From: Escherichia phage vB_EcoM_011D4 | Direction: 5' to 3' (one strand) | Sequence record: MT478991.1 | Length of the DNA stretch: 64,000 nt | In this document: positions 1-64,000 of the stretch, piece by piece | How the letters are laid out: each line of letters opens with the position of its first letter | Position numbering within the stretch: position 1 is the first letter of the stretch | Translations under genes and position numbers: made by a program | The notes under the pieces: model-generated | What the model was told of the DNA's origin: nothing | Database searches by the model: none | Seen by the model: the letters and a program-made list of their open reading frames with translations, nothing else

Positions 1-138
1 TTTAAAGGTATGCGAGATAGTAGCAATCATAAGCTGCGACATATCAATCAAATGCACACCTTCCGGCAGTTTATCTTCTGGATCATCGAAGAAATCATTA
101 AGTGTAGCGGTAGTTTTTGTAAACGGGTTATACGTCAT
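1..138 (-). CDS. rnh: RNase H (5'-3' exonuclease), N-terminal fragment; gene continues beyond window start
   Basis: Minus-strand ATG at 138..136; translation MTYNPFTKTTATLNDFFDDPEDKLPEGVHLIDMSQLMIATISHTFK resembles the T4 RNase H N-terminus (LIDFSQ motif); lies upstream of and divergent from gene 34 as in T4. Confidence 0.55.
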   Translation of the reverse strand, partial: MTYNPFTKTTATLNDFFDDPEDKLPEGVHLIDMSQLMIATISHTFK

Positions 139-140
139 AA

Positions 141-326
141 TTAAGTTCTCTCCACTCTCACAACAACATATTCGCCAAACGAGTTAGATACTTCACGATC
201 ATACCCGTATTTCTCCATAACTCGCAGAATTGCATTGTTTAATTCGGCACGGAAATAATTATAATCCTTATCAGGGATTCTGTCAACTACCCATTTTGCA
301 CCTTCTGACAAATCAACTTTAACCAT
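141..326 (-). CDS. hypothetical protein (61 aa)
   Basis: ORF track; ATG at 326 with AGGA RBS upstream. Confidence 0.5.
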   Translation of the reverse strand: MVKVDLSEGAKWVVDRIPDKDYNYFRAELNNAILRVMEKYGYDREVSNSFGEYVVVRVERT

Positions 327-364
327 AATATATCATCCTCTTTTGTTTCTATCAAGCCTCATTT

Positions 365-372
365 TATAAATA
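365..372 (+). promoter_or_regulatory. T4-type late promoter TATAAATA
   Basis: Exact TATAAATA 29 nt upstream of the gene 34 ATG, followed by AAGGAG RBS. Confidence 0.6.
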
Positions 373-400
373 TGAACATACTATAAAAGGAGACCCAATA

Positions 401-3400
401 ATGGCAGATTTTTCTCAACATTTCAAGGCCACATTTGGCTTTGACGCTGGTAATGAAAAGGTCGTCAATGTAGCATTGGCTGATAAGAATGTCAACACCG
501 ATGCGGTCAACGTTGAATTTTTCAATTACCATAATGGTATTACTCAGTATGACACAACTCGCGGTTATGATCAATACGGAACTACAATCTATCAAAACCG
601 TCCATATTATGCAAAAGAAGATATCACAAAGCCAGCAGGTGATTTTGACCCGACTAAATGGCAAGCACTGCGCACGGACCCACGTTGGGATTATGTTGCA
701 GCAACTTCCGGTGATACTCCTTTACAGTCTGGTGATTATATCGCAGCAGATGGTCAATTTGCAAACTTGACTTTCTCTATGCCAACTAAACCAGCAGAGG
801 GAGACACTATAACAGTAAAAGATATCGGTGGCAAGTGTGGTGTTAACGAATTATCGTTCTTGAGTTCAGGACATGAGTTTTACCATAACGGTAATGTGTA
901 TAACCGAAAATGGTATTGCACTACCCCGTATGCAATGAACTATTTCATCTTTGTTCGTAATCGTTGGCATGTTTATCAGACAGGAACAGAGCCACGCGGT
1001 GTGTATGCACAGCCAGCGATTGATGCTATTCAAATGCAGAATGGTGATCAGGTATTTCGTCGTAGTTCGTTGGGTAATATTACCTTAGTGCTTCCTAAGT
1101 TTGCCAACAATGGCGACATGATCCAGACTACAGACCTTGACGGATTAACCGCAACCAACCACGTTACGGTTAAAGTTCATGAGCACGCAGAAGAACAATC
1201 AATTGGCACGTCCGGTCTAAAAGAGATTATCGGTAAGCGTAGCGGTCATGGTGTATTCATCTTTGACAAGACGGAAAACTTATGGCGTTTGTGGGATGGT
1301 GATCAGTCTGTTCGTCTTAAACCGATCATCGATGACACTCGCTTGCAACCTAATAGCTATGTTGCCGTATTTGGTGATCGTGATGTTACTCTGACGCTGC
1401 CGACCAATGTCGAGCCGGGTGATCGTATTCAAGTTTCTATGCAGTATATGCACGGAAACCAGAATTGCCGTATTATCACCGCCACAGAGGATACAAAAAT
1501 CCTTATGCAGAAAAACATGGTTCAGTTTCCTAAGCGTAGCGAGTACCCATTCAATGGGACCGATACATGGACGGGAGTATCTGAATTGTCTTTCAACGCT
1601 GCAAATGATTATGTACCTTATCTGGAGTTCTCTTATTCAGAAGGTGATGATGGTAAGAAATACTGGTTGGTGGCACATGCTCACCCGATTGTAGAACGAG
1701 TAGATCCGACTCGTAAAGATCGTGTTGGTGTAATTGCACTGGCTACCCAGGATGAAACAAACAAAAACCATGAAGATAATCCTAGCGACGAAGTTGCGGT
1801 GACTCCAAAGGTTCTGGCTAATAAAACAGCCAACGAAACTCGACGCGGTATTGCTCGCATTGCAACTCAAGCGGAAACGCATCAAGATACTGGTTCCAGC
1901 TTCCTGGATGATGTTATCGTTACGCCTAAAAAGTTAAATAATTGTGTTGCTACCGAAGCCCGTCGTGGTGTGATGGAAATTGCAACCCAGCACGAAACCA
2001 ATGAAGGTTTAGACGATACCCGCGCTATTACTCCTAAGAAATTAGAAGAACGTCGCGCTTCCGAAGATCTCGCTGGTATTGCTGAAATTGTTCAGGCTGG
2101 CGGTAGTGCTGCCGCTCGACGTGGCGAAGCTGGTACAGGGATCTATAACATCAACGACCATGCTAAAATTGTTACGCCACAAAACATCAACGAAGTCAAG
2201 GCGACCGAAACTTCCCGTGGTGTTGGCTATCTGGCAACTGACGCGGAAGTGCAAGGGGCTACAGAATCAACCCCGCAAGATGCTTTACTAATCACGACTC
2301 GCACGCTAACGAAACGTACTGCTACCGAATCGCGCACTGGTATCGCTGAAATTGCAACTCAGGAAGAAACAAACTTAGGTCAAAGTGATAACCATATCAT
2401 CACGCCTAAAAAGCTGCATACTCGCCGCGCAACGGAAACTTTACATGGTTTAGCAGAAATTGCAACTCAACCGGAGTTTGACGCAGGTCTTGACGATGCT
2501 CGCATTTCTACCCCATTGAAGATTAAAACCTTCTTTGAGAATGCACAGCGTTTGAAAGTAGATCCGACTCAGGGGCTTAACCTTACTGGTGATTTGTGGC
2601 AAGGTATCATGATTCGCGGTCTGGACGCAACCGAAGACACAAAAGGTGTCGCTAAAGTTGCTACTACTCAGCTTACGGATGCTGGTCAAGATGATACTAC
2701 AATCATCACGCCTAAAAAGCTGCAAGGCAAAAAGGCCACCGAAGGTAAAGAAGGTATTATCCGAGTTGGTACTCAAGCCGAAACCGTGGCTGGTACACTG
2801 GCTAATGTAGCAATTTCTCCGAAGAACTTCAAATATGTTGTTCAGACAGAGGATACATGGAAAGCAACCGAAGCGCGTCGTGGTTTCTTGAAAGTTGCCA
2901 CTCAGGAAAACTGTTTTGTTGGTGATAATCTGCAAGGTTCTACTCAAGAACTAGGAAACTACCAGCATGACGGAATTGCTGTTACTCCGAAAGGATTAAA
3001 CTACGCACTTGCTAATTTCTTACCTAAGATGGCAACCGCTCAGAATAGTTTGAAATTGGGTAACGTAGAGGCCGCTAAATGGGCGCGTAGAGACATTGAC
3101 CAGACCATAGAGAGCAATTACACGTTTAATAAAAACGTTAACGTGAAGGGCGATTTAGGGTGCTTAAAATCTGGTTCCTTTGAAACTCTGTCTGTGACTA
3201 AGAACTCGACCGATGGTCCGAGTAATGGTCATCTGGTGTTGGGTGAGCGTGGAGTTGACGGTCACACCGGAATTACTCTGCATGGCACAACCGCATCGGA
3301 AGGCATGAAAAACTCGTGGTCTATTATCGTTGGTGGTACTGGAACAGCGCAAGTTGTTGATAGTGATGCTATCGCTTTCGGTAAAATCAATGATGGTGGA

Positions 3401-4141
3401 GTCGTCGAGCATTACGCCTTTGCTATGGAACACAATGGCGACGCGACAGCATATAGAGACTTTATTGCAGGTCGTAACCTGTATGCGAAACAAGGCGGTT
3501 TATACATTGTTGATCAGTCTAATCCGGCAATGACTCGTTCCCCAGATGGTATGCTGAATATCGGTCACGGTGGAAGTGTTAACATCAAGGCAGGTTATCA
3601 AACGTTAACTACAGAGATCGCCGGACAGAAATATCAGATCGTACACGCAGGAAACGCTGACGAAGTTCTTAACCGTCAGTTTGTTAAGAATGCTGGCGAT
3701 ACAATGGTCGGTAAGCTGACTATGGATAATGCGCCTATTGTTTCTGTTAAGCATGAAGCTAGCGCGGCAACCGCTCCAGCAATCGGTAACATCGGTTTCT
3801 GGAATATGCGAGTTACTACCCAGAACATCAAAGAAACTTATCCAGAGAAGAAAAACGGTACTCTGATGCAATGGGGTACTGACGCGGACGGGCTTACCCA
3901 GCTTTGGTCCCCTGATGGTACTCATAAACATTATATCCGTTCCGGTACTGGTGGTCAATGGACTGCATGGGGTGAAATTTACACCAAACAGAATAAGCCT
4001 ACCGCTCAGGAAATCGGGGCAGTAGTTGCAGAAGGTGGTTTAATGAACTCTATGACGGTTCGTGATTGGATCAAAGTTGGTAATGTTAAAATCATCGCCA
4101 ATAATCTGACTCGTACCGTAGACTTTATCTGGGAAGACTAA
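401..4141 (+). CDS. 34: long tail fibre proximal subunit gp34 (1246 aa)
   Basis: Size and motifs match T4 gp34 (VTPKxL...ETRRGIARIATQ repeats, ARISTPLKIKT, conserved C-terminus); first gene of 34-35-36-37 module. Confidence 0.93.
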   Translation: MADFSQHFKATFGFDAGNEKVVNVALADKNVNTDAVNVEFFNYHNGITQYDTTRGYDQYGTTIYQNRPYYAKEDITKPAGDFDPTKWQALRTDPRWDYVAATSGDTPLQSGDYIAADGQFANLTFSMPTKPAEGDTITVKDIGGKCGVNELSFLSSGHEFYHNGNVYNRKWYCTTPYAMNYFIFVRNRWHVYQTGTEPRGVYAQPAIDAIQMQNGDQVFRRSSLGNITLVLPKFANNGDMIQTTDLDGLTATNHVTVKVHEHAEEQSIGTSGLKEIIGKRSGHGVFIFDKTENLWRLWDGDQSVRLKPIIDDTRLQPNSYVAVFGDRDVTLTLPTNVEPGDRIQVSMQYMHGNQNCRIITATEDTKILMQKNMVQFPKRSEYPFNGTDTWTGVSELSFNAANDYVPYLEFSYSEGDDGKKYWLVAHAHPIVERVDPTRKDRVGVIALATQDETNKNHEDNPSDEVAVTPKVLANKTANETRRGIARIATQAETHQDTGSSFLDDVIVTPKKLNNCVATEARRGVMEIATQHETNEGLDDTRAITPKKLEERRASEDLAGIAEIVQAGGSAAARRGEAGTGIYNINDHAKIVTPQNINEVKATETSRGVGYLATDAEVQGATESTPQDALLITTRTLTKRTATESRTGIAEIATQEETNLGQSDNHIITPKKLHTRRATETLHGLAEIATQPEFDAGLDDARISTPLKIKTFFENAQRLKVDPTQGLNLTGDLWQGIMIRGLDATEDTKGVAKVATTQLTDAGQDDTTIITPKKLQGKKATEGKEGIIRVGTQAETVAGTLANVAISPKNFKYVVQTEDTWKATEARRGFLKVATQENCFVGDNLQGSTQELGNYQHDGIAVTPKGLNYALANFLPKMATAQNSLKLGNVEAAKWARRDIDQTIESNYTFNKNVNVKGDLGCLKSGSFETLSVTKNSTDGPSNGHLVLGERGVDGHTGITLHGTTASEGMKNSWSIIVGGTGTAQVVDSDAIAFGKINDGGVVEHYAFAMEHNGDATAYRDFIAGRNLYAKQGGLYIVDQSNPAMTRSPDGMLNIGHGGSVNIKAGYQTLTTEIAGQKYQIVHAGNADEVLNRQFVKNAGDTMVGKLTMDNAPIVSVKHEASAATAPAIGNIGFWNMRVTTQNIKETYPEKKNGTLMQWGTDADGLTQLWSPDGTHKHYIRSGTGGQWTAWGEIYTKQNKPTAQEIGAVVAEGGLMNSMTVRDWIKVGNVKIIANNLTRTVDFIWED
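1736..2830 (+). repeat. in-frame tandem ~40-aa repeats inside gp34 ([I/V]TPKKL...RRATE..G[I/V]AEIATQ.ET..G.DD, about 8-9 copies)
   Basis: Repeated peptide motif read in the gp34 translation; approximate nucleotide span. Confidence 0.6.
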
Positions 4142-4146
4142 TTAAA

Positions 4147-4162
4147 GGGGGCGAAAGCCCCC
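4147..4162 (+). promoter_or_regulatory. GC stem-loop (GGGGGC-gaaa-GCCCCC) between gene 34 and 35, no T-run
   Basis: Perfect 6-bp inverted repeat immediately after the gp34 stop; not followed by a U-tract, so not a classical terminator. Confidence 0.4.
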
Positions 4163-4174
4163 TATGGGGTTATT

Positions 4175-5314
4175 ATGACACAAGATATAGAATTACGCAA
4201 CACTGGAATTAGGTTTGCGCATTTCGACGAAGACTCTGCGACATTTACCAGCATTTCAGAAAATAACTCTGTGATGTATAAGCTGGAAGTGCGCGGATCT
4301 AATGCGGATTCTACCAAACCAGCAAGAATTAGATTTAATGGAGTGGAGATCGTTGGCACTGGCTATGAAAATGGCCTAAATTTTAAAGTTCTTACTCCAA
4401 CTGGACAACTACACGAAGAAAAGGTATTCTATGGTCGCGGTGCTGTTTTGGCAATGCGTGATTATCTTTCTTTGCTGAAAGGTGATTATATCATTGCGAT
4501 GGCAACTCATGGAGAATTGTTTGCAGATCCGATAAGTGATGTTGTATTTTCTAAGCTGGGATCGGTATCATTCCCGAATCACATTTTGTTACAGCAAATG
4601 CCTCGTGTATCATATGCAGCAATTTATTCTACGAAAATGGGTAAAATTGTTTGTGAGGGTATGCAAGCGACCCACGGGGAAGGACAAGATTCATCTATAC
4701 AAATTGAGAAAGTCTATGATACTATAGATGATCTTGCTATAACAGGAACACCACAACGATTTTTAGATTATCCGGTTGAGTATGTTAGCGAAGATGCCGA
4801 ACATTTCGAGCTAATACAATGGCCTCACGATGAGATCAGCGCACCACTTGAAGATTTTAACATAAAGGCAGGTGACAAACTATCAATATCCTTTGAATTG
4901 TTCCGTGATAGTGCCGCAGCCGCAGCCAACGTAACAGCGCGTTTCTATCACAACTACTTCACCGATGGACAATATAAAACTGGTGTTCGATACAATGCCA
5001 GCAAAAAAGACCAATGGGAAAAGTTTGAAGCAGTCTATACAGTACCGGAAGGTGTCGATGGTGTAGTAACTGGTTGTATCAGATATCCAACCAACTCAAA
5101 TGAAGGTATTGTTAAAATTAGAAACATACTAATAACGCCGATCAGTGGAGTCGTTAAAACTACTGGTCCTACTTCATTTGGTGTTAATGGTGTTAGAACA
5201 ACTCATATTCAGGATAACGGTGATTTTACTAACCCTGTAATGAGTCTTCTTAAACTACCCAGAGATAATAAACACATCACATCCAACAACTTTAAAGAGT
5301 TCGATGTTGATTAA
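4175..5314 (+). CDS. 35: tail fibre hinge connector gp35 (379 aa)
   Basis: Position between 34 and 36; size close to T4 gp35 (372 aa). Confidence 0.75.
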   Translation: MTQDIELRNTGIRFAHFDEDSATFTSISENNSVMYKLEVRGSNADSTKPARIRFNGVEIVGTGYENGLNFKVLTPTGQLHEEKVFYGRGAVLAMRDYLSLLKGDYIIAMATHGELFADPISDVVFSKLGSVSFPNHILLQQMPRVSYAAIYSTKMGKIVCEGMQATHGEGQDSSIQIEKVYDTIDDLAITGTPQRFLDYPVEYVSEDAEHFELIQWPHDEISAPLEDFNIKAGDKLSISFELFRDSAAAAANVTARFYHNYFTDGQYKTGVRYNASKKDQWEKFEAVYTVPEGVDGVVTGCIRYPTNSNEGIVKIRNILITPISGVVKTTGPTSFGVNGVRTTHIQDNGDFTNPVMSLLKLPRDNKHITSNNFKEFDVD

Positions 5315-5324
5315 CATTTTTTAC

Positions 5325-5355
5325 AAGCCGATCCATGTGGTCGGCTTTATTTTTA
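5325..5355 (+). terminator. rho-independent terminator (AAGCCGA-loop-TCGGCTT + T-run)
   Basis: 7-bp stem followed by TTTATTTTTAT directly after the gp35 stop. Confidence 0.7.
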
Positions 5356-5475
5356 TACAGTTGGTTAAAATGTAACCAAAACGAAGAAAGATCTTTAGAA
5401 TAATAGAAAATTTGTTTCGGTTAAAAAATAGTCAGTGCCTACGGCACGTCGCGAAGCGATATTTTGTTAACATTC

Positions 5476-5483
5476 TATAAATA
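5476..5483 (+). promoter_or_regulatory. T4-type late promoter TATAAATA
   Basis: Exact TATAAATA 34 nt upstream of the gene 36 ATG. Confidence 0.6.
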
Positions 5484-5516
5484 ATCGGAACTATAACTAA
5501 TTTTTGAGGTTACTTT

Positions 5517-7007
5517 ATGGCAGATTTGAAATATGGATCTACTGTAGGTGGATCTCCCATTTGGACGCAAGGAAACTTGACGATCCAGCCAGCGGGGGAT
5601 CAGCTTTTCTACAAAGGTCATAAAATCTATACCGCTTTTGATAGACCTTCGGCTACCGATTTTGATGCTGTTAGTGCATCCGAAGGTGGCACATTTCAAA
5701 AGCAAGTTCATTTCGAGGAAGGTTTAAGCGTAGGTAGCGCATCGGCTGGAGAAACCAAAAAGAATGGTATCTTTAAAGGCCAGAGTGATGCCGCTAATTT
5801 TGACGGCGTAAGCTGGGGTTTGCATTCATGGAAGTCAATCGGCTTTGTTAATGCCCGTGATGGCGTTATTATGGCGTATATTGACACCACAACGGGCGAA
5901 TTTAAGTCTAAAGGGACTATCGAAGGGACAACCATTAAAGACACAGGTCAACGCGTCTATAGCCCTGTTAATAAACCAACGAATAATGATTTAGATTTGG
6001 TGTCTCGTCGCGGTGATACTCTCACAGGAACATATAATTTAAACACTGTCACTGTTAAACTATCGGTTGATTCGAAATTAATTGCAAGGGAACGTGATTT
6101 AATTAATTTTGATGCGACTAAGATCTATTATGGTAACGTTCTTGATACGTTGGTATTCCGAAGTAAAGATGAGCCTACCATTTTTGTTAATGGCAGAGAA
6201 GGTCGTTTTTATCACACCAACAATAAACCAACTAAAGCCGATGTTGGGCTAGGCAATGTCACCAATGATGCACAGGTTAAACGTGCTGGTGATATTATGG
6301 AAGGTAACTTGCAAGCGCCTAGAATGTTGGCGACAAACGATCCTGCTGGTCCTAATGAATTGGTTCGTTTGAGCTACTTTGAGAGAAAATCAATGGTAGC
6401 AAATCCAACCATCATTGGAAACGTTGATTGGAACACTCTTATTAATCGCGGTATCTATCGTGTGGAAAATGCTGGGTCGGGTACTAATAAACCGTCTGAT
6501 AGTTATTATAACGGCGTTTTGATGGTATATCGCCCAGAAGATGCGGTCGGTACTCGTCGAATTGTTCAGGTGTATTATCCTGAATCTATTGATCATCCGA
6601 TGTGCTGGCGTTCGTGTTCTAATGAATCATGGACTGCATGGAACTATGTAGATCACCGTAAATTAGCCGATATTCGCTATGTTAACGTAACTGGCGATAC
6701 CATGACAGGACCGTTAACTGTTCCGGCTGCAAACGGTGTTAGAACAGCTAAAACTAACTATAACGGGGATAACTGTTATGCGGCGTTAAGCGGTGCTGAT
6801 GGTACTGCTATGATTCACCGTATTAGTGATATTAAAGGGACCGAAAAGCTGGGGATCACCCACGACTCAAAGGTCGTGTTTTTCCGTTCTAGAAACAATA
6901 CTCAAACCGTGGACCGCTATCAGCTTTATCATGAAGGCAATAAACCTACTCCGGCTGATGTTGGCGCAGTTCCACTTAATGCGGTGATTGATTTTGGTAC
7001 TTTCTAA
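5517..7007 (+). CDS. 36: long tail fibre distal connector gp36 (496 aa)
   Basis: N-terminus MADLKYGSTVGGSPIWTQGN matches T4 gp36 (MADLKVGSTTGGSVIWHQGN); longer than T4 gp36. Confidence 0.85.
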   Translation: MADLKYGSTVGGSPIWTQGNLTIQPAGDQLFYKGHKIYTAFDRPSATDFDAVSASEGGTFQKQVHFEEGLSVGSASAGETKKNGIFKGQSDAANFDGVSWGLHSWKSIGFVNARDGVIMAYIDTTTGEFKSKGTIEGTTIKDTGQRVYSPVNKPTNNDLDLVSRRGDTLTGTYNLNTVTVKLSVDSKLIARERDLINFDATKIYYGNVLDTLVFRSKDEPTIFVNGREGRFYHTNNKPTKADVGLGNVTNDAQVKRAGDIMEGNLQAPRMLATNDPAGPNELVRLSYFERKSMVANPTIIGNVDWNTLINRGIYRVENAGSGTNKPSDSYYNGVLMVYRPEDAVGTRRIVQVYYPESIDHPMCWRSCSNESWTAWNYVDHRKLADIRYVNVTGDTMTGPLTVPAANGVRTAKTNYNGDNCYAALSGADGTAMIHRISDIKGTEKLGITHDSKVVFFRSRNNTQTVDRYQLYHEGNKPTPADVGAVPLNAVIDFGTF

Positions 7008-7011
7008 TTTT

Positions 7012-7037
7012 AGCGGGGAGACAATCCCCGCTTTTCT
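7012..7037 (+). terminator. rho-independent terminator (AGCGGGGA-gacaa-TCCCCGCT + T-run)
   Basis: 8-bp stem then TTTTCT directly after the gp36 stop. Confidence 0.65.
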
Positions 7038-7043
7038 AAATAA
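7036..7043 (+). promoter_or_regulatory. possible variant late promoter CTAAATAA
   Basis: One mismatch to TATAAATA; 35 nt upstream of the gene 37 ATG, same spacing as the two exact late promoters. Confidence 0.3.
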
Positions 7044-7077
7044 TATTATTCTAATAACCGTTTAAGGATTTTATAAA

Positions 7078-9996
7078 ATGGCAGATTTAAGCAGAATCCA
7101 ATTTAAACGTACTAGCACTAAAGGCCGTCGACCTGATGCTGGTACGATGAATCCGGGGGAATTGGCAATCAACCTTGCGGATCAATATCTTCTTACTAAA
7201 AATGATTCCGGTGCTATTATCAATTTAAGTTGTCCTCCGGTTTATGACCGCGATGTTACAATGGCAGGTAAGGTTAAAGGTAATAATTATATCTTAAGTA
7301 AAACCGCTAACTATTTGGAAGACCAGACAGCGCGAGATCTTAACTACTTTGGTGCTTTCCGTACCAATGGTCTTGATGGTCTTCTCGAACTCACGCTAAA
7401 CGTTCCTCATTCTTCTGGTGTTCAGCATGGTCGAGGATTTACTTTCCAGTATGGACACACTGGATCGCGTGTAGAAACTTATGGCTATAATAAAGAAGGT
7501 CAAAAAGCATTTAGCTATAAAATGTATCATGAAGGTGATAAACCAACTCCAGGAGAATTGAACGTTTATAGCAAACAAGAAGTTGACCGTATGTTTGTTA
7601 AGAACGTTAAACTTTCTACAGGTTCTGGTGATATCGTTGAAGGCTATTTTAAATTAGCAACTGCAATGATTCCACAAAACGGTCTTAGCGTATTTTTCCG
7701 TATTCATGGTGGTAACGGATATAACGTTACTGCATACGACCAAGTTGATATTGTAGAAATTGTTATTCGCAGTGGAAATGGTCGCCCTAAAGGTGTTAAC
7801 GTTATTGCATATCGCCGAAATACAAACAAATCATTTGATGTTTTGGCTGTTAATACTTCTGGTGATAACTATGATATCTATGTGAAATATCAGCGTTACA
7901 CTGATAACGTTATTGTTGAATTTGGTAAAAGTGTTGGTGTTAATCTGGTAGTTCATGACGTTCCAGATTTTGTTGCTGAACGTCCTGCTGGCGATAATGT
8001 TATTGGCGGTCGTGCTGTAACTCTTTTTAACACAGAAAATAAGCGTGGTGTGTTGAGTTTTGACGATAACACACAAAACAGCTATGATATTGTTCATATG
8101 AGTAATGATAAAGGTACTGGTCGGAAATATATTCGTAAATTCCGTAGTAACTATAATGAAATGATCTGGCACGAGACGGTTCAAGGTAATACATATCGAT
8201 TGGCAACCGGAACGACTGATGCATCGGAAGTTTTTAGAATTACTAGCCGCACCATGTTTACTGGTAAAGGTGTATTTGATGCCGGACAAAACGTTCTTAG
8301 ATTAGAGCGTCCTAGTAACCAATCAAACTATATTGAATGGCAAGATCGCCGAAATGGTGCTGATGTTCGTCAAGGTTGGATCGGTTTTGGTGGTGCTGAA
8401 ACAAATGACTTCCAATGGTATAGCGATCACGCAAAAAACTCATTCATGTTGGATGCTAACGGTCAATGCTCTATTATTACTGGTGCGACCAAAATTGTAT
8501 ATACCAACGGACAATATTATTCCGCTAACTCTGATGCATATCGTATGATCTATGGCAATTATGGTGCATTCTGGCGTAATGACGGGACTAAAGTTTATCT
8601 TCTGTCTACGGCTGAAAATGACCGTTTTGGTGGCTGGAACGGAAACCGACCATTCATTTACGATCTTACTTCCGGTAACGTTCAATTAGGCGGTGATGGT
8701 AACGAAGATGCATTAACGTTAGAATGTGCTTCTCGTGCCGCTCGCTTTAGTAATGACGTTTACATTAAGAAAGGGCTTTTGACTTTCGACGCTGGGCGCG
8801 CTGGATCTCGCGATTATATTCGATTTAATCATTGGGGTGATAGTAATAATGCCCGTGATAACGTTTTGTACATAGAAGATAGTCAAGGCCGACATTTTAG
8901 CACAGAACGTGCGATGGGTACTGGTGCTCTTAAAGCATACTTCTTAGGCGATCTTGAAGTCGGTGGTAAGTTTACTTGGGGTAAAAATACAGCTACATCT
9001 AGCTTTAATATTCGTGCATGGGGTAATGATTCCCGTAAACAAGTATTAGAATGCGCGGATGAAAGTGGTTGGCATTGGTATACCCAACGTCCAGGCGGTC
9101 CGGGAACAAATGAGATTATATTCAATGTTAACGGGAAAGTTCAATCTCAGGGTTTTGAGACTTCCGGTAATATTAAGATAACTGGACCAGACATTGAGTT
9201 TCGTCGCACTGGCAATAAGCACATCTGGTTTAGAGATCCTGACGGCTTAGAATTGGGTTTGATTTATTGTGACGACAACGGCGTTATTCGTTTCCGTGGT
9301 CAAAAACAAACTCAAGATTGGATATTTGGCAATAAGACGATCCAATTAGGAACTAGTGCTACTGTTAGTGGATCTGGTAACGGTTTGATTCGCGGACAAG
9401 TTCAAGGTGGTGCTTGGACACAATGGAGAGATCGTGCTGCTGGCTTATTGGTTGATTGTCAGAATACCGAAAACTCTGCACATAACGTGTGGAAAGCGAC
9501 ACATTGGGGCAAATTCCACATTGCAGCTATGGGTATTCACGTTTCAGGTGGAAATATAGCAAACGCATTGGCGCGTCTACATGTTAATGATGCAACTTTT
9601 GACCATAGTGCGAGCGGTGACTTCCAGGCAAGCCGTAATGGTAGCTTTAACGATGTTTATATTCGTTCTGATGCTCGCCTTAAAATCAATAAGGAAGAGT
9701 ATAAGGAGAATGCCACCGATAAAGTTAATCGCTTGACTGTGTACACCTACGATAAGGTTAAGTCTTTGACGGACCGCACTGTTATCGCTCATGAAGTTGG
9801 TATTATTGCTCAGGATCTTGAAAAAGAATTGCCGGAAGCAGTAACAACTTCTAAGATCGGCGATCCTGATAAGCCAGAAGAGATCTTAACAATTTCTAAC
9901 TCTGCTGTCAACGCTCTTTTAATTAAGGCGTTTCAGGAAATGAGCGAAGAACTTAAAGCCGTTAAAGCTGAACTAGCGGAACTTAAAAAGAATTAA
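7078..9996 (+). CDS. 37: long tail fibre distal subunit gp37 with C-terminal intramolecular chaperone (S74-type) domain (972 aa)
   Basis: N-terminus ...IQFKRTSTKGRRPDAG..GELAINL matches T4 gp37; C-terminal ~109 aa carries the SDARLK autoproteolysis motif (Ser864, nt 9667-9669) and a coiled-coil tail. Confidence 0.9.
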   Translation: MADLSRIQFKRTSTKGRRPDAGTMNPGELAINLADQYLLTKNDSGAIINLSCPPVYDRDVTMAGKVKGNNYILSKTANYLEDQTARDLNYFGAFRTNGLDGLLELTLNVPHSSGVQHGRGFTFQYGHTGSRVETYGYNKEGQKAFSYKMYHEGDKPTPGELNVYSKQEVDRMFVKNVKLSTGSGDIVEGYFKLATAMIPQNGLSVFFRIHGGNGYNVTAYDQVDIVEIVIRSGNGRPKGVNVIAYRRNTNKSFDVLAVNTSGDNYDIYVKYQRYTDNVIVEFGKSVGVNLVVHDVPDFVAERPAGDNVIGGRAVTLFNTENKRGVLSFDDNTQNSYDIVHMSNDKGTGRKYIRKFRSNYNEMIWHETVQGNTYRLATGTTDASEVFRITSRTMFTGKGVFDAGQNVLRLERPSNQSNYIEWQDRRNGADVRQGWIGFGGAETNDFQWYSDHAKNSFMLDANGQCSIITGATKIVYTNGQYYSANSDAYRMIYGNYGAFWRNDGTKVYLLSTAENDRFGGWNGNRPFIYDLTSGNVQLGGDGNEDALTLECASRAARFSNDVYIKKGLLTFDAGRAGSRDYIRFNHWGDSNNARDNVLYIEDSQGRHFSTERAMGTGALKAYFLGDLEVGGKFTWGKNTATSSFNIRAWGNDSRKQVLECADESGWHWYTQRPGGPGTNEIIFNVNGKVQSQGFETSGNIKITGPDIEFRRTGNKHIWFRDPDGLELGLIYCDDNGVIRFRGQKQTQDWIFGNKTIQLGTSATVSGSGNGLIRGQVQGGAWTQWRDRAAGLLVDCQNTENSAHNVWKATHWGKFHIAAMGIHVSGGNIANALARLHVNDATFDHSASGDFQASRNGSFNDVYIRSDARLKINKEEYKENATDKVNRLTVYTYDKVKSLTDRTVIAHEVGIIAQDLEKELPEAVTTSKIGDPDKPEEILTISNSAVNALLIKAFQEMSEELKAVKAELAELKKN

Positions 9997-10036
9997 GGAA
10001 ACTCCCAGGGAAGGGAACTACTAAGGAGAAACGGCT

Positions 10037-10276
10037 ATGGTCTATAATATCGTCATTGGTGCTTTGTCTAATTTCGGAATGAAATTATTGTCAAAGTTAA
10101 TTAGTGAAAAGATGCTCACTAAAATTTTCTTCTATTGCGCTCGTCGTCTTGCGGCTTATACCAATACGCCAATTGATGATCGTTTTGTGGAAGAACTTTA
10201 TAAGGAGTTTAATAAAGATCAGTCAGAAGATAGCAACGAGCAAAATAAAAATAGTGATAGTCAACTACCTAAATAA
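10037..10276 (+). CDS. hypothetical protein (79 aa), hydrophobic N-terminus and acidic C-terminus
   Basis: ORF track; strong RBS AAGGAGA upstream of ATG; sits between gp37 and holin. Confidence 0.5.
   Translation: MVYNIVIGALSNFGMKLLSKLISEKMLTKIFFYCARRLAAYTNTPIDDRFVEELYKEFNKDQSEDSNEQNKNSDSQLPK
10269..10276 (+). promoter_or_regulatory. possible variant late promoter CTAAATAA
   Basis: Same octamer as upstream of gene 37; 34 nt upstream of the holin ATG. Confidence 0.3.
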
Positions 10277-10309
10277 GAGTACACTGTCATAGTTATCTTA
10301 GGGCATTAT

Positions 10310-10966
10310 ATGCAAGTTTCTGAAAAAGGGAAAGACTTTGCTATCTCAAATGTCCTGCGCGCTATTTTCACAACTAAAAGCACGGAGTTGCTCGTACTTC
10401 GTGTTTTTGCTGCCGTCGTGTTGTCCATATTAGCATTTGTCGTTTATAGTAAAAACGAGTTATTTGCGCTTTATAAAGAGACTCGTTATGAGACTTATGC
10501 TCACGTTCTCCAGGTAGAGAAAGACCGCAATTTTGATAATGCAGCACAGGAGCAGTTACAGATAGTTCATGTGTCGGCTGATGCCGATTTTTCTGCTGTT
10601 TTTAGTTTTCGTCCGAAAAACCTAAACTATTTTGTTGATTTGGTGGCATATGAAGGAAAGCTACCGCATACAATCGATGAAAAAAATTTAGGCGGATTCC
10701 CTATCAATAAAACGAGTGAAGAATATCGTAGACATCTTTTAGGTAAATCCTATTTTACCGATAAAGATTTCCAGTATATTCCATCAAGAGAAAAGAAATT
10801 AGAGAGTATCGATATAGGGGTTATGTATTCTTGTCCTATATTCAATCTCGATAATGTCTATTCTGGTAGTATCTCCATTGCATGGAAGAATAAACCGGAT
10901 ATTGACATTGAGAATTTAGATACTCTTTGCAATCAATCTGCCAGAATCCTCGGAAGGATTAGATAA
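10310..10966 (+). CDS. t: holin (T4 t-type, 218 aa)
   Basis: Same length as T4 T; strong identity to T4 holin (EQLQIVH.S.DADFSAV.SFRPKNLNYFVD..AYEGKLP...RILGR). Confidence 0.92.
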   Translation: MQVSEKGKDFAISNVLRAIFTTKSTELLVLRVFAAVVLSILAFVVYSKNELFALYKETRYETYAHVLQVEKDRNFDNAAQEQLQIVHVSADADFSAVFSFRPKNLNYFVDLVAYEGKLPHTIDEKNLGGFPINKTSEEYRRHLLGKSYFTDKDFQYIPSREKKLESIDIGVMYSCPIFNLDNVYSGSISIAWKNKPDIDIENLDTLCNQSARILGRIR

Positions 10967-10970
10967 CTTA

Positions 10971-11003
10971 AAGGGGAAGCCTTTCGGCCTCCCCTTCTTT
11001 TTT
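10971..11003 (+). terminator. rho-independent terminator (AAGGGGA..GCC-tttc-GGC..TCCCCTT + T-run)
   Basis: Long GC hairpin then TTTTTTATT after the t stop, at the convergence point of plus and minus transcription. Confidence 0.7.
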
Positions 11004-11250
11004 ATTGACGCATAGACGCGCCTGAATCGCATTTTGACGCTGTATGATGAAAACATGTAGCGTACCAGTCATCGGCTTGTTTGTCTTCGTCAGAAAACGC
11101 GTAATTTCGTTGTATGCCGTTTTCTACTTTGACCAGTGCAATAGCTGTTTCTGGAAGATCAATCAATCGGACAAAATCACCATCTTCCCACTCTACACGA
11201 GCAATATCATAGCCCATCTCAAAGTATACAATCGCTTGTTCTAATTTCAT
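11002..11250 (-). CDS. hypothetical protein (82 aa)
   Basis: ORF track; start overlaps stop of upstream gene. Confidence 0.45.
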   Translation of the reverse strand: MKLEQAIVYFEMGYDIARVEWEDGDFVRLIDLPETAIALVKVENGIQRNYAFSDEDKQADDWYATCFHHTASKCDSGASMRQ

Positions 11251-11570
11251 TCTGGAAACTTCCCGTAAACATTCTCTGCCAACTTACGTGCATCTTTTAC
11301 AATATCTTTCATGTAATGACTATAATTTTTAGCTAGATCAATGATACAATCAACAAAGAAGTAATAGCGTCGCAGTGCTACCAGCTCAACATCTTCAAGA
11401 TGACCATTTTCTCCAATCGATGAAATATATTTAAATTCCTTTCGGATCGCGTCCATCGCTACATTAACTTCTTTTATAATATCTTTAGTATTATATGCAC
11501 CTCGACTAATCAAAATTTTGGTTATGTCTTCTGCTTTTTCGTGAAAGTTGTCAATTTCAAACTCGATCAT
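11247..11570 (-). CDS. hypothetical early protein, paralog of 11685..12017
   Basis: Refined ATG at 11570 with GAGAGGTGA RBS (track start 11576 is a GTG extension); C-terminus ...ENVYGKF. Confidence 0.55.
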   Translation of the reverse strand: MIEFEIDNFHEKAEDITKILISRGAYNTKDIIKEVNVAMDAIRKEFKYISSIGENGHLEDVELVALRRYYFFVDCIIDLAKNYSHYMKDIVKDARKLAENVYGKFPE

Positions 11571-11684
11571 AATCACCTCTCATAATTTCACGCTGTTGTT
11601 TCAACATTTTTTCGTGGTTTGCTAATTCTATACCTTGTAATAGCATAACCAGTGCAATTTTCAATGATTCATCATCTTTCATAA

Positions 11685-12017
11685 TCAAAATTTACCGAAA
11701 ATATTCTCTGTCATAATTCTTGCTTCGTCGATTATTTTCGTCATGTTCATGGTGTAGTTATGATCATTTAGTGCTTTAATAACAACGAGCAAGGAATCTA
11801 AAAACACTCGATACCGGGTATATTCTACGCTATTTGTGAATACCGATGTTTTCTCGACTTTATCGATCAGATAGCCTAAAACCGATAGCGCCTCGTTTAC
11901 TTCCCTTGTTACTTTATCGGCGCTAAACAACACCGGATAAAGACGCGGTGTGATTAACCGCGCTGCCTCTTTCAATTCGGTTGCTTTCCATGATTCATAT
12001 TTGTCATAATTAAACAT
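11685..12017 (-). CDS. hypothetical early protein, paralog of 11247..11570
   Basis: ORF track; aligns with neighbour (EVN.A...Y..F.D..I...Y...KII.DAR...EN.FGKF). Confidence 0.55.
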   Translation of the reverse strand: MFNYDKYESWKATELKEAARLITPRLYPVLFSADKVTREVNEALSVLGYLIDKVEKTSVFTNSVEYTRYRVFLDSLLVVIKALNDHNYTMNMTKIIDEARIMTENIFGKF

Positions 12018-12029
12018 TGTATAATGTCC

Positions 12030-12362
12030 TTACAGATGAAAACCTGTTACAATCACCGCATCGATCATACCGCTAGGAATAAACGGTTCACCCTCTTTTA
12101 TTTCAACTTTGAATTGATGCCATTTCGCTAATACTTCTTCCGGTACACCCAGCGATTCGGCGTCTGCTTTAGTTTCATCCATAATCCAACTAGGCTGCAT
12201 GAGAGCATAGTTTACATAGTCCATTTCTGGGGTCATGTCATCAATGTTAATATATTTGCAGTTGACGCGTTTCAGAATTTCAAATTCTTTATTGTCAACC
12301 TGTACCATGTATAATTCAGTAGTTTCTGGAATCAGTTCCCACACAATCAGTACATTTTTCAT
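12030..12362 (-). CDS. hypothetical protein (110 aa)
   Basis: ORF track; minus-strand early block. Confidence 0.5.
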   Translation of the reverse strand: MKNVLIVWELIPETTELYMVQVDNKEFEILKRVNCKYINIDDMTPEMDYVNYALMQPSWIMDETKADAESLGVPEEVLAKWHQFKVEIKEGEPFIPSGMIDAVIVTGFHL

Positions 12363-12370
12363 AGTTCACC

Positions 12371-12739
12371 TCACTTAACAAAGATTTTCTTTAATGCTTT
12401 CAGGATCGTTGCTTCCGGCGCTTCTTCCGGTGGAGGAAGCAATTCTACCACTTCCTCTTCCAACTCGATATAGTCTACCAGATATTCTACATAGAATGCA
12501 AGTGCTTCCATGAAATTAAATGCTACATCCGATTCACCACAAGCGCCCACATGCATTGTATAAACATCACTGCGATCAAGTTTGTGGATGCTTCCCAGAT
12601 AGTTTCGGTTATACCAGACTTCCCACACTTTCAACTTTCCGGTTTTTGTTGATGTTTTATAATCGGTTTCGTAATGATGCAATTGACGTTGCAAATCATT
12701 GATAATAACACATTTTTCGTAATTGTTTTGAATTTCCAT
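12371..12739 (-). CDS. hypothetical protein (122 aa)
   Basis: ORF track. Confidence 0.5.
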   Translation of the reverse strand: MEIQNNYEKCVIINDLQRQLHHYETDYKTSTKTGKLKVWEVWYNRNYLGSIHKLDRSDVYTMHVGACGESDVAFNFMEALAFYVEYLVDYIELEEEVVELLPPPEEAPEATILKALKKIFVK

Positions 12740-12749
12740 GATGTAATCC

Positions 12750-12941
12750 TCACTTATCGTTAAGAAGTTCTAAAACTTTCTGTCGTACTTTGTCAATATT
12801 AGTTGATTCAAAAACTGTACGGTATCCCCAGCTTTGACCGTATGATCGCGAGCAATCCCCATATCCCCATTGTTCAACCTGATAGTATTCAAGGAATGGA
12901 TGTTGCCGAACTATGATACCATCGCGATTAAAAATTACCAT
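12750..12941 (-). CDS. hypothetical protein (63 aa)
   Basis: ORF track. Confidence 0.4.
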   Translation of the reverse strand: MVIFNRDGIIVRQHPFLEYYQVEQWGYGDCSRSYGQSWGYRTVFESTNIDKVRQKVLELLNDK

Positions 12942-12964
12942 AATATAATCCTCACGTCAACAAC

Positions 12965-13252
12965 TTATTTTCGGTTGTGGTCACGATATGTTTTAAAATA
13001 TCCCTCGTACCACGGTAAAACATCTGGATTTTTACCACTATACAGACCTTTAACCATCATGTCAATAAGACCGTCCGGTGTTTGATAATTACCAGCTTTT
13101 ATAAGCTCTCTGATTAAAATTTCCCTGTATATGTCTTTCGGATCTTCGTAATCAACTTGTATCGTGGTTGTTGTCTCGCTTAATTTGGTTTCTGGAGTAT
13201 CTTGCATCGCCTTCCACCAATCTTTTGTAATCTTCATGTTATTGAATTGCAT
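12965..13252 (-). CDS. hypothetical protein (95 aa)
   Basis: ORF track. Confidence 0.5.
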   Translation of the reverse strand: MQFNNMKITKDWWKAMQDTPETKLSETTTTIQVDYEDPKDIYREILIRELIKAGNYQTPDGLIDMMVKGLYSGKNPDVLPWYEGYFKTYRDHNRK

Positions 13253-13263
13253 AATTTAACCTC

Positions 13264-14022
13264 TTACTTGCAAACGTATTGATCTACATCAATTGCGCCA
13301 CCGAATGTAGGATGACGTTTTTCAAATCGAATAGTTCCGTCGTTTGGTTCGAAAACGGAGTATTCATATAGATCTTTCTTGCCAACATTCTTATAAAACC
13401 CGCCTTTAGTCATAACGGTTTCTTGTACGTTTGCTTTGTGTACGTTGTATTCATCAATGTATACAAAATCAACCATCTTCCCATTTTTAATGGTTACTTT
13501 AAGATCTCCTGGTTGATTTCCATATTTGGCATACAGTGGCGCTTCTTTAATTTTTGTGGAAATTCCATCTTTCATACTCCACTCATAACGAACGGTGCAT
13601 TGATAGGTAAAAGTTTCGACCTTCGGTTCTTCCACCACTTTTTCTTCCTGTTTCGGTTGTTCTTCGTCAACCTTCACAGAAGTCTCTGAATCGCTTTCTG
13701 ACGCGGTTTCTTCTTTAGGTAATACATTCATCAAGTTTTGGATTTGAGCGTTGTATACAGCCTCCAGTGGCTGAATCTGCCCGATATTGATCATTGTATC
13801 ACGAATAGTTTTATTCCAGTTGCGTTGCTCTTGTTTAAGAGACGGATCAATCTTAACAGCCTTAACATATACTTCATGAAGTTTCGAATCCAGCGCGGAG
13901 ATAGACTCGTTAGCACAAATAAACTTCTCTGATTTGGTAGTCGCTTTAGCGCAATCAAAGGACGCAGCGTTAGCACCGAAAGCAGTAGCAGAAAGAACGA
14001 TAGCAGCGATAATGTTTTTCAT
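13264..14022 (-). CDS. secreted protein with N-terminal DUF1311/LprI-like (lysozyme-inhibitor-like) domain (252 aa)
   Basis: Signal peptide MKNIIAAIVLSATAFGANA; then C..KA.T..E..IC...L..LD..L..Y......QR.W motif typical of DUF1311; acidic/lysine-rich linker; Cys-bounded C-terminal domain. Confidence 0.65.
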   Translation of the reverse strand: MKNIIAAIVLSATAFGANAASFDCAKATTKSEKFICANESISALDSKLHEVYVKAVKIDPSLKQEQRNWNKTIRDTMINIGQIQPLEAVYNAQIQNLMNVLPKEETASESDSETSVKVDEEQPKQEEKVVEEPKVETFTYQCTVRYEWSMKDGISTKIKEAPLYAKYGNQPGDLKVTIKNGKMVDFVYIDEYNVHKANVQETVMTKGGFYKNVGKKDLYEYSVFEPNDGTIRFEKRHPTFGGAIDVDQYVCK

Positions 14023-14049
14023 AATATATTCCTCAATGTTTTTCTTGAT

Positions 14050-14084
14050 GGGAGTATCTTACTACTCCCTTAATCCGGTGTCAA
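14050..14084 (-). promoter_or_regulatory. PeSL-type early promoter: TTGACA-17-TAAGAT with GGGAGTA/TACTCCC stem-loop
   Basis: On minus strand -35 at 14084..14079, -10 at 14061..14056, perfect 7-bp inverted repeat 14050-14069; upstream of 13264..14022. Confidence 0.6.
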
Positions 14085-14091
14085 CTACTTT

Positions 14092-14304
14092 TTAATTTTT
14101 ACCCGCTCGTGCATTAATACGCATTTTCTGCATAGCCATGATCTGGTTTACTGCTTCTTCTTTACGTTCTTGCGTGATAACGTGACCAGATTCCGCAAAC
14201 TCTCCAGAGACCTCTTCCACGATCTCGCGAACTTGAGAACGTCCAAAGATGCGGTTTCCTTCGTAGCTCATAAACTCTGTTACTACTTGCTCGATAGATT
14301 TCAT
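14092..14304 (-). CDS. hypothetical protein (70 aa)
   Basis: ORF track; GGAG RBS; preceded by PeSL. Confidence 0.55.
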   Translation of the reverse strand: MKSIEQVVTEFMSYEGNRIFGRSQVREIVEEVSGEFAESGHVITQERKEEAVNQIMAMQKMRINARAGKN

Positions 14305-14327
14305 GTGATTCTCCTTTCGTTTGGTAT

Positions 14328-14362
14328 GGGAGTATCTTACTACTCCCGTTTCTTTACGTCAA
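14328..14362 (-). promoter_or_regulatory. PeSL-type early promoter: TTGACG-17-TAAGAT with GGGAGTA/TACTCCC stem-loop
   Basis: -35 at 14362..14357, -10 at 14339..14334, stem-loop 14328-14347; followed by AAAGGAGAATCAC ATG. Confidence 0.6.
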
Positions 14363-14369
14363 CTGGTTT

Positions 14370-14612
14370 TTAGAAATTTTTCGCTTCTTCTTCGGTCATC
14401 ATAACCGCGCATTCGTGCATAACTTTGAAAACCGGATCAATCATGTCGAATGCTTCGCGAGACAGTTTACGAGAAGCGATTTTGATTGCTTCAACGTCTT
14501 CTACTACAGGAACAAAAACAGTTTTCAGTTCATCGAGCACGGCAGCTTCTTTTTCATTCAGGAAGATTCCAGCGTCGTACAGTGCAACTTCGATAACATT
14601 AACTTTAACCAT
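14370..14612 (-). CDS. hypothetical protein (~80 aa)
   Basis: Refined ATG at 14612 with GGAGG RBS (track start 14675 is a TTG extension that runs into the promoter). Confidence 0.55.
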   Translation of the reverse strand: MVKVNVIEVALYDAGIFLNEKEAAVLDELKTVFVPVVEDVEAIKIASRKLSREAFDMIDPVFKVMHECAVMMTEEEAKNF

Positions 14613-14640
14613 TTTTATTTCCTCCAGTTCGTTTCGGTAT

Positions 14641-14675
14641 GGGAGTATAATACTACCGATGACCTTTGGCGTCAA
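14641..14675 (-). promoter_or_regulatory. PeSL-type early promoter: TTGACG-17-TATTAT with short AGTAT/ATACT stem
   Basis: -35 at 14675..14670, -10 at 14652..14647. Confidence 0.5.
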
Positions 14676-14886
14676 CTGCTTTTTTATTATTTTCGTGAAA
14701 ATTTTTCGTTGCCTCTAGGTTCTTTTCGACCTTCATCCATTCCGCGTATTCTTGCGCGGCTACTTTCGGATTTAGTCCGTCTTCGTACATTGCATCGAGT
14801 AATTCTTCGTCGGTGGGCTTATACCCTAGATAAGCCTCCACCTGATTTTTCCAAATTTTATACCAGTTCATATTATCACCAATCAA
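14653..14886 (-). CDS. hypothetical protein (77 aa)
   Basis: ORF track. Confidence 0.45.
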   Translation of the reverse strand: MIGDNMNWYKIWKNQVEAYLGYKPTDEELLDAMYEDGLNPKVAAQEYAEWMKVEKNLEATKNFHENNKKAVDAKGHR

Positions 14887-15148
14887 GAGCGCGTGTCTCT
14901 GCGTCTTCCCATGCTTGATCCATTACAGCCTTAAAAACATACTCTAGAGTATCATCTTTAGAGAATCCGAAGACTTTAGACGGAATATCTTCGATTGCTA
15001 CTCCCGCAACTTCTGCATTACGCGCTTGGCAATAATGCAACTCTAAGTTATCGAGATAGCGACCGCCTAATTTCTCCATATCATCCCAGCATTTCCAGTA
15101 ACCTACTTTATCTGCAATTGCTAACACTTTGCTGTTTTTGTTGCTCAT
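14876..15148 (-). CDS. hypothetical protein (~90 aa)
   Basis: Refined ATG at 15148 with AGGAGAATCAAAG leader (track start 15238 is an extension). Confidence 0.55.
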   Translation of the reverse strand: MSNKNSKVLAIADKVGYWKCWDDMEKLGGRYLDNLELHYCQARNAEVAGVAIEDIPSKVFGFSKDDTLEYVFKAVMDQAWEDAETRALDW

Positions 15149-15179
15149 CTTTGATTCTCCTTTTGTTTGGGATGGGTGT

Positions 15180-15208
15180 ATTATGCAATGATGGATTTGT
15201 GAAGTCAA
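15180..15208 (-). promoter_or_regulatory. early promoter TTGACT-17-CATAAT
   Basis: -35 at 15208..15203, -10 at 15185..15180; immediately downstream of the terminator at 15214-15248. Confidence 0.5.
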
Positions 15209-15213
15209 CAACT

Positions 15214-15248
15214 TTTTAAAATAAAAAGCCGACCACAAGGATCGGCTT
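15214..15248 (-). terminator. rho-independent terminator (AAGCCGA-loop-TCGGCTT + TTTTTATTTT)
   Basis: Near-identical hairpin to the plus-strand terminator at 5325; on the minus strand followed by a U-tract, just after the stop of 15258..15653. Confidence 0.7.
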
Positions 15249-15257
15249 AATAATCAG

Positions 15258-15653
15258 TTACTTACTAAATTTCTTTTTGGCTTCGTCTACTGCATGAGAT
15301 GCCAGTACCGCTGCCGCATGTGCACTTTTATCTGTGTTGCAGAGAACACCCAGATAAACATCACGCCAAAGTTTAATCATCTCGTAGATCATATCAATAT
15401 CATTTTCTTGTTTGTTGGCGATGCTATTCGTTGTTATCTGGTAAGGTAACGGCTTAATCTGTACTGGTTCCGCCATCGGGCTAATCGGTTTCGGATCAGT
15501 CATAATAGGTGCTGTTGTGTGTGGTGTTTTCCATACGCCATTATTCCACGGTTTAATCGTTGTATCGTAAAGTTTATAAGGATTTTTGTCTGGGTCAACC
15601 ATCCATGCATGATGAGTACCCAAACCATTTGAAGTGATGCGTCGTTCAGTCAT
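15258..15653 (-). CDS. hypothetical protein (131 aa)
   Basis: ORF track. Confidence 0.55.
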   Translation of the reverse strand: MTERRITSNGLGTHHAWMVDPDKNPYKLYDTTIKPWNNGVWKTPHTTAPIMTDPKPISPMAEPVQIKPLPYQITTNSIANKQENDIDMIYEMIKLWRDVYLGVLCNTDKSAHAAAVLASHAVDEAKKKFSK

Positions 15654-15656
15654 AAT

Positions 15657-15860
15657 TTATTTCCTCTCTGATAATTCTTTCATCAAGCTGTCGATCTTTG
15701 CTCTGTGTTCTGGCGTGTTTGTCATCTCTGCTAATTTGCTCAGAGATTCACTGGTGATCCGGTTGGATTCTTCCAGTGTTTCAACGACAATTGGCACAAT
15801 CTTTTTATTGTTGTACAGAAATGCAATATAACCGCCTTCTGGATATTCTTTCATAATCAA
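15657..15860 (-). CDS. hypothetical protein (67 aa)
   Basis: ORF track; immediately downstream of gp52. Confidence 0.45.
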   Translation of the reverse strand: MIMKEYPEGGYIAFLYNNKKIVPIVVETLEESNRITSESLSKLAEMTNTPEHRAKIDSLMKELSERK

Positions 15861-17203
15861 CCCTTCTTAAGTTCTTTAAGATCTTTCTTATATTCCTTCA
15901 TTGCGGTCGTCTTTGTCCAATACTCATATTCACTATGATGTTTATCGGCATCTTTGACCAGTCGATCATACTCTTCTTGAGTAACGCTATACAATGGCAT
16001 AGAAACGAGTTTATCGGCGTATGGACGCAGTTTTTCATGTCCATTGATAGATTGCATTACCTCGGCCTTTTTCTTGCCCTGTAGCTCGATTTCGCCCTTA
16101 ATTACAAGGTCGATAAATTCGGCTTTAGCCATTGCATAATTGTATGCTTCCAGCGTTTCCGCTTGCATCAATTCAATGCGTTTATCGACATACCCTAATC
16201 GGATTTCGACGAATCGACGGATCAGATCGCTCGCTTTCTCGAATACTTCAACTAAGCCACGTTCATTAACTACCACGATATTCTGGGCTACTAACTGCGT
16301 TAGTTTAAAATCCTTCATGATTTGCTCATGTCGAGCGTATTCATCTTCGCTTTTGAAATAATCGCGTTTCAGTGTTACTTCAAATCTGAATCCGTCCTTA
16401 GAGCAACGGTCATTATACGATACAATCAGATCTTTTTCTTCCAGCGCATCCAGTACCGCTACATATTCTTCACGGTCGAACTTATAAGGAACTTCTGATA
16501 TTGTCAGTTTAGTCTTGCCGTTTAGTTCATATGTACCCTCAAGAATCACACCATCGCGATCATCTCGCGGGATAACTTTACCCGTGAATTTTGGGAATTG
16601 AACACTAGGTTCTTTATCCAGTTTTCCGGCAAGTGCTAGCTCTGTGCATTCAATGAGGCTTTCCAGTGAATGCGGTAAAATGTCGGTTTTATACCCTGTA
16701 GCAATACCACTAATACCATTTGCCAATACCATTGGCACAACTGGCAAGTAGAACGCTGGCGGGATGTGTTCCAGGTCTTCGTGCTTAGGTGCGCAATTCA
16801 TATCTTTATAGATTTTAAAGAAGTTTTCATGCACACGAGCAAAAATATAACGTGCTGCACCTGCTTTCTGGACTAAACGCGATCCGAAGTTACCTTGACC
16901 GTCAAGCAGTGGAGTATTATTGCTCCATGTATTCGCCATGAGTGATCCGGCTTCTACGGCATTAGTTTCCCCGTGGTGATACCCCAACTCAGCGACACCA
17001 GATCCAATATCTGCCATCTTACGGAATTTCTTACGGTCGCCTTTACTCTTTTGCAAAGCACATTCCATAACAAAGCGTTGCACTGGTTTAAGACCATCAA
17101 CTAATTGAGGAATCCCGCGTTCCTCGGCAGAATAGATCGCATATTCCTTAGCTTCATTATGTACAATGCTTTCAAGGCTGCGGTAAGTAACTGATTTATT
17201 CAT
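15857..17203 (-). CDS. 52: DNA topoisomerase II medium subunit gp52
   Basis: Refined ATG at 17203 with GAGGTG RBS (track start 17218 is GTG); strong identity to T4 gp52 (GIPQLVDGLKPVQRF, YHHGE, GQGNFGSR, YIFARV). Confidence 0.92.
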   Translation of the reverse strand: MNKSVTYRSLESIVHNEAKEYAIYSAEERGIPQLVDGLKPVQRFVMECALQKSKGDRKKFRKMADIGSGVAELGYHHGETNAVEAGSLMANTWSNNTPLLDGQGNFGSRLVQKAGAARYIFARVHENFFKIYKDMNCAPKHEDLEHIPPAFYLPVVPMVLANGISGIATGYKTDILPHSLESLIECTELALAGKLDKEPSVQFPKFTGKVIPRDDRDGVILEGTYELNGKTKLTISEVPYKFDREEYVAVLDALEEKDLIVSYNDRCSKDGFRFEVTLKRDYFKSEDEYARHEQIMKDFKLTQLVAQNIVVVNERGLVEVFEKASDLIRRFVEIRLGYVDKRIELMQAETLEAYNYAMAKAEFIDLVIKGEIELQGKKKAEVMQSINGHEKLRPYADKLVSMPLYSVTQEEYDRLVKDADKHHSEYEYWTKTTAMKEYKKDLKELKKG

Positions 17204-17210
17204 CTTCACC

Positions 17211-17573
17211 TCATACACGCTTACAAATCACATTCTTTACTTTATCAGATTTATCAGCCCAATCCAATAGCCATTTTAACGGAAGGATTGAAACAATAAA
17301 CGGGGCAGCAATCAAAGCAAACATGATACACCGGATAATCAGGAAAGCGCAAGTAACAAAGCTAGCGATAGCGATCCCGACAAAACAAAATACCATAGAA
17401 AACAGAGTAATGATATAGAAAGGCCAGAATACCCACTCCCGCATCTTAACGCCTTTGTATTCTCTGAATTGCTTAAAATCTACAAACAACTCTCGGATAG
17501 ACGCGTACAGGACCGAAAAATCATCTTTCATTGCTCTGAATGAGCAATCTTCTATTTTAGAATGACCTAGCAT
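17211..17573 (-). CDS. small membrane protein (two or three predicted TM helices)
   Basis: Hydrophobic stretches FWPFYIITLFSMVFCFVGIAIASFVTCAFLIIRCIMFALIAAPFIVSILPL; occupies the T4 ac/stp/ndd region. Confidence 0.5.
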   Translation of the reverse strand: MLGHSKIEDCSFRAMKDDFSVLYASIRELFVDFKQFREYKGVKMREWVFWPFYIITLFSMVFCFVGIAIASFVTCAFLIIRCIMFALIAAPFIVSILPLKWLLDWADKSDKVKNVICKRV

Positions 17574-17575
17574 TA

Positions 17576-17869
17576 TTAACCGCCTTTCATCATTGATACT
17601 GGAATTGTTTTCTGATTTGTGTATAATTGTCCTACTTCAATTTTTTCTTGAATCACCACGACGTTACAATATCCACTGTCTTTAAGTTTTCTGATAATGA
17701 CTCGCTTTTGTTCGTCGGTGATAGGATTGACTGTTCTCACCAATTCACCGCAAATAATAGCACCATCTTTACAATTACCAGTAACTTTCATGCTACGACC
17801 GTGAACAACAACCACATCACCGCAAATCACATTTTCGTCGTCGTATTTGGTAATAACCGTGACCGTCAT
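17576..17869 (-). CDS. hypothetical protein (97 aa)
   Basis: ORF track. Confidence 0.5.
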   Translation of the reverse strand: MTVTVITKYDDENVICGDVVVVHGRSMKVTGNCKDGAIICGELVRTVNPITDEQKRVIIRKLKDSGYCNVVVIQEKIEVGQLYTNQKTIPVSMMKGG

Positions 17870-17883
17870 AATGTATTCCCTCT

Positions 17884-17905
17884 AAGAAAGGCCGCTTTGC
17901 GCGGC
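17884..17905 (-). terminator. possible weak terminator (GGCCGC-loop-GCGGCC, short U-tract)
   Basis: 6-bp GC stem after the stop of 17915..18241; only TTTCTT follows on the minus strand. Confidence 0.35.
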
Positions 17906-17914
17906 CTATGTTGA

Positions 17915-18241
17915 TTATTGTTCTACAGTATAACCGTTGTTTTCAAGCCATGCAATAACAATCTTCTCACCAATTTCATCGAGCATTTCATCAGATCCAT
18001 ATTCTTTGATGAAAATCGATGGATCATTATTGCTTACTACGTGCTGAATCACAACATGTTCAGGAATTGCGTCTAGCAGTTCGCTATGATCATACTCATT
18101 AACGATATCTTCAACACTAACATTATTAACCAAATCAACATCATCCATAGTCACAGTAACGCGACCGGACGGACGCAATGAATATTGGCTACTTTCAACT
18201 TCAACATGTGCACTTTCGCAAGTAACTTTCATATCAACCAT
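17915..18241 (-). CDS. highly acidic protein (108 aa; about 23 Asp/Glu versus 5 Lys/Arg)
   Basis: Composition counted from the translation; located between rIIB and gp52 where T4 carries denB/ndd. Confidence 0.55.
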   Translation of the reverse strand: MVDMKVTCESAHVEVESSQYSLRPSGRVTVTMDDVDLVNNVSVEDIVNEYDHSELLDAIPEHVVIQHVVSNNDPSIFIKEYGSDEMLDEIGEKIVIAWLENNGYTVEQ

Positions 18242-18255
18242 AATTAATTCCTCTG

Positions 18256-19257
18256 TTAGTAATGGCTAAAACCTTCGGTTACATCTTCAACCACATAGTA
18301 ACGATGACAGCGCATTTTGGCATTCGCATAATCTTTCGGAATACTTACAACGTGACGAGGATCAACTTTGCATTTAATGATTCGGCCTCGTCCACCGCCA
18401 TAGTGTGGAATATAGTGTTTCGCTGCAACGTGGAGGCCATTAGAGCAAGTGCGATCATCATCTGGGTCAACGTCTTTACGCTTCATTTTAACCGTGCGCC
18501 CTGGGCTATTATCAAACGTATGAGTAAAGAAATCTTTATAATCAACATCAACACGTTTCCATGCATAGAAACAACCATCTTCCCCGATCTCAATGTCGTT
18601 GTGTTCTAAGAAGTCAAACAGACGATCTACCGCCTTACGGCTAGGGTTTTTCTTGCACTTCTCAAAGAAGTTCAGATAGTGCGTATATGGCTTATTCTCT
18701 TTAATAGACTCAACAACTCGACGAGTCAGATTATTATCAAGAACAATATTATGATAATACACAATACCATTTTCGATACGGAAAGCGCCGTGATAATATA
18801 CTTCAACCGCTTTCTTAATGTCAATCAGCGTAATTGCTTTAATAAAATCATTCTGCTTAACTGCTTCCAGTGCTTCCTTAAAGTTAACATGTGATGGATC
18901 AGCAGTATAAACAATGTCACCGCATGTAATAGTAATAAACTTAGTTGAGGCTATGGCTACGATTTTTGAGGTAGTAGTCACGGGCTTTTTTGCGCGTTCA
19001 CCACCTTTTCCTTTACTTGTTTTACGGCGTGCTTTACGTTTTTCTAGTGCCTTGCGACCTTCCGCTACTGCGTCTTTCTGAATCAGTAATACACGGGAGG
19101 CAGTACGACGAGATACCCCAAATGCTGCCGCAAGTGCTTCGCGGGTAGTAAACTTACCTTCGCCCCACTGTTTAGCCAGTTTGATTTGTTTTTCAGAATC
19201 CAGGCATTGAACGTTACGGTCAGAGACGGTGATTTTTGCTTTAGTCATAGTATTCAT
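18256..19257 (-). CDS. rIIB: rIIB protein
   Basis: C-terminal identity to T4 rIIB (KAVDRLFDFL..NDIEI.EDG.FYAWK...FDNSPG..VKM.R..V..DD.TCS.GLHV...VVSIP.DY..AKMR...Y.VVEDVTE.F). Confidence 0.88.
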   Translation of the reverse strand: MNTMTKAKITVSDRNVQCLDSEKQIKLAKQWGEGKFTTREALAAAFGVSRRTASRVLLIQKDAVAEGRKALEKRKARRKTSKGKGGERAKKPVTTTSKIVAIASTKFITITCGDIVYTADPSHVNFKEALEAVKQNDFIKAITLIDIKKAVEVYYHGAFRIENGIVYYHNIVLDNNLTRRVVESIKENKPYTHYLNFFEKCKKNPSRKAVDRLFDFLEHNDIEIGEDGCFYAWKRVDVDYKDFFTHTFDNSPGRTVKMKRKDVDPDDDRTCSNGLHVAAKHYIPHYGGGRGRIIKCKVDPRHVVSIPKDYANAKMRCHRYYVVEDVTEGFSHY

Positions 19258-19309
19258 TCCTCTATTAGTTGGGCGACTATCGCCGCCCGATTCACATCAT
19301 TATAACAGA

Positions 19310-19441
19310 ATTATTTTGCTTCGACAACCTTGCGGATTGTGCGGTCTGATACATTATAGATTCGTGCCAGTTCGCCTTTAGTCAAGCCGCGAGCGTATTG
19401 TTTACGGATGGTTTCTTTCTGGATAGCGGTCAGTTTAGTCA
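19310..19441 (-). CDS. small HTH protein (43 aa) resembling the rIIB N-terminus
   Basis: Below the ORF-track size cutoff; ATG at 19441 with GAGGTGA RBS; MTKLTAIQKETIRKQYARGLTKGELARIYNVSDRTIRKVVEAK resembles the rIIB N-terminal segment (...GVS..T.RRVL..AEEAK). Confidence 0.4.
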
Positions 19442-19453
19442 TAATATCACCTC

Positions 19454-21562
19454 TTAAAATTTAACATTCTTAACCAGTTTCATAAAGTCTTGTGCGCGTT
19501 TGTCGTTATGCAGAATACGATACCAGTTATCTACAATATCATACAGTAACGGGCTATTCTCTTTAAACTTCGCACAAACTGCTTTAATTCGTTCGTTTGC
19601 TGCCGTGAATTTTTCATCACAGATCTTTTTAGTTTCTTCGTCCATAATCCAACGAGTACGAAGGAGTAACTTGGAAACCTCTTTATTATAATGACGACCG
19701 TACAGTCTGTCAATAAATTCTGGAACACAGCGTTCTAGTTCATCGTCATGAAACAACATAGTGATCACACCCAGATATTCGCCATACCCCAGATGATTGG
19801 TCTTAACCTTCTTAGCCAGACCAGCCAGCTTACCGCGAACAAATTCTAGCGCACATTCCAATTGTTCGTCAACGAGATATTTTTGTGTCTCGTTTCGAGT
19901 AATAATATACTTTGTTACCCCGAAGTAGTCAAGCGCCGTGTGTAATGTATCTTCATTATAGATCGATTGACGGCTACGGCTTTCGAATGCATCACCCACA
20001 CGGAACATATGCAAACCTGATAACTCGCGAATCTCTGCCGCTTTCATGTGATGGCTGGTTTTATGCCAACTGTCACCAATCTTTTCCATGATATACACGT
20101 TAGGCAGCTTGGGAGTAGCTTCACGTTGTGTACGCTCGGTCTTCTCCGGCTTAACTGCTTTAGCACGCAGATCATCGGCCTCTGATACCTTAATCACGGT
20201 CATTTCAGAATCATCATAATACTGTTTGATGTACTCGAAAGTCTCCATATGTTTTTCGTTGTTCTGACGGAACACCAGTACCTTTTTATTGATTCCGTAT
20301 TCCTGGACCATGCCGTTAAGAGTCAGTGCACGCAGTTTCGGTTTATCGGTATCATCAATAAGACACGTAATATCTTCTTTATGCATCCATACAAAATGCG
20401 TAATGTTGTATTGACTGCTAACGAAAGCAGGGCGCAATTTACTGATTGTGTGACGAGTACGATACAGAGTATACACCTGACCTTCTACGTCATTTGGCGA
20501 ATCTTTACCCGCATTCACAAACTTATTATAGATTGCTACCGGATCATCCCACTGCCCGATCTTACCCATCTTGCTAATAATATTGCGTTGAGTCGATGAA
20601 TACTCGCTCATAAATTGCGCAAGTTTACGCTCTGTTTTAATGTTGGCGATCTTCTCTTTAACCTTTTCCAACATCATTTCATTGATTTCTGCAATGCGTT
20701 TTTCGATGTTCGCTTTAGTATCAATTGACAAGTGAACTTCTTCACGCGATGGCATCAGGTCCAGATCACCCAACTCAAAATTAATGTAAATGGTCTGGTG
20801 CTGGCGGTTTACAGCTTCTAACCACGTTCCGCGAACATATTCATACGGGATCGGATACTGGATCTTACCCATGATTGCATATACTACATAGGAATCGTTA
20901 TCACGACCATTGCAAACATAATAATTATCAAAGCTAGGGAAATAATTAATTTCGATTGCATTGATATTAGGTTTGTGTTCCCCAAAATGACGAAGTACAA
21001 ATTGTGCTTCTCGATGCCATGTCTGAATGTCTTTTTCTTTCACCGGAATAGTGATTTTCAGACCATTGTCTTCATAGGTCGGTTCGTCGAAAATCTGCAC
21101 CATTTTCGGCATAGAGTTTTGCACAAATGCCGTAAAGCCATAAGCGCGACCATTGTAATAGTTTACGATTGTAAAGGTGTCAGTGTAGCTATAAGCAGAT
21201 TTCGCACCTAAACCAAAAGATCCGATATAATCATTAGTCTGGTCTTTTGTTGATTCAAAGTAAACCGTAAACAGTTGTTCTAATTCTTTCTTAGACGGAA
21301 TACCAGTACCATAATCACGCACAGAAAAATACGGTTCGATTGCAGTCGGTAAATGAATATCAAACGGACGATCTAAGGTTCCGGCTTCTTTGTGAGTGTC
21401 GGTAGCATTGCACGAATACTCACGGACGCAAGCACGTTCACAATATTGATAGGTATTCTTAGAAAGCACCATAAAAGCCTTGCTACTTGCTTTCAGTGAA
21501 AAATCAACCGCACCGCTCAAGTCACTGCCAAATACTTCTTCATTATCAATATGCATTTTCAT
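19454..21562 (-). CDS. rIIA: rIIA protein (GHKL-type ATPase fold)
   Basis: N-terminal similarity to T4 rIIA (KAF..L.S..Y...VRA.VRE...N..D.H); size about 700 aa; upstream of rIIB as in T4. Confidence 0.85.
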   Translation of the reverse strand: MKMHIDNEEVFGSDLSGAVDFSLKASSKAFMVLSKNTYQYCERACVREYSCNATDTHKEAGTLDRPFDIHLPTAIEPYFSVRDYGTGIPSKKELEQLFTVYFESTKDQTNDYIGSFGLGAKSAYSYTDTFTIVNYYNGRAYGFTAFVQNSMPKMVQIFDEPTYEDNGLKITIPVKEKDIQTWHREAQFVLRHFGEHKPNINAIEINYFPSFDNYYVCNGRDNDSYVVYAIMGKIQYPIPYEYVRGTWLEAVNRQHQTIYINFELGDLDLMPSREEVHLSIDTKANIEKRIAEINEMMLEKVKEKIANIKTERKLAQFMSEYSSTQRNIISKMGKIGQWDDPVAIYNKFVNAGKDSPNDVEGQVYTLYRTRHTISKLRPAFVSSQYNITHFVWMHKEDITCLIDDTDKPKLRALTLNGMVQEYGINKKVLVFRQNNEKHMETFEYIKQYYDDSEMTVIKVSEADDLRAKAVKPEKTERTQREATPKLPNVYIMEKIGDSWHKTSHHMKAAEIRELSGLHMFRVGDAFESRSRQSIYNEDTLHTALDYFGVTKYIITRNETQKYLVDEQLECALEFVRGKLAGLAKKVKTNHLGYGEYLGVITMLFHDDELERCVPEFIDRLYGRHYNKEVSKLLLRTRWIMDEETKKICDEKFTAANERIKAVCAKFKENSPLLYDIVDNWYRILHNDKRAQDFMKLVKNVKF

Positions 21563-21576
21563 AATATAATACTCAC

Positions 21577-21834
21577 TTAATTAAAATCTTCTTTGTCCAT
21601 CTCTGCGTAGATTACATCCCACGCCCATAAATCAATAAACGCATTATATGTCACGGTGCAATCGTTGTCAATCACTTCTTTCGCATATTTCTTGATGTTT
21701 TCGTAGGAAACTTGCGGATCAATTTTGTGTTTACGAAGATGCGCATATTCATACCTCAAACACTCCATAAACAGGTCCATCGATTTCTTTTCTCGATGAC
21801 ACTTGGCGATCAGAAAATCAAAACTTCGACTCAT
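21577..21834 (-). CDS. hypothetical protein (85 aa)
   Basis: ORF track. Confidence 0.5.
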   Translation of the reverse strand: MSRSFDFLIAKCHREKKSMDLFMECLRYEYAHLRKHKIDPQVSYENIKKYAKEVIDNDCTVTYNAFIDLWAWDVIYAEMDKEDFN

Positions 21835-21844
21835 TTTCTACTCC

Positions 21845-22039
21845 TTATACATTTTCAATCACCCATTGCAGATGGGCTTCTGCGTCAACCAGTTCAGCGC
21901 GGCTTTTCTCTAAGCACTTGCTGTATTCTTTACGTTCCCAATCAGCAATTTCGTTTTTCAAGACTTCTTCATAGTAAGCAATTACGCCTTTCAGATCGGA
22001 AACTCTACGGCTTGCCAGTTCGATGTAATGGTTACGCAT
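21845..22039 (-). CDS. hypothetical protein (64 aa)
   Basis: ORF track. Confidence 0.45.
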   Translation of the reverse strand: MRNHYIELASRRVSDLKGVIAYYEEVLKNEIADWERKEYSKCLEKSRAELVDAEAHLQWVIENV

Positions 22040-22226
22040 TTTGATTCTCCTTTGTTACTAGATAACGAATTTGGTCTTGCATTGCGATCAGTTCCCAGCG
22101 TGCTACTTTCATCATGGAAACTGACTCTTTGAACATAATATTAGCTTTTTCCTTCTCCCCTGTCAAGTAGATTTCTGCAATTTTTTCACAAAATTTTTGA
22201 GTTTCTTCATTCTTAAACGGTTTCAT
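22032..22226 (-). CDS. hypothetical protein (~64 aa)
   Basis: Refined ATG at 22226 (track start 22235 is TTG). Confidence 0.45.
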   Translation of the reverse strand: MKPFKNEETQKFCEKIAEIYLTGEKEKANIMFKESVSMMKVARWELIAMQDQIRYLVTKENQNA

Positions 22227-22250
22227 ATAAGTCAACCTTTTGTTTTCGAT

Positions 22251-22285
22251 GGGGACATTATGATATATCCCCTATCTGGTGTCAA
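22251..22285 (-). promoter_or_regulatory. PeSL-type early promoter: TTGACA-17-CATAAT with GGGGA/TCCCC stem
   Basis: -35 at 22285..22280, -10 at 22262..22257; A-rich tract upstream. Confidence 0.5.
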
Positions 22286-22293
22286 CAACTTTT

Positions 22294-22593
22294 TTAATCT
22301 TTTTTCAGTGCGTCCATTACTCGCTCTGCGATCAGTTCTCGTAAGCACTGATAACCATGATATTTGATGGCAATGTCACGCAGATCATTAACCAGTTCTC
22401 GCACTTCATGGTCTTTCAGATCGTCTCTGTATTTCGATTTAACCGTGTCTTTAGGTGGATTGCGGATAACCTGAAAACCTTGTTCTGCAATCACTGCGGC
22501 TTCTCGCTGGCGTTCATGTTGTACGGTGTTTTTGATCAGGTCCGCTTCCATGAACTTTGCCATGCTCATCATCATGTTATTCTTTTTGCTCAT
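22294..22593 (-). CDS. hypothetical protein (~100 aa)
   Basis: Refined ATG at 22593 (MSKKNNMMM...); track start 22674 is an extension through the promoter. Confidence 0.5.
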   Translation of the reverse strand: MSKKNNMMMSMAKFMEADLIKNTVQHERQREAAVIAEQGFQVIRNPPKDTVKSKYRDDLKDHEVRELVNDLRDIAIKYHGYQCLRELIAERVMDALKKD

Positions 22594-22613
22594 TATTAAA
22601 TCCTCATAAAAGA

Positions 22614-22655
22614 AAAGGGAGACTCCCATTATAGAGAATCTCCCTTTTATGTCAA
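22614..22655 (-). promoter_or_regulatory. PeSL-type early promoter: TTGACA-16-TATAAT with 9-bp AAAGGGAGA/TCTCCCTTT stem-loop
   Basis: -35 at 22655..22650; TATAAT at 22633..22628 lies in the hairpin loop; directly after the gp39 stop. Confidence 0.6.
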
Positions 22656-22658
22656 GTG

Positions 22659-24482
22659 TTATGATTGCATCCAAATTTTGCGCTGATCTGCATCTTCACT
22701 ATAGAGCAAATCGAATAGCTCTTTATAGTTTTCCGGCAACGTGATGATTTCCATTACAGGATCGTTGATCACGCGATGATAATCTGATTCTGTAAGCGAT
22801 GCTAACCCTTTGATATATCGAATGCTATAACCTTTGATATTATCTCGGTCGTTCTCAAAATCTTCTAGGTCATAATACCATCGAACATCATTACCTTTCT
22901 TTTGTTCCGCAATGATAATAGGTGTTTTGATAAACCGGATTCGTCCATCTTCGAACAATTCAGGCCAACGAGCAAAGAAAGAAATCAGACTAGGTTTAAT
23001 AGACCCGATCCCGTCAGTATCAGCGTCTGTCATAATCGCAATATTTTTGTATTGCATAACTTCCAGCGCATCAACACCAAATTGCAAACCAGTGATCGCC
23101 ATGATGTTAAAAATTTCGGCGTTCTTAACGATCTTTGCCTCTGGTTGTTCCCACGTTGTAAGAGTTTTACCTCGCAACGGGAAACCGCCATGTAAATCTT
23201 GATCACGTACAGAGATCAGATAGTTGATCGCGGAATCACCTTCCGTCAAAAACAGGGTAGTTTCTGCGTCAGTTCCAATAAGGTTAGCTTTAACGTGTTT
23301 TGCTACCTTAGCCCGTTTTGCTGCCTTTGCTGCCTTAGTCGCTGCCGCTTTATCTGCTGCCTCTTTGCGTGCCAGGACTACAGCAATAATAGGCATGATA
23401 ATGTTTTCTTTCTTCGCAATGACTTTAGCCAGCTTTTTAAAATCAAGATCAATATGACGCTTGATATCACCAGTTGGATTAGTCAATCGTTCTTTTGTCT
23501 GTGAATCAAAACGGAGGTTTGGCAATTCACGAACAATAAGAATACAGGTCAATCCAGACTTAACCGCAGCTTTAGTAACATCAACCTTATATTCTTTCTT
23601 GATTCGTTTTACAATCTCTTCACAAAGATCATCTGTCACGTAGTCTACGTGTGTTCCCCCGTTTTTGGTAAACAGACCATTAGCAAATGATACTGATTTA
23701 AAACCTTCACCTTCAACCGCAGGAACTAGGGCAAGTGAAAAGTTTTTATCTTCAATGACAAACGGATCATCATTGTATAGTTTAGCATAATCCTTGAACT
23801 TACTAACAATACGTTTACCATTAAACTTAAACGTGATCTTAGGAAATATTACGCTCAATGATTGCAGACGATCATGAACAATATCTAAAACAGAGTTGTC
23901 CATCATATAACCTTCGAAGTGGTCGAAGTCTGGGCAAAATGTAACCTTTGTTCCCTTCAATTTTGATGGTTTCGATGACCATGTGATATTTTCAGCACCG
24001 TTTGTACATTGAACGGTCATTTCTGTTTCGCCGTCACAGGTCACACCAGTAAACCAATCGCTAAAGAAATTTGACAACGACGACCCCACACCGTTCATCC
24101 CTTGCGTTAGTCGATTTGTATCATCAAAGTTAGACCCTGCTTTTGTTCGTGTCCATGCGGCTACAGGTTGCGGAATCTGCGTGCCCTCTGGGGTAGTAAC
24201 CATATGTTGAGGAATACCGCGACCATTGTCTGTTACCGTAACAATATTGTTTTGGATATCGACGCTAATCACATTGGCAAATTCAAAGTTAGTGCGGATC
24301 GCCTCGTCTACAGAGTTGTCGATGATCTCATCAATGATTTTAACCAGTCCTGGAACATATGAAATTTTTGTCCATTTACCGAACAGGAAACGTTGATGTT
24401 CTTCGTAAGTTGTTGATCCTATATACATTCCTGCACGCTTAAGGACATGTTCACGATCAGATAAAATGCGAAACTCACTCAT
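22659..24482 (-). CDS. 39: DNA topoisomerase II large subunit gp39 (GyrB-like ATPase), fused single-chain form (607 aa)
   Basis: Strong identity to T4 gp39 (HVLKRAGMYIGS, GLVKIIDEIIDNSVDE, DNGRGIP, GMNGVGSS, KNGGTH, LTEGDSAI); continuous ORF, no split into 39 + 60. Confidence 0.93.
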   Translation of the reverse strand: MSEFRILSDREHVLKRAGMYIGSTTYEEHQRFLFGKWTKISYVPGLVKIIDEIIDNSVDEAIRTNFEFANVISVDIQNNIVTVTDNGRGIPQHMVTTPEGTQIPQPVAAWTRTKAGSNFDDTNRLTQGMNGVGSSLSNFFSDWFTGVTCDGETEMTVQCTNGAENITWSSKPSKLKGTKVTFCPDFDHFEGYMMDNSVLDIVHDRLQSLSVIFPKITFKFNGKRIVSKFKDYAKLYNDDPFVIEDKNFSLALVPAVEGEGFKSVSFANGLFTKNGGTHVDYVTDDLCEEIVKRIKKEYKVDVTKAAVKSGLTCILIVRELPNLRFDSQTKERLTNPTGDIKRHIDLDFKKLAKVIAKKENIIMPIIAVVLARKEAADKAAATKAAKAAKRAKVAKHVKANLIGTDAETTLFLTEGDSAINYLISVRDQDLHGGFPLRGKTLTTWEQPEAKIVKNAEIFNIMAITGLQFGVDALEVMQYKNIAIMTDADTDGIGSIKPSLISFFARWPELFEDGRIRFIKTPIIIAEQKKGNDVRWYYDLEDFENDRDNIKGYSIRYIKGLASLTESDYHRVINDPVMEIITLPENYKELFDLLYSEDADQRKIWMQS

Positions 24483-24544
24483 TATTAAACCTCTTCATAA
24501 CATAACCATAACTTACTGCAACCGCCACAAAGACGGCTGCAACA

Positions 24545-24572
24545 ATCATATTAAAAATTGAGTGATTGTCAA
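24545..24572 (-). promoter_or_regulatory. early promoter TTGACA-16-TATGAT upstream of gene 39
   Basis: -35 at 24572..24567, -10 at 24550..24545; about 60-nt leader to the gp39 ATG. Confidence 0.5.
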
Positions 24573-24581
24573 GTATATGAC

Positions 24582-24755
24582 TCATGATACGCGCACATTT
24601 TTATCATAGTACCCGCCATTAATCCCGCGCGGGGCAGTCAATCCCTGTTTGCATTCTTTACCACATTCAGGGCATTCTGCCTTTTCACGCTCGGAAATTT
24701 TGCGGATTTTCTGAAATTGACCGTGTTCTTCACAAGAATAATCGTATAATGGCAT
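24582..24755 (-). CDS. small zinc-ribbon protein (57 aa, FmdB-like CxxH...CxxC)
   Basis: Refined ATG at 24755 with GGGGA RBS; MPLYDYSCEEHGQF...CPECGKEC pattern. Confidence 0.5.
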   Translation of the reverse strand: MPLYDYSCEEHGQFQKIRKISEREKAECPECGKECKQGLTAPRGINGGYYDKNVRVS

Positions 24756-24756
24756 A

Positions 24757-25425
24757 TTATCCCCTTTGTTTCTTAACTGAATTTGGATCTGGATTTTCTG
24801 GTAGGTCTTCCAGACCCATAGCATAACGTTGTGCATAGATTAGCATAAGAATATCGCGAGCGCAATCATGAATTGCATCATGTGCGATAAAACCATCTAG
24901 CGTACCCATTGGTAACGGACACTCACACATCCCGCGATGCATCAATGTACGCTCAATGGCGGTGCGAACATCTCGGATATTCCAGAATCGCACAGGTTCA
25001 AGGCTGAACGTCTCTCGTGTATTGTGTGCACGGCGGATCATATCAACTAGCAACGGAATATCAAACGCATTACCGCGTGACCACATTACTGATTTAACCG
25101 GATCTACTCCTACGGCTTCACAGAATGCGTTAAAACGAGCTAAACCTTCTTTAGTTGATACTTCCGTACCATTTGTGATTAATTGCTTTCTCATGCCTTC
25201 TGAGGCGGTATTCTTCCACCATTCAACCACACCATGATCAAACACCCTTACACCTTTCTGGGAAGGAATATCAAATTTTACCAGAAAGGAATTGTCAACC
25301 AGTTCTTTAAATGTAGGTGGATTGTGCGGATCTTCTTTAAATCCGATTGCCGCCATATTGATCACCGCCCCATCAGGCGGATAACCTAAACTTTCAAAGT
25401 CAATCATTAAATCCACTGGAAGCAT
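24757..25425 (-). CDS. dexA: exonuclease A (DexA)
   Basis: Refined ATG at 25425 with GGAGG RBS; N-terminal MIDFESLG resembles T4 DexA (IIDFETMG); position between dda and 39. Confidence 0.7.
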   Translation of the reverse strand: MLPVDLMIDFESLGYPPDGAVINMAAIGFKEDPHNPPTFKELVDNSFLVKFDIPSQKGVRVFDHGVVEWWKNTASEGMRKQLITNGTEVSTKEGLARFNAFCEAVGVDPVKSVMWSRGNAFDIPLLVDMIRRAHNTRETFSLEPVRFWNIRDVRTAIERTLMHRGMCECPLPMGTLDGFIAHDAIHDCARDILMLIYAQRYAMGLEDLPENPDPNSVKKQRG

Positions 25426-25426
25426 T

Positions 25427-25669
25427 TTAAATATCCTCCGCGATGTGCCGGAATAACTCCAGATCATTTTTATCAAGAATGAAACCGCTACAATCAATAA
25501 TTCCTTTACCGTAATTATCGGTTAACAGTCGGTCCGTTGCCATGTATTCGCGTACTTTGTTGTTAAAATTCATTACATGTTGTGCATAGTCACAATGAAT
25601 CTTTTGACGGTTCCACGCGACAATTGATTGTAGATGTATTACATTAGCCATATCATTAATAACAACCAT
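25427..25669 (-). CDS. hypothetical protein (80 aa), third of a tandem small-gene array
   Basis: ORF track; ATG preceded by the repeated junction cactaagcGAGGtttttgatATG. Confidence 0.5.
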   Translation of the reverse strand: MVVINDMANVIHLQSIVAWNRQKIHCDYAQHVMNFNNKVREYMATDRLLTDNYGKGIIDCSGFILDKNDLELFRHIAEDI

Positions 25670-25726
25670 ATCAAAAACCTCGCTTAGTGGAATGTTCTGG
25701 CATTTTTATTGATACATTCAGCTTGG
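25664..25726 (-). repeat. direct repeat copy A (about 60 bp) spanning a gene 3' end, RBS and next start
   Basis: Near-identical to 25844-25906 (catatcaaaaacctcgcttagtg.aatg.tc...cattttattgatacat.cagctt). Confidence 0.7.
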
Positions 25727-25848
25727 TAGTCACGAGATTTTTTTGACGAATTAAGAGCTACAGCCAAAAAATCCTGTAACTGCTCGTTTGTCATTTTTGG
25801 CTTACGACGCGTATCTAAACTCTTCGTTCTTCTAACTTCATTAGCCAT
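25684..25848 (-). CDS. hypothetical small protein (54 aa), second of a tandem array
   Basis: Below track cutoff; ATG at 25848; C-terminus ...QAECINKNARTFH encoded within the repeated junction. Confidence 0.4.
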   Translation of the reverse strand: MANEVRRTKSLDTRRKPKMTNEQLQDFLAVALNSSKKSRDYQAECINKNARTFH

Positions 25849-25906
25849 ATCAAAAACCTCGCTTAGTGAAATGCTCGATCATTTTATTGATACATGCAGC
25901 TTCACT
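25844..25906 (-). repeat. direct repeat copy B (about 60 bp)
   Basis: See copy A. Confidence 0.7.
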
Positions 25907-26017
25907 ATCGCCGGACACGTTCCAGCCGTATAGACCCCATCTAAAGCACATGGTAACAGTTCCATTGTGACGGCTTACCGTCACATCATTAAATTCTGGG
26001 ATACTTCGCATAATCAT
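25850..26017 (-). CDS. hypothetical small protein (53-55 aa), first of a tandem array
   Basis: Below track cutoff; ATG at 26017 or 26011 with GAGGAA RBS; C-terminus ...EAACINKMIEHFTKRGF. Confidence 0.4.
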   Translation of the reverse strand: MIMRSIPEFNDVTVSRHNGTVTMCFRWGLYGWNVSGDSEAACINKMIEHFTKRGF

Positions 26018-26027
26018 AATAATTTCC

Positions 26028-27419
26028 TCAAATATAGTCTACTCGATACCGCGCACGGGTAACACCCACATATAATAACTGCATTGCCAATTCAAAGTCA
26101 ACATTGTCTGTACACATACAAGGAGTATACAGGAACACGCGGTCTACGCTGATCCCTTGTGACTTATGAATGGTGCAAGCTGGTAATGCTTTTACATTCA
26201 AGAACATACGTTTCATCGTCCAGAAGGAATCCCAATCTGGTTTAAATTTTGGATTCTCTTTCTTCATTTCGCGATATTGTCCGGCGACCGTATTCAGATA
26301 GATAGAGAAAATGTTCTTCTGACGTTGTTCTGTCAGAATGTTGATTTCTACTAAATCCGGTTTATCTGTAGTGATTCCGACTGCATCTAAACCGACTTTC
26401 TGATTTAGGATTTCTTTGTCTTCGTCATCATCGACGCTTTCCACTTTCAGAGTATAGCCTAAAACTGGTTGCGGATCTACCCCCGTGCAACGTAATGTAA
26501 ATTCACGCGGTATAACCTCTTTAACCCGGATCATCTCACCATTGTTAAAAATAACATTGGGAATTTTCTTCCCGCGTTCATCTCGCAGATATTCGATCAA
26601 CGGTTCCTGAGTAACCAGAATTTCATCTACAATCACTGGTTCATCGGTGTTATAAACGCGCTTGCGCACAATTTCATTGAGTTTTTCGACGCTCTTGTTA
26701 GTGTAAGCCAGAATACGGTTTTCTAGAAGGTCTTCCGGCGTTTTAACGGTTTCGAAATAATGCTTCATAAACTCCGGCAGAGTTGAGCTATGGAATACAC
26801 CCTCGTTACCGCACTGCTTTTCGAATACCCATTTACCGTTACGGACAGCGGTCGCCACATCAATGATCGGTGCATTAGATCGTTTAATTTCTGTCAACTC
26901 CACGTTTTGAAAATTTTCATCCGTGAAGAAAGGAGAAATTGACGTTGCACCGCTCGGATCAACTGGTCGTAACTGGTGCGGATCGCCAACTGCAATAACA
27001 ACAATTCGACCGTTGATACTCTTCATGAGAATATCAAATAGTTTCTTATCGACCATACTCGCTTCATCAACAATGATGATCTGAACATCATCTAGCTTAG
27101 GAGTATCTTTTTGCTCAAATACTTGAGTATCTTCATAGTTGGTCGGGTTTAGTCGCAGTAGTGCATGTAAAGTAAATGCTTGACGACCTACCGCTTTACT
27201 CAAAACTTTTTTAGCCTGGTGGGTAGGCGTTGCCAAAACCACACCAGTTACACCACGGCGGACCATTTCCTGAACAATGAATTTCATCATTGCGGTTTTA
27301 CCAGTACCCGCCGCACCACGGACAGTTGTATGCTTCTTTTGTTCAATGCGTTTCATTAGAACATCAAAAGCATGTTTTTGCCCGTCTGTTAACATATCGA
27401 AAGTTAATACTCTGCTCAT
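26028..27419 (-). CDS. dda: Dda DNA helicase (SF1)
   Basis: Strong identity to T4 Dda (LT.GQK.AF...MK, GAAGTGKT, APTH.AKK.LSK, FTNKSV.KLN.I.RK, ALPA.T.HK.QG.SVDR.F.YTPC, LLYVGVTR.RY.V). Confidence 0.93.
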   Translation of the reverse strand: MSRVLTFDMLTDGQKHAFDVLMKRIEQKKHTTVRGAAGTGKTAMMKFIVQEMVRRGVTGVVLATPTHQAKKVLSKAVGRQAFTLHALLRLNPTNYEDTQVFEQKDTPKLDDVQIIIVDEASMVDKKLFDILMKSINGRIVVIAVGDPHQLRPVDPSGATSISPFFTDENFQNVELTEIKRSNAPIIDVATAVRNGKWVFEKQCGNEGVFHSSTLPEFMKHYFETVKTPEDLLENRILAYTNKSVEKLNEIVRKRVYNTDEPVIVDEILVTQEPLIEYLRDERGKKIPNVIFNNGEMIRVKEVIPREFTLRCTGVDPQPVLGYTLKVESVDDDEDKEILNQKVGLDAVGITTDKPDLVEINILTEQRQKNIFSIYLNTVAGQYREMKKENPKFKPDWDSFWTMKRMFLNVKALPACTIHKSQGISVDRVFLYTPCMCTDNVDFELAMQLLYVGVTRARYRVDYI

Positions 27420-27733
27420 TATCCTAAAATCCTCACCTTGCGAACACAGATAGTATTGAGTTCTCGCCGTACCCGTTCTTTTTCATATTCAGGAATTTTA
27501 TATTCGATACCATCCCGAACAATTTCAGAAGACCGGATTATGCCAAATTTTCGTTTAGGTACAACCTTGTATTTCGGTTCACCCGCCAATAGACTCTCAC
27601 AATAATCTATCTGATCACACATTGACGCTAACGCAGCATCATGTGTTTCGCAAGTTAGGACGCGACCCTTCGCGTCCACTGAGTATTGAAAGAATCCGTC
27701 TTTATCACGATAACATACAGCAAATACATGCAT
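27419..27733 (-). CDS. hypothetical protein (104 aa)
   Basis: ORF track; start/stop overlaps with neighbours. Confidence 0.5.
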   Translation of the reverse strand: MHVFAVCYRDKDGFFQYSVDAKGRVLTCETHDAALASMCDQIDYCESLLAGEPKYKVVPKRKFGIIRSSEIVRDGIEYKIPEYEKERVRRELNTICVRKVRILG

Positions 27734-28488
27734 TATAAACCTACCTTCGCTTTCATCAATTCAATCCACGACGCATCAATCGGAAGCCCGTATTTCACGC
27801 GTTCTTTTTGTGCTGGCGTTAAGTTCTCATACTTAGAAAGAGATTCAATCAAAACGCTGGTATATTTTAGCACGATTTCGGTATTGTTTGCAATAGCCTT
27901 AAGTTTTTCCTCTTTCTTGTTGATTTCGCTAAGGGCTTGCTTGAGATCTGCAATTTTCTGATAACGTTCTTCCATACGGAAGAGAGTATTTTTAATCGCT
28001 CGCTCGGCTGCCTCTGCTTTCTCCGGTTCGTTGTGCTTTTTATGGCGCTCGATTGCTAATTTCTTTTCTTCGATTGCCATTTCCTGATTTTTGATGCGAT
28101 TCTCGTTAAGTTCGATCCACTCGATGTACTTCGCACGTAGGGCAATTTCATCATCAGAAAGTTTACCGTTAGTTCCTAGTTCCTGGATCTCTTTAAGAGA
28201 TTCGATAGTGTGATTGCCACGGAAAGAATTGTATTTCAGTTTAACCGGAATTACATTGCCATCAACATATCCCAGATTGCAATCAATGCGCTCTAAGGAG
28301 AGTCCGTCATCACCTTCACCGAAAGCCTCACCTGAATATGCGCAATGAGTCTGACGGTAAATGTTACGCACAGTGACTAAGCTCATAGAGAAGTCTTTGT
28401 TGCGACGTGAAGCGCCAGCCATGATAGAGTTCAGACGGAAAACAACCAGCGCCAATTCTTCGTTAGATTTAAAAGCAAACAGTTTCAT
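27733..28488 (-). CDS. hypothetical protein with degenerate HNH-like motif and coiled-coil C-terminus (251 aa), at the T4 srd position
   Basis: HCAYSGE..(19)..LSLERIDCNLGYVDGNVIPVKLKYNSFRGNH resembles a zinc-finger HNH core with the catalytic His replaced; C-terminal half is E/K-rich helical. Confidence 0.5.
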   Translation of the reverse strand: MKLFAFKSNEELALVVFRLNSIMAGASRRNKDFSMSLVTVRNIYRQTHCAYSGEAFGEGDDGLSLERIDCNLGYVDGNVIPVKLKYNSFRGNHTIESLKEIQELGTNGKLSDDEIALRAKYIEWIELNENRIKNQEMAIEEKKLAIERHKKHNEPEKAEAAERAIKNTLFRMEERYQKIADLKQALSEINKKEEKLKAIANNTEIVLKYTSVLIESLSKYENLTPAQKERVKYGLPIDASWIELMKAKVGL

Positions 28489-28517
28489 AATTGATTCTCC
28501 TTAGTTGGTATGTGTGT

Positions 28518-28546
28518 ATTATTGTCTATCTGGTTTGTGCTGTCAA
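28518..28546 (-). promoter_or_regulatory. early promoter TTGACA-17-AATAAT
   Basis: -35 at 28546..28541; followed by AAGGAGAATCAATT ATG of 27733..28488. Confidence 0.45.
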
Positions 28547-28549
28547 CAC

Positions 28550-29053
28550 TTAAATTAAAGAAAATTTGTAAATCTCTATCAGATCGCCATTACACGCGTA
28601 AACTTCCTCGATCTCGTCAAGGATCATGGTCGTCCCTGTCTTGTATATGCACTCGCGCTCATCTGCCAACATAGCATACAAAGACAGTCGAGTAGTCGGA
28701 TTGTCATACTCTTTAGACACCACTCGGTCAATAGCATGTTCGTAATAATTCATGCAAGGCTTGGTAGGTTTTATTGCAATAATCTTTCCTGTTGCATAAA
28801 CATCGGTTGCAAAGTCCTCTGCTGTTGATTGCAGTGGCGTAAAGCTCATAGGACGCTCTACAACGAAAGAATCACCCACAATTAAGGTATCCAGCTTACG
28901 GCCTTCTCTTTTGCTCACACCGCGATACAAGGCTTCATGATGCACTAACCGCTCAGTCTTTTCGATCAATCCATTAAGGGTCGACATATCGATATTTTCT
29001 TTGGAGTTCATAACTTCATCAATGATGTTAAGTTCTTCTGGTGTAAATTGCAT
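28550..29053 (-). CDS. possible Mod-like mono-ADP-ribosyltransferase (167 aa)
   Basis: R (LYRGVS), S/T (QST) and E-x-E (ADERE) motifs in ART-like order; at the T4 modA/modB position just downstream of gene 56. Confidence 0.35.
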   Translation of the reverse strand: MQFTPEELNIIDEVMNSKENIDMSTLNGLIEKTERLVHHEALYRGVSKREGRKLDTLIVGDSFVVERPMSFTPLQSTAEDFATDVYATGKIIAIKPTKPCMNYYEHAIDRVVSKEYDNPTTRLSLYAMLADERECIYKTGTTMILDEIEEVYACNGDLIEIYKFSLI

Positions 29054-29062
29054 AATAAAAAA

Positions 29063-29115
29063 GCCTCCAATCTTTCGACGGGAGGCATAATAAAACCATT
29101 ATAGAGTAGTGTCAA
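29063..29115 (-). promoter_or_regulatory. early promoter TTGACA-17-TATTAT with leader hairpin GCCTCC/GGAGGC that includes the Shine-Dalgarno
   Basis: -35 at 29115..29110, -10 at 29092..29087; the 3' arm of the 6-bp hairpin is the GGAGG RBS of 28550..29053. Confidence 0.5.
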
Positions 29116-29122
29116 CTAATTT

Positions 29123-29647
29123 TTAGTAGCCGCGTTCTTGACGGGCGAAATTTTCAGCATTTTTCAGGTAGTACAGAATAAAGAGTTCTTGAGCGTCAAT
29201 ACCAAGCGGGATCATCTTTGACAGAATGAAGTGGACCGCGTCCACAAATTCAAATTTCACTTCAAGCTGATCTTCTGGTGACAGTTCAGAGAATTTACGC
29301 GCTCGCGCTTCCCCGTGGTTCTTTTTCCACATTTTCCAGATTGCACTTGCATCTTTACCATTGGACATTCCACCCAGCGATGTGTAAAGCTCTCGTGTTT
29401 CGTCTGCGATAGCGTCATCCATCCGTTGCATCCAATCCAGCATTTCACCGCAAGTCTCTAGCTTAGTTGGATTTGGGACCCAATCAAATTTTTCGGATAG
29501 TGCAACCTGCAAACCAGTTTGCATTTCTAGCATCACCTGAAACGGATCTTTACCTTCTGCAATCGCGTGATGATATGCGGCAATAGCCGCGTTAATATCT
29601 TTTTCGTTAACCAGACCAGCACAAGAATTAAATTCTGACATATTCAC
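29123..29647 (-). CDS. 56: dCTP/dUTP pyrophosphatase gp56-like
   Basis: Resembles T4 gp56 as recalled (KDPFQVML.MQ, KLET.G....WM, SPEDQLE.KFE.VD..HF.L, YYLKN.ENFARQ.RGY); adjacent to gene 61 as in T4. Confidence 0.7.
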   Translation of the reverse strand: MNMSEFNSCAGLVNEKDINAAIAAYHHAIAEGKDPFQVMLEMQTGLQVALSEKFDWVPNPTKLETCGEMLDWMQRMDDAIADETRELYTSLGGMSNGKDASAIWKMWKKNHGEARARKFSELSPEDQLEVKFEFVDAVHFILSKMIPLGIDAQELFILYYLKNAENFARQERGY

Positions 29648-29655
29648 CTCATTAA

Positions 29656-30684
29656 TTAAAATTTACAATATTTCATAAACCGCATTTTAGCCATCAGACC
29701 TTGTACGGTGTTCTCTTTGATATATTCCATGATCTGATCGCGGGTAGCACCCTCATCCTGAATCATGGCGTTAACGTCTTTAGAATGCCACGGGCAACGA
29801 TCCCATAATACAATCTTTTCCCCTGCATTGATAAACTTTTCCAGTCGGTGCATTGTATCGGCTGACCGTGGTTCGGCGTCAAGTACAAACACTCGCTGAT
29901 CAGGGAAAGGAATTTCATCTAATCCCAAAGTACCGCCAGTAATTGCACACCCGTTATCAATAAACAGGGAATCTATCGGACCCTCTAAGAAGTACACTGG
30001 CTTGCTCGGATCAGCACGTTCAAGACCATAGACCTTACTCGCTAACTCATGAGTTTTAATCGTCATATATTTGGTCTTTCCGTAATCCTTTCTCAATGCT
30101 CGCCCCTGAATGGATTCTATCTTGTTTTCGCGGTTAAAGATAGGAATCACTAAACGCGGTTCAGGTTGTGGATTCTTGAAGGTATCAGCTTTAATGTGAT
30201 TTGCTACCTTTTGCCATTCTCTCGTGAAATACAGAAGATCCCATTTATCGTGGGGAATGCAACGATCACTGACATACTTTATTATAGGATGATTAGCCGG
30301 AAGAGTATCTAATCTCTCGCAGAAAGGCAATGTTTGCACTTTCTTAATCTCCGGCTTTTCTACCTTTTTCAGTGGCTTGAACGTGGTGTTCTTGTGATCG
30401 CCTTGTTCCTTCCGTCGTTCCATAAGCCATTCCCTGAATAGGTCCGGCTTATATTGTTTAAGAAATTCACCTAACGGCTGATTGTAGTTACAGTTGAAAC
30501 AACCACAACGCAAACTATCCTTATAGGTATAGATACGGAATCGCGCTTGAGTATGATTTTTCTTTGAGTCACCGCAGATCGGACAACTACAGACCAGCGT
30601 AAATGAGCTAGTATGCAACCGTTTAAAATTTCGTTCGCCATATATGGCTTTTTCCGCTATTTCATAATCTGCGTAGTAAATCAT
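29656..30684 (-). CDS. 61: DNA primase gp61 (342 aa)
   Basis: Same length as T4 gp61; N-terminal zinc ribbon CSCPICGDSKKN...CGCFNCN and TOPRIM-type core. Confidence 0.92.
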   Translation of the reverse strand: MIYYADYEIAEKAIYGERNFKRLHTSSFTLVCSCPICGDSKKNHTQARFRIYTYKDSLRCGCFNCNYNQPLGEFLKQYKPDLFREWLMERRKEQGDHKNTTFKPLKKVEKPEIKKVQTLPFCERLDTLPANHPIIKYVSDRCIPHDKWDLLYFTREWQKVANHIKADTFKNPQPEPRLVIPIFNRENKIESIQGRALRKDYGKTKYMTIKTHELASKVYGLERADPSKPVYFLEGPIDSLFIDNGCAITGGTLGLDEIPFPDQRVFVLDAEPRSADTMHRLEKFINAGEKIVLWDRCPWHSKDVNAMIQDEGATRDQIMEYIKENTVQGLMAKMRFMKYCKF

Positions 30685-30693
30685 ATTAACCTC

Positions 30694-30897
30694 TTATAGC
30701 TCAAATTTCATGAAAGTTCCTACACTTTCATTTTCATTCTCTCCGTTTTCATCTAAGCCAAATTTGTAGACACTACCATCTGGCGATGTGTAAGAGAATA
30801 CACGAAAACGGCCTACCGGGTCAAGTTCTGTAAATTCATATTCTTTTCCGGCTTCAAAAAGTGCATATGTGCTTTTAAGACATTTCATCGTAATCAT
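30694..30897 (-). CDS. hypothetical protein (67 aa)
   Basis: ORF track; ATG overlaps the stop of the upstream small membrane ORF (ATGA). Confidence 0.5.
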   Translation of the reverse strand: MITMKCLKSTYALFEAGKEYEFTELDPVGRFRVFSYTSPDGSVYKFGLDENGENENESVGTFMKFEL

Positions 30898-31052
30898 TTA
30901 AGCGCCACCGACAACAGAATGAGAACTACACCAACATACATTGTGATCTCGGATAACTTTTCTGTTTTTGTTTTGTGTCCAGATAATCCGAAAACAACAA
31001 CACCGACAATAGCGGACAGCAAGCCAACGATAAACATGATGATACTAAGCAC
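30894..31052 (-). CDS. small membrane protein (47-52 aa, two predicted TM helices), missed by ORF track
   Basis: GTG at 31052 with AAGGAG RBS 7 nt upstream (or ATG at 31037); LSIIMFIVGLLSAIVGVVVFGL and ITMYVGVVLILLSVAL; stop overlaps next ATG. Confidence 0.4.
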   Translation of the reverse strand: MLSIIMFIVGLLSAIVGVVVFGLSGHKTKTEKLSEITMYVGVVLILLSVALK

Positions 31053-31221
31053 CGTCTTTCTCCTTTTTGCGTTTTTCTTTACCCGCTACACTAGGTCCAC
31101 GATTGGTAATAGATCCGCTCGTTTCACCTGCTGCGATCTTCTCAGGATTGCCGCCAGCATCGCCAGCGGTCATATCTTCTTTGAGTTTATTTTCTTCAAC
31201 AAACTGTTTAAAGCCAATCAT
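31045..31221 (-). CDS. small hydrophilic protein (58 aa), missed by ORF track
   Basis: ATG at 31221 overlaps the TGA of 31218..31595 (ATGA coupling). Confidence 0.4.
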   Translation of the reverse strand: MIGFKQFVEENKLKEDMTAGDAGGNPEKIAAGETSGSITNRGPSVAGKEKRKKEKDGA

Positions 31222-31595
31222 AGAATAATCTCTTTCAGTAAGTCAACAATCTGGTCTTTCGTCAGTTTATCCTGATTCTCTACAATCTTGATAACACAAG
31301 CGTTAACATCTTTTCGAGTCACGCGGGAGATCGTTTTAATCCGGTTAAATGGTTCGTAGAAATACACTGCTTCATTATAGAGAGCGGATACTTTACGACG
31401 CATTTGATCTTTATCTGACAAGAAAACAATTGCTGTTTTATGACCTTCTACACCCGCCACGTTATATAGTTCAGCAACACCCCAGCGACCGTTAGGTTCA
31501 ATCATTCCGGCGTGTTTACCGTCGATAAAAATAAGAATATCTCCGTTGAATGCGGTTTTGAATGCTACATCTTCCGGCGTAATCATATTTTTCAT
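31218..31595 (-). CDS. hypothetical protein (125 aa)
   Basis: ORF track; in the 61.x region between 41 and 61. Confidence 0.55.
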   Translation of the reverse strand: MKNMITPEDVAFKTAFNGDILIFIDGKHAGMIEPNGRWGVAELYNVAGVEGHKTAIVFLSDKDQMRRKVSALYNEAVYFYEPFNRIKTISRVTRKDVNACVIKIVENQDKLTKDQIVDLLKEIIL

Positions 31596-31625
31596 AATAT
31601 AGTCTCCTTAGAGTTTCATTATAGA

Positions 31626-32261
31626 TCAATCGAATGTAGAAAGCAACTGTTTTGTTTCTTTCAGTTGTCGTTCAAGATTTTTGCGTTTCTCTTTAAGTTG
31701 CATTTTAGCATTATTTCGCTCTCTTGTAACCTCTTTATCAATGCTCTTATTCCAGTTATCAATATCAGAATAAGTTGGCATACCCAATTCTAGACCTAAT
31801 GCGGTTGGATGCAGGGTAACAGTCCATAAACCGCTAATCTTCTTAAATAGGTCGGGGTGTAGTGTACTACCTACATCTTCCGGTGTCAACTCTTTTTCTT
31901 CTTTCAGTGGTGGGGTCTCGTCATATGGTTCCAGTGCATTTACTTTAATATCAGATACCTCATCAAAGAATCCGCGTACATCCGCAGGAAATACACAAGC
32001 AATTTCCCAACCGTGTTCACGCAGAGAAGTAATATTTTTCACACCCCCGCCATGTGTGATGATTGATGTGACATTGCCATCAAGGTCCACCGAATTTACG
32101 AGAAATGGCTTATCGTCTGTCAGATCATTATAAAACTGTGCTTCGGCTGTAGTCATCTCCAGAAACAGATCTCGGATCGGACGACCATCAGGTGCGTTAC
32201 CTTCCTTGAGAGTATAAAAGCGACTTACGATCCATTTTGGCGGTAAAGCATTAGCGATCAT
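31626..32261 (-). CDS. hypothetical protein (211 aa)
   Basis: ORF track. Confidence 0.55.
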   Translation of the reverse strand: MIANALPPKWIVSRFYTLKEGNAPDGRPIRDLFLEMTTAEAQFYNDLTDDKPFLVNSVDLDGNVTSIITHGGGVKNITSLREHGWEIACVFPADVRGFFDEVSDIKVNALEPYDETPPLKEEKELTPEDVGSTLHPDLFKKISGLWTVTLHPTALGLELGMPTYSDIDNWNKSIDKEVTRERNNAKMQLKEKRKNLERQLKETKQLLSTFD

Positions 32262-32311
32262 GTTATATCTCCTATCAAATCATTCACCAGCGCCCCGCAG
32301 GGCGCATTTTA

Positions 32312-33724
32312 TTAGAAAGTCATGTTATTTGCTAGCTCGTCGAGTTTTTCTCGTTTCTCGGCTTGCTGTGCGCTTTGTGGTTTAACTTGTGCATTCTCCT
32401 GATCTGCGATCTGGTTTGGTACTTCATACCACCGCTGATTGCCTTTTTTCACACCAACGTTAAACCGTGAATAATAGTTCTTATCACCGTAACGAGACTT
32501 GATCTGCTTCATGAGTTGGACGCCCATTTTAGCCAGGTCTTCGGTTTCGATAACACCCAACATAAAGTCGGCAGTAGCCGGAAGACCTGCTGATTCAGCG
32601 GTATCACTCATGTTAAGGTCTGACGCATCCCAACCAGCGCGGGTAGTCTGTGCCGCAGTCCAACCGACAACATCCCACTTAACAAAAAATCCTCGCAGTT
32701 CTTCCGCAATCGCCTTAACTAGTGTGTAACTATTCTCAGAGTATACACGCAAGCGAGACGATGCGCAAATCCCCAGATAGTCAACAATCACAACATCAGG
32801 TTTAAACTGTTTCTTGAGTCGCAATTCATTCATTAACGCCTCAAAGTGATTGGAGTTCGCGCCACCAGTAGGATACTGCTTGATCATCAATTTTCCAACC
32901 GGACGATCTCCGATCTTCTTATTCTTAACACGCTTCATGCGTGCGGAATATTCCGCAAAAGAAACATTACCATTATCCAATTCATCTAATGTAATGTCAA
33001 GCAAGTTTGCGTCGATACGTTTGGCTACGACATGCTCTGCCATCTCCATTGAGATATACAATACATCATAACCACATTCCATATAATCCGCAGCAAGAGA
33101 ACACAAGCCCAATGATTTGCCAACGTTTACACCAGCAAGCAACACATTTAGCGTTTTTCTTTCTGCCCCTCCTTTCGTGATTTTATTCAACATCGGCAGC
33201 TTAAACGGGATCTTATTCGCCTTAGTCTGATATAGCAAGAATCGTTTTTCAAAGTCATTAAACCAGTCATGACCTACATCAGAATCAAACGTAATGGATA
33301 GTGCTTCCTGCATGATCTCAGGAATAGCACCCTCACTCGGCAATTTCTTATTCTGTTTCTCTTTTGGTAGTTGTGCGTTCGCCTGAATCTCTAGCGCCCG
33401 TGACATTGCATTATACATAGCGCGGTCACGAATAAATTTTTCGGTTTCCTTCATTAACCAATCAAGGTCTTCCGGTGTATTCTCAAGCGAATCGAGAAGA
33501 GTTTTAGCCCCTTCATATGTTGTCTGATTGCCTCTCTCCTTGTCTAAAGCAATCTGTAATGCTGTTGGCGTAGGAATATTGGAATATTCGTCTACGTGCT
33601 TTTTAATCAGCTTATAAATCAGTTTTTCTTCGTCTTCGGTGAAGTAGTCCGCTTTAAGGTGAGGCCATACATTCGTAAAGAATGCGCTATTGTAAATCAA
33701 CTGTGAAAAGATAGTTTTAATCAT
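32312..33724 (-). CDS. 41: replicative DNA helicase gp41 (DnaB-like)
   Basis: Walker A GVNVGKS, RecA-like core, size 470 aa versus T4 475 aa; synteny. Confidence 0.92.
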   Translation of the reverse strand: MIKTIFSQLIYNSAFFTNVWPHLKADYFTEDEEKLIYKLIKKHVDEYSNIPTPTALQIALDKERGNQTTYEGAKTLLDSLENTPEDLDWLMKETEKFIRDRAMYNAMSRALEIQANAQLPKEKQNKKLPSEGAIPEIMQEALSITFDSDVGHDWFNDFEKRFLLYQTKANKIPFKLPMLNKITKGGAERKTLNVLLAGVNVGKSLGLCSLAADYMECGYDVLYISMEMAEHVVAKRIDANLLDITLDELDNGNVSFAEYSARMKRVKNKKIGDRPVGKLMIKQYPTGGANSNHFEALMNELRLKKQFKPDVVIVDYLGICASSRLRVYSENSYTLVKAIAEELRGFFVKWDVVGWTAAQTTRAGWDASDLNMSDTAESAGLPATADFMLGVIETEDLAKMGVQLMKQIKSRYGDKNYYSRFNVGVKKGNQRWYEVPNQIADQENAQVKPQSAQQAEKREKLDELANNMTF

Positions 33725-34038
33725 ACATAGCCCCCAACTACACGCATAACAAAGGTCTTGAGTTTATACCAGAAAGTTTCTTTTTTCAACTTTTCTTCTG
33801 CTTCTTTGATCTGCGCGGTTAACGCCTTAATGACGTGTGGATATACCACATCACGATCTGACGGCGTGGAGTAGTCGACCACAATACCTTTAGTGTCTGG
33901 ATCGTATTCAACATTATGAATATAGACAATATGATGTTCTCCCTCTTCATCAACAATTATCAGTTCCTGAATAACTGTCTTCATTGCTTCTTGAATCAAG
34001 CCGTGTGCTTCTTCTAAACTTGTTGGTTTCTTATCCAT
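33721..34038 (-). CDS. gp40-position protein (105 aa) with hydrophobic C-terminus
   Basis: Between uvsX and 41 as T4 gene 40; GAGAGGATTATATT ATG leader. Confidence 0.45.
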   Translation of the reverse strand: MDKKPTSLEEAHGLIQEAMKTVIQELIIVDEEGEHHIVYIHNVEYDPDTKGIVVDYSTPSDRDVVYPHVIKALTAQIKEAEEKLKKETFWYKLKTFVMRVVGGYV

Positions 34039-34057
34039 AATATAATCCTCTCTAGAT

Positions 34058-34083
34058 ATGAAAAAGGGGCATGTAGCCCCTTT
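34058..34083 (-). terminator. rho-independent terminator (AAAGGGGC-atgta-GCCCCTTT + TTTTT)
   Basis: 8-bp stem plus U-tract on the minus strand just after the uvsX stop. Confidence 0.65.
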
Positions 34084-34093
34084 ACTACCATTG

Positions 34094-35164
34094 TTATGCT
34101 AACATATCTTCGATTTCTTTGTCAACTGCTTCGTCGCTGATCACTTGTCCCAGCTTATAATGATCGTTGATTGCTTCGTTAAACTTATCGTTTGTCAGAA
34201 GTGGTTTCCAGAACTCAATACTATTGGTTTCTTTAGCACGGAACTTGCGTTCTTCGGTTTCCATCTCTCCGGTCTCAATATTCAGGATTGAACGAGAATA
34301 CCAGCCGTTTGACGGTTTCACTACCCAGCCTAACTCTACAGCCAACTCCAGCAAACCGGAATAAGGATCGATGCCACCGCTAAATGTTACGCTAATCGGG
34401 AACTTAGATTTTTCTTTAACGGTTCGTGATTTTTCCGCATTCAGGATAAAATCATAACCAGTAATTTCGGTTCCTTCTTTCTGCTGACGACGACCAATAA
34501 TGAAAACTTCATTGGCTGAATACATCGCGCCCGTACCGCCGGACATAACGGTCTTACTAAACATTTCTTGCGTTTCGTAAGTGTGGTTAATAGCGATGCA
34601 CGGGATATCATTCATAGTCAGATACGGCGTAACCATACGGAACAAGCCTTTAAGTGCTTTAGCTCGCGTCATATCCTGTGCGGATTTCTCATTAATCGCG
34701 TCTTCAACTTCTTTTTTACTTGCTAAGTTACCGATTGAGTCAATAAAGATGATCACTTTATCTTCACGGGTAATTTGCTCAAGCTGGTTCATGATTTCAA
34801 ATTTAAGTTCTTCGATGTTCTTGATTGGAACATGCACCACGCGATCAGGATCTACACCCATAGATTCAAGATAAGCGGGTGTAATACCGAACTCAGAATC
34901 AAAGAACAAACACGCCGCATCAGGATTCTGTTTCATGTATGCGCTAACGCAAGTTAATCCCATGTTTGATTTAAAGTGCTTAGATGGACCAGCAAAGAAA
35001 ATCAGACCAGATTGAAAGCCCTTTTTAAGATCACCTGAAAACGCAATATTCAGCATCGGGATCTTAGTGCGAGTATTTGTTTTTTCGTTAAAGAAGCTGG
35101 ATTTAGACAGTACCGCAGTAGTTTTCAGGGTAGAGTTCTTTTTCAGTTTTTCCAGTACAGACAT
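34094..35164 (-). CDS. uvsX: UvsX recombinase (RecA-like)
   Basis: Extensive identity to T4 UvsX (RTKIPM.NIA.SG, GPSK.FKSN.GLT, FYDSEFGITPAYL.SMGVDP.RV, AINHTYETQEMFSKTVM.GGTG.MYSA, KSRTVKEKSKF). Confidence 0.94.
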   Translation of the reverse strand: MSVLEKLKKNSTLKTTAVLSKSSFFNEKTNTRTKIPMLNIAFSGDLKKGFQSGLIFFAGPSKHFKSNMGLTCVSAYMKQNPDAACLFFDSEFGITPAYLESMGVDPDRVVHVPIKNIEELKFEIMNQLEQITREDKVIIFIDSIGNLASKKEVEDAINEKSAQDMTRAKALKGLFRMVTPYLTMNDIPCIAINHTYETQEMFSKTVMSGGTGAMYSANEVFIIGRRQQKEGTEITGYDFILNAEKSRTVKEKSKFPISVTFSGGIDPYSGLLELAVELGWVVKPSNGWYSRSILNIETGEMETEERKFRAKETNSIEFWKPLLTNDKFNEAINDHYKLGQVISDEAVDKEIEDMLA

Positions 35165-35175
35165 TATTAATACCT

Positions 35176-35403
35176 CTATTCAGTTAATCCGTAATACTTT
35201 AATTGCTTCATTGTTATTCGATCTTTGTAGTGCTCTTGAATTAACTTTTTCATCGCACCAACATCGATCGTCACAAATACTTCGTTGCTGTGATTTCCGT
35301 GAACTTTCTTGAAATGCTCTATGCCTTCCTCACGTTCACGTTTAATCTTTTCAATGTCTCTCATCGTATATTTCTCACGTTGGCGGGTATCGTCACCCAA
35401 CAC
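35176..35403 (-). CDS. hypothetical protein (about 62-75 aa)
   Basis: ORF track; the only ORF between uvsX and gene 43. Confidence 0.4.
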   Translation of the reverse strand: MLGDDTRQREKYTMRDIEKIKREREEGIEHFKKVHGNHSNEVFVTIDVGAMKKLIQEHYKDRITMKQLKYYGLTE

Positions 35404-35425
35404 CCGCCATTATACACACTTTATC

Positions 35426-38104
35426 TTAAATGTCAAACAGGTCCGTAAGCGATGCCACTTTTTCATATTGCAGCTTTGCAGCCGTGGTAATATTCTCCAG
35501 TGGTTTAACGAAAGTCTTATTAAACAACAAAGGCCAGTCTAACCACTTTAACACCTCGCTTTCAATTTCTGGTGGAATACGAGTACCAGACAACCAACCA
35601 AAACAGATTTCTCCAAACGGATTTCGATCTTTGAGCGGTACGATCATAACTTTCTCGCCCTCACGAATCGGATCTAGTCCAAATTTTCGAGCATTACGAT
35701 TATAACACAATACGCTCTTAACCGCATACGGACAACCCTTAATCGGATACCCGTTTGAATCGCTGTATTTCTGTAGGTTGTTTGCAGATGACACCGCAGC
35801 AACCTCAAGATAGTCAAGTTTTCTAAATTCTTGCTCAAAAATACCGTAGTATTCCTGCAATGACTCTTCACCTTCCTGCAACATACGACGAATACATTCT
35901 TTCAGTGATTTCTGACATGCTTTAGGCGTAGAGCTACGTTGCGTTTCCAAGCCCATGATTTTTAGCTTAGGTTCAGCAAAGCGCGTTCCTTCCATATCCC
36001 AAACATTAAGAGCATAACGCTTTTTACCAGTCCAGAATCCACCGATACCCGCAGATTTCAACGGAGGACCAGCAATTGCTTCACGGTCCATAAACATCAA
36101 GTGCTCATAGTTGTTCATGTACTCGCACAACTCTCGATATCCTTTGTCGATAATCGGTTCCATTCGATGTTTACCGAAATTATCAAGGAAGTCAACAAGT
36201 TTTTCGGTATCGTCGAAACGATCTTCCCCGCCAACCTTATCAACAACATTGTTAACCAGCACATAAACGGAGTCAGTATCACAATAACGAACATATGCAA
36301 AATCAGTTGTTCCGCAAAGCTCGTTTAAGTATTCGTTAATCTTACGCTCAATCCACTGAATTGCAAGCTGACCAAACAGTGTGATCGCACTAGCGTTACG
36401 GAGATCATAAAAGCGGAATTTAGGATTCCCCAACGCACCATAAAGGGAGTTGATCAAAACTTTACGAGAAAGCTGGTTTGTATTGCACAAGATCGACTCG
36501 TCTTTACATTCTTCCAGCAATTTTTCTAGGGTATCTTTGCTTAATTCCAAAAGCATAGATTTAAACGCTTCATCGAAGTCATGACGCACTTCAACGCTAT
36601 AGCTAATGGTTCCCCCATAAACATGATTTTCATCGTGTAGAATCGCTTTACATAGTTCAGCATTGCGATCACATGCCAACATCATGTTTTTGTACTGCTT
36701 ACGCTGATCGAATACCTTTTTAATCTCAATCGGTACGATACCATGAATATCTTTTCTATACATCCATCCGTTAGGCGAGCAAGAATACTCATCACTCGGA
36801 CGTGGTGCAGTTTTATTGATATACTCGTGCATCGGTGCAGCATCAAAAGATCCAGCGATAGTTTCGGGTGAAATATTTACCTGCCTAATTATTGAAGGAT
36901 ACAAACTCGTGAGATCGAAGCTCATCATCCAACGGTAAGCATTCGGCACAGGTTCTTTTACAAATGCGCCTGGATACGTCTGCTTAGGCTGTATCTTATT
37001 TTCCGGTACTACTTTACCCTCTGCTTTCAGAGATCCGAAGATAATAGCATCCCATACTTTCATCGGATTATAAACATGGTTAAATTTAATCTTTGCATAG
37101 AAACATAGGCTATACACCAGATCAATAAAACCACGCTTTTTATCAATCGCCAGCACACGGTCAACGTCGCCGATGTTATAATCGATGTAAAGTTGATGGT
37201 TGTCATCACGCAATTTCTTTAATGGACCATCATAATCAACCTTACCGATTCCTGTCTCATATTCAGCAACATAATCTAATGCATATGTTGGTTGAGTCGT
37301 AAAGCTAAATTTCTTGTACAGGTCAATATAATCAAGGCTTTCGATCCCCATGATCGTAAATGCTTCACGCTCGTTGCCAAAATCATCCTGTGAGATTCGG
37401 GATTTAATCTTACCGCACGGGCTTAATCGGTTTGCCGTTCGACTTCCAAACTTATTACTGATACGCTTAATGATATATGGAATATCGAATGTTTCTGTGT
37501 TCCAGCCAGTGAAGCCAACTGGTCGGTTTTCCTCAAAGAATCGGATGTATTCTAATAGCAATTCATCTTCTGTATCATAGACGTTATAAACAACGCGCTC
37601 TACAATATCAGGTCGAAGAATAGATTTGCTTGCTTCCCAGATTTCACCGTTCTTTCCTTTCAAATCAAATACAAAGAAACGATCATGTACGGAATCATAA
37701 TGCGTAATTGCATCGATAGGATATTTCGCTTCTTCTGGTTTAGGAAATTCTGGGGCAGTGACCTCAATATCAACCCACGCTACACGGATTTTATTTCGGT
37801 CATATCGAATCTCGCCTTTATATGTATCGGACAGATAGGAGATGATAAAATCATCCATCCCTAGTGCCTCTTGCCCCATTTCCCCCATCTTTTTACGCCA
37901 TTTGTTGGCCTCGTTCATAGATGGGAATTTTTTAGCAATGCAAGGCTTGCCATAGATATCTTTATAATTCGTAACCATACCAGGCGCGGCATGATGAAAT
38001 AAAGTTGGCGTATATTCAACGTAACGCTCTTGTTCTTGTCCAGCATCATCAATATAACGCTCGTAGATCTTATCACCTACTCGCTCACATGACAGAAAAT
38101 ACAT
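35426..38104 (-). CDS. 43: DNA polymerase gp43 (family B)
   Basis: Refined ATG at 38104 with GAAGGAG RBS (track start 38134 is GTG); extensive identity to T4 gp43 (ERYIDD, FTGWN, SFDLTSLYPSIIRQVNISPET, KILINSLYGALGN, YCDTDS, KKRYALNVWDME). Confidence 0.95.
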   Translation of the reverse strand: MYFLSCERVGDKIYERYIDDAGQEQERYVEYTPTLFHHAAPGMVTNYKDIYGKPCIAKKFPSMNEANKWRKKMGEMGQEALGMDDFIISYLSDTYKGEIRYDRNKIRVAWVDIEVTAPEFPKPEEAKYPIDAITHYDSVHDRFFVFDLKGKNGEIWEASKSILRPDIVERVVYNVYDTEDELLLEYIRFFEENRPVGFTGWNTETFDIPYIIKRISNKFGSRTANRLSPCGKIKSRISQDDFGNEREAFTIMGIESLDYIDLYKKFSFTTQPTYALDYVAEYETGIGKVDYDGPLKKLRDDNHQLYIDYNIGDVDRVLAIDKKRGFIDLVYSLCFYAKIKFNHVYNPMKVWDAIIFGSLKAEGKVVPENKIQPKQTYPGAFVKEPVPNAYRWMMSFDLTSLYPSIIRQVNISPETIAGSFDAAPMHEYINKTAPRPSDEYSCSPNGWMYRKDIHGIVPIEIKKVFDQRKQYKNMMLACDRNAELCKAILHDENHVYGGTISYSVEVRHDFDEAFKSMLLELSKDTLEKLLEECKDESILCNTNQLSRKVLINSLYGALGNPKFRFYDLRNASAITLFGQLAIQWIERKINEYLNELCGTTDFAYVRYCDTDSVYVLVNNVVDKVGGEDRFDDTEKLVDFLDNFGKHRMEPIIDKGYRELCEYMNNYEHLMFMDREAIAGPPLKSAGIGGFWTGKKRYALNVWDMEGTRFAEPKLKIMGLETQRSSTPKACQKSLKECIRRMLQEGEESLQEYYGIFEQEFRKLDYLEVAAVSSANNLQKYSDSNGYPIKGCPYAVKSVLCYNRNARKFGLDPIREGEKVMIVPLKDRNPFGEICFGWLSGTRIPPEIESEVLKWLDWPLLFNKTFVKPLENITTAAKLQYEKVASLTDLFDI

Positions 38105-38136
38105 AATATAAACTCCTTCACTTACGAAAGACACTC

Positions 38137-38165
38137 ATTATAGGGGAATCGACTTAGTTTGTCAA
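38137..38165 (-). promoter_or_regulatory. sigma70-consensus promoter TTGACA-17-TATAAT upstream of gene 43
   Basis: -35 at 38165..38160, -10 at 38142..38137; flanked by AGGGG/CCCCT inverted repeat. Confidence 0.6.
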
Positions 38166-38186
38166 TACCCCTATCCCATCAGTATC

Positions 38187-38549
38187 TTAGCGTCCGATCT
38201 GATATTTCTCGATCAGCGTCCACTCTTCTTTCTGTTTAAAAGACAGTACACGGAAATTATTAACTTCGGTAGTTTCAAAATCACTATCAATCAGGGTACA
38301 CAGATTCCACTGCGCCAGAAGTTTTGCAATGTTATTGCGGCGTAATTCATCTTCCCACGTCATTTTAACACTACGACCATCTAATTTCAACAACTCCTTG
38401 AAATGAACGATGTAATAGCGCCCTTTCTTCTGGAGAATATGACAAGACTGATACAGTGTCTTGTCTCGATTGTTGGCAATGCCGCAGCGGGTTAAAGTTT
38501 CCTTAATTTTAAGGAAGTTTTCAGGACTAATCAAATTAATTTCAATCAT
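38187..38549 (-). CDS. regA: translational repressor RegA
   Basis: High identity to T4 RegA (MIEI.L..PE.FLK.KETLTR.GIAN..DK.LYQSCHILQKKG.YYIVHFKE). Confidence 0.9.
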   Translation of the reverse strand: MIEINLISPENFLKIKETLTRCGIANNRDKTLYQSCHILQKKGRYYIVHFKELLKLDGRSVKMTWEDELRRNNIAKLLAQWNLCTLIDSDFETTEVNNFRVLSFKQKEEWTLIEKYQIGR

Positions 38550-38550
38550 T

Positions 38551-39129
38551 TTACCACCTTTCTATAATCTTTTTAAGTCGTTTCCTTTCTGTCTGATTCT
38601 TAGTAACACCCGCCAAAAGTTCATCGGTCGCATACGGTTTAATGTGCTTCAATAACTTGTCCATATATCCCTTTTCATTAGCCAAATCGAGATAAAACCG
38701 GGCGTCATCCATATTTACACAATATGCTTTCGCCACTGCCGTTAAAACCAATTTTTGGTCCAATTCTTCTGTTAGTTTAGCCCATTTACCGTATCGTTTC
38801 CCCTTAGAAATACTCTGTAAGAGATAATCAAAATGCATTTGATCTGGGAGGCCATGACCGATTAAATTCATCACATACGCGCTATATAGGCAATCTGCGT
38901 GCTGGGAAAGAGCGGTGTTAATCCATCTCTGGTTATATGCAGAATTGTTTCCCACATTAACGCGCTGTTTATCTAAGGTGATATGATCCATCAGAGCAAA
39001 TAATGCATTGTCGGTTTTCTCGGTGAATGTATCCGCTAATTCAGACACCTTTTCCCAATCACGAGAGCGCCATGCAATTTCATGCTCGTTTAATTGTGTA
39101 TCATCTTCACCGAAAAATTGACCTAACAT
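38551..39129 (-). CDS. 62: clamp loader small subunit gp62
   Basis: Size and position (regA-62-44-45 order as in T4). Confidence 0.8.
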   Translation of the reverse strand: MLGQFFGEDDTQLNEHEIAWRSRDWEKVSELADTFTEKTDNALFALMDHITLDKQRVNVGNNSAYNQRWINTALSQHADCLYSAYVMNLIGHGLPDQMHFDYLLQSISKGKRYGKWAKLTEELDQKLVLTAVAKAYCVNMDDARFYLDLANEKGYMDKLLKHIKPYATDELLAGVTKNQTERKRLKKIIERW

Positions 39130-40103
39130 TATACGAACTCCAATTCAACCATTAATTGCATTAACAAAAAGACAATGTGAATCTCTTTATCAGCCGCGTG
39201 CGCAAACATCTGATTATTTTCACCGATGATCTCAGTGAGACGAATAATCGACGCTGGCTTAACTTGAGTATATAACTCATTATAAAGTTTCTTGACAAAT
39301 TGAGCGTATGTATTGGTATATCGCGGTGCAAGTTTACGCACATTAGCAAACTGTTTAGTTTTAAGTGCTTCCACTACATCGGTTACTTCGGTATTGCTAC
39401 TTTCGATAACCATGCTCAATACGCCAGCATCAATTTTACCGTGTTTTGCGTAACGGTCCAAGAGTTTCATTACGCGCCGGAAATCTGGGAAGTTCTGCTT
39501 AACCAGTTCCGCCAATACGCGCATTTCTTCTACTGGAACACCTTCTTTATCAAGAATTGCTTTACACCGGACGATCATTTCTTTCATCATGCGAAGCTGA
39601 TCATCTTTAGTCGGAGATCCAAACGTGATTGGATCAAATCGAGATCTCAACGCTGGGATAACACCTTCTAGATCGTTTGCTGTGATAATGAAGGTCACAT
39701 TGTTTGAGTATGCCTCAGAGAAACTACGCAAGTGTCTTTGAGCATCAGCCAGCCCCGCTCGGTCATACTCATCGATAATAACAACTTTGCCTTTTTCTCG
39801 TTTTTCTTCATCGAGTGATACACTCTGCGCAAAGCGTGTAATCTCATCGCGGATAAAATCAATCTTACAATCTGCGCCGTTAACAAACAGATAATCAACA
39901 CCAACATCTTCACAAAGCGCCTTAGCAACGGTTGTTTTACCAGTACCTGGCGATGGGCTATGCAGAATCATTGAAGGGATTCGGCCTTGCTTAACGATCT
40001 GCGCGAAGATCTTTTTATCTGCTTCCGGCAGAATACATTCAGAAATTGATTTCGGACGGTATTTCTGTTCCCACTGAAACTCATTTTCATTAACACTCAG
40101 CAT
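39129..40103 (-). CDS. 44: clamp loader large subunit gp44 (AAA+ ATPase)
   Basis: Refined ATG at 40103 with AGAGGTGA RBS; identity to T4 gp44 (EQKYRP, SPSPGTGKTTVAKAL, VIIDE.DR.GLA..QRHLRSF.EAYS). Confidence 0.9.
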   Translation of the reverse strand: MLSVNENEFQWEQKYRPKSISECILPEADKKIFAQIVKQGRIPSMILHSPSPGTGKTTVAKALCEDVGVDYLFVNGADCKIDFIRDEITRFAQSVSLDEEKREKGKVVIIDEYDRAGLADAQRHLRSFSEAYSNNVTFIITANDLEGVIPALRSRFDPITFGSPTKDDQLRMMKEMIVRCKAILDKEGVPVEEMRVLAELVKQNFPDFRRVMKLLDRYAKHGKIDAGVLSMVIESSNTEVTDVVEALKTKQFANVRKLAPRYTNTYAQFVKKLYNELYTQVKPASIIRLTEIIGENNQMFAHAADKEIHIVFLLMQLMVELEFV

Positions 40104-40131
40104 ATAATCACCTCTCACAAATTACATCATT

Positions 40132-40155
40132 AAAAAGGGGAGTTTTATACTCCCC
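40132..40155 (-). terminator. rho-independent terminator (GGGGAGT-tttat-ACTCCCC + TTTTT)
   Basis: 7-bp stem and U-tract on the minus strand between genes 45 and 44. Confidence 0.65.
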
Positions 40156-40167
40156 ACAATCATTATA

Positions 40168-40857
40168 TTAGTCGGTGTAGCTGGAGTCAAGGTCACACGC
40201 GATCATGTAAGACACGGTTTCACTTGCCAGCCATACAGCCTTACGGCGAGTGAAGCTCAATTTGTAATCGCCGAAGTCGGTAGCAACCAGTTTCATGTTG
40301 TCTTTACGAATAAAGAAATGGAAGTCGGCGGTTCCTGCATATTCGCCCATATCAAGACAAAACATCTCATTAGGATTGTTTTTGTCAATCTCTTCCCAGC
40401 CTTTGATCATCAGACGGCCATCAATCGGTAGAAATTCAAGGCGGTCCACTTTAAGCTGATTGCTCATTTTCATAAGCTGTTTCAGATCGTCGTTGCTCAG
40501 TTCGTAATCCACATCGCTTGCAGGTGGAGTAACTCGGCCTTTCGGTGATACGATAGCAGCAGCACTAGCACCAGGATAATTAATTTTCAGACGATCATTA
40601 GACACACGAATGTTTCCGGTGCGGTTATCAACCGTAATATCTGCTTCATCGCCTACCAGATTCAGAATACCCAAGAAAGAGTTAAGATCATAGATCCCAA
40701 TTTCGTGTTCCAGTTCTTGATTCAGAGTCGCTTCACCATATACAACGTTTGTCATGTTTTTGGTGATCAGGACGTTTCCTTTTTTCAGGATGATACCTGG
40801 GTTAATAGCGGAAAAGTTTTTCAGGGTAGCAATGGTTTCTTTAGTCAGTTTCATCAA
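40168..40857 (-). CDS. 45: sliding clamp gp45
   Basis: N-terminal identity to T4 gp45 (MKL.K.T.A.LKNF..IN.GI.LK.G); size 229 versus 228 aa. Confidence 0.88.
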   Translation of the reverse strand: MMKLTKETIATLKNFSAINPGIILKKGNVLITKNMTNVVYGEATLNQELEHEIGIYDLNSFLGILNLVGDEADITVDNRTGNIRVSNDRLKINYPGASAAAIVSPKGRVTPPASDVDYELSNDDLKQLMKMSNQLKVDRLEFLPIDGRLMIKGWEEIDKNNPNEMFCLDMGEYAGTADFHFFIRKDNMKLVATDFGDYKLSFTRRKAVWLASETVSYMIACDLDSSYTD

Positions 40858-40884
40858 ATCACCTTTATCATGTTAATCAATTAA

Positions 40885-41283
40885 TTACGGGTTTACTTCG
40901 TGCTCATTTTGAATCTTTAGCATTCTTTCGATAAATTTTTTCTCGGCTTCCTTGTCGGAGGAGTGAGTATACTTCAATCCAATGTAAGCTGTCAAGTATT
41001 GTTGCAGTGCATAGACAGTAACAGGATTCTTTGCGGTCTTTTTGCCGTCGAGATATACCAGATCACCACGAACATCAAACGCAAGTTTACGACGAATCAC
41101 ATCATCAACAAATTTATCTAGGACAAAATACCACTCAATACACTCTATCCCGTGACGGTAGTTCATTACATCATTATCTTTGATATAATCAAACGGAATA
41201 TGACATAATTTACTATTTTGTAGGATGAATAGCATTTGTTCTTTTAAGCTCATACGTTTCATTCTATCACTTCCCATCAGCAA
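40885..41283 (-). CDS. RpbA-position protein (132 aa)
   Basis: Position and size only (T4 RpbA 129 aa follows gene 45); no motif verified. Confidence 0.4.
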   Translation of the reverse strand: MLMGSDRMKRMSLKEQMLFILQNSKLCHIPFDYIKDNDVMNYRHGIECIEWYFVLDKFVDDVIRRKLAFDVRGDLVYLDGKKTAKNPVTVYALQQYLTAYIGLKYTHSSDKEAEKKFIERMLKIQNEHEVNP

Positions 41284-41659
41284 TTGCGATCAGACGAGTT
41301 ACTACTACGCTAGCGGCTTCAATCAGCAGTTCATCAGTGTCAATCTGATAACTTTTTTCGAGAATATCTTTACCTCGAATAGTTTTAGCGCCTTTAGCAA
41401 TTGAATCATCGTAATACTTGCGCATTGCAGCGATCCATTCTTTTTGCACCATATCATCAATATGAGCGTACAGTTCAAAGCGTGCTTGCTGCGGGATAAC
41501 CTTCATTTTAGCTTTCTCGCTTTCTGGCATTTGTAGTACCCACGCTTTACGGATCTTGTTCATTGCTCGGTCAAATTCGAGACTGGTTTTCTTGTTCTGA
41601 ATGTCTGCTACAGTAATTTTAGCCAGGTTTGCGGAAGTAGTCATAATATTAATCTCCAA
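41267..41659 (-). CDS. hypothetical protein (130 aa)
   Basis: ORF track. Confidence 0.5.
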   Translation of the reverse strand: MEINIMTTSANLAKITVADIQNKKTSLEFDRAMNKIRKAWVLQMPESEKAKMKVIPQQARFELYAHIDDMVQKEWIAAMRKYYDDSIAKGAKTIRGKDILEKSYQIDTDELLIEAASVVVTRLIAIADGK

Positions 41660-41674
41660 AATAAAATCAGTATA

Positions 41675-41905
41675 TCACGTTCTAAAGTTTGTTGCAACCC
41701 CAGCATCAGGGTAATCAAGTTTATCAAATTTGGGGACCAGCATAAACTCATGATGACGACAAGACAACATTTTTGTTATGTCTTCATCGCTGTATATGCT
41801 GTTTTTCATATCCCCCATACTAACTACATATTCTTCACCGGAATATAGATTGATTAATGTATACAATTCTAACTCCGGCTGCGTTACTCTGTCAAATGTT
41901 AACAT
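41675..41905 (-). CDS. hypothetical protein (76 aa)
   Basis: ORF track. Confidence 0.45.
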   Translation of the reverse strand: MLTFDRVTQPELELYTLINLYSGEEYVVSMGDMKNSIYSDEDITKMLSCRHHEFMLVPKFDKLDYPDAGVATNFRT

Positions 41906-43589
41906 TCATTTCAGTGAATCGCCCACGTTTAACCATCTTGAGATGACGGCTAAAATCATCAGGGTTATGGTCACGATGGCTGATAATATACACGTTATCA
42001 TCTAACTTGTCAATGATGGAATCAAGTGCTTTTACGCCTTGAACGTCAGTAGCCCCATCATAGATTTCATCGAGTACCAACAAAGAAATATTAGTACCAG
42101 ATACTTTACCAGCAACATCACGCCATGTAAAGAGCATCGCAAGATCAATACGTGCTTTTTCGCCTTGACTGAATGATGTATACGAAAACGATTCACGCCC
42201 CCGTGATTTGATTGTTTCGTTAAACTCTTCATCTAACGTAAAGATATAATCCGCTTCCATGATCTCCAGATAATAAGCAATTCGATCATTGAAATATGGA
42301 ATATATTTCTTGACGATAGACGCCTTAACACCGGAATCCTTCAACATTTCTGTTACAAATCCGCGATGATATTTTTCAAGAACTAGTTTTGATTTTTCAT
42401 TGGTAATCTCTACCAGTTCGTGTTCCAGTTTAGCAAGTTCTTCGGAATTGTCAACCCTTTCTTTTTGTAATTCCTGAATTGCTTTCTGGATCTGTTTAGC
42501 CCGACCTACAGATGCCGTTAAATTAGCTCTCTGTGACTCTATAGCGCGTTTAATTTCCAAGACCTTAGTTTGTGCTGTCTGGAAAGAATTGGCTTTCTCT
42601 GCGTATTCTACGCGCTTCTCGTCAATCAGAGACAGCTTATGTTCTGCTTGTGCTTTTTGCTCGCGCACCGCTTGATCATTACCTTGAATGATCGGTTGTG
42701 TACACGTCGGACAAACCCCGCCTTTCTCGTGCATATGGATAACACGGTCAAAGTTCTGGATCTGCGCACCAATCTGAGCAATAGCAGTATTGATTTTAGC
42801 CAATGCCGCGCTGGGGTCTTCCGGCATAACAACAGCCAATAGCTCATCGGTCAAGCGCGTTTCTTCGGCTTTAAATGCTTTAGCCGATTCTACCTCTTTA
42901 TCATACATATTCTGTAAACGCTGGAGATTCTCGGCACTCGCCTTGCTAGCGTCTTCTATGTACTTTTTATGAGTGTTGATTTGTTGCTGAACGTGATTAG
43001 CTTTCATTTCCTGCATTTGGATATTCTGGGTAATCTCGCGCACATATGCTTTATTCAGTTTATCCATTTCGCCTAGCGTAGCAATATCAAGCAAATCCTC
43101 GACCAGCTTACGGCGACCCGCTGCCGGAAGACTCATAAACGGAACATAACCAGCAGTGCCTAAAACAACGATCTGTTTAAAGCTGGCTAGGTTCATGCCT
43201 ATGATACCTTCAAAATATTCCTGAAAGTCTTTGGTGCTTGCGCTCTCGTCGATCTTTTGACCGTCGCGATGCACTTCGAATACTTCCGGCTTTTGACCAC
43301 GTTTGATATAAAACTCTTTCCCGTCCAGTTCAAACCAGACTTCGACTAACAGTTTCTTTTTGTTGACGCTGTTAATCAATTGGCCTTTCTTGATACTACG
43401 AAACGGTTTACCAAACAACACAAAGCAAAGCGCCTCGATCATTGTTGATTTACCAGCACCGTTAACACCAGTGATTAGTGTCTTTTTGAATCCGTCTAGC
43501 TGAATCTCAACAGGTTCAGCACCCACGCTCATTATATTTTGATAGCGCAAGGTTTTAAAATTTAACTTTGCCATTAATCCACTCCGCAA
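41892..43589 (-). CDS. 46: recombination endonuclease subunit gp46 (Rad50/SbcC-like ATPase)
   Basis: N-terminal Walker A GVNGAGKST, coiled-coil middle with CPTC zinc hook, C-terminal signature/Walker B; 565 versus 560 aa in T4. Confidence 0.9.
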   Translation of the reverse strand: MRSGLMAKLNFKTLRYQNIMSVGAEPVEIQLDGFKKTLITGVNGAGKSTMIEALCFVLFGKPFRSIKKGQLINSVNKKKLLVEVWFELDGKEFYIKRGQKPEVFEVHRDGQKIDESASTKDFQEYFEGIIGMNLASFKQIVVLGTAGYVPFMSLPAAGRRKLVEDLLDIATLGEMDKLNKAYVREITQNIQMQEMKANHVQQQINTHKKYIEDASKASAENLQRLQNMYDKEVESAKAFKAEETRLTDELLAVVMPEDPSAALAKINTAIAQIGAQIQNFDRVIHMHEKGGVCPTCTQPIIQGNDQAVREQKAQAEHKLSLIDEKRVEYAEKANSFQTAQTKVLEIKRAIESQRANLTASVGRAKQIQKAIQELQKERVDNSEELAKLEHELVEITNEKSKLVLEKYHRGFVTEMLKDSGVKASIVKKYIPYFNDRIAYYLEIMEADYIFTLDEEFNETIKSRGRESFSYTSFSQGEKARIDLAMLFTWRDVAGKVSGTNISLLVLDEIYDGATDVQGVKALDSIIDKLDDNVYIISHRDHNPDDFSRHLKMVKRGRFTEMNVNI

Positions 43590-43818
43590 TCACACATTCC
43601 ATAATATTAAATGCTAACACATCTTCATCAATGTTGTAAACACTTGCAGCCTTCACTTTAACTAGTGTGTCTCTGCGATCTGGCAACATGATCACATAAT
43701 CCAGCGTCGCCGGATCATATGTCATAAAGGGATCAATGTAAATCCCTTTATTCAATGCCAGATATTCGCGAAGACCTTCTATAACCCTGTGTCTAAGGTA
43801 GGTCATCGATAGAATCAT
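43555..43818 (-). CDS. hypothetical protein (87 aa)
   Basis: ORF track; between 46 and 47. Confidence 0.45.
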   Translation of the reverse strand: MILSMTYLRHRVIEGLREYLALNKGIYIDPFMTYDPATLDYVIMLPDRRDTLVKVKAASVYNIDEDVLAFNIMECVIAEWINGKVKF

Positions 43819-44411
43819 TTTAGTTTATGTTCCTCTAAAAATTCTTCAATTTCACCTTGCAGGTCTTCCGCTTGCTGTTCCAGAATATCGCGAAATTCAC
43901 CTACAGTCAAGCGGTGATCACATTTCACCAGTCTATGCGGGAGAATATACCCCTTGTACATTGTCTCTGACGCTTCCAGGAATACCCCGCTATGCATGAC
44001 AGAGATCCAACCTGTTAGAGTCAATGGAGTATTCGGAAAATAATATTTGCTGGATTGTTTCCACTGGACGAAAGCACCATATACAATCGGATTATATTCA
44101 CCAACCACACTCTTAATAATAGCTTCTACTTTGTCTTTTACAAATACGCCCATATCCATATTGATCATCAATTCTTGTGGATGTACCACTTTAAGATAAC
44201 GATGATAACCATCATCATAATACAGCTTAACCACTGGCTGACCCCACGTAGATGAAATATTCGCTTTCAGATAACCATAAATCGGATTCTTGTAATGTGA
44301 TTGTTTTATCGTGTAGTTATGCAACAGCGTAATAAAATGTTGCATTACCAGTTTATCTGGATCAGCCGCGACCATAGTCGTATTCATAATATGTTCCCCC
44401 TTCAATCTCAT
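43815..44411 (-). CDS. hypothetical protein (198 aa)
   Basis: ORF track. Confidence 0.55.
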   Translation of the reverse strand: MRLKGEHIMNTTMVAADPDKLVMQHFITLLHNYTIKQSHYKNPIYGYLKANISSTWGQPVVKLYYDDGYHRYLKVVHPQELMINMDMGVFVKDKVEAIIKSVVGEYNPIVYGAFVQWKQSSKYYFPNTPLTLTGWISVMHSGVFLEASETMYKGYILPHRLVKCDHRLTVGEFRDILEQQAEDLQGEIEEFLEEHKLK

Positions 44412-44679
44412 ATTGTTTCAGGTCTTCTAAAAGTTCATCCATTGCTTGTTTCAGCACATGACGCAGCGTAAAATAATAGCTTTCATCAAATTCTATTTCA
44501 TCGCGAGGAATAGAGCGAAACTTACACTTAACGGTAGTGTCAGTGAGTCGCTTTTCGAGCATCATACGAACTTCTTCATGATCTTTGGAATACCATACAT
44601 CAACGGAGATCCCCTTACGGCGAGCAAACATAGGCAACGCTGCATTAAATTCCATTACTTTTTGTGCAAGTGTTTTCAT
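44362..44679 (-). CDS. hypothetical protein (105 aa)
   Basis: ORF track. Confidence 0.5.
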   Translation of the reverse strand: MKTLAQKVMEFNAALPMFARRKGISVDVWYSKDHEEVRMMLEKRLTDTTVKCKFRSIPRDEIEFDESYYFTLRHVLKQAMDELLEDLKQYEIEGGTYYEYDYGRG

Positions 44680-44927
44680 CGTACAGACTCCATAGACCCA
44701 CGAGCAATAACATTCTGGGTAATATCAGCAACCTTACGGGATACGATGGTTGCTAGTTCCAGTCTAGTGATATTGTCTCGGTCGAAAGGAATTTCATCAT
44801 GTGTCCACATCCCGTAATTAGAACGGAAGGATAGCATATGTTGACCATTCCGAACAACCTCAAAAACTCGGATCTTAGTAAACTTCTCTAAACTTGCGTT
44901 AAATTCTTTCAGTGTGTCAGTAATCAT
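44676..44927 (-). CDS. hypothetical protein (83 aa)
   Basis: ORF track; GGGAGG RBS; preceded by PeSL. Confidence 0.5.
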   Translation of the reverse strand: MITDTLKEFNASLEKFTKIRVFEVVRNGQHMLSFRSNYGMWTHDEIPFDRDNITRLELATIVSRKVADITQNVIARGSMESVR

Positions 44928-44951
44928 AATAACCTCCCATCAATTTTAGAG

Positions 44952-44980
44952 AGTATAACGGGGATTTCTCCCCGCGTCAA
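44952..44980 (-). promoter_or_regulatory. PeSL-type early promoter: TTGACG-17-TATACT with GGGGA/TCCCC stem
   Basis: -35 at 44980..44975 abutting the gp47 stop; -10 at 44957..44952. Confidence 0.5.
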
Positions 44981-46006
44981 CTAACTTTTTGCGCTATTTA
45001 CTTCGGCTAAAAGTTCATCAGAGATACGCTTAACTGCCGCAAGTTCTTCCGGTTCTAGGTTTTGTTCTTCCAGATATTCATAGACCATCTGAATAGTGCT
45101 TTTAACTTCAATAACACCTGTTTCCTGTGATGCGCTACTCTCCAGCTTATGGACAACTTTTAGCTTATGCACAACGGCTTCTAACGCGCTTTCTAACTTA
45201 GTTAACCCATTATCAGCGACCGTTGCAATTAGGCGCACACTAAGCCCTTTAAAGCGTTCTACATCGATTTTATCATCTGACGGGTAAGCGATACGCACAT
45301 GATAAGTTTTGTCATTCTGGATAAACTCCTTTTTGTGTGTATCTGTATCGAATACCCAAAAACCACGCGGATCATTTTCGTCGCCAGCCGTTAGTGTGTA
45401 TGGTGTACCGATATACGTTACGTTACCGCCATCACTGATAGTATGAAAGTGACCGGAAAACACTTCACGGTATTTCTTGAGGAAGTCCGCGCTATAACCT
45501 TCGGATTTTAACCCTTTATAGAAATAGTAGCCGGACAATTCCCAATGGCCTACACAATATTCGCTGAATGAATTTTGAATAAACTCTAAAACCTCGGATT
45601 TATTGTCATCACAAAACCACGGGAACAGGTCGAATGATACCCCATCAAAGGTAACTGTTTCCGGCTTATCAATAACCTTAATGCAATCATACTGGCTTAA
45701 CACTTCGCGCGGTGCGTTAGGCTGGATCTTATTGCGTTTAAACATATCATGATTCCCGACCGTGATATAACAGGTGATTCCTGCCTCTTCCAGTAATGGG
45801 ATGACCTTAGTACGGTTAAATTTCATGGTTTCATGTGTGATAGCCTTGCGACAATCAAACCAATCCCCTGTTTGAATCCATATCTTAATACCGTTTTCTT
45901 TAGAATAATCAACAGCTTTCTTGATCGTGTCTAAAATATACTCATGCACCCACGGATCATCGCCACCGATACCAGTATGCAGATCACCCAAAAGCAAAAT
46001 TTTCAT
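44981..46006 (-). CDS. 47: recombination endonuclease subunit gp47 (Mre11/SbcD-like phosphoesterase)
   Basis: N-terminal MKILLLGDLHTG calcineurin-like motif; 341 versus 339 aa in T4. Confidence 0.9.
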   Translation of the reverse strand: MKILLLGDLHTGIGGDDPWVHEYILDTIKKAVDYSKENGIKIWIQTGDWFDCRKAITHETMKFNRTKVIPLLEEAGITCYITVGNHDMFKRNKIQPNAPREVLSQYDCIKVIDKPETVTFDGVSFDLFPWFCDDNKSEVLEFIQNSFSEYCVGHWELSGYYFYKGLKSEGYSADFLKKYREVFSGHFHTISDGGNVTYIGTPYTLTAGDENDPRGFWVFDTDTHKKEFIQNDKTYHVRIAYPSDDKIDVERFKGLSVRLIATVADNGLTKLESALEAVVHKLKVVHKLESSASQETGVIEVKSTIQMVYEYLEEQNLEPEELAAVKRISDELLAEVNSAKS

Positions 46007-46050
46007 AGTCTCTTCCTCTCTTCGTTTTCGATGCTCTCACTATATCATAG

Positions 46051-46085
46051 AAAAATAAAAAGGGAAACCCCTTTCGGAGTCTCCC
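46051..46085 (-). terminator. rho-independent terminator (10-bp stem with two G-U pairs + UUUUUAUUUUU)
   Basis: On the minus strand GGGAGACUCC-gaaa-GGGGUUUCCC then a long U-tract, between 46097..46384 and gene 47. Confidence 0.65.
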
Positions 46086-46096
46086 TTATAAAGCCA

Positions 46097-46384
46097 TTAC
46101 AGCATACTTAATACCGTTTGCCGTGTACTAATCCACATAGCAGAAAGCAGTTCTGGCGTGTGTGGCTGTTTGTAGATATCACGTAACTTTCCGATAGCGT
46201 AGATATACGCATCACGGTTATCATCGATGATAGCTTGTTCAGCCCACCGCTTAAGGCGTGCAATCTCTCGCGAGTTCTTACGCAAGATCTTTTCCGCTTT
46301 CTTAGCGGCTTTAGCCTCTAGTTCTGCTTGTACTTTGTCTACTTCATTCACTGCAATCTGGTCATGCTGTTCATCGTAAGTCAT
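46097..46384 (-). CDS. hypothetical protein (95 aa)
   Basis: ORF track. Confidence 0.5.
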   Translation of the reverse strand: MTYDEQHDQIAVNEVDKVQAELEAKAAKKAEKILRKNSREIARLKRWAEQAIIDDNRDAYIYAIGKLRDIYKQPHTPELLSAMWISTRQTVLSML

Positions 46385-46620
46385 GTTATTTTTCCTTCTG
46401 GGATATAATCAATTATTAAAGAAAATTCATCTTCTGATACATTATAGCTATGTGAGATTGTACCCGTAAAGACCTCAAGATCCGGTGATTTGATATTGCA
46501 CGGATCGATAATCACCGGAACGCCGCAATCTCTCAAAAATAATTTGGCGAAATACGGCACGAGGTCAGTTTCAAACTCTGCTTCTTCCAGCAAACGGGAA
46601 ATGTTAATTTTCAATCTCAT
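46381..46620 (-). CDS. hypothetical protein (79 aa)
   Basis: ORF track. Confidence 0.5.
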
Positions 46621-47137
46621 AAAATTGGTCCAGGCTAGGCAATTCCTCGGTCAATACATCTTCAACCTTTGGCGCTTTCGGTTTATTGACCGATTCCTCG
46701 TAGTTGTTGATTTTATCGTAAATGTCCTGTATGAATGCCTCATCAGCAATCTGGCACATATCAGCGTCGCGTTCGTCATATACATGATGCACAAAATATT
46801 TGTATTTTGCGGCTGTCGCTGTTCTCTCTTTTTTAATGCGCTGTACAAAAGCATTAAAGCACGCTTGCGTGATGTAAGCATGAGGATTTTTATACTTTGT
46901 CTCGTCAAAATTAATCAAACCCTTGACCGCCGCTTCGATTCCGTCGTCGATCATTTCTTCGCGCCATGTTTGACTATAGCCAGAAAAGTTAAAACGTCGT
47001 GATAGATTTTTTGAGATTTGCATAATTGCCAGGCCAATTTGATCGCTCATTGGCACTTGCCGACCTTCGGCTGCAATTCGTTGTTTCCAACGGCAAATTT
47101 CTTCGTAAAGCTCTTTATTGTTTACATAATCAGACAC
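46604..47137 (-). CDS. 55: late-transcription sigma factor gp55
   Basis: Very high identity to T4 gp55 (IGLAIM.I...[52 protein letters not shown]); apparent GTG start with GAGGG RBS. Confidence 0.93.
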
Positions 47138-47177
47138 TTCGCACCCTCGCTATTATTTAGGAAATAACCCTTTCGGG

Positions 47178-48647
47178 CTATTCCCCATTACCATTATACT
47201 TTCTTTGCTTAGTTATCCACACTCTAACCATCTCTACAGATTCGCCGTCAGACGGATCAAGAGTTTTTCCCTTTTTCTTCATGCGGTACTTAAATCCGTT
47301 AAATCTTGCATTCTCTTGTTCGTTAAAGTCGAACATCTTTTTAAATGATTTTCGCCCTTTACGCTCACCACATTCTAGCGGAATCATTCGGTCTGTTATT
47401 ACATTGGCATTAGGTAGAAACGTTTTTAGATAATCTACCAACGCCCAATCAGGAACATATAGATTAACATTCTCCTTGCTCTCGTTGTCTCTCAGGTTAC
47501 AACGCAAACATAATTGAAATGCTGGTTCCAGATAATCAGACACATGACGCGCTTTCAAAAACTCATTTGTTGGAAGATCGCAACTGTGCGCCAATCCTTT
47601 TAAAATGTCAATCTCCCATCGTTGAGGGTTAAAGCTGAACATCACAGCAACATTTTTATGATGAATGTAAGAGTTAAGGCCATAAGATCCGTATGGTATC
47701 CGCTCACCAATACCATTTGTGCACGCTTCACGGTCCCTATTCACGGTATAAATGAAGTCATCACCACATTCATTTTTAACCATATCAACTAGACGTTCAA
47801 AGGTATTGTTTGTTTCTGACTGGTGACGCGACCAGCGTTCGGAGTCCGTCATAAGGATGATATTAACTCTATCTGTATTTTTATACTCTTTGAAATATAG
47901 TCTGGATTCTAGAGCACTCGGAACAAAATCGCAATTTGCATAGTATCGTAGATACTTCCCGCTATATGTATCAAAGAGATTTGCACATGCTATCGTAACC
48001 TTTTTAAAGTCTCCCCATGTACCGTGTTTGTTATCGTTCAAGAAAACAATTTTCGACCCATTCTTCCGGTGTCCTTCGTTATGTTTTACCATAACGTTGA
48101 TTTTCTTCTCTAATAACGCCTCATAAAGCCCTCTAAGAGAAGAATCGATCATATCAGTACCATCCTTTGCACTTTCTATCTTTTCTTTGATAGCGGCCTT
48201 CTCAGAGTCTTTTAGAACTAGGTTCTGTAGACATTCCGATTCGTCGGCGATTGGTTCGCAATGCTTCGTGATAAGTTCAAGATTAGACTTAAACGGATAC
48301 TCATTAAATTCAACCAGTTGAGGAACTTCATCAATGTAAAGAGCATAATCACCAAACATTTTTGAACGTTCCATATTAGATAACGCAGTATGTGTAATGA
48401 ATATCACATCAGCACCGTCTTTAACTGATTGCATTATCGACGCTTGCACTGTCTTAAGGCTTCTTAGTCTTGTGCTATCGATCAAGACAGCACGACCGCC
48501 CATTCTTTTAAACTTATTGTAAGATTGTTCACTTAAAACACGAGATGGCGAAGCAATAACCGCTTTTTCTTTTGTCTCTAGGACGTGGGAAAGTATAGCA
48601 TCAGTTTTCCCCGCCGCTGGCAATGCGATTAATGTTTCAATCTTCAT
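47178..48647 (-). CDS. P-loop NTPase domain protein of unknown function (489 aa)
   Basis: Walker A LPAAGKTD at residues 9-16 and hhhhDE (ALYIDEVPQ) about 90 residues later; remaining ~380 aa without recognisable motifs; basic C-terminus. Confidence 0.6.
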   Translation of the reverse strand: MKIETLIALPAAGKTDAILSHVLETKEKAVIASPSRVLSEQSYNKFKRMGGRAVLIDSTRLRSLKTVQASIMQSVKDGADVIFITHTALSNMERSKMFGDYALYIDEVPQLVEFNEYPFKSNLELITKHCEPIADESECLQNLVLKDSEKAAIKEKIESAKDGTDMIDSSLRGLYEALLEKKINVMVKHNEGHRKNGSKIVFLNDNKHGTWGDFKKVTIACANLFDTYSGKYLRYYANCDFVPSALESRLYFKEYKNTDRVNIILMTDSERWSRHQSETNNTFERLVDMVKNECGDDFIYTVNRDREACTNGIGERIPYGSYGLNSYIHHKNVAVMFSFNPQRWEIDILKGLAHSCDLPTNEFLKARHVSDYLEPAFQLCLRCNLRDNESKENVNLYVPDWALVDYLKTFLPNANVITDRMIPLECGERKGRKSFKKMFDFNEQENARFNGFKYRMKKKGKTLDPSDGESVEMVRVWITKQRKYNGNGE

Positions 48648-48934
48648 TAGAAACCCTTACGTCGTGCTTTCTGGCATTTCTTGATCATTTTATCAGAAAT
48701 TTCGCGCTTAGGTGCAATCTCTTTCACACCGAAAGCACTAATGCCAAATTCAGAGAGAATATATTCAACTAACAATTCACGCACACGCGCTTTACCGATA
48801 TTCACGCCGTTATTTTTCAGATATGTCTGGCCTTCGACTTGCATCAGATCTAAATCTGCGTCGGTAATATTGATTTCTTCCATGCGCCCAAATCGAGAAT
48901 AAACCATGTGTGCGATTGCATTGTGTACTAACAT
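48647..48934 (-). CDS. hypothetical protein (~95 aa), translationally coupled to the P-loop protein
   Basis: Refined ATG at 48934 with GAGGAA RBS; stop overlaps the downstream ATG (TAATG). Confidence 0.5.
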   Translation of the reverse strand: MLVHNAIAHMVYSRFGRMEEINITDADLDLMQVEGQTYLKNNGVNIGKARVRELLVEYILSEFGISAFGVKEIAPKREISDKMIKKCQKARRKGF

Positions 48935-48955
48935 AATATATTCCTCACTCAAGAA

Positions 48956-49114
48956 TTACTTAATGATACTTACTTTACCAGATCCGTGACAATGAGCGCA
49001 ACACCCATCACCACACAATCCTGTTCCGTTACAGTGTTTACACTTCTTCAACGGTAAAGCCATTATAACAAATAAAGCAATAATGAACACCGAAACTAAA
49101 TTCTCAATAATCAT
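48956..49114 (-). CDS. membrane-anchored zinc-finger micro-protein (52 aa) with two DnaJ-type CxxCxGxG repeats
   Basis: Below track cutoff; ATG at 49114 with GAGGG RBS, overlapping the last codons of nrdH; hydrophobic N-terminus then CKHCNGTG..CAHCHGSG. Confidence 0.4.
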   Translation of the reverse strand: MIIENLVSVFIIALFVIMALPLKKCKHCNGTGLCGDGCCAHCHGSGKVSIIK

Positions 49115-49373
49115 AAATCGCCCTCAGTTCTTTATAGCCTCCAATGTGCTCGTTGTCAATGAATATCTGGGGGTATACAAATCGGAGGCTCTTTGAGTTC
49201 AGCCTCCCCGCCAGTTCTTCAATCATATCACGGTCGGGAATAATGTCAACCCCGACCTGCTTGAATACTGGTTTAAGTGTATACGGAATACCCAGATCAT
49301 CCAGTAGCTTCATTGCACCAATACAACCATAACAATGATAAGCCTCTTTCGGTATGCCGTATATCTCGATCAT
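49104..49373 (-). CDS. nrdH: glutaredoxin-like protein NrdH
   Basis: CxxC (YHCYGC) and PQIF..IGG motifs; at the T4 nrdH position. Confidence 0.75.
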   Translation of the reverse strand: MIEIYGIPKEAYHCYGCIGAMKLLDDLGIPYTLKPVFKQVGVDIIPDRDMIEELAGRLNSKSLRFVYPQIFIDNEHIGGYKELRAIYDY

Positions 49374-49846
49374 TTCTCAGCCTTTAATCTTTCTAGTTCT
49401 TCTTCCAGTTCCTTGATCCGTTGGTCACGTTCAAAGTCACGCTGCAACTTAGTGGCGAATACTCGTTTAAACTGATTGTAATCATCGATTTTAAACACTT
49501 CTTCTTCGCCATAGCGACGCACAGAAACTTCGTAGTTATTGAAGAATTGTTGCATCATTGCTTCGGATGATAGTTCTGCTGATACTACTTTAAAATATTG
49601 ATCTTCTGTAGGCGAAAACCAATTACAAGCATAAAGATAAACCTTTTCATTGTCTGGACACTGGTAAGCCTTACCATCGATTTCAATCACAGAAACATAT
49701 TCAGGCATAGTAGATGAATCAATAGCTAAGACTTTAAACTGACGGTCCCCGATAAACTCGGAGATCACACGATTCGCATCACTGGTTGCAAAGGCTTTAC
49801 GCGCTTGTTCGCTTTTCCACTGATAGGTCATACCAACAACAAACAT
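49370..49846 (-). CDS. paralog-family protein (one ~80-aa W..K..[D/E]..YF domain + helical tail)
   Basis: Motifs TYQWK...NWFSPTEDQYFKVV and C-terminal coiled coil. Confidence 0.6.
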   Translation of the reverse strand: MFVVGMTYQWKSEQARKAFATSDANRVISEFIGDRQFKVLAIDSSTMPEYVSVIEIDGKAYQCPDNEKVYLYACNWFSPTEDQYFKVVSAELSSEAMMQQFFNNYEVSVRRYGEEEVFKIDDYNQFKRVFATKLQRDFERDQRIKELEEELERLKAEK

Positions 49847-49847
49847 A

Positions 49848-50672
49848 TTACCAACCTCGCTCTTTACCGATCAAAAATTCAACCTCACGACGTTTAATGT
49901 CTTCTTGAAGGTCTTTAATCTTCTGGCGATCTTGCATGATTTCATCCATCTTGTCAAGTGCTGCAATAAAATCATCGAAACGTTCAAAGGTTTTACCTTC
50001 ATTTGCTTCGCCAAATTTAACCATAGTCAGACCGTAACGACTACTAAACAGACGTTTCAACTGCCCAACGATCTTAGAATCAGTAGTGACGACTTCCAAT
50101 TCTTCTACTTCTTGAAAGAATTTTCTATCAGAATCAATAAACCAGCTAGTTCCTTTATGGTCTTTATCTTCGGTTGCACTCATTAGAGTATGGTCTTTAC
50201 CATCAATTTCAATTACATCAATTTGCCCACATGGACTAACCTTTTTAACAGTAAAAGGTCTATAATTTATTGCTCGTGCAATAACATAATTAAGGTTAGA
50301 TACGTTTTCAGCATAATGACAGAAGTCGGTCATAGCATTCGCATCTTTCCAAGTATAAGTTTTACCAACTTCCCATTTCTGGGGAACTTCTTCAACTTCA
50401 CGAAAGAATTTTCTGTCAGTAGGACTAAAGAAAAATGATGCCGTCCACAATTCATTTTCTGTAACAGAGTCTACCGTATGCTCAACCCCATCGAGTTCTA
50501 TTACATCAATCCAATCGCCATCTTCGACCTTGTTGATGGTAAAAGGCTTATCACCAATAGATTTTCTGATATCGTCATTAAGTGGAGAAAGGCAACCACC
50601 ACCACAATTAACAAAATCTGTTTTAGCTTTTTCATCTTTCCAGGTGTAAGTTTTACCAATTTCCCATTTCAT
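49848..50672 (-). CDS. paralog-family protein (two tandem domains + helical tail)
   Basis: WEIGKTYTWKD...SPTDRKFFREV and WEVGKTYTWKD...DSDRKFFQEV. Confidence 0.6.
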   Translation of the reverse strand: MKWEIGKTYTWKDEKAKTDFVNCGGGCLSPLNDDIRKSIGDKPFTINKVEDGDWIDVIELDGVEHTVDSVTENELWTASFFFSPTDRKFFREVEEVPQKWEVGKTYTWKDANAMTDFCHYAENVSNLNYVIARAINYRPFTVKKVSPCGQIDVIEIDGKDHTLMSATEDKDHKGTSWFIDSDRKFFQEVEELEVVTTDSKIVGQLKRLFSSRYGLTMVKFGEANEGKTFERFDDFIAALDKMDEIMQDRQKIKDLQEDIKRREVEFLIGKERGW

Positions 50673-50684
50673 AATATATTCCCC

Positions 50685-51149
50685 TTAACCGATTTTATCA
50701 AGTTCGTTTAATGCTTTCTCTGCTTCCTGTATAGCTTGCACCCTTTCCGGCATTTTGTCAAGAAAATCTTTCAACTCTTCAAAACTGGAGATATGACGCA
50801 AGGCGTTAGCACCGATAGCCGCATGTGATTTGCATTCAAAGCGGATTTTATAATTATCCATCGCCAACTTGAGAAGATCAATTAATTTAGATTCTTCTGG
50901 AATAATAATTTCTTCAAATCTGCTACGGTCATGATCCAGAAACCAACAAGATAGACCTACATCGGTTGAACTAATATAAGTTCCATCATGAAGATAAACA
51001 GACCGCACGTATCCTTTTTTCGCATCAACCGACGCAACTTTAAACGGTAATCTCAGATATTTCAAATAATCAACATCATACCATTTAAAAAATTGGTTTG
51101 CATCTTTTACATCTTTCCACGCATAGGTCTTACCAGCTTCCCATTTCAT
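50685..51149 (-). CDS. paralog-family protein (one domain + helical tail)
   Basis: Refined ATG at 51149; WEAGKTYAWKD...DHDRSRFEEI. Confidence 0.6.
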   Translation of the reverse strand: MKWEAGKTYAWKDVKDANQFFKWYDVDYLKYLRLPFKVASVDAKKGYVRSVYLHDGTYISSTDVGLSCWFLDHDRSRFEEIIIPEESKLIDLLKLAMDNYKIRFECKSHAAIGANALRHISSFEELKDFLDKMPERVQAIQEAEKALNELDKIG

Positions 51150-51153
51150 AATA

Positions 51154-51681
51154 TCATCTCTCATTTTTGATACGTGATTCTAATTGGATCATACGGTCGC
51201 GCGTTTGCTTGTATTCTCGGATAGCACCGATCCGGCTAGGCATACCATCAAGCACGCTCTTAATACCTTCTAGGGTAGTAATTTTGGCAATGCTATTATG
51301 TAACCCCATCTTATCGATCAACTGAATGTCGTAGGCTTCCATAAGCAGACCCAGGCGTTCTAAAGTTAGGTCTTCTTCTTTTTCTTCCGAATCTGGAATC
51401 TTAGGTTCAATAGTAACTTCGGTAAAGAAACGACGCTCACCCGACCAAAACCACACACCGGAACAGCCAATAGGGGATTCTTTTAACGTCATAGAGTCGA
51501 AATTACTACCAATAATAGTAATTTCTCTAACATCACCATCATCGTCAAGGTCTTCTACCCTAAACGGGCGACCAGCCAACAAGTCAACAATACATCTGTT
51601 AATAGACGACGAAAATTTAGTCAGTTCGGCTTTCGACGCTTCGCATTCAATCTTGTAAGTTTTACCAACTTCCCATTCCAT
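51154..51681 (-). CDS. paralog-family protein (one domain + helical tail)
   Basis: Refined ATG at 51681 with GAGGTGA RBS; WEVGKTYKIE...SGERRFFTEV. Confidence 0.6.
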   Translation of the reverse strand: MEWEVGKTYKIECEASKAELTKFSSSINRCIVDLLAGRPFRVEDLDDDGDVREITIIGSNFDSMTLKESPIGCSGVWFWSGERRFFTEVTIEPKIPDSEEKEEDLTLERLGLLMEAYDIQLIDKMGLHNSIAKITTLEGIKSVLDGMPSRIGAIREYKQTRDRMIQLESRIKNER

Positions 51682-51691
51682 AATAATCACC

Positions 51692-52201
51692 TCAAATAAT
51701 TTTCACTGGAATACTATTAACAATCTTGTATTGTACTTGATTGTCAGACCCCCGCCACGGCTTCTTCGTTGGCATATCTTTAATATAACGCCCATCGATG
51801 AACATGTCAACTGATTCTACAATTTTTCTTTGCTCATCATTCAATTGGTCAAGGGTATAACCAGACCATAGCCAAATATCTTTATTTGGCATCCATGATT
51901 TTACTTCATCGATGATCCGCTGTACACCCTTTAAATTGCGTTTATACAGTGGATCGCCACCTAAGAATGTTAGCCCCTGAATAAAATCAGGTCTAAGCAG
52001 ATCCAGAATCAATCCCATTGTATCATCGGTGAATGGTTCCCCGTTCTTAGGATTGAGTAGGCTAGCATTAAAGCAACCATCACATGCGTGTGAACATCCG
52101 GTAACGTAAAGGGAGACTCTCACTCCCTCACCGTTAACCATATCACAATCTTTAATATCGGCATAGCGTAGTTTGCCGTATGTATCAGAACTCATATTCA
52201 A
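51692..52201 (-). CDS. nrdG: anaerobic ribonucleotide reductase activating protein NrdG (radical SAM)
   Basis: CxxxCxxC radical-SAM motif CSHACDGC and N-terminal glycine-rich loop typical of NrdG. Confidence 0.9.
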   Translation of the reverse strand: MNMSSDTYGKLRYADIKDCDMVNGEGVRVSLYVTGCSHACDGCFNASLLNPKNGEPFTDDTMGLILDLLRPDFIQGLTFLGGDPLYKRNLKGVQRIIDEVKSWMPNKDIWLWSGYTLDQLNDEQRKIVESVDMFIDGRYIKDMPTKKPWRGSDNQVQYKIVNSIPVKII

Positions 52202-52337
52202 TTACCCCGAACTCGTTTACAATCTGCGCTTTATAGTAACCACCGCGAGATGCTAATAGATAAGCTGGGCTTAGGTATTCGTATTCACGGATTTCTACTT
52301 GTGCGTTTTCAGTTTCCCAAATCAGTAAAGTCCACAT
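52185..52337 (-). CDS. hypothetical small protein (50 aa)
   Basis: Refined ATG at 52337 with AGGAGAATCAAAT leader (track start 52412 is an extension into the promoter). Confidence 0.45.
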   Translation of the reverse strand: MWTLLIWETENAQVEIREYEYLSPAYLLASRGGYYKAQIVNEFGVIEYEF

Positions 52338-52379
52338 ATTTGATTCTCCTGTAAAGTTGTATCTCGTCTTGATGAATAT

Positions 52380-52408
52380 AGTATAGGGGATCTCGCGATC
52401 CCCGTCAA
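52380..52408 (-). promoter_or_regulatory. PeSL-type early promoter: TTGACG-17-TATACT with GGGGATC/GATCCCC stem-loop
   Basis: -35 at 52408..52403, -10 at 52385..52380. Confidence 0.55.
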
Positions 52409-52412
52409 GCAT

Positions 52413-52961
52413 TTATTTTAAATTTTTTCGAATGTAGTCAGACCATTCCTTCCCTGTCAGTTCGGTCCCATTCTGGAAACTGAAATATTCATACGGCATC
52501 GAGTCAAGATAAAACAGGATCATACATCGCGCCATATAATACCAATCACGATTAAAGTAAACTACGTTATCTCCAGTACCATCAGCACCTTTATCATAAC
52601 CATCGCGGGTACGGGCGACCCATTGAATGGTATCATTTTTCTCACGGATAGTAACAGGTTCCCAATATCCAGCACATCCAGCATGACCACACGAACAAGT
52701 AAGGAAATATTGACCTTTTGCTTTGTTGTCATCCCATTCACGATGAATTGGTTTGATTTCGTGAAACAGTGCCAAACAATCATGATTATGCAACACTGGC
52801 TTACCATCAATCAATGCATGGAATGTATACAAACGACCCGTAGACAAATAGCTATCCTCACGCTCAACCAGTTCAATAGCAATCTTTTTAGCTAGTTCTT
52901 TGTGTCGTTGTGCTTTACGCTTACGGTTTAATGATTTCATATTCACCTCACACATTATCAA
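52413..52961 (-). CDS. hypothetical protein (182 aa)
   Basis: ORF track. Confidence 0.55.
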   Translation of the reverse strand: MIMCEVNMKSLNRKRKAQRHKELAKKIAIELVEREDSYLSTGRLYTFHALIDGKPVLHNHDCLALFHEIKPIHREWDDNKAKGQYFLTCSCGHAGCAGYWEPVTIREKNDTIQWVARTRDGYDKGADGTGDNVVYFNRDWYYMARCMILFYLDSMPYEYFSFQNGTELTGKEWSDYIRKNLK

Positions 52962-53500
52962 AGGTCGCGATATAGTACATTATGAAAATGAGAACTTGCA
53001 TTACCAATATTGTAGATAATAAATTCTTCATCCGGCGCTTGCGCTACAAATTGAGTATGAGCAACCGCCACAACCTTAAAAATACGATCCGTGATCTTGT
53101 GTTTAATTTCTGCTCCTACTTCCATAGGAACATATTCATTTGTTTCTGTTTCAGTCGCAAAACAGCCATCTTCTTCATAAGCACGAACAAATCGGTCGCA
53201 ATCAGTACGCTTAACAAATTCAAGAGTATATAATTCTCGTGAATTGTCGGTATAGACCAATACAGAATTATTATGATAGCGAATCACATACAGGTTATTA
53301 TCATCGTCAATTACGCAAAAGCTACGGATTCCTTCGCCTTGACTCCAGCAGACATTAACCACCGTTCCTCTAATAAAAAAACTTTCCTTTAAATTAAAAC
53401 TAGCCAATGTGCTAGCGTGCATTTTAACAACAACACCATCGCCAATTTCCAGTTTACGAAGTTTAACTTCTTTGCTCAGTACACAAAACATCATCATCAT
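52958..53500 (-). CDS. hypothetical protein (180 aa)
   Basis: ORF track; GAGAGG RBS. Confidence 0.55.
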   Translation of the reverse strand: MMMMFCVLSKEVKLRKLEIGDGVVVKMHASTLASFNLKESFFIRGTVVNVCWSQGEGIRSFCVIDDDNNLYVIRYHNNSVLVYTDNSRELYTLEFVKRTDCDRFVRAYEEDGCFATETETNEYVPMEVGAEIKHKITDRIFKVVAVAHTQFVAQAPDEEFIIYNIGNASSHFHNVLYRDL

Positions 53501-53529
53501 GTTGTCCTCTCGTTGTTTTCGATGTGAGC

Positions 53530-53557
53530 ATTATACATTAGCTAATCAGGTTGTCAA
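53530..53557 (-). promoter_or_regulatory. sigma70-consensus promoter TTGACA-16-TATAAT
   Basis: -35 at 53557..53552, -10 at 53535..53530; immediately downstream of the terminator after nrdD. Confidence 0.55.
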
Positions 53558-53565
53558 CACCCCAA

Positions 53566-53596
53566 AACGAAAAAGCCGACCCTTTCGGATCGGCTG
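53566..53596 (-). terminator. rho-independent terminator (AGCCGA-loop-TCGGCT + TTTTT) after nrdD
   Basis: Same stem sequence as the terminators at 5325 and 15214; U-tract on the minus strand. Confidence 0.65.
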
Positions 53597-53600
53597 AAAA

Positions 53601-55463
53601 TTACATGTGCTTAACGCGGTTTACCATCTCGGAGTGTTTCCCGTGGTTAAATGGACGCAGATCAACAGATCCAAGATATCCACTAACGCGGCGGATAACA
53701 TTCATCTTTTCCAGATTGTCGTTGCCGCAATCAGGACAAACAAAACCAGACTCGGTCGCTCTCATTTCCTTATTAGATCCGCATACATGACATACATCAG
53801 AAGGAGTATTAACACCGAAGTAGTGCAATTTATCCATTGCATAGTCTACTACAGTTTCAAGACCTTTCAGGTTGTTTTTCATGTCTGGGAACTCAACATA
53901 AGAGATCATGCCACCGGACGCCAGCCAGTGATAATCTTTCTCAAAGTCGATTTTCTCAAATGGTGTGACTTTCCGGTCTACGTCAAGGTGGAATGAGTTG
54001 GTGTACCAGTCTTTATCGGTAGCACCCTTAACAATACCAAATTGCTCTCTGTCCAGTCGATTAAATCGATAGCAAAGGCTCTCGGCTGGAGTACCGTAAA
54101 GACTAAACCCAAGTCCGGTTTCATCCTTCCATTTTTCAGTATAATGACGCAGGATTTTAAGAATATGTTTACCGTATCGCTGCGCATCTTCCGAATCAAA
54201 CGGATGAACACCAAACAGGACGCTCAATACCTCATGCAAACCAATATACCCAAGAGAGATACTAGCGCGACCATCTTTCAGCACTTCCAAAATTTCATCG
54301 TTTTGATGAATACGGAAAAATGCACCTTCTGTATACAGCACCGGAGCAACATTGGCTTTAGCCCCTTTTAAAGCGTCTACGCGACTCATGAGCGCATCAA
54401 AGCAAATAGGCATACGATTAGCTAGCTCTTGTTCGAATAGCTCAATTCTGCGCATTACAGACGCTTTACCAGCACGACGAGCGGCAATAAGGGCAATACG
54501 CGGAAGATTCAGAGTCACAACACCTAAGTTATTACGTCCGTCTAATACTTCTTCGCCTTTCTCATTATGCCACACACCCAGGAAGCTACGACAACCCATC
54601 GGGCTAACCGGAACACTAGATCCGGTGATACTACGGTTATTCTTCGCAGAGATATAATCAGGGTAAAGACGCTTACTAGAACATTCCAATGCAAGTTGCT
54701 TAATGTCGTAGTTCGGATCTTCCGGTTTAAGGTTTAATCCTTCTTCTAAGAACATCACCAGCTTAGGAAACACCGGAGTTATACCATCTTTACCTAAACC
54801 TTTAGTTCGAACTTTCAGGATCGCTTTCTGAATCAGTTTTTCTTCCCAGCTAGTACCCATACCAAAGGTTAAAGTCACAAAAGGCGTTTGACCGTTGGTG
54901 GAGAACAAAGTGTTGATTTCATATTCCAACGCTTGATACCCGTCTAAAGTTTCTTTTTCTGTCTTCTCTTGTGCATAGAGAGTATCAGCTTTGATTCCGT
55001 AGGTTTCGGCATCAGCAAGGTGTTTATGATATGTTTTCTCAACGTATGGCGCTAAAACCTGATCGATGTTTGCAATTGTGGTCCCGCCATATTGATGACT
55101 TGCCACCTGTGCGATAATTTGAGCGGTTACAGCACAAGCAACGCCGATTGATTTCGGACTTTCGATTTGTGCGCTACCCAATTTAAAACCATTCTCTAAC
55201 ATGTCTTTGAGATTAACAAGACAGCAGTTAGTAAACGGCATAGCGGGTGCATAATCCATATCATGATAATGAATATCACCGTCTACATGCGCTTTATAGA
55301 TGTGCTCAGGTAACACGGTTTTAGCAATCTGTTTAGACACAGCACCAGCAATCAGATCTCGACGTGTCGGGAATGTTCGCGCGTCTTTGTTCGCGTTCTC
55401 TTTACTTACTTCGTTTTCTTTACCCGTTGCGATCTCTGTAATGTCTTTGATTAGTTTTTCCAT
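53601..55463 (-). CDS. nrdD: anaerobic ribonucleoside-triphosphate reductase NrdD
   Basis: 620 aa; C-terminal glycyl-radical motif RVSGYLG and zinc-ribbon CHVCGS..CPDCG; continuous ORF. Confidence 0.95.
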   Translation of the reverse strand: MEKLIKDITEIATGKENEVSKENANKDARTFPTRRDLIAGAVSKQIAKTVLPEHIYKAHVDGDIHYHDMDYAPAMPFTNCCLVNLKDMLENGFKLGSAQIESPKSIGVACAVTAQIIAQVASHQYGGTTIANIDQVLAPYVEKTYHKHLADAETYGIKADTLYAQEKTEKETLDGYQALEYEINTLFSTNGQTPFVTLTFGMGTSWEEKLIQKAILKVRTKGLGKDGITPVFPKLVMFLEEGLNLKPEDPNYDIKQLALECSSKRLYPDYISAKNNRSITGSSVPVSPMGCRSFLGVWHNEKGEEVLDGRNNLGVVTLNLPRIALIAARRAGKASVMRRIELFEQELANRMPICFDALMSRVDALKGAKANVAPVLYTEGAFFRIHQNDEILEVLKDGRASISLGYIGLHEVLSVLFGVHPFDSEDAQRYGKHILKILRHYTEKWKDETGLGFSLYGTPAESLCYRFNRLDREQFGIVKGATDKDWYTNSFHLDVDRKVTPFEKIDFEKDYHWLASGGMISYVEFPDMKNNLKGLETVVDYAMDKLHYFGVNTPSDVCHVCGSNKEMRATESGFVCPDCGNDNLEKMNVIRRVSGYLGSVDLRPFNHGKHSEMVNRVKHM

Positions 55464-55475
55464 TGTATCACCTAT

Positions 55476-55497
55476 GAAAAAGCGGGATTTCTCCCGC
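55476..55497 (-). terminator. rho-independent terminator-like hairpin (GCGGGA-tttc-TCCCGC + TTTTT) just upstream of the nrdD RBS
   Basis: 6-bp stem and U-tract 8 nt before the AGGTGA RBS of nrdD; could equally be an attenuator. Confidence 0.5.
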
Positions 55498-55507
55498 TCG
55501 TTGATAG

Positions 55508-56002
55508 TTATTTTACCAATTCTGCTAATTCTTTTTCTTTAGCTTCTAGTTCAGCTTTAAGCTGTTTAATCTCTTGTCGCTTCTTATTAGCGGCTTCCTG
55601 CTTACTATTTCGGATAACCTGATCTAGATACAATTCCCAATCCTGAATATTTTTGATAATGTAGCCGTCAACATTAATTGGTCGGAGATTCAGTACAGCT
55701 TCCAGTTTAGTTGCAAAAACTTTAATTGCTGGGGTGAAGTATTCATATTCGTTATCTTCAAACCAATAACCTAGACTTGCATTCTCAATACGAAGATGAA
55801 GTTTAAGATCAAGGTCTTTATCATCGGTATATAGGTCTTTTACACACCCCATAGAATTAACCACAACTTTAAAACGAATTTTATCTACACCACCAAAAAC
55901 ATCTTCAAGAATATCAGCAATTGAGCTATTAGCGCAAGATTGGTCGCTGAATGCGTCAAGGTTTTCTTTAGTTACAGTATACCAAACATCTTGTACCCAC
56001 AT
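55508..56002 (-). CDS. paralog-family-like protein with C-terminal coiled coil (164 aa)
   Basis: MWVQDVWY...YWFEDNEYEYFTPAI and KKRQEIKQLKAELEAKEKELAELVK tail. Confidence 0.55.
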   Translation of the reverse strand: MWVQDVWYTVTKENLDAFSDQSCANSSIADILEDVFGGVDKIRFKVVVNSMGCVKDLYTDDKDLDLKLHLRIENASLGYWFEDNEYEYFTPAIKVFATKLEAVLNLRPINVDGYIIKNIQDWELYLDQVIRNSKQEAANKKRQEIKQLKAELEAKEKELAELVK

Positions 56003-56026
56003 AATATAATCCTCTCGTTGTTAAGT

Positions 56027-56060
56027 GGGAGTATTATAGCATACTCCCTTCGCATGTCAA
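56027..56060 (-). promoter_or_regulatory. PeSL-type early promoter: TTGACA-16-TATAAT with GGGAGTA/TACTCCC stem-loop
   Basis: -35 at 56060..56055, -10 at 56038..56033, stem 56027-56048; leader AGGATTATATT ATG. Confidence 0.6.
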
Positions 56061-57235
56061 GCACTAACTTTTTTCTTTACTGCTTTCACCTTCTGGCGAA
56101 TTGCTCGAATCTCTTCGATCTCTTTTTCAGTCTCTTTAACAATTTCTTTGCGATTCTGAATATCTGTATCTAGATTATCATCAAGTTTAGGCAGCATGTC
56201 AATCAAGAACTTTTTAAAGTCTTTCAGGTTTCGGATAACAGCACCTTCACCCATTACCGCCACGCCTACACCATCCGGCAGGTCGCCAAACAGTTTAACC
56301 AGTTCAGACAGATGATCATGATCTTCTAGTGCTTCTTCCGGTTCAGATGGCAGTCCAACAAAGTAATAACGTTCATCATTGCTGATCAGGTGATACCAGC
56401 AAAGCCCAAAAGATTTAGGAGTATATTCTACACCACCAACTTCAACTGCGTCAACACTTCCGAAAGAATCTACTTTAGTTACCTTAAATCCATGTTCCAG
56501 CGTTTTAATAATTTCAATAACATGACTAGATACGGTTTCAGTATTAAACCAATGAGGCAAATTATGTGGATTTGGCTTGTATCGTTCGCCTACTTTAAAT
56601 CTCTGACCACGCTCTTGCATACGGACATATTCAACTCGCGTGATTTCCGCGAAGTATTCAAATTCGCTACCGTCAAACAAGCAATTCCATTGATCACAAA
56701 AACGATCCGCCTTGACGGTTTCACCTTTCGCGGTGATCATGGTAGCCGATCCATGAAATTCTTCTTCAACCAAAAAGCCATATTCGACAAAATCAACAAG
56801 TTTCATGGCTTCTTTATGCTCTGGGTCATGCTCTCCCCAGAATCGCTTAAATTCTTGCAAACCTTCTGGGGTAAACGAATAACATTTACCTTTTTCAAAG
56901 TAAGTCGGCATTGCATCCTCTTTCTTGTTCATCGCTTCGTATGCCTCTTTTGAGATACGTTTAAAGTATTTGCGCTCATTGTGCATAATCATAGTAGACC
57001 AATAATAAACGATATCCTCAGCGGAATAAACTACATCTCCAGCTTCAATAGTAATAACATGACCGTGGTCATCTTTTTCTAATACTTTAAAGCCCTTTTC
57101 TACGATTTCAGCAACCCGAATATGACCACGGCGCGAAGCATCGGTCAGAATAATTGAATAGCGAGAAAAGTCTAGAAACTCATCTTTACCACCTTCACGG
57201 AATGCATAGTAATGACCTTCAAAGAATTTAGCCAT
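56057..57235 (-). CDS. paralog-family protein (three tandem domains + helical tail, 392 aa)
   Basis: Repeated ...GFKV.....G......ERKYFKRI / SEFEYFAEI / DERYYFVGL modules. Confidence 0.6.
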   Translation of the reverse strand: MAKFFEGHYYAFREGGKDEFLDFSRYSIILTDASRRGHIRVAEIVEKGFKVLEKDDHGHVITIEAGDVVYSAEDIVYYWSTMIMHNERKYFKRISKEAYEAMNKKEDAMPTYFEKGKCYSFTPEGLQEFKRFWGEHDPEHKEAMKLVDFVEYGFLVEEEFHGSATMITAKGETVKADRFCDQWNCLFDGSEFEYFAEITRVEYVRMQERGQRFKVGERYKPNPHNLPHWFNTETVSSHVIEIIKTLEHGFKVTKVDSFGSVDAVEVGGVEYTPKSFGLCWYHLISNDERYYFVGLPSEPEEALEDHDHLSELVKLFGDLPDGVGVAVMGEGAVIRNLKDFKKFLIDMLPKLDDNLDTDIQNRKEIVKETEKEIEEIRAIRQKVKAVKKKVSA

Positions 57236-57260
57236 AATATAATCCTCTCGTTGTTTAGAT

Positions 57261-57295
57261 GGGAGTATCTTACTACTCCCGTTTCATCATGTCAA
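57261..57295 (-). promoter_or_regulatory. PeSL-type early promoter: TTGACA-17-TAAGAT with GGGAGTA/TACTCCC stem-loop
   Basis: -35 at 57295..57290, -10 at 57272..57267; near-identical to the copies at 14050 and 14328. Confidence 0.6.
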
Positions 57296-57858
57296 GCGTT
57301 AAATGACTTTTGGATCTCTTTCAGTTCAGCTACTTTATCTGCGCTATATTTTGCTTGATGTTCCATGCGCTTAATCTCACCTTTGATATAGGTTTCTAGC
57401 TTAGGTTTATTCTCAATCAAAAAATCTTTCAGGTCATCGGCATTTTTAAAGTATAGCTGATTATCAACGCTAAAATCTTCCAGCGTCAATGATACCAAAG
57501 AAGACTTCGCAAACAAGTTAATCAGATCTTCCAGCGATTCTTCTTTCTTAACTGGCTTCATTTCTTCAAACTGCTTTTTAGTGATACGCTTAAAGTATTT
57601 GCGCTCGCTGGCATCAATCATGATTGATGCGCCCTCATAATCATGAGTTTCTACCAAATACACTTTACCCATAACATTAACAGTCAGAACTTTAAAGCCC
57701 TTGTGAAGCACACCATACAGGAACTTGTTATGTTGTGGATAGCGTTTAACAAATTCCTCTGCGGACTCAGCATTACGGAAAGTGTAATAACGACCTCGTT
57801 CAAAAACAGCATCATTTGAAGACTTAGCCGGATACAATTTATACGTTTTCTGTACCAT
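57292..57858 (-). CDS. paralog-family protein (one domain + helical tail)
   Basis: Refined ATG at 57858 with AGGATTATATT leader; ...GFKVLTVNVMGKVYLVETHDYEGASIMIDASERKYFKRI. Confidence 0.6.
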   Translation of the reverse strand: MVQKTYKLYPAKSSNDAVFERGRYYTFRNAESAEEFVKRYPQHNKFLYGVLHKGFKVLTVNVMGKVYLVETHDYEGASIMIDASERKYFKRITKKQFEEMKPVKKEESLEDLINLFAKSSLVSLTLEDFSVDNQLYFKNADDLKDFLIENKPKLETYIKGEIKRMEHQAKYSADKVAELKEIQKSFNA

Positions 57859-57872
57859 AATATAATCCTCTA

Positions 57873-58145
57873 TCATTTCACTAATTGAACAGCACGGAAC
57901 AGAATGCGCTCACACGGAAGCAGCATAAATTCCCAACGCGGATCAAAGTCTTTAGCGGTATACGTTTTCCCATCAACCGAGATTTCACTTACATAACCAA
58001 CAGGTGACACTTTAAGAACAGTAAACCCATTCTTGATGACTTCGTAGGTATCTTTCACCCCTTCGTATTCATCATCTAAGAAGTCTTTATGTGCTTGCTC
58101 AGATTTAAAAACATAGGCCACACCGGATTTAAACATCTTACGCAT
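57873..58145 (-). CDS. paralog-family protein (single domain, 90 aa)
   Basis: Refined ATG at 58145 with AGGAGAATCAACA leader; track start 58205 extends into the promoter. Confidence 0.55.
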   Translation of the reverse strand: MRKMFKSGVAYVFKSEQAHKDFLDDEYEGVKDTYEVIKNGFTVLKVSPVGYVSEISVDGKTYTAKDFDPRWEFMLLPCERILFRAVQLVK

Positions 58146-58170
58146 TGTTGATTCTCCTTCTTGATTAGAT

Positions 58171-58205
58171 GGGAGTATTTTACTACTCCCATTTCTTATT
58201 GTCAA
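58171..58205 (-). promoter_or_regulatory. PeSL-type early promoter: TTGACA-17-TAAAAT with GGGAGTA/TACTCCC stem-loop
   Basis: -35 at 58205..58200, -10 at 58182..58177. Confidence 0.6.
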
Positions 58206-58208
58206 CTA

Positions 58209-58682
58209 CTATCTTAATCTTTGTATAAATTGTTTCTTATACTTCTTCGTGATCTCTTCTCTTGTATCAGCGTCACAATAATCGAAGCCTTCTGCGTCCA
58301 TAATAGCAACCATCTCCGCGCGTGTCAAGCGTGAAAATCGTTTTACTTTATCAACAGCATATTGAGGATGTAAATGATTGTTGGTGTAGTCTCCTTTGAT
58401 GTAATTAACATAGTTTGTCGCCCAAACAACGAAATCAGCACCTAAAGCACCAACACCAAACCGTTTAAAGTCTCCGGTCAACGATCCTTCTAGGCGGTTG
58501 CAACACGAATGAAGCAATCCCCTTACGCGGCCTTGCCCTTTACCATCTAGATCGTGGTCGTGGTCAAGATGGTTTTTGCTCATATCCTCAAAAAGTGGCA
58601 ATTGACAAAGGGGGCAAATGCCCCCCTGTTTTTCGAATAGTTCTTGTTTGTACTCTTTAGCACTCTTAGCAGTCAGTAACAT
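58209..58682 (-). CDS. 49: recombination endonuclease VII (gp49)
   Basis: Refined ATG at 58682 with GGAGGGTGA RBS; strong identity to T4 endo VII (MLLT.K, GKC.ICQ, NHLDHDH.L.G...G.VRGLL...CN..EG). Confidence 0.92.
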   Translation of the reverse strand: MLLTAKSAKEYKQELFEKQGGICPLCQLPLFEDMSKNHLDHDHDLDGKGQGRVRGLLHSCCNRLEGSLTGDFKRFGVGALGADFVVWATNYVNYIKGDYTNNHLHPQYAVDKVKRFSRLTRAEMVAIMDAEGFDYCDADTREEITKKYKKQFIQRLR

Positions 58683-58706
58683 AAATTCACCCTCCAAAGA
58701 AGGTAT

Positions 58707-59000
58707 TTAACCATGAATCTTGTTTTTGACTACAAAGGATCGGAACTCATCAAAGCCACCAATATAATCACCATCATAGAAAATCTGCGGCATGGTGGCA
58801 ATAACTTCTACCCCTGCGCGATCCTGAATATCGGCAATGATAGAATCAATCTTTACGGGGCGACCGTTTTCGTCAACACCATCATTAACCGGAATGTAGA
58901 TGTAAGGGATCTTACGCGATTCACAAAGGCGCTTTGCATTCTGGCAATACTTACAGTTGTAACCTTCAAAACCAAAAATTTCTACCATATTATACCTCAA
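58707..59000 (-). CDS. nrdC: glutaredoxin/thioredoxin NrdC
   Basis: C.YC.NAKRL and MPQIF.DG..IGGFD motifs shared with T4 NrdC. Confidence 0.8.
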   Translation of the reverse strand: MRYNMVEIFGFEGYNCKYCQNAKRLCESRKIPYIYIPVNDGVDENGRPVKIDSIIADIQDRAGVEVIATMPQIFYDGDYIGGFDEFRSFVVKNKIHG

Positions 59001-59809
59001 TCTACGTTAGTTACATAAACTTCTTGCGTATCAGAAGACTTGCCACCTGAACGGTCTAGGCAATAGGTCTTATTCAACAGGACGCAGTTTAAATCATTCC
59101 GCTTGATAAAGTCAAGAAGATGATCGTTTACCTTTCCCTTATGATGCGTGACATTACTGATACCAAACTGAAAACCACGCGCCATAATAGATTCCACCCA
59201 CCGATAGAATTTAATCTCTTCCTCGTCACTCCAGAACTTATTATATTCCGCAGAAGTGATAAGGTACGGCGGGTCCAAATAAACGAAATCACCTGGCAAG
59301 ATCTCGATCTCGTCATAACGACCAGACGTAAAACTGATTCGACCGTCTTTGTTTTCTTCCTTAAAATTCAGGACACGCTCTACCGCGTTTTCGTTAAAAG
59401 TCCGGCGACCAAAATTAGCATTAAATTCGCCCTTTCGGTTATGGCGGTTAATGTTGCTAAAACTGTGCTGAATCAACACAAACAGCGATAGCGGATCTGG
59501 ATTCTCGTTATACTTCTTACGGAATGCCATGTAAGCGTCTTTATCATCACGAGACAAACCATTTTCGGAAATAATCCGATTGATTGTAGAAACCGGATCA
59601 GGACACGCATCAATGGCCTTGTAAGCGTCAATTAAACGATGGTCATAGTCATTAGCCAGCACATCACCTTCGACGTACAGAGACACGCTCAAACCGCCAC
59701 AAAAGGCATCAACAAAGCGGTTATAGTGCTTAGGGAAATACTTACTAACACCTGGCAATAGCTTTTCCTTATTGCCAGTATAGGGAATTAAACCTAATGC
59801 TTTCTTCAT
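58997..59809 (-). CDS. dam: DNA adenine methyltransferase (Dam-type N6-MTase)
   Basis: N-terminal SAM-binding F.GG (DAFCGGLSV) and catalytic DPPY motif; 270 aa versus T4 Dam 259 aa. Confidence 0.88.
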   Translation of the reverse strand: MKKALGLIPYTGNKEKLLPGVSKYFPKHYNRFVDAFCGGLSVSLYVEGDVLANDYDHRLIDAYKAIDACPDPVSTINRIISENGLSRDDKDAYMAFRKKYNENPDPLSLFVLIQHSFSNINRHNRKGEFNANFGRRTFNENAVERVLNFKEENKDGRISFTSGRYDEIEILPGDFVYLDPPYLITSAEYNKFWSDEEEIKFYRWVESIMARGFQFGISNVTHHKGKVNDHLLDFIKRNDLNCVLLNKTYCLDRSGGKSSDTQEVYVTNVD

Positions 59810-60240
59810 TATCCCTTCCTCAAATAAGTTCGCTCAATCTCTACCAGTTCGAAAAAATCTTGCCAGTCGCAAGGAAAATTGCAGTTTCCGAAATGATCCT
59901 CTTTGTAAAGTTCTTTACCGGATGGCAGCTTAATATCTGTTACGCTGTAGTATCCGCAACAATCGCAATCACCCTCTGTATATTCTGTTTTGGTAGGAAT
60001 ATCCATCATTGCCAGATACAAAGGCACATCGTCTTGCTCAAAGTTCATGTAACCTTCATGGTCGAATGAAACAAAGTTATCATCACCACCGAAAGGGATA
60101 TAATGGTCATAATCTGTTACAGGTTGACCGTGTAATTCCCATTCTACAATTTTAACATTACCGCTAAACTTGATACCCATAATTTCAACAATAAAATGAG
60201 TATCGTCAATGTAAATCTTACCAGGAGTTGGATAAACCAT
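59809..60240 (-). CDS. hypothetical Cys-rich protein (143 aa)
   Basis: ORF track; CDCCGYY...CNFPCDW cluster. Confidence 0.5.
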   Translation of the reverse strand: MVYPTPGKIYIDDTHFIVEIMGIKFSGNVKIVEWELHGQPVTDYDHYIPFGGDDNFVSFDHEGYMNFEQDDVPLYLAMMDIPTKTEYTEGDCDCCGYYSVTDIKLPSGKELYKEDHFGNCNFPCDWQDFFELVEIERTYLRKG

Positions 60241-60250
60241 TATATAATCC

Positions 60251-60547
60251 TCATATCTCAGAGAATAGAATCTCTGTTAGCTTCACTGACTGCTCTCTGA
60301 ATGTTAGCGTATACTCGAAAGGAAAGTCAACACCCAATTTCAAAAGAGAATAGCCTACCGCCTCTTTATGCTTATCGGTTAGGGCGATCCTAACCAATTC
60401 CCGTTGAATCTCTTTAGGCGGTGAATGGATAGTAACACGGGTATCATGTAATGTCCAGTCACCATTACGAATCAAGATTAACGGTTTATCGTCATTAAAG
60501 ATCACCGACCCCTTTCCGGTCGGTGAGTGTTTTATACTAATCATCAA
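60251..60547 (-). CDS. hypothetical protein (98 aa)
   Basis: ORF track. Confidence 0.5.
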   Translation of the reverse strand: MMISIKHSPTGKGSVIFNDDKPLILIRNGDWTLHDTRVTIHSPPKEIQRELVRIALTDKHKEAVGYSLLKLGVDFPFEYTLTFREQSVKLTEILFSEI

Positions 60548-60758
60548 ATTCTAAGAAATATTCTGGAACGATATAACCGTTAAAGTCATTGCACTTATAA
60601 AAATGTGGTGCATTTAATGCTGGATGAGCGTTTGTAAAGAGTTTACCCTCTAGAAACAGAATGTAATTAATAGGTCTTATACCGACAGAATCAGGGTCTA
60701 ATCCTTTTTCTCTCAGTTCAGCCAGCGTTAAAACTCGTCCAGATCGTAACTTAGCCAT
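60537..60758 (-). CDS. hypothetical protein (73 aa)
   Basis: ORF track. Confidence 0.45.
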   Translation of the reverse strand: MAKLRSGRVLTLAELREKGLDPDSVGIRPINYILFLEGKLFTNAHPALNAPHFYKCNDFNGYIVPEYFLEFDD

Positions 60759-61044
60759 GATTTACCCCCAATTCATCAAGATTGTGTCGCAGCATTTCAG
60801 AGTATTTTTCTACTTCCTTAATCTTAGTGTGGATCTCCACGATCTCATCTTCACTATCAGAAAGTTTAATGGCAATAGCGGTACTGCTTTTACCCGCTTT
60901 CATAGTCTCTTTCAGTTCAACCAACAGGTCCGCGTGTTTCAGTAGCAGTTCTTCACGTCGAACATAAGCGACGGTCAAAGCCTCATCAGCGATTTCTAAA
61001 GCATTTTCAGCGACACCAACAACCATTTTACGAGTAGACAGCAT
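60751..61044 (-). CDS. hypothetical protein (97 aa)
   Basis: ORF track. Confidence 0.5.
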   Translation of the reverse strand: MLSTRKMVVGVAENALEIADEALTVAYVRREELLLKHADLLVELKETMKAGKSSTAIAIKLSDSEDEIVEIHTKIKEVEKYSEMLRHNLDELGVNHG

Positions 61045-61058
61045 AAATTCACCTCACA

Positions 61059-61367
61059 TTATTTCACGTTAACGCCGCCATCAATCCAGCCGACGCTATT
61101 TGGTTTAACAGTTTTACCATAGGATGCATACTTAATCAAGCATGGTTTAACATCATTATCAAATCTTCCTAAGCGTACTCCCAAATCAGGAATATCCATG
61201 TAAGCGGCTTTATATCCCCATGTACAATATTCAGCATCAATCTCAACCGGACGGCCTTTAAAAGCATACACTACACCGTAACGGTCAACGATAACATAGC
61301 GATAGCCAGCCGGAAGATACACAGTTTCGCCGTAAACTTTAACTGGAGTAGCAGAAGAGATAAACAT
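61059..61367 (-). CDS. hypothetical protein (102 aa)
   Basis: ORF track; GTGAGGAATATATT ATG leader. Confidence 0.55.
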   Translation of the reverse strand: MFISSATPVKVYGETVYLPAGYRYVIVDRYGVVYAFKGRPVEIDAEYCTWGYKAAYMDIPDLGVRLGRFDNDVKPCLIKYASYGKTVKPNSVGWIDGGVNVK

Positions 61368-61401
61368 AATATATTCCTCACATCGTTCATTTGATGCGGC
61401 T

Positions 61402-61430
61402 ATTATAGGATAACCGCATTTTCATGTCAA
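61402..61430 (-). promoter_or_regulatory. sigma70-consensus promoter TTGACA-17-TATAAT
   Basis: -35 at 61430..61425, -10 at 61407..61402; short GCGG/CCGC stem around the -10. Confidence 0.55.
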
Positions 61431-61436
61431 CAGTTT

Positions 61437-61811
61437 TTAAAAATCTTCTTCCGGTTTATATCGACCGTCGTCTTCTTGTTTTGGGCTGAATCCGGTATGT
61501 TTGCGCGGCTTCGCTTCCGGTTTACCCGCAATCATCAAACCAAAACATTTCAGCCCCTTATAACACATAACAATATAAACTACTGTCCACGTTATAGGCC
61601 AGATGATTGCGGCAATACAAAATGCTCCTGTATCGACCTCTTTCGTGTCCTTATCGAATCTGGCATACAAGCAGAATATAAGATACGAGATCATTGCACC
61701 CGTAGGCCAGATATAAAGCACATTAACAATATCTTGTGTTGTCACATTGTCCTCCTTACATGTCTTGCAGTGCGTAGAAGCATTTTTCTTCATAGTCATA
61801 GAAAATGTCAA
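61437..61811 (-). CDS. predicted membrane protein (start uncertain)
   Basis: Hydrophobic segments (ISYLIFCLY, FCIAAIIWPITWTVVYIVMCY); track start overlaps the upstream gene, true start probably internal. Confidence 0.4.
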   Translation of the reverse strand: MTFSMTMKKNASTHCKTCKEDNVTTQDIVNVLYIWPTGAMISYLIFCLYARFDKDTKEVDTGAFCIAAIIWPITWTVVYIVMCYKGLKCFGLMIAGKPEAKPRKHTGFSPKQEDDGRYKPEEDF

Positions 61812-62034
61812 AGTATGCTTTTTCTACATACTCGCCATTGATCCAAGCGGCAGTAACAATCAGGGTAGTCCAGTTAGATCCGCTCTCAACGGTAAAGGTT
61901 TTAATACCCAGCTTCACAGCAAGGTCACGCGCAAACTGGTCGCAACCACGGCAGGAAGTGATATTGGAAGTTTTGATTTTGATGCCACCGCGAGTTTTAG
62001 AAATTTCTACTTTAGCGAAAGACAGGTTGCTCAT
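61756..62034 (-). CDS. hypothetical protein (92 aa)
   Basis: Refined ATG at 62034 with AGGAGAATCAAA leader (track start 62109 runs into the promoter). Confidence 0.5.
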   Translation of the reverse strand: MSNLSFAKVEISKTRGGIKIKTSNITSCRGCDQFARDLAVKLGIKTFTVESGSNWTTLIVTAAWINGEYVEKAYFDIFYDYEEKCFYALQDM

Positions 62035-62077
62035 TTTGATTCTCCTTAAGAAAAGTGTGTTTCGTTTTGATGTGTGT

Positions 62078-62106
62078 AGTATAGGGGATACGCGATCCCC
62101 TGTCAA
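62078..62106 (-). promoter_or_regulatory. PeSL-type early promoter: TTGACA-17-TATACT with GGGGAT/ATCCCC stem-loop
   Basis: -35 at 62106..62101, -10 at 62083..62078; close relative of the 52380 copy. Confidence 0.55.
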
Positions 62107-62121
62107 CAACTTTTTATGATT

Positions 62122-62442
62122 TTAGTGAATTAACTCTACACCAAAATGAGGCACAGAGAACGCCTTACGAAACACATATTCATCATGTTTAGGGATCGCC
62201 CCTAACCTCTCTATTTCGCTCGCCATAACGATAAACTGTTTATCTGGTGCATATGCCTTGTGTGCTTCAACAACGCACGGAAAACGCGTTTTAGAGAGTT
62301 CTGGATAGTTTTCTGAATCCAGAAGGACGATGAATACCCTATTACATTGATTGTAGAATCCTGTTTTTGATTTCATCAAGTTTTTTTCTATGTACATTTC
62401 GTGCAATCTTCCTTTCATGATTTCGTTGGTTCTTGTCTTCAC
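62122..62442 (-). CDS. hypothetical protein (start uncertain)
   Basis: ORF track; overlaps 62342..62683 by ~100 nt so the true start is probably internal. Confidence 0.4.
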   Translation of the reverse strand: MKTRTNEIMKGRLHEMYIEKNLMKSKTGFYNQCNRVFIVLLDSENYPELSKTRFPCVVEAHKAYAPDKQFIVMASEIERLGAIPKHDEYVFRKAFSVPHFGVELIH

Positions 62443-62683
62443 AGTTTACCCACTCAACAAGATCTTTACCTAACTCGAAAGCCCATTCTCGGTCTTGCTT
62501 TACGTTTTGTAGGTATGGGCTTTCCGACACTCGACGAAGTGATCTTGTCGTAACAAGAATGATCCCAGGAATGGTCGGATGTTCTTTTCCATATACAATA
62601 GGACGCGAGTCACTATCAATACCTTGTAAGAAGGTGTATCCTGAATCACTTAGAATCATATACTTTTTCATTTCACACATCAC
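62342..62683 (-). CDS. hypothetical protein (113 aa)
   Basis: ORF track. Confidence 0.45.
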   Translation of the reverse strand: MMCEMKKYMILSDSGYTFLQGIDSDSRPIVYGKEHPTIPGIILVTTRSLRRVSESPYLQNVKQDREWAFELGKDLVEWVNCEDKNQRNHERKIARNVHRKKLDEIKNRILQSM

Positions 62684-62937
62684 AGATTCCTCAACCAGTT
62701 ATTAAAGCGAGCAAACCATGATGCTTTTCGTGCTTCTTTTACTTTATGTGCACGAAAACCACTGAAACACCATTCATAATCATCACCGAAACATGATTCA
62801 ACAGGAACACCCGCATTTCGTAGTTCTCTGGTCTTTATCATGAATCCTTGACATAAGGGTCGACCTTCAACAATGATAGGAAGTTTAACTTTTTCCATGA
62901 AATTATACCCAGCACGGTCAATAATTTCAATCTTCAT
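62680..62937 (-). CDS. hypothetical protein, paralog of 62956..63153
   Basis: MKIEIIDRAGYNFMEKVKLPIIVEGR... versus MKIEIIDDGGFSFMNGVKLPIIVEGR... Confidence 0.5.
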   Translation of the reverse strand: MKIEIIDRAGYNFMEKVKLPIIVEGRPLCQGFMIKTRELRNAGVPVESCFGDDYEWCFSGFRAHKVKEARKASWFARFNNWLRNL

Positions 62938-62955
62938 AATATAATCCTCAATTAG

Positions 62956-63153
62956 TTATACCGCCCAGGCTTCATTTGCACGAAAACACCATTCATACTC
63001 AGGAAAATAACCTTTAATTGGCACGCCAGCTTTTTGTAGTTCCTGCGTTTCTACAAGATAATCAAGCCCATAACGACGACCTTCCACGATGATAGGAAGT
63101 TTAACGCCATTCATGAAAGAAAATCCACCATCATCAATAATTTCAATTTTCAT
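62956..63153 (-). CDS. hypothetical protein, paralog of 62680..62937
   Basis: See paralog. Confidence 0.5.
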   Translation of the reverse strand: MKIEIIDDGGFSFMNGVKLPIIVEGRRYGLDYLVETQELQKAGVPIKGYFPEYEWCFRANEAWAV

Positions 63154-63397
63154 TTACATTGTCTCCATAGATCTTTCCAGCAATATCAATTTCACCAGCG
63201 CGAACATCTAGGATAAGATGCGGTAGGTGTATGCAGTTTTCCCACCCTACGCGCTTCATTTCTTCTACGGTAACGTAAGCCCACCCGTTCGCTGTAATAA
63301 AGTCTACTTCAACCTTGAGAGGAAAGCAAGACTTTTCTATGTCTTCGAATCCGACAATATGTTTTGTTGTTGAATATGGAATATATCCGGTGATCAT
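63143..63397 (-). CDS. hypothetical protein (84 aa)
   Basis: ORF track. Confidence 0.5.
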   Translation of the reverse strand: MITGYIPYSTTKHIVGFEDIEKSCFPLKVEVDFITANGWAYVTVEEMKRVGWENCIHLPHLILDVRAGEIDIAGKIYGDNVNEN

Positions 63398-63828
63398 TTT
63401 GTGATCTCCTTATACTCAACACACCATAAGCGGGTAGCCCATGATAAACGCTCATAACGCTGGCAGAAATCGGACCATAGATATTGTGTACCGTCTTGCA
63501 TAGTTGAAATATGCGTTTTCTCTCCTACTTTCACGAAAGAAGTATTCGATTTTGTGATCTCGACAGGAGTATATCCGAAAGCTGGTTCCAAGTCAACATC
63601 TGAACTAAATGCCAATTTAACAGAATTTGTTTTTCTGACCGCTGTCCGGTTTCCTTCTGGGTATAGCACAGCAGGTTTAGCGCCTAAGCGGATAAACTCA
63701 GTATTTTTAATGAACAGAATATCATGATAACCGTCATATTCCGACACTTCCATAGTAACAGGAAAATCGATATGTGTTAAACCTGGTAGATCTCGCATGT
63801 CATGAAATGTAGCCATCAACTTTTTCAT
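63394..63828 (-). CDS. hypothetical protein (144 aa)
   Basis: ORF track; AGTGAGGAATACAAA ATG leader. Confidence 0.55.
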   Translation of the reverse strand: MKKLMATFHDMRDLPGLTHIDFPVTMEVSEYDGYHDILFIKNTEFIRLGAKPAVLYPEGNRTAVRKTNSVKLAFSSDVDLEPAFGYTPVEITKSNTSFVKVGEKTHISTMQDGTQYLWSDFCQRYERLSWATRLWCVEYKEITK

Positions 63829-63878
63829 TTTGTATTCCTCACTCTTCTGTAATTACTTCATATTCAATTTTCCATACA

Positions 63879-64000
63879 TCAATCGCCCAGCTTAAAAAGC
63901 TCATACGATTTACAGAAAGATGACCAAATATACTGTTTTCCGTGCATCGTTGTTATGTGTGTACGCTCGCCAACCTCAACGAAAGACATATTTGACTTTG
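63879..64000 (-). CDS. hypothetical protein, C-terminal fragment (5' end beyond window), paralog of 63394..63828
   Basis: Open frame to the window edge; ...SFVEVGERTHITTMHGKQYIWSSFCKSYELFKLGD* aligns with SFVKVGEKTHISTMQDGTQYLWSDFCQRYE of the neighbour. Confidence 0.4.
   Translation of the reverse strand, partial: KSNMSFVEVGERTHITTMHGKQYIWSSFCKSYELFKLGD

Follow-up and report, generated by a model that had tools for sequence, protein, structure and literature searches.

Genes 37 (g37) and t of Escherichia phage vB_EcoM_011D4 are preceded by sites that are probably working variants of the T4-type late promoter. The window, meaning the whole 64,000-nt stretch of DNA analysed here (MT478991.1), comes from a Krischvirus, i.e. 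an RB49-like phage of the T4 type, and the two boxes are likely to be gp55-dependent late promoters carrying C at -12 of the canonical box TATAAATA, which in T4 spans -13 to -6 (PMC1524935). The initial annotation had proposed variant late promoters at these sites, and this is supported by position statistics, avoidance of the core hexamer, conservation and identity with an annotated RB49 site; from the sequence we further infer that gp55-RNA polymerase recognises them, where transcription starts, and what effect they may have on expression level. Because the variant is found repeatedly in the lineage and has a counterpart among the annotated late promoters of RB49, the two boxes are a modest gain in annotation and not a new mechanism. 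The features concerned are the following:

365..372, + strand: canonical late box of g34, TATAAATA, 28 nt upstream of its ATG (401); homologous RB49 site at 145003-145010
5476..5483, + strand: canonical late box of g36, TATAAATA, 33 nt upstream of its ATG (5517); homologous RB49 site
7005-7007, + strand: g36 stop codon
7012..7032, + strand: terminator-like hairpin with an 8-bp GC-rich stem and a 5-nt loop, followed by UUUCU
7035..7042, + strand: predicted variant late box of g37, TCTAAATA (-13 to -6), with C at -12
7048, + strand: predicted g37 transcription start (A), from T4 geometry (PMC1524935) and sequence; 30-nt leader
7064..7068, + strand: g37 Shine-Dalgarno sequence AAGGA, at 9 nt from the ATG, invariant in alignment A1
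7078..9996, + strand: gene 37, distal subunit of the long tail fibre, 972 aa
10037..10276, + strand: dc5-like ORF between g37 and t, 79 aa, phrog_402, function unknown
10268..10275, + strand: predicted variant late box of t, CCTAAATA (-13 to -6), with C at -13 and -12
10281, + strand: predicted t transcription start (A), from T4 geometry and sequence; 29-nt leader
10310..10966, + strand: gene t, holin, 218 aa (phrog_860, E 1.4e-87)
46607-47137, - strand: gene 55 ORF (late sigma factor), 61% identical to T4 gp55 (E 5e-78)
47154..47161, - strand: third copy of CCTAAATA, in an intergenic position 16 nt upstream of the gene 55 GTG start (47137)

The gene identities given initially were upheld, with t assigned to the holin family phrog_860 and g36 and g37 to tail-fibre families. 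A Pfam search returned no match for the gp55 or the dc5-like ORF of the window, and the identity of gp55 was established through direct comparison with T4 gp55.

Both variant sites had originally been described as an octamer CTAAATAA standing in place of the canonical box found before g34 and g36, and as far as location is concerned this was correct. In exact form, CTAAATAA occurs three times in the window, twice on the + strand (7036-7043, 10269-10276) and once on the - strand (47153-47160), and the only two copies of TATAAATA within the 64 kb are exact matches at 365-372 and 5476-5483, before g34 and g36, respectively. Promoters at the RB49 homologues of these two canonical boxes were predicted previously (Nolan 2006, PMC1524935). 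The octamer ends 34 nt before the g37 ATG (7078) and 33 nt before the t ATG (10310), gaps that were given as 35 and 34 nt under the earlier counting. The register, however, is one base off: aligned to TATAAATA, the proper boxes are TCTAAATA for g37 (7035-7042, 7/8 matches) and CCTAAATA for t (10268-10275, 6/8 matches), each with an intact TAAATA core. As a new octamer, CTAAATAA was rejected, since its bare count in the window shows no enrichment (3 copies, with 4.4 expected by chance) and its trailing A is not kept in the divergent contig L008 (CCTAAATAT). Judged by its letters, the variant before g37 and t is an A-to-C change at -12 of TATAAATA, i.e. NCTAAATA, and no new octamer. On the coding strand, the TAAATA core ends 35 nt (g37) and 34 nt (t) before the ATG, compared with 28 nt for g34 and 33 nt for g36, and the variant boxes thus share their start-codon distance with the canonical ones. 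Within the 14 nt after the box, A or T occupies 13 positions for g37, 8 for t, 11 for g34 and 9 for g36, and an A/T-rich segment at this place has been described for T4 late promoters. No sigma70-type promoter turned up immediately upstream of g37 or t on the + strand.

The core hexamer is strongly avoided. TAAATA occurs 13 times in the window, where 73.7 +/- 8.4 copies are expected (obs/exp 0.18, about 5-fold depleted), and it is the most depleted A4T2 hexamer both here (0.18) and in RB49 (0.33). Stop-codon content was ruled out as the cause, as TAATAA and TAAAAT are found at an obs/exp of ~1.0. Given this strong depletion, the surviving copies are mostly meaningful. All three CTAAATA copies of the window are located on the coding strand 16-35 nt upstream of starts (g37, t and g55), a placement with P ~8e-5 when the background is taken as ~4.3% of strand positions, a value derived from the RB49 annotation. 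For RB49 itself, TAAATA copies were sorted by the base at -12 and compared with 278 annotated starts, counting those 10-60 nt upstream, a span that was fixed only once the data had been seen. With A at -12, 21 of 31 copies are so placed (P = 6.5e-22); with C (NCTAAATA), the fraction is 6/13 (P = 8.6e-6), the six sites belonging to g55, endolysin, uvsY.-2, g26, g37 and t. The counts for G (1/9) and T (1/10) are at chance level, and among the 31 NCTAAATA copies of T4 not one stands 10-60 nt upstream of an annotated start. The C class is therefore not a product of AT-rich intergenic composition, and AT-rich spacers were discarded as the source of the positional enrichment on the basis of both the G/T and the T4 counts. 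Away from promoter positions, TAAATA is purged ~5-fold in RB49 regardless of the base at -12, and stands at 0.6-1.0-fold in T4.

The g37 box is directly adjoined by a conserved hairpin, AGCGGGGA-GACAA-TCCCCGCT (7012-7032; -15.7 kcal/mol, z = -4.2), which is followed by UUUCU. In alignment A1 its stem is invariant and its loop varies in sequence and length, and the structure is annotated as a terminator in the ARNOLD-based annotations of G37-3 and G2494. The invariant stem with its variable loop bears out the argument that a putative terminator at 7012 favours a promoter of its own for g37. Between the g37 stop (9996), the dc5-like ORF and t, no terminator was found. Own promoter or read-through had been offered as alternatives, but for t the two need not exclude each other: as nothing terminator-like separates it from g37, t is probably served by its own box and also reached by read-through of transcripts from the g37 promoter.

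Read-through as the sole source of both transcripts is unlikely. On this account, the boxes would be inactive look-alikes, g37 being transcribed from the g36 promoter through a leaky hairpin and t from further upstream. Leaky termination is conceivable, because the stem is trailed by just four U's and then C (UUU(U)CU) and was not called by a simple consensus terminator scan; the lack of a terminator between g37 and t, the position of g37 in T4 and T2, 8 nt after g36 and without an own promoter, and the absence of the RB49 g37 and t sites from earlier promoter predictions (Nolan 2006, PMC1524935) point the same way. However, read-through gives no reason why all three window copies of NCTAAATA and 6-7 of the 13 in RB49 stand at promoter distance when the G and T variants do not, why a strongly avoided hexamer survives exactly there, or why CCTAAATA persists despite indels in L008, and the octamer of the g37 box is annotated as a late promoter of RB49 gene 32.

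The variant boxes are embedded in well conserved sequence. Positions 7025-7085 are kept at an identity of at least 95% in 58 Krischvirus records, 44 of which reach at least 99%, and positions 10256-10316 are kept in 57. Even where identity in the flanking coding sequences of g36 and g37 is down to 75-80%, the intergenic region is invariant save for the hairpin loop. Conservation does not single out C(-12), since Krischvirus genomes are very alike across these intergenic regions. Scans of IMG/VR and metagenomes for divergent relatives yielded few loci, of which L008 was informative: here, deletions of 17 nt and 5 nt flank the t box on either side, and TACCTAAATA is kept exactly. The stop codon of the dc5-like ORF overlaps or adjoins the t box, which is partly constrained by it; in L008 this stop is a different TAA of the motif. 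Most gp37 matches in the scans are prophage-sized contigs that have only residues 71-200 in common.

Conservation of the entire junction could have other causes, and it has been considered that these blocks serve as a tail-fibre recombination junction, in mRNA processing or stability, or as translation signals, with TAAATA incidental. The invariance of the entire 70-nt g36-g37 spacer between coding flanks at 75-80% would fit a linker between exchangeable modules, as would gp37 segments common to unrelated prophage-sized contigs. Such a junction may still contain a promoter, though, and another role accounts neither for the genome-wide positional enrichment of NCTAAATA with its unrelated g55, endolysin and g26 sites nor for an unchanged box between changed flanks in L008, so that we regard it as improbable. 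Chance, i.e. two AT-rich octamers in AT-rich spacers, agrees with an octamer count at expectation (3 vs 4.4 in the window) and is nevertheless already disfavoured by the statistics and very improbable, given the positional P values (~8e-5 in the window, 8.6e-6 in RB49), the different placement of equally AT-rich G/T(-12) variants and the 0/31 of T4, where AT-rich spacers alone do not yield such matches.

In Krischvirus, the late machinery seems to rely mainly on the TAAATA core; at -12, A is the most frequent base and C regularly takes second place. Transcripts would be expected to begin ~6 nt past the box, near 7048 for g37 and near 10281 for t, and to have leaders of ~30 nt in which the Shine-Dalgarno sites are normal. 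Transcription would be restarted from the g37 promoter right after the hairpin, at which the g36 transcript would be ended or attenuated, and the t promoter would add to read-through from the g37 promoter, as there is no intervening terminator. A literature search found no Krischvirus transcriptome. Of the expected protein components, gp55 is encoded in the window, and the RB49 annotation includes gp33 and gp45. One 30-residue segment of gp55 is identical between T4 and the window phage, and no change in that segment can therefore explain a relaxed preference at -12.

A wider reading is possible but doubtful, namely that Krischvirus has a lineage-specific relaxed box, N[A/C]TAAATA, in which TAAATA is the real determinant and C(-12) marks a deliberately tuned class. 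If true, the box grammar of Krischvirus would lie between those of T4 (TATAAATA) and Aeh1 (CTAAATA), and the C(-12) class would serve the holin gene t, endolysin, the sigma gene 55, gene 32 and uvsY.-2, in addition to g26 and g37. Because the conserved gp55 segment is identical to that of T4, the specificity difference would have to reside in another part of gp55, in gp33 or in the DNA context. The contrast between RB49 and T4, both in the purge of TAAATA away from promoters and in the placement of NCTAAATA copies (6-7/13 against 0/31 at promoter distance), speaks for this reading. 

Tolerance of C at -12 in Krischvirus, apparently not shared by T4, would offer a natural way into the question of how the upstream half of the box is read by gp55, and also into the setting of lysis-gene dosage. 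Several RB49-like phages have been employed in phage therapy or suggested for it. Assigning promoters to the g37 and t sites, which are absent from the published RB49 promoter list, would improve the transcription map of this group, with the receptor-binding fibre gene g37 as its own late unit apart from g36 and the holin gene with a late start of its own.

Among known systems, the closest counterpart is found in RB49, where TCTAAATA at 142181-142188 (NC_005066) is annotated as 'late RB49 promoter' before gene 32 and represents a seventh C(-12) site. The label 'hypothetical late promoter' is used for other sites of that record, but not for this one. Desplats, in 2002, is said to have mapped the gene 32 late promoter of RB49. 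It shares with the g37 box the identical octamer, the genus and the same presumed machinery, and differs in lying ~236 nt upstream of g32, within gene 59, whereas the g37 and t boxes are 30-35 nt from the start. The gene 32 site was also predicted as a late promoter by Nolan 2006 (PMC1524935), in which no promoter is listed before RB49 g37 or t and C at -12 is called rare outside Aeh1. In this Aeromonas phage, the late promoter consensus is CTAAATA (Nolan 2006, PMC1524935), the same heptamer, beginning at -12, as in the C(-12) boxes of Krischvirus. The two differ in that C(-12) is the consensus in Aeh1 and its gp55 is strongly diverged, while the putative recognition segment of Krischvirus gp55 equals that of T4; the promoter-positioned boxes of RB49 (21 with A, 6-7 with C) are not an Aeh1-type set dominated by C at -12. 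The gp55/gp33/gp45-dependent late promoters of T4 resemble the sites described here in their TAAATA core and independence of a -35 element, and the g37 site, with A or T at 13 of 14 positions (8 of 14 for t), also in an A/T-rich downstream segment. Single-base variants of the T4 late box are known to work, the common one having A at -13. Unlike T4, with 0/31 NCTAAATA copies at promoter distance, the window phage has C at -12, and its t box shows two deviations. In both T4 and T2, t is preceded at 17 nt by a late box (TATAAATA and AATAAATA, respectively), and g36 by a hairpin-plus-box module. The T4 g36 module, gagggagccttcgggttccctttttctt-TATAAATA, and that of g37 in the window, AGCGGGGAGACAATCCCCGCTTT-TCTAAATA, are built alike from a GC-rich hairpin, a T run and then the box. 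In T4 and T2, g37 follows g36 after 8 nt and has no box, whereas in the window the module stands between the two genes, by which g37 would become a late unit of its own.

The octamers before genes 37 and t of Escherichia phage vB_EcoM_011D4 are best filed as predicted, previously unlisted members of the known late promoter class recognised through gp55, the late sigma factor. By sequence, the 4-kb region matches the RB49-like coliphage type (genus Krischvirus, Straboviridae), with E26 (96%), ELT3 (94%) and RB49 (~89%) as top matches. PHROG matches back the tail-fibre protein and holin identities, and minus-strand early genes come after t. The features are as follows.

401-4141, ORF, g34
4175-5314, ORF, g35
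5517-7007, ORF, g36
7036-7043, exact CTAAATAA before g37
7064-7068, ribosome-binding site of g37 (AAGGA)
7078-9996, ORF, g37
10037-10276, dc5-like ORF, 79 aa
10269-10276, exact CTAAATAA before t
10300-10303, ribosome-binding site of t (AGGG)
10310-10966, ORF, holin t
47153-47160, minus strand, third exact CTAAATAA

The 79-aa ORF is a conserved homologue of RB49 dc5/p252 (phrog_402), for which a Pfam search gave no match. It occupies the g37-t interval, whereas T4 and T2 carry gene 38 at that place; a gp38-like adhesin is annotated elsewhere in RB49 (45367-46143). The N-proximal residues 71-200 of gp37 (7288-7677) show 72-82% protein identity to ORFs on ~20 IMG/VR contigs (loci L010-L027), mostly prophage-sized at ~9-45 kb, which suggests that tail-fibre modules have been exchanged with temperate phages.

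The initial annotation had placed CTAAATAA upstream of g37 and t as putative late promoters and a terminator at 7012 after g36. Both copies are exact, the octamer-to-start distances quoted are correct, and 7012-7032 folds into a hairpin at -15.7 kcal/mol (z = -4.2). The promoter interpretation appears largely right on sequence grounds, with the register corrected and read-through added for t. Aligned to TATAAATA, which has only two copies in 64 kb (upstream of g34 and g36), the g37 box is TCTAAATA (7035-7042), with A to C at -12, and the t box is CCTAAATA (10268-10275), with A to C at -12 plus T to C at -13; the TAAATA core is unchanged in both. Counted simply as an octamer, CTAAATAA shows no enrichment in the window (3 observed vs 4.4 expected).

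The position of such boxes was assessed by a census of the full RB49 genome (NC_005066; 278 annotated start codons), in which every NNTAAATA was sorted by its -12 base. A copy counted as lying at promoter distance when a start on its own strand followed 10-60 nt downstream; 4.3% of strand positions satisfy this, and that share served as the background.

RB49 copies at promoter distance, by base at -12
A: 21/31, P = 6.5e-22
C: 6/13, P = 8.6e-6
G: 1/9, chance
T: 1/10, chance

The six C(-12) sites at promoter distance lie upstream of g55 (16 nt), the endolysin gene (25 nt), uvsY.-2 (18 nt), g26 (30 nt), g37 (35 nt) and t (34 nt). A seventh C(-12) site, TCTAAATA at 142181-142188, is exactly the feature ahead of gene 32 that carries the label 'late RB49 promoter', whereas other sites in the record are labelled 'hypothetical late promoter'. 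RB49 transcription was reportedly analysed experimentally by Desplats and colleagues in 2002. Among the 17 RB49 late promoters predicted earlier, which include the g34, g36 and g32 sites, none lies upstream of g37 or t (Nolan et al., 2006; PMC1524935). Each of the three CTAAATA copies in the window stands at promoter distance from a start, namely that of g37, t or g55. The g55 ORF is 61% identical to T4 gp55, and its CCTAAATA box (47154-47161, minus strand) lies in a spacer 16 nt before the GTG start (47137) and is kept in RB49 (28081-28088). This box could act as a late promoter and so create positive feedback on gp55, but its transcript would have a leader of only ~10 nt. Two more candidates for variant boxes, carrying T or G at -12, are GTTAAATA (58704-58711, minus strand), 21 nt before the ATG (58682) of gene 49 (endonuclease VII), and TGTAAATA (38712-38719, minus strand), within gene 62 and the counterpart of the RB49 'hypothetical late promoter' at 19079-19086. 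A minus-strand late promoter predicted as strong in the g35-g36 spacer (score 15.4; Nolan et al., 2006; window about 5340-5382, RB49 149979-150021, both minus strand) has the sequence TATAAAAATA, which lacks the TAAATA core and would point antisense into g35.

TAAATA itself is strongly depleted, with 13 copies in the window vs 73.7 +/- 8.4 expected, and no other hexamer of the same base composition is as depleted (observed/expected 0.18 in the window, 0.33 in RB49). Since other hexamers containing TAA are near 1.0, a stop-codon artefact is ruled out. Plus-strand copies surviving in the first 11 kb lie upstream of g34, g36, g37 and t, with one more within g34. The few hexamers more depleted than TAAATA are restriction-site-like words. 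Eleven 6-bp palindromic restriction sites have zero copies where 16-58 are expected (AAGCTT, GAATTC, GGATCC, CAGCTG, CCATGG, AGCGCT, AGGCCT, AGTACT, ACCGGT, CCGCGG and GGTACC), two asymmetric words, CTGAAG and ACTGGG, are likewise absent, and GACATC (1 vs 32 expected) and CGATCG (2 vs 30) are rare, which looks like strong restriction-site avoidance.

Placed by T4 geometry (box at -13 to -6), g37 transcription would start near A7048 with a 30-nt leader, and t transcription near A10281 with a 29-nt leader. The g37 box directly adjoins the hairpin's T run. Neither a hairpin nor a T run was found from the g37 stop to dc5/t, and read-through from the g37 promoter probably reaches t as well; the initial annotation had posed an own promoter and read-through as alternatives, but for t the latter would be an additional contribution. 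The t promoter may be the weaker of the two, because its melting segment is 8/14 A/T (13/14 for g37) and its box deviates twice.

Both spacers are highly conserved among Krischvirus records: 7025-7085 is at least 95% identical in 58/58 (at least 99% in 44) and 10256-10316 in 57/57 (at least 99% in 39), a uniformity too great for conservation to isolate the C at -12 itself. From hairpin stem to g37 ATG the spacer is invariant even where the g36/g37 coding flanks have drifted to 75-80%; the loop alone varies (GACAA, TTATC, TTCTC, TTC, TTA), a sequence signature of a structural hairpin. In the divergent IMG/VR contig L008, the dc5-like ORF is clearly diverged in nucleotide alignment, and deletions of 17 nt immediately before and 5 nt after the t box leave TACCTAAATA exact. 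Its ORF stops at another TAA of the t-box motif, so retention of the box is not explained by coding constraint alone.

Related phages offer several parallels. In T4 and T2, the module upstream of g36 likewise consists of hairpin, T run and TATAAATA, whereas their g36-g37 gap is 8 nt without a box; Krischvirus has an additional unit boundary there, and its g36 is far larger (496 aa). A late box lies 17 nt upstream of t in T4 and T2 (TATAAATA and AATAAATA), which makes it the norm in this family for the holin gene to have a late promoter of its own. At the g37-g38 junction of T4, the hairpin gaggggcttcggcccct is followed by TCTAAATA and TG (5647-5673 in locus L051, from RB55, a phage of the T4 species; about 159642-159649 in T4, NC_000866). 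The same string of hairpin and TCTAAATA is found between g36 and g37 in Krischvirus; at the T4 junction, however, the box overlaps the ATG of g38 and therefore cannot serve that gene. Late promoter variants are already documented in T4. In the same census, T4 has 225 TAAATA copies, with 28/65 NATAAATA (P = 1e-21) and 0/31 NCTAAATA at promoter distance, and its avoidance of TAAATA is mild (observed/expected 0.6-1.0 depending on the -12 base), whereas RB49 is purged ~5-fold for every -12 base, promoter-positioned copies set aside. Therefore, C(-12) use and the strong purge of the bare hexamer look like Krischvirus traits. Purging whatever the two preceding bases also suggests that the Krischvirus late machinery depends less on -13/-12 than that of T4; a 30-residue gp55 segment is identical in T4 and this phage, and no cause of any specificity difference is visible within it. 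In Aeh1 the consensus is CTAAATA, C at -12 being called rare elsewhere (Nolan et al., 2006); an Aeh1-type system is ruled out for the g37 and t sites because A(-12) remains dominant. The present sites have their octamer in common with the annotated late promoter of RB49 gene 32.

Follow-up and report, generated by a model that had tools for sequence, protein, structure and literature searches.

Two short genes of similar sequence lie side by side near the end of an early phage operon, with a 41-codon open reading frame (ORF) fitted between them. Did the two genes arise by duplication, and does the frame between them encode a protein? The locus lies in a 64,000-nucleotide stretch of Escherichia phage vB_EcoM_011D4 (MT478991.1; hereafter the window), which belongs to a Krischvirus (RB49/JSE/GEC-3S-like, a T4-type coliphage) and has 98-99% nucleotide identity to 45 or more Krischvirus genomes. 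The genes are annotated as "hypothetical" in dozens of RB49-like phages, and the early regions of T4-type phages abound in tandem paralogs and tiny overlapping ORFs; in this sense the finding is an ordinary one. The annotations of RB49, Phi1, JSE and GEC-3S mention neither the paralogy nor the allele classes, nor the relaxed constraint on the small ORF, that we describe here.

The operon and its tandem paralogs

In the ORF listing all three genes are on the minus strand and are read in the order paralog B, micro-ORF, paralog A (Table 1). The RB49 annotation already contains them as ORF257 (NP_891828), ORF256.1 (YP_001883328) and ORF256 (NP_891827), respectively, and amino acid identities to the orthologs in RB49, Phi1, JSE, GEC-3S and other phages are 96-100% for B, 88-100% for the micro-ORF and 95-98% for A, with gene order and overlaps unchanged. 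Together with a Tad2-like gene they make up an early polycistronic operon with sigma-70-type promoters upstream, and the initial annotation's placement of the pair in an early island fits these promoters, of which the candidate at 14084..14056 is the nearest. In GEC-3S a promoter is annotated at the corresponding site, before an LprI-like gene, and a terminator on both strands at the position that matches the stem-loop beside holin t, which is also annotated in Makalu_003. The slot order g258-[B]-A-Tad2-like-holin was found in every contig examined. The listed ORF of A begins at a GTG (11247..11576, minus strand, 109 aa); this start was dropped on Shine-Dalgarno (SD) spacing for the ATG at 11570, which is SD-supported (GAGAGGTGATT-ATG) and gives a protein of 107 aa.

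Table 1. Features of the paralog locus and its operon (window coordinates).
Feature	Position	Strand	Basis or remark
Bidirectional stem-loop terminator, early operon/holin t boundary	10973..10994	.	GGGGAAGCC-TTTC-GGCCTCCCC
Tad2-like (DUF2829) gene, 82 aa	11002..11250	-	ATG overlaps the TGA of A (ATGA); Pfam PF11195
Paralog A (RB49 ORF256), 107 aa, predicted four-helix bundle	11247..11570	-	ORF listing, phrog_9457, AF2
Hypervariable allelic cassette of A (codons 1-94)	11289..11570	-	Identity comparison of alleles with flanks
Micro-ORF (RB49 ORF256.1), 41 aa	11557..11682	-	ORF listing; phrog_17009
Direct repeat copy 2, TGATTATGA (A start context), 112 nt from copy 1	11567..11575	-	Sequence and blastn self-match
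SD and spacer of A, GAGAGGTGATT, inside the micro-ORF 3' end	11571..11581	-	Anti-SD duplex -7.1 kcal/mol
Direct repeat copy 1, TGATTATGA (B stop and micro-ORF start)	11679..11687	-	Sequence; blastn self-match of query positions 2-10 to 11575..11567
Paralog B (RB49 ORF257), 110 aa, predicted four-helix bundle	11685..12017	-	ORF listing, phrog_9457, AF2
Closest sigma-70-type (early) promoter candidate upstream of the operon with B, micro-ORF, A and Tad2-like gene	14056..14084	-	TTGACA-17-TAAGAT, 10/12

It had been proposed that A and B encode alignable proteins resulting from local duplication and divergence. Pairwise alignment by BLASTP is significant (E=7e-8; 16/43 identical), with a shared C-terminal pattern ...RY..F.D......Y...M..I..AR...EN..GKF. 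Both proteins also match the phrog_9457 HMM over their full length (A, E=1.6e-55, residues 1-107 of 107; B, E=2.7e-43, residues 7-110), as do 11 of 11 diverse family members, and end-to-end identity in family alignments is 27-33%, with the common motifs EVN.A, RY.F.D and AR...EN..GKF. The AF2 models of A (pLDDT 85.7, pTM 0.80; helices 2-22, 28-54, 59-82 and 87-102) and B (pLDDT 91, pTM 0.84; helices 9-30, 33-51, 64-86 and 92-107) have four helices in the same order, and the model of A superimposes on the BFVD models of the phage JEP8 B ortholog (TM 0.73) and the ECD7 allele (TM 0.89). A and B are thus confirmed as true tandem paralogs, beyond chance. Their family consists of soluble proteins of ~105-113 aa that share a conserved AR.L.EN.YGKF(PE) tail at the C-terminus and are predicted to fold as up-down four-helix bundles. 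As to timing, the duplication itself stands, while the idea of a recent local event does not: A and B are only 27-33% identical, and A-type and B-type proteins form separate clades across all Krischvirus variants. The duplication is therefore ancient.

The family (phrog_9457) is restricted to Krischvirus. It occurs in 58 of 50,697 phage records, all of them Krischvirus; profile searches gave 6 matches among 1.84e9 representatives and ~30 clusters among 5.8e9 proteins, and IMG/VR had it at two loci only. None of these profile and IMG/VR searches found an A/B homolog outside Krischvirus-type contigs. Within the genus A is always present, while B is missing from 10 of the 58 GenBank genomes.

A sharply bounded polymorphic cassette

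The slot occupied by A and B is a sharply bounded polymorphic cassette. Flanking sequences are 96-99% identical between genomes, in contrast to 64-66% nucleotide and ~50% amino acid identity between the allele classes of A; B is ~76% identical between genomes or absent. More specifically, the identity of B is 98-100% across 45 GenBank Krischvirus records and ~70% for the kvi type, and the ECD7/Makalu type lacks the gene. In A, identity drops at ~11573 and returns at ~11288, and these break points fall at the ribosome-binding junction (GAGAGGTTGATTATG), which is conserved, and at the final ~14 codons of the gene, which are conserved as well. The junction motif GAGAGG(T/C)(T)GATTATG is kept in all allele architectures: it directly follows the stop codon of B in kvi and in two further loci (L009 and L011), and that of g258 in ECD7. 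B and A alleles are combined in more than one way: the RB49-type B allele was found paired with four different A alleles (in the window, L004/L027, L025 and L026). Homologous recombination at the short conserved flanks probably accounts for the exchange of A and B alleles.

Purifying selection acts on each allele class, with pN/pS of ~0.1 (0.09 for B and 0.11 for A within alleles). Between classes, dS is 0.6-1.7 and dN/dS 0.2-0.4; since the latter is below 1, diversifying selection is not demonstrated, and the old alleles could be imports from unsampled relatives. Similar variability has been described for the hyperplastic regions and modular shuffling of T4-type phages, where RB49-like genomes that are nearly identical elsewhere differ by replacement, insertion and deletion of small early genes, the exchanges taking place at short, conserved regulatory sequences (Arbiol et al., 2010, PMC2839356; PMC4122927). 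The joints differ, however, being here a ~15-nt ribosome-binding junction and the last ~14 codons of A, and there promoter-plus-stem-loop (PeSL) cassettes (PMC2839356; PMC4122927).

The micro-ORF between the paralogs

The initial annotation described a minus-strand micro-ORF that starts 2 nt after the upstream stop codon, overlaps the downstream start and possibly bridges the pair, and treated its status as uncertain. The geometry is exact. The frame is listed as 11557..11688 (minus strand, 43 aa from a TTG) and is 41 aa long from the ATG at 11682; the TGA of B (11687..11685) and this ATG (11682..11680) are separated by 2 nt, and its end at 11557 overlaps the first 14 nt of A. It matches phrog_17009 over its full length (E=1e-32), is annotated in GEC-3S, RB49 and Phi1, and entered the RB49 annotation, as ORF256.1, through Arbiol et al. 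(2010; PMC2839356). Bridging holds for the window and not as a general feature of the pair, since B and A are only 9-15 nt apart in other B-A arrangements. The micro-ORF is carried by a lineage-specific insert of 112-117 nt that accompanies only the RB49-type B allele and is bracketed by the two copies of the 9-nt direct repeat TGATTATGA; it is missing from the kvi, L009, L011, L026 and ECD7 architectures. Searches of 5.8e9 proteins and 50,697 phage genomes found no micro-ORF homologs outside this slot in Krischvirus with an RB49-type B. An RNA element or regulatory site was ruled out as the content of the insert by its fold z-score (0.29), the lack of an Rfam match and the lack of a promoter or terminator consensus inside it.

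The micro-ORF has no ribosome-binding site of its own: its best anti-SD duplex, at -3.0 kcal/mol, is the weakest in the operon, compared with -5.8 to -9.6 kcal/mol for the stand-alone genes. For initiation, only termination-reinitiation from B appears plausible. Nor was purifying selection found on its amino acids, although the substitution counts are small and the sampling partly biased, several loci having been picked for a differing micro-ORF protein: pN/pS was 1.05, 0.43 and 0.75 in samples of 14, 17 and 22 loci (S/N 2/9, 6/11 and 6/19), against 0.05-0.15 for B, A and the Tad2-like gene (S/N 61/19 together; Fisher p=3e-4, 0.047 and 0.003 for the three samples, respectively). In the GenBank cross-check, nearly every nucleotide difference from the window was an amino acid change in 43 of 43 copies. 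In total, 19 distinct replacements fall inside 36 codons, with the N-terminal 27 residues less variable than residues 28-34. Amino acid constraint is thus relaxed or absent, which leaves the micro-ORF unsupported as a conserved small protein and bears out the earlier caution. The frame itself is open in all 22 variants, and since each of the two remaining sense-strand frames across these 120 nt contains ~6 stops, its openness is non-random. Continued openness among close relatives weighs little, however, given a probability of ~0.48 that ~11 changes introduce no new stop. Taken by itself, openness in all 22 variants would be compatible with a translated, weakly selected peptide.

These observations bear on three readings. 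The one that we favour, and consider probable while well short of established, combines ancient four-helix paralogs in a variable slot with a micro-ORF that is read by coupling and whose peptide is barely constrained. The micro-ORF would most likely be a young ORF, read by termination-reinitiation after the stop codon of B, and would at most pass ribosomes on from B to A. Alternatively, the micro-ORF might encode a functional small protein specific to the RB49-type B allele, such as a helical adaptor or modulator of B/A. This would be in keeping with the non-random open frame, the purine-rich, coding-like first codon position, the inclusion of the CDS in many genome annotations and in phrog_17009, the strict linkage to one B allele and the lower variability of the first 27 residues; the pN/pS of 0.43 in the 17-locus sample (p=0.047) also still allows weak constraint. 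Set against this are the higher ratios in the other two samples (0.75-1.05), the amino-acid-changing character of the GenBank differences and the number of replacements, a C-terminus that varies with context (36, 39 or 41 aa), the missing SD, the lack of homologs elsewhere, the modest weight of openness at the observed divergence and the dispensability of the micro-ORF in relatives that keep the B-A pair. With a peptide so nearly unconstrained, a functional small protein is improbable, and on present comparisons the micro-ORF is probably not one; we judge this reading rather unlikely.

The insert might instead be the decayed in-frame remnant of a longer gene (a third paralog or an unrelated moron) that is now an untranslated, functionless spacer. 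Near-neutral substitution and an insert devoid of RNA structure, Rfam match, promoter and terminator would suit such a remnant, and the repeat that flanks the insert copies the A-type start context, though not its SD, as after illegitimate or short-homology recombination. A 27-nt stretch at the 5' end moreover resembles the 5' end of B (85%, E=0.057; ESLK vs ESWK in frame), but this is one of eight equal-scoring, chance-level blastn matches. Comparison with two A/B family profiles by hhalign gave a probability of 0.2%, and Smith-Waterman scores were no better than those of shuffled sequences (951 of 2000 and 1300 of 2000); a relic of a third paralog was ruled out on these three grounds. No parent gene was found in the databases searched, and the ORF spans exactly from the stop of B to the start of A in three independent end configurations, all ending within about -5 to +14 nt of the start of A, which resembles maintained coupling more than debris. 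We consider decay of a longer gene less likely still than a functional peptide. ORF256.1 illustrates cleanly how an annotated micro-ORF can keep its reading frame while its peptide sequence drifts; it counsels care in small-ORF annotation and may be a case of a translational relay or of a newly born ORF.

Candidate functions of the paralogs

Searches for a function of A and B returned little. Pfam gave nothing for either protein at E<=1 and, among 11 family members at E<=10, no AsiA match and no common family; the PDB sequence search gave coiled-coil noise only, Foldseek of the models against PDB gave E>=0.44, the BFVD fold search recovered only the family's own members, NCBIfam gave nothing meaningful, and nothing relevant was found in the literature on the A/B locus tags and Krischvirus anti-defence. 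Membership of A/B in phrog_9457 and of the micro-ORF in phrog_17009 adds no mechanism, both PHROGs carrying no functional annotation.

A has a constant neighbour. The Tad2-like gene meets the gathering threshold of PF11195 (E=3.4e-6, 27.9 bits against a cut-off of 25, profile positions 1-71 of 73), is 95-100% identical across 58 of 58 Krischvirus records, and directly follows A in all loci seen, even in the most divergent one (L008). It is translationally coupled to A through the ATGA overlap and lies beside holin t. Proteins of the Tad2/DUF2829 type act as sponges for gcADPR, the Thoeris signal, and anti-defence genes have a tendency to occur together (bioRxiv 10.1101/2023.05.01.538930). The gene directly 3' of A is a candidate for such a sponge role. 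A and B, in contrast, have no similarity to Tad1, Tad2 or another characterised anti-defence protein, and their association with anti-defence is positional only.

A and/or B could also be functional analogs of T4 AsiA, that is, anti-sigma-70 or transcription-takeover factors. In RB49, motA and asiA are not detectable (PMC1524935), and the operon end beside holin t is syntenic with the T4 segment t-asiA-arn-motA, in which asiA adjoins t on the opposite strand. The product of the neighbouring gene at 12371..12739 is homologous to a 12.8-kDa protein from the T4 asiA-motA region (PF26821; RB49 note), and A and B resemble AsiA, an anti-sigma-70 co-activator, in being small, early and, in their AF2 models, all-helical proteins at the end of an early operon converging on holin t. 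No relationship in sequence, profile or fold accompanies this likeness, however: hhalign of T4 AsiA against the family profile gave a probability of 0.3%, the Pfam search at E<=1 covered the AsiA family (PF09010), and the predicted fold is not AsiA-like. Membership in the AsiA family was ruled out by the Pfam, hhalign and fold searches together. A and B also show extreme allelic and copy-number variation in near-identical phages of the same host species, which is unexpected for a binder of the invariant region 4 of sigma-70; AsiA is generally conserved wherever it is present. An AsiA-like role is very improbable.

Because no Pfam, PDB or AsiA relationship was found, the function of A and B can be inferred only, and the context of the genes suggests a host- or defence-binding role. 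As part of the favoured reading of ancient paralogs in a variable slot, A and B would be non-enzymatic binders acting stoichiometrically on a variable host target, probably with two specificities. That the target would most plausibly lie in defence or host takeover is argued from early expression, the Tad2-like neighbour and allelic diversity. A bolder version, which we offer tentatively as possible rather than probable, would make phrog_9457 a set of counter-defence or host-takeover binders whose old, recombining alleles each act against their own variant of an immunity factor or host factor of E. coli; they would be coupled with a Tad2-like sponge, the slot would be the "anti-defence cassette" site of Krischvirus, and ORF256.1 would be a recently born relay ORF.

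In therapeutic coliphages that are near-clonal elsewhere, few allelic hot spots are as sharp as this slot, which is also coupled to a Tad2-like gene; for both reasons A and B are reasonable candidates for host-range or anti-defence screens.

Tandem paralogs and the small ORF between them

The initial annotation had described a tandem pair of paralogous genes, here called A and B, with a possible micro-ORF bridging them, and this picture was confirmed both for the paralogs and for the geometry of the micro-ORF. Both paralogs were recovered in the ORF listing on the minus strand (see table). Only TT separates the TGA of B (11687..11685) from the ATG of the micro-ORF, whose stop sits 14 nt within A; the reported 2-nt spacing from the upstream stop and the overlap with the downstream start are thus exact by sequence coordinates. 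The ATG of A at 11570 is preceded by GAGAGGTGATT, and an upstream GTG was rejected as its start because it lacks a Shine-Dalgarno (SD) sequence, in contrast to the SD-preceded ATG. More than 45 sequenced Krischvirus genomes, RB49, Phi1, JSE, and GEC-3S among them, match the 1.5 kb around the three ORFs at 98–99% identity. All three ORFs are already known, being grouped in PHROGs and annotated as hypothetical proteins in RB49 (RB49p257/p256.1/p256) and GEC-3S (BN201_0258/0257/0256); RB49 ORF256.1, equivalent to the micro-ORF, entered the annotation upon comparison with Phi1 (Arbiol et al. 2010, PMC2839356).

Features of the early operon and its convergent neighbor (window coordinates)
Feature	Position	Strand	Remarks
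Sigma-70-type promoter	15208..15180	-	
Sigma-70-type promoter	14675..14647	-	
Sigma-70-type promoter	14362..14334	-	
Sigma-70-type promoter	14084..14056	-	
LprI-like secreted protein gene	13264..14022	-	
T4 asiA-motA-region protein homolog	12371..12739	-	PF26821 (in related loci); RB49 annotation note
g258	12030..12362	-	RB49 ORF258 equivalent; phrog_4658
B	11685..12017	-	110 aa
micro-ORF	11557..11682	-	41 aa from ATG; possible TTG start two codons upstream
A	11247..11570	-	107 aa
Tad2-like (DUF2829) gene	11002..11250	-	82 aa; PF11195, 27.9 bits (cut-off 25)
Bidirectional terminator	10973..10994	both	between operon and holin t
holin t	10310..10966		convergent to operon

The claim that A and B are alignable was borne out by pairwise statistics, with significant similarity across the C-terminal 43 residues (BLASTP, E=7e-8). 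Full-length matches to phrog_9457 were obtained for A (1.6e-55) and B (2.7e-43), and end-to-end identity in family alignments is 27–33%. Common motifs are A..LT in helix 1, EVN.A at the start of helix 2, RY.F.D in helix 3, and AR...EN..GKF in the helix 4 tail. In the AlphaFold2 predictions, A (pLDDT 85.7, pTM 0.80) and B (pLDDT 91.0, pTM 0.84) each have four helices, in identical order. Searching BFVD with the A model returned the ECD7 allele (TM 0.89) and B of JEP8 (TM 0.73) as the only significant viral matches.

Architectures and alleles of the A/B slot

Among 50,697 phage records, tblastn detected A in 58, every one a Krischvirus, and 48 of these also have B. Profile searches matched six proteins among 1.84 billion representative proteins, one of them a spurious repeat protein, and about 30 clusters among 5.8 billion, all of 81–113 aa. 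The slot g258-[B]-A-Tad2-like-terminator-holin is shared by every contig inspected; its contents vary. About 43 GenBank records have the RB49 type (B, 41-aa micro-ORF, A) in common with the window. SSG23 and locus L027 combine the RB49-type B with a 36-aa micro-ORF and a different A allele; loci L028 and L029 do the same with a 39-aa micro-ORF, and contig L025 has the RB49-type B, a 36-aa micro-ORF, and an ECD7-type A. The micro-ORF is missing from locus L026, where 15 nt separate an RB49-type B from a very different A (protein P0007), and from kvi, L009, and L011, where a B allele about 70% identical is followed by 9–10 nt and other A alleles. In ECD7 and Makalu, A stands alone. The ECD7 junction TAAGGATTGTATTTTGAGAGGTTGATTATG (2477..2500 of its locus, L003), compared with window positions 12018..12030 and the kvi B-A junction, resembles the ribosome-binding region upstream of B joined to the B-stop/A-SD junction, which suggests that a precise deletion removed B to give the single-copy state, and that this state is not ancestral.

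We compared the window at the nucleotide level with the ECD7, kvi, SSG23, L009, and L011 loci. In the flanking genes, identity to the window is for the most part 96–99% (about 91–93% in L009, the most divergent locus); A is 64–66% identical, and B is 75–78% identical or missing. In 24-nt windows, identity drops exactly at the A start codon (~11573), is lowest at 11385..11456 (the helix 2/loop/helix 3 region of A), and is regained at ~11288, where the final ~14 codons of A specify ARKLAENVYGKFPE. Every architecture keeps GAGAGG(T/C)(T)GATTATG as the junction preceding A, and alleles have likely been exchanged at this junction and at the conserved 3′ end of A. Inside the RB49-type allele class, purifying selection is clear for both A (pN/pS 0.11) and B (pN/pS 0.09). 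Between classes, dN/dS is 0.2–0.4 and dS is 0.6–1.7, which makes the alleles far older than the backbone divergence.

Two public records are probably phage contamination or chimeric assemblies: P0031, a Krischvirus B-type protein deposited as 'hypothetical protein, partial [Bacillus atrophaeus]', and L025 (NCBI GCA_002832725.1, MAVA01000141.1), a 1.4-kb contig with a rearranged piece of the A/B locus.

Coding character of the micro-ORF

The frame of the micro-ORF is open in 22/22 variants, and about six stops interrupt each of the two remaining sense-strand frames over this stretch of ~120 nt. Whichever of its three ends it has, the micro-ORF spans exactly from 2 nt past the B stop to the A start region: at 41 aa it runs 14 nt into A, at 39 aa it reaches just into A, and at 36 aa it ends 2 nt short of the A ATG. 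These features favor some coding character, whether selected or recent, and would fit a weakly selected peptide, a reading that is nevertheless unlikely. The substitution pattern is evidence against a conserved peptide. Synonymous/non-synonymous counts, in samples where several loci were picked for differing micro-ORF proteins and non-synonymous changes are thus inflated, were 2/9 among 14 RB49-type loci (pN/pS 1.05; Fisher p=3e-4 vs 61/19 for B, A, and the Tad2-like gene combined), 6/11 with three loci added (pN/pS 0.43; p=0.047 vs B), and 6/19 with five further metagenomic loci (pN/pS 0.75; p=0.003). In a less biased check, the nucleotide and amino acid identity to the window of all 43–45 GenBank copies, nearly all nucleotide differences are non-synonymous: Phi1, JK32, W115, and FL15 each differ at 2 nt and 2 aa in the first 36 codons, and single synonymous extras are limited to G2248, UPWr_E1, SSG23, and ELT3. 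Total site variability (~8–9%) equals that of the neighbors and is not focused on synonymous sites. The caution originally attached to the micro-ORF was warranted, and this ORF illustrates well how an annotated micro-ORF can lack amino acid constraint.

Further observations also speak against a conserved peptide. Database searches found no micro-ORF homolog elsewhere, comparison with the A/B family detected no similarity, and the insert has no RNA structure or Rfam match. A 9-nt direct repeat, TGATTATGA (11687..11679 and 11575..11567), flanks the insert on both sides, and the SD of the micro-ORF is the weakest of the operon (-3.0 vs -5.8 to -9.6 kcal/mol). In architectures without the micro-ORF, the B stop overlaps the A SD (TTTGAGAGG), and B and A are therefore normally translationally coupled. 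The insert is most likely a young ORF read through termination-reinitiation, which would at most maintain this coupling; a pure relic is still less probable than a weakly selected peptide.

The early operon and a possible role for A and B

B, the micro-ORF, and A are the distal portion of an early minus-strand operon ordered LprI-like gene, two small ORFs, T4-region homolog, g258, B, micro-ORF, A, and Tad2-like gene. The GEC-3S annotation has promoters at places equivalent to the sigma-70-type promoters of the window. The Tad2-like ATG overlaps the A TGA (ATGA), and this gene, annotated merely as hypothetical, is 95–100% identical across 58/58 Krischvirus genomes; its product is a candidate anti-Thoeris signal sponge of RB49-like coliphages.

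A and B matched no Pfam or NCBIfam family, gave only coiled-coil noise against PDB sequences, and reached E≥0.44 in Foldseek against the PDB. A relationship to AsiA was attractive because asiA occupies the equivalent position in T4 and RB49 has no recognizable asiA or motA (PMC1524935); Pfam, hhalign, and fold searches did not identify A or B as AsiA relatives. Early expression, constant coupling to the Tad2-like gene, and a report that anti-defence genes tend to cluster (bioRxiv 10.1101/2023.05.01.538930), together with old recombining alleles and copy-number variation, lead us to propose, tentatively, that A and B are small non-enzymatic helical binders of a variable host or defence target. 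The slot would then mark a candidate counter-defence cassette.

Several other features of the region were observed. Its best sigma-70 consensus match (13037..13065, minus strand; TTGACA-17-TATAGT, 11/12) falls within the coding sequence of a 95-aa ORF (12965..13252) and may be an internal early promoter supplying distal genes including B and A. The 252-aa LprI-like product combines a signal-peptide-like sequence at its N-terminus with an LprI (lysozyme inhibitor) domain (PF07007, 24.3 bits, cut-off 22), and is predicted to be an exported early protein. In g258 (pN/pS 0.31), 13 of 19 non-synonymous variants are concentrated at residues 56–63 (Q56K/H, S58G/N/R, I60V/M, M61R/T/I, E63D), with M61I reached through two different nucleotide changes; where the sequence reads QPSWIM, L011 has KPEWVT. 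The cluster is either a local diversifying-selection hot spot or a small recombined patch. Beside the holin, the receptor-binding module (7078..9996, plus strand) varies among near-identical Krischvirus genomes (loci L002, L009, and L011): the long distal tail fibre of the window, ECD7, and SSG23 carries a Peptidase_S74 chaperone domain at its C-terminus, in kvi and L011 a gp38-type adhesin is added, and in L009 three ORFs of ~100 aa take its place.

Follow-up and report, generated by a model that had tools for sequence, protein, structure and literature searches.

Promoter-plus-hairpin repeats of Escherichia phage vB_EcoM_011D4 correspond to the PeSL elements of RB49-group phages

In a 64,000-nucleotide stretch of Escherichia phage vB_EcoM_011D4 (MT478991.1; hereafter the window), sigma70-type promoters recur together with short inverted repeats, raising the question of what these composite repeats are and what they do. 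A sequence-only reading had likened them to the PeSL cassettes of RB49-group phages. The window is a Krischvirus segment with 96–98% nucleotide identity to phages E26, Phi1 and RB49, and 13 of its 18 reported sites have orthologous counterparts among the early promoters that Nolan et al. 2006 (Virol J 3:30; PMC1524935) predicted for RB49, the consensus of which was reported to be consistent with 5′-end mapping. The GenBank record of GEC-3S also annotates these sites as promoters. Since the window itself comes from an RB49-group phage, the description "PeSL-like" understates the match: the repeats belong to the very elements that Arbiol et al. 2010 published as PeSLs. The identification was right, and because PeSLs had been published earlier for the T4-like coliphages RB49 and phi1, it is a correct rediscovery that adds no new element.

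All 18 claimed promoters were recovered as hexamer pairs with 16- or 17-nt spacers on the minus strand, 0–24 nt from the positions originally given: nine positions coincided with the final base of the −10 hexamer, seven lay 6 nt past it, and those at 22614 and 29063 lay 14 and 24 nt past it. We name each site by the start of its −35 hexamer. The proposed formula TTGAC(A/G)-16/17-TAnnnT describes most sites but fails for the −10 hexamers at 15208 and 22285 (CATAAT) and 28546 (AATAAT) and for the −35 hexamer at 15208 (TTGACT). Between 11002 and 63828, at least 11 of the 12 consensus positions were matched at 26 sites on the minus (coding) strand against 0 on the plus strand and 1.0 ± 0.8 in dinucleotide shuffles; a loose 9-of-12 consensus barely exceeded shuffles in the window scan. 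Twelve of the 26 sites touch intergenic DNA, which makes up 4.1% of the sequence, and the motif, far from being equally frequent in coding sequence, is about 20 times denser in intergenic DNA.

The six reported copies of the GGGAGTA/TACTCCC hairpin, all on the minus strand like every cassette described here, comprise five intact stems and a degenerate one. In cassette 14084 (14023..14091; TTGACA-17-TAAGAT), which runs from the ORF264 stop codon to the ATG of an ORF262-like gene, the hairpin GGGAGTA-N6-TACTCCC lies over the −10, with its last base at −1 (z = −2.8; orthologue RB49 Pe:158760). The other intact copies are 14362 (14305..14369; TTGACG-17-TAAGAT; Pe:159267), before ORF264; 56060 (56003..56065; TTGACA-16-TATAAT; z = −3.2; Pe:36999), before ORF057, with GGGAGTAT/ATACTCCC over the −10; 57295 (57236..57300; TTGACA-17-TAAGAT; z = −3.2; Pe:38234), before frd.2; and 58205 (58146..58208; TTGACA-17-TAAAAT; z = −3.9; Pe:39144), before ORF060, with the 9-bp stem ATGGGAGTA/TACTCCCAT. 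Cassette 14675 (14613..14680; TTGACG-17-TATTAT; z = −1.7), before an 80-aa ORF (14370-14612), retains the 3′ arm TACTCCC and has TCGGTAG as its 5′ arm; its −35 is overlapped by the end of ORF265, and OZ035808, LF73P4 and SSG23 share this degenerate form. Stems of the GGGGATC/GATCCCC type were also found as proposed, in the spacers of 52408 (52338..52412; TTGACG-17-TATACT; Pe:33349), before ORF053, and 62106 (62035..62121; TTGACA-17-TATACT; AGGGGAT/ATCCCCT; Pe:43045), before ORF070. A variant, GGGGATAT/ATGTCCCC with one G·U pair, lies over the −10 of 22285 (22227..22293; TTGACA-17-CATAAT; z = −2.6; Pe:2846), before ORF004, and 44980 (44928..44985; TTGACG-17-TATACT; z = −2.3), before ORF038, carries the spacer hairpin GCGGGGA/TCCCCGT.

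Among the remaining cassettes, 61430 (61368..61436; TTGACA-17-TATAAT; z = −3.9; Pe:42369), before ORF068, has a 10-bp hairpin with one G·U pair over the −10. T-tailed terminator hairpins stand upstream of the promoter in 15208 (15149..15257; TTGACT-17-CATAAT; Pe:159769; hairpin 15248-15226), before ORF266, and 53557 (53501..53600; TTGACA-16-TATAAT; Pe:34495; hairpin 53595-53574), before ORF055. The promoter of 22655 (22594..22658; TTGACA-16-TATAAT), before ORF005, is contained in a 15-bp hairpin that has a T-rich tail (−23 kcal/mol, z = −5.4). That of 38165 (38105..38186; TTGACA-17-TATAAT), before gp43, is enclosed in a 62-nt three-tier hairpin (−27.3 kcal/mol, z = −5.2) whose stability was equalled by 0 of 200 shuffles; gene 43 has been described as flanked by PeSLs (Arbiol 2010, PMC2839356). 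At 29115 (29054..29122; TTGACA-17-TATTAT; Pe:9496), before modB, a GCCTCC...GGAGGC hairpin with a T6 run begins directly after the −10. At 24572 (24483..24577; TTGACA-16-TATGAT; z = −3.4), before gp60+39, a 14-bp hairpin follows the promoter; this atypical site falls within ORF006.1/gp39.2 coding sequence, stands apart from the profile derived from the 18 sites (E = 0.79) and is invariant in relatives. No hairpin was found at 28546 (28489..28549; TTGACA-17-AATAAT; z = −0.8; Pe:8927), before srd. Cassettes 28546 and 14675 work without a hairpin, which we counted against the PeSL explanation.

Strong hairpins are thus present in 16 of the 18 cassettes, with fold z-scores mostly from −2.3 to −5.4. 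A hairpin of −8 kcal/mol or below within 110 nt accompanied 16 of 20 intergenic promoter-like sites, against 22% of intragenic ones and 11% of random windows (p = 1.7e-4). The claim that most overlap the −10/+1 region was overstated: the −10 is overlapped in only 8 of 18 (five perfect Watson–Crick, three with G·T pairs), and the hairpin lies in the spacer in three, upstream of the −35 in two, downstream of the −10 in two and around the whole promoter in one, with one copy degenerate and one absent.

At least five further minus-strand elements in the window had been missed. Cassette 19327 (19249..19332), before rIIB, has TTGTCG-17-TATAAT followed by GGGCGGC/GTCGCCC; 35436 (35365..35441), between gp43 and ORF025, TTGACA-16-TATAAT and then a 12-bp hairpin (−21.4 kcal/mol); and 40190 (40104..40195), between gp45 and gp44, TTGACT-17-TATAAT and then GGGGAGT/ACTCCCC with a T5 run. 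Element 34125 (34039..34130), from uvsX to gp40, combines a promoter-like site in the uvsX 3′ end with a T-tailed terminator, RB49 40<--uvsX. A partly degraded element from a-gt.4 to gp47 (46007..46096) retains a 12-bp T-tailed terminator (ORF040c<--a-gt.4 in RB49), a weak −35, TATAGT and a cassette-type leader, CATCGAAAAC...GAGAGGA.

In the mechanism that we favor, each PeSL spans the interval between the stop codon of an early gene and the start codon of the following one and comprises an AT-rich UP-like tract, near-consensus sigma70 −35 and −10 hexamers, an ACnCCCATC start region, an A-rich leader, one of two stereotyped ribosome-binding sites and a G-run/C-run hairpin in one of five positions. 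The promoter would be read early by unmodified host RNA polymerase, starting a fresh early transcript for the downstream gene, and the hairpin would act as a terminator or attenuator for RNA arriving from upstream. In RB49/phi1, PeSL206/205 showed promoter activity of about 13,000 Miller units, and the PeSL211/210 stem-loop lowered lacZ expression to roughly the same extent as the rrnB T1 terminator did (Arbiol et al. 2010, PMC2839356), the termination assay being confined to a single hairpin class. In 11 cassettes the 3′ arm does not extend beyond the predicted +1, so by this geometry the hairpin would form only in read-through RNA and not in the cassette's own transcript. By standard criteria, 10 of the 16 hairpins are poor intrinsic terminators, since their tails (for example AUCAAGAA) contain no U-tract.

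The hairpins might instead act mainly after transcription, as 3′-end stabilizers or processing sites of upstream messages and sometimes as translation gates, with the ribosome site at 29115 exposed only in RNA from the cassette's own promoter. We regard this as unlikely. The sense-strand hairpin is more stable than the antisense one in 13 of 17 cases (p = 0.004), as such a role would predict, but this asymmetry is due to the T-tailed hairpins, already canonical terminators in their own right. The sequence-only reading had the 29115 hairpin sequestering the Shine–Dalgarno (SD) sequence; GGAGG does lie in the 3′ arm, but the structure is a T-tailed terminator and would block the SD only in read-through RNA. 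As the 5′ arm starts right after the −10, own-promoter RNA would lack that arm, and RNA folding gave an unpaired probability for the SD of 0.00 in read-through RNA versus about 0.4 in own-promoter RNA. Any translational control at 29115 would be expected to separate transcript origins rather than to act as a general switch. T4 gene e uses a like logic (review): in its early read-through RNA a hairpin covers the ribosome site, and a promoter lies within that hairpin. Similarly, 29115 has its SD in the 3′ arm and its predicted start inside the 5′ arm. The internal promoter of gene e, however, is late and its effect temporal, whereas the 29115 promoter is sigma70 early with a predicted effect only, and its hairpin, unlike that of gene e, also has a terminator tail. 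Against a post-transcriptional role, a transcript still containing the hairpin could arise at 29115 from another TATAAT located 11 nt upstream, and the SD is within the hairpin in only 1 of 18 cassettes.

A second explanation, which we judge decidedly improbable, is that these are ordinary early promoters and ordinary terminators, brought into overlap solely by the shortness of intergenic space, with shared functional consensus making them alike and crossovers incidental. In its favor, no minus-strand intergenic gap of 53 nt or more lacks a cassette, and orthologous cassettes are stable in position and nearly invariant in seven genomes. However, paralogous cassettes share exact runs of 22–27 nt, and their identity reaches about 96% across 80 nt, extending to spacer, loop and leader positions free of promoter-consensus constraint. 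The claimed conserved leader (ACnCCCATC, then an A-rich run) and ribosome-binding site are both present, and the GGAGAATCA site travels with the cassettes, preceding 6 of 18 cassette genes versus 1 of 81 other genes.

Gene content points the same way: comparison with six relatives reproduced the expected PeSL-to-PeSL gain and loss of modules, and hybrid and chimeric junction cassettes, which also speak against ordinary elements, were directly seen. The ORF059+060 module, bounded by cassette 57295, which a divergent patch abuts, is missing in KFS-EC, where one hybrid GGGAGTA cassette is left. The NEW14612 module lies between 14362, its right-hand boundary, and 14675; 31 of 58 records carry it, and in UPWr_E1 the junction cassette is chimeric. 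Relatives carry an extra ORF263 module inserted at 14084, and three relatives have an extra ORF with a GGGAGTA cassette inserted within 15208, at 15171-15175. Conservation is higher in the cassettes than in the module that they enclose. By count alone, whole-gene indels with junctions inside cassettes (only 4 of 10) were not in significant excess over the 22% of gene junctions with a cassette (P = 0.17), as the ordinary-element explanation would have it. The claim that cassettes decorate exactly the genes non-syntenic with T4 failed: they precede 13 of 64 ORF-type and 5 of 34 T4-named genes (gp60+39, srd, modB, gp43 and frd.2; Fisher p = 0.59), and most non-T4 ORFs in the window have none. The ORFan preference reported genome-wide (Arbiol 2010) is not detectable within 64 kb, a further point in favor of the ordinary-element explanation. 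Since frd.2, ORF059 and ORF060 are tandem paralogues, some cassette copies may stem from gene duplication rather than cassette mobility.

Least probable of all, and in our view very improbable, is that the promoter-embedded palindromes (GGGAGTA-N6-TACTCCC, GGGGATC-N4-GATCCCC) are double-stranded DNA sites for a dimeric phage protein, an early-promoter repressor or a factor targeting recombination: they sit operator-like on spacer and −10, lack U-tracts and, unlike terminator-type hairpins, are equally stable in sense and antisense, and Arbiol 2010 (PMC2839356) speculated on a GGGG...CCCC-binding recombination protein, but at least five unrelated arm sequences at five promoter-relative positions share only G-run/C-run complementarity, the spacer-class PeSL211/210 hairpin lowered downstream lacZ outside the promoter context, the degenerate 14675 persists in several phages, and no candidate protein is known. 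Across seven genomes, arms vary by 3.0%, loops by 10.4% and flanks by 7.7%, which favors the PeSL explanation; no compensatory base-pair changes were seen among cassette orthologues, and one-sided arm changes keep pairing in five cases and break it in eight, so conservation of arm sequence, which a DNA site would also predict, is inseparable from conservation of structure.

The closest system is that of RB49 and phi1, with 51 and 52 PeSLs, respectively (Arbiol et al. 2010, Genome Biol Evol 2:140; PMC2839356), from which the window shows no essential difference. Both share genus, genomic positions, architecture (stop codon, AT-rich tract, sigma70 promoter, hairpin, SD and ATG), five positional hairpin classes and a tie to ORF insertions and deletions, and the tested PeSL211/210 has a near-identical paralogue in cassette 62106 (about 96% over about 80 nt, including spacer, loop and leader). 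The window has its own module content, with NEW14612 present and ORF263 and ORF263.1 absent. Nolan et al. 2006 (PMC1524935) had listed the hairpins of 22655 (ORF005c<--60plus39), 29115 (modB<--56), 53557 (ORF055c<--nrdD) and 57295 (frd.2<--ORF059c) as TransTerm terminators, but kept promoters and terminators separate and described neither the composite repeat nor a role in recombination. The PeSL/PmSL elements of T4/PST and KVP40/nt-1 (Comeau et al. 2014; PMC4122927) are likewise composite promoter-plus-stem-loop linkers near hyperplastic-region indels, but with TTTACW or TTGYVH promoter consensus, AT-richer stems and a stem-loop usually upstream of the promoter; the resemblance is one of analogy, without sequence homology. 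Lambdoid morons also pair a gene with its own promoter and terminator, and Botstein/Campbell linkers are also conserved sequences permitting module exchange. To our knowledge, morons have not been supposed to move via their own regulatory sequences; here, by contrast, the cassette itself is the homology used for exchange.

Early-gene PeSLs with terminator or attenuator hairpins, recombining as dispersed repeats, very probably explain the cassettes of the window. PCR detection of excised circles between neighboring cassettes has been reported for RB49/phi1 (Arbiol 2010, PMC2839356). Because the units are dispersed direct repeats of 60–100 bp, phage homologous recombination would produce crossovers between them, by which the flanked gene modules may be deleted, inserted or swapped.

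All 18 sigma70-type hexamer pairs claimed on the minus strand by a preceding sequence-only reading were found, and the elements that carry them proved to be, as that reading had proposed, the promoter-early stem-loops (PeSLs) published for RB49-group phages (Arbiol et al. 2010, PMC2839356). The reading's coordinates mark where the -10 hexamer ends, exactly at 9 sites and 6–24 nt off at the others; we name each cassette by the window position at which its -35 starts. The formula TTGAC(A/G)-16/17-TAnnnT fitted apart from three -10 hexamers that are (C/A)ATAAT and one -35 that is TTGACT. The 18 sites score 9–12 of 12 against the consensus with spacers of 16 or 17 nt, in agreement with the near-consensus pair and 16–18 nt spacer characteristic of PeSLs. 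Sites matching at least 11/12 numbered 26 on the minus strand and 0 on the plus strand, against 1.0 ± 0.8 in dinucleotide shuffles, and 12 of the 26 touch intergenic DNA. An equal frequency of the motif within coding sequence, which the reading had named as evidence against itself, was checked for and not observed, the intergenic density being ~20-fold that of coding DNA. The loose consensus (at least 9/12) barely exceeds dinucleotide shuffles (62 versus 56, 75 versus 54 and 50 versus 36). Since a profile trained on these 18 positions would be circular if applied to them, it served only to check the plus strand, where nothing comparable was found, and to identify site 24572 as an outlier. Intragenic sites matching at least 11/12 (14 versus ~1 expected) were also well over chance. 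Near-perfect minus-strand examples lie at 19713–19685 (rIIA), 21671–21643 (ORF002), 31889–31861 (ORF021) and 286–258 (ORF247), and two intragenic promoters have counterparts, Pe:2232 and Pe:12270, among the early promoters predicted for RB49 in 2006.

With annotation transferred from Phi1 as the gene map, the plus strand carries the tail-fibre genes gp34–37 and holin t (401–10966), and the minus strand carries ~98 early genes, from ORF255 via rIIB/rIIA, gp43 and nrdD to ORF076 (~11000–63828), with an intergenic share of 2154 nt (4.1%). Seventeen of the 18 cassettes occupy this intergenic DNA, placed as in PeSLs between an upstream stop codon and a downstream Shine–Dalgarno (SD) sequence and ATG; the exception is 24572, within ORF006.1. 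A cassette-type element is present in all minus-strand intergenic gaps of 53 nt or more, and at least five such elements had been missed by the reading: 19327, 34125, 35436, 40190 and a partly degraded one at 46007–46096. The 20 nt before the -35 are 72% A+T, compared with 59.5% window-wide, in keeping with the AT-rich tract of PeSLs. The tract common to the cassettes terminates in AAAAAGTTG, the consensus around the -35 is aAaaaAgt.gTTGAC, and the other common parts are an ACnCCCATC start region, an A-rich leader and one of two RBS types, of which GGAGAATCA is nearly restricted to cassette genes (6/18 versus 1/81). On the plus strand, the late-promoter motif TATAAATA occurs just twice in the window, at 365 and 5476, both intergenic, before gp34 and gp36. 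The distal tail-fibre subunit gp37 (7078–9996) is 80% identical to the Phi1 protein with several patches replaced, a divergence that, judged from sequence, likely reflects a difference in host range.

Stem-loops accompany these promoters far beyond expectation. A hairpin of -8 kcal/mol or lower lies within 110 nt of 16/20 intergenic promoter-like sites, compared with 22% of intragenic sites and 11% of random windows (p = 1.7e-4), and ViennaRNA fold z-scores across the 18 are mainly -2.3 to -5.4. Sixteen of the 18 have a stable stem-loop, as PeSLs do, typically with a G-run in one arm and a C-run in the other, and all five positions reported for PeSLs (Arbiol et al. 2010, PMC2839356) are represented. 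The hairpin overlaps the -10 in eight cassettes (14084, 14362, 22285, 22655, 56060, 57295, 58205 and 61430), lies within the spacer in three (44980, 52408 and 62106), is a T-tailed terminator upstream of the -35 in two (15208 and 53557) and lies downstream of the -10 in two (24572 and 29115), while in 38165 a three-tier hairpin of 62 nt (-27.3 kcal/mol, z = -5.2) surrounds the promoter. Cassette 14675 is degenerate with the 3' arm only, and 28546 has no hairpin. The six GGGAGTA/TACTCCC copies that had been claimed comprise five intact and one degenerate, as described. The gp43 promoter hairpin (38121–38190) reaches from the stop codon of regA to about +7 and shows little or no change across six relatives. 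Elsewhere, promoterless G+C-rich hairpins in short intergenic gaps at 17870–17914, 32262–32311, 47138–47177 and 55464–55507 look like terminator-only sites by sequence, and the ORF065 coding sequence contains a perfect, G+C-rich hairpin of 9 bp, TCACCGACC...GGTCGGTGA (60502–60526), which a terminator scan flagged on both strands. Rfam covariance models gave no match in the whole window at gathering thresholds.

The cassettes had already been published for this phage group, and their detection is a correct rediscovery. RB49 and phi1 contain 51 and 52 PeSL copies, respectively (Arbiol et al. 2010, PMC2839356), and 51 early promoters had been predicted earlier in RB49 (Nolan et al. 2006, PMC1524935), to which 13 of the 18 sites are orthologous. 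The hairpins of 22655, 29115 and 53557 and the GGGAGTA hairpin of 57295 are in the terminator list of the same study, which refers to Desplats et al. 2002 for RB49 5'-end mapping, and the GEC-3S GenBank record carries promoter annotation for these sites. When the tested PeSLs were taken from the RB49 sequence, cassette 62106 proved ~96% identical to PeSL211/210 over ~80 nt, with the hairpin between -35 and -10 in both; the GGGGATC class matches PeSL206/205 and PeSL192/191, and the GGGAGT class PeSL193/192. PeSL206/205 has strong promoter activity (Arbiol et al. 2010, PMC2839356). Promoter and terminator activity in vivo has been published for these paralogues and is presumed, by analogy, for the window cassettes. 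The 10-kb piece at 52000–62200 matched 58 phage records, every one a Krischvirus (RB49/phi1 group), with identities of 97.7% to E26, 96.5% to Phi1 and 95.9% to RB49. Each of the 58 records has 5–9 copies of the GGGAGTA cassette; none was found outside Krischvirus in the phage collection searched, and an IMG/VR pattern scan returned three contigs only; nothing points to spread beyond this genus.

PeSL-to-PeSL recombination and mini-circles have been proposed as the mechanism of modular shuffling (Arbiol et al. 2010, PMC2839356). We compared the window with Phi1, OZ035808, LF73P4, KFS-EC, UPWr_E1 and SSG23, aligning by unique 14-mer anchors and longest increasing subsequence; 10-kb 'gaps' obtained from greedily chained BLAST HSPs were false, the repeated cassettes having caused overlaps. 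The six comparisons together showed about ten whole-gene indels. In four of them the junctions lie in cassettes, as expected of PeSLs, and two of these involve hybrid or chimeric cassettes. ORF059 and ORF060 (57258–58179) are absent from KFS-EC, where the single remaining cassette joins the upstream flank of 58205 to the leader of 57295. The module of an 80-aa ORF between 14362 and 14675 is absent from Phi1, KFS-EC, UPWr_E1 and RB49 and present in 31/58 Krischvirus records, and the lone cassette at this locus in UPWr_E1 is a chimera of 14362 and 14675. The other two are a module comprising ORF263 and a GGGGATC cassette of its own, inserted in relatives at 14088–14096, and an extra ORF with a GGGAGTA cassette, which in three relatives separates the -10 of 15208 from its RBS. 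The remaining six indels lack a cassette junction, four being away from any cassette (ORF009.1, ORF051 and two KFS-EC insertions) and two adjoining one but otherwise caused. The 14710–14724 event was rejected as cassette-linked, being an intragenic deletion that joined ORF265 to the end of a small ORF, as was the 22647 event, a homing-endonuclease-like insertion adjoining 22655. By count, 4/10 is not significant (P = 0.17); the case for recombination rests on the hybrid junctions. In addition, a divergent patch (48–72% identity) adjoins cassette 57295. In 55/58 records this cassette is at least 95% conserved, compared with 80–90% identity in 31/56 for the module that follows it; a conserved cassette with a diverged module is, at the level of sequence, the pattern expected for conserved linkers.

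Several features of these loci were recorded alongside. The 80-aa ORF (14370–14612; MVKVNVIEVALY...) has no PHROG match and is absent from RB49 (AY343333) and Phi1. ORF265 (14653–14871) encodes 72 aa, versus 53 aa in Phi1. When the locus is compared with OZ035808, LF73P4 and SSG23, ~175–190 nt have been deleted, including most of a small signal-peptide ORF, and the fused frame crosses the -35 and enters the degenerate 5' arm of 14675. At LF73P4 ~10090–10690 (window 22647–22691), an HNH/AP2-type homing-endonuclease-like ORF, confined to LF73P4, lies between gp60+39 and cassette 22655. In the hyperplastic region equivalent to window 12700–15300, OZ035808, labelled 'Krischvirus RB49', and the original RB49 record (AY343333) have different gene content; the two strain sequences are not the same.

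PeSLs are reported to favour hyperplastic regions and positions ahead of ORFans (Arbiol et al. 2010, PMC2839356). In the window, cassettes cluster at 14.0–15.2 kb and 52–62 kb. They had been said to decorate exactly the genes that are non-syntenic with T4; in this window they precede 13/64 ORF-type and 5/34 T4-named genes (Fisher p = 0.59), the latter being gp60+39, srd, modB, gp43 and frd.2, and therefore are not exclusive marks of non-T4 genes. The goF-like genes frd.2, ORF059 and ORF060 (56057–58145; PHROGs 8944, 622 and 5347) are tandem paralogues, with GGGAGTA cassettes before frd.2 and ORF060 and none of its own before ORF059. Since these genes are paralogous in tandem with GGGAGTA cassettes, some cassette copies may stem from tandem gene duplication rather than cassette mobility.

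In 11 cassettes the 3' arm of the hairpin ends from -13 to +1 of the predicted start, which would exclude the hairpin from the cassette's own RNA; by this geometry it would act only on RNA read through from upstream. A U-tract is missing from 10/16 hairpins. Despite its absence in hairpins of the spacer class, the PeSL211/210 stem-loop strongly reduced downstream expression, lowering lacZ about as far as rrnB T1 (Arbiol et al. 2010, PMC2839356). For the GGGAGTA class, the one indication of termination is a TransTerm call. The sense hairpin is stabler than the antisense in 13/17 when each strand is searched independently, and T-tailed hairpins account for this asymmetry, the perfect palindromes being symmetric; the canonical, T-tailed terminators accordingly have good support for a role at the RNA level, which the palindromes may share. 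Among seven genomes, hairpin arms vary less (3.0%) than loops (10.4%) and flanks (7.7%; p about 0.006), and no compensatory double changes were found among their orthologues, so covariation offers no proof of structure. Promoter-embedded perfect palindromes that lack U-tracts, are strand-symmetric and keep their arms without compensatory changes would allow another reading, which we consider improbable: that GGGAGTA-N6-TACTCCC and GGGGATC-N4-GATCCCC are primarily sites for a putative phage protein, rather than terminators, that shuts off early promoters or targets recombination to cassettes. At cassette 29115 the hairpin had been said to sequester the SD, suggesting post-transcriptional control, and the SD does lie inside it, fully paired in read-through RNA and ~40% unpaired in RNA from the predicted +1. 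As a general switch this is unsupported, given a T6 tail, the prior terminator call and a hairpin that starts right after the -10. The arrangement may be similar to that of T4 gene e, a likeness that hinges on which -10 is used, TATTAT or a TATAAT further upstream.

Taken together, the observation is real and its principal interpretation correct, while two extensions lack support in the form given: that cassettes mark non-T4 genes exclusively, and that sequestering the SD works as a general switch. Few concrete mechanisms have been put forward for accessory-gene shuffling in T4-type phages, and PeSLs are among them. The 2010 case was built on two genomes (Arbiol et al. 2010, PMC2839356); the same hybrid-junction signatures are now seen in one further genome and six relatives, and the 58 public Krischvirus genomes make a pan-genus test of the PeSL model feasible.
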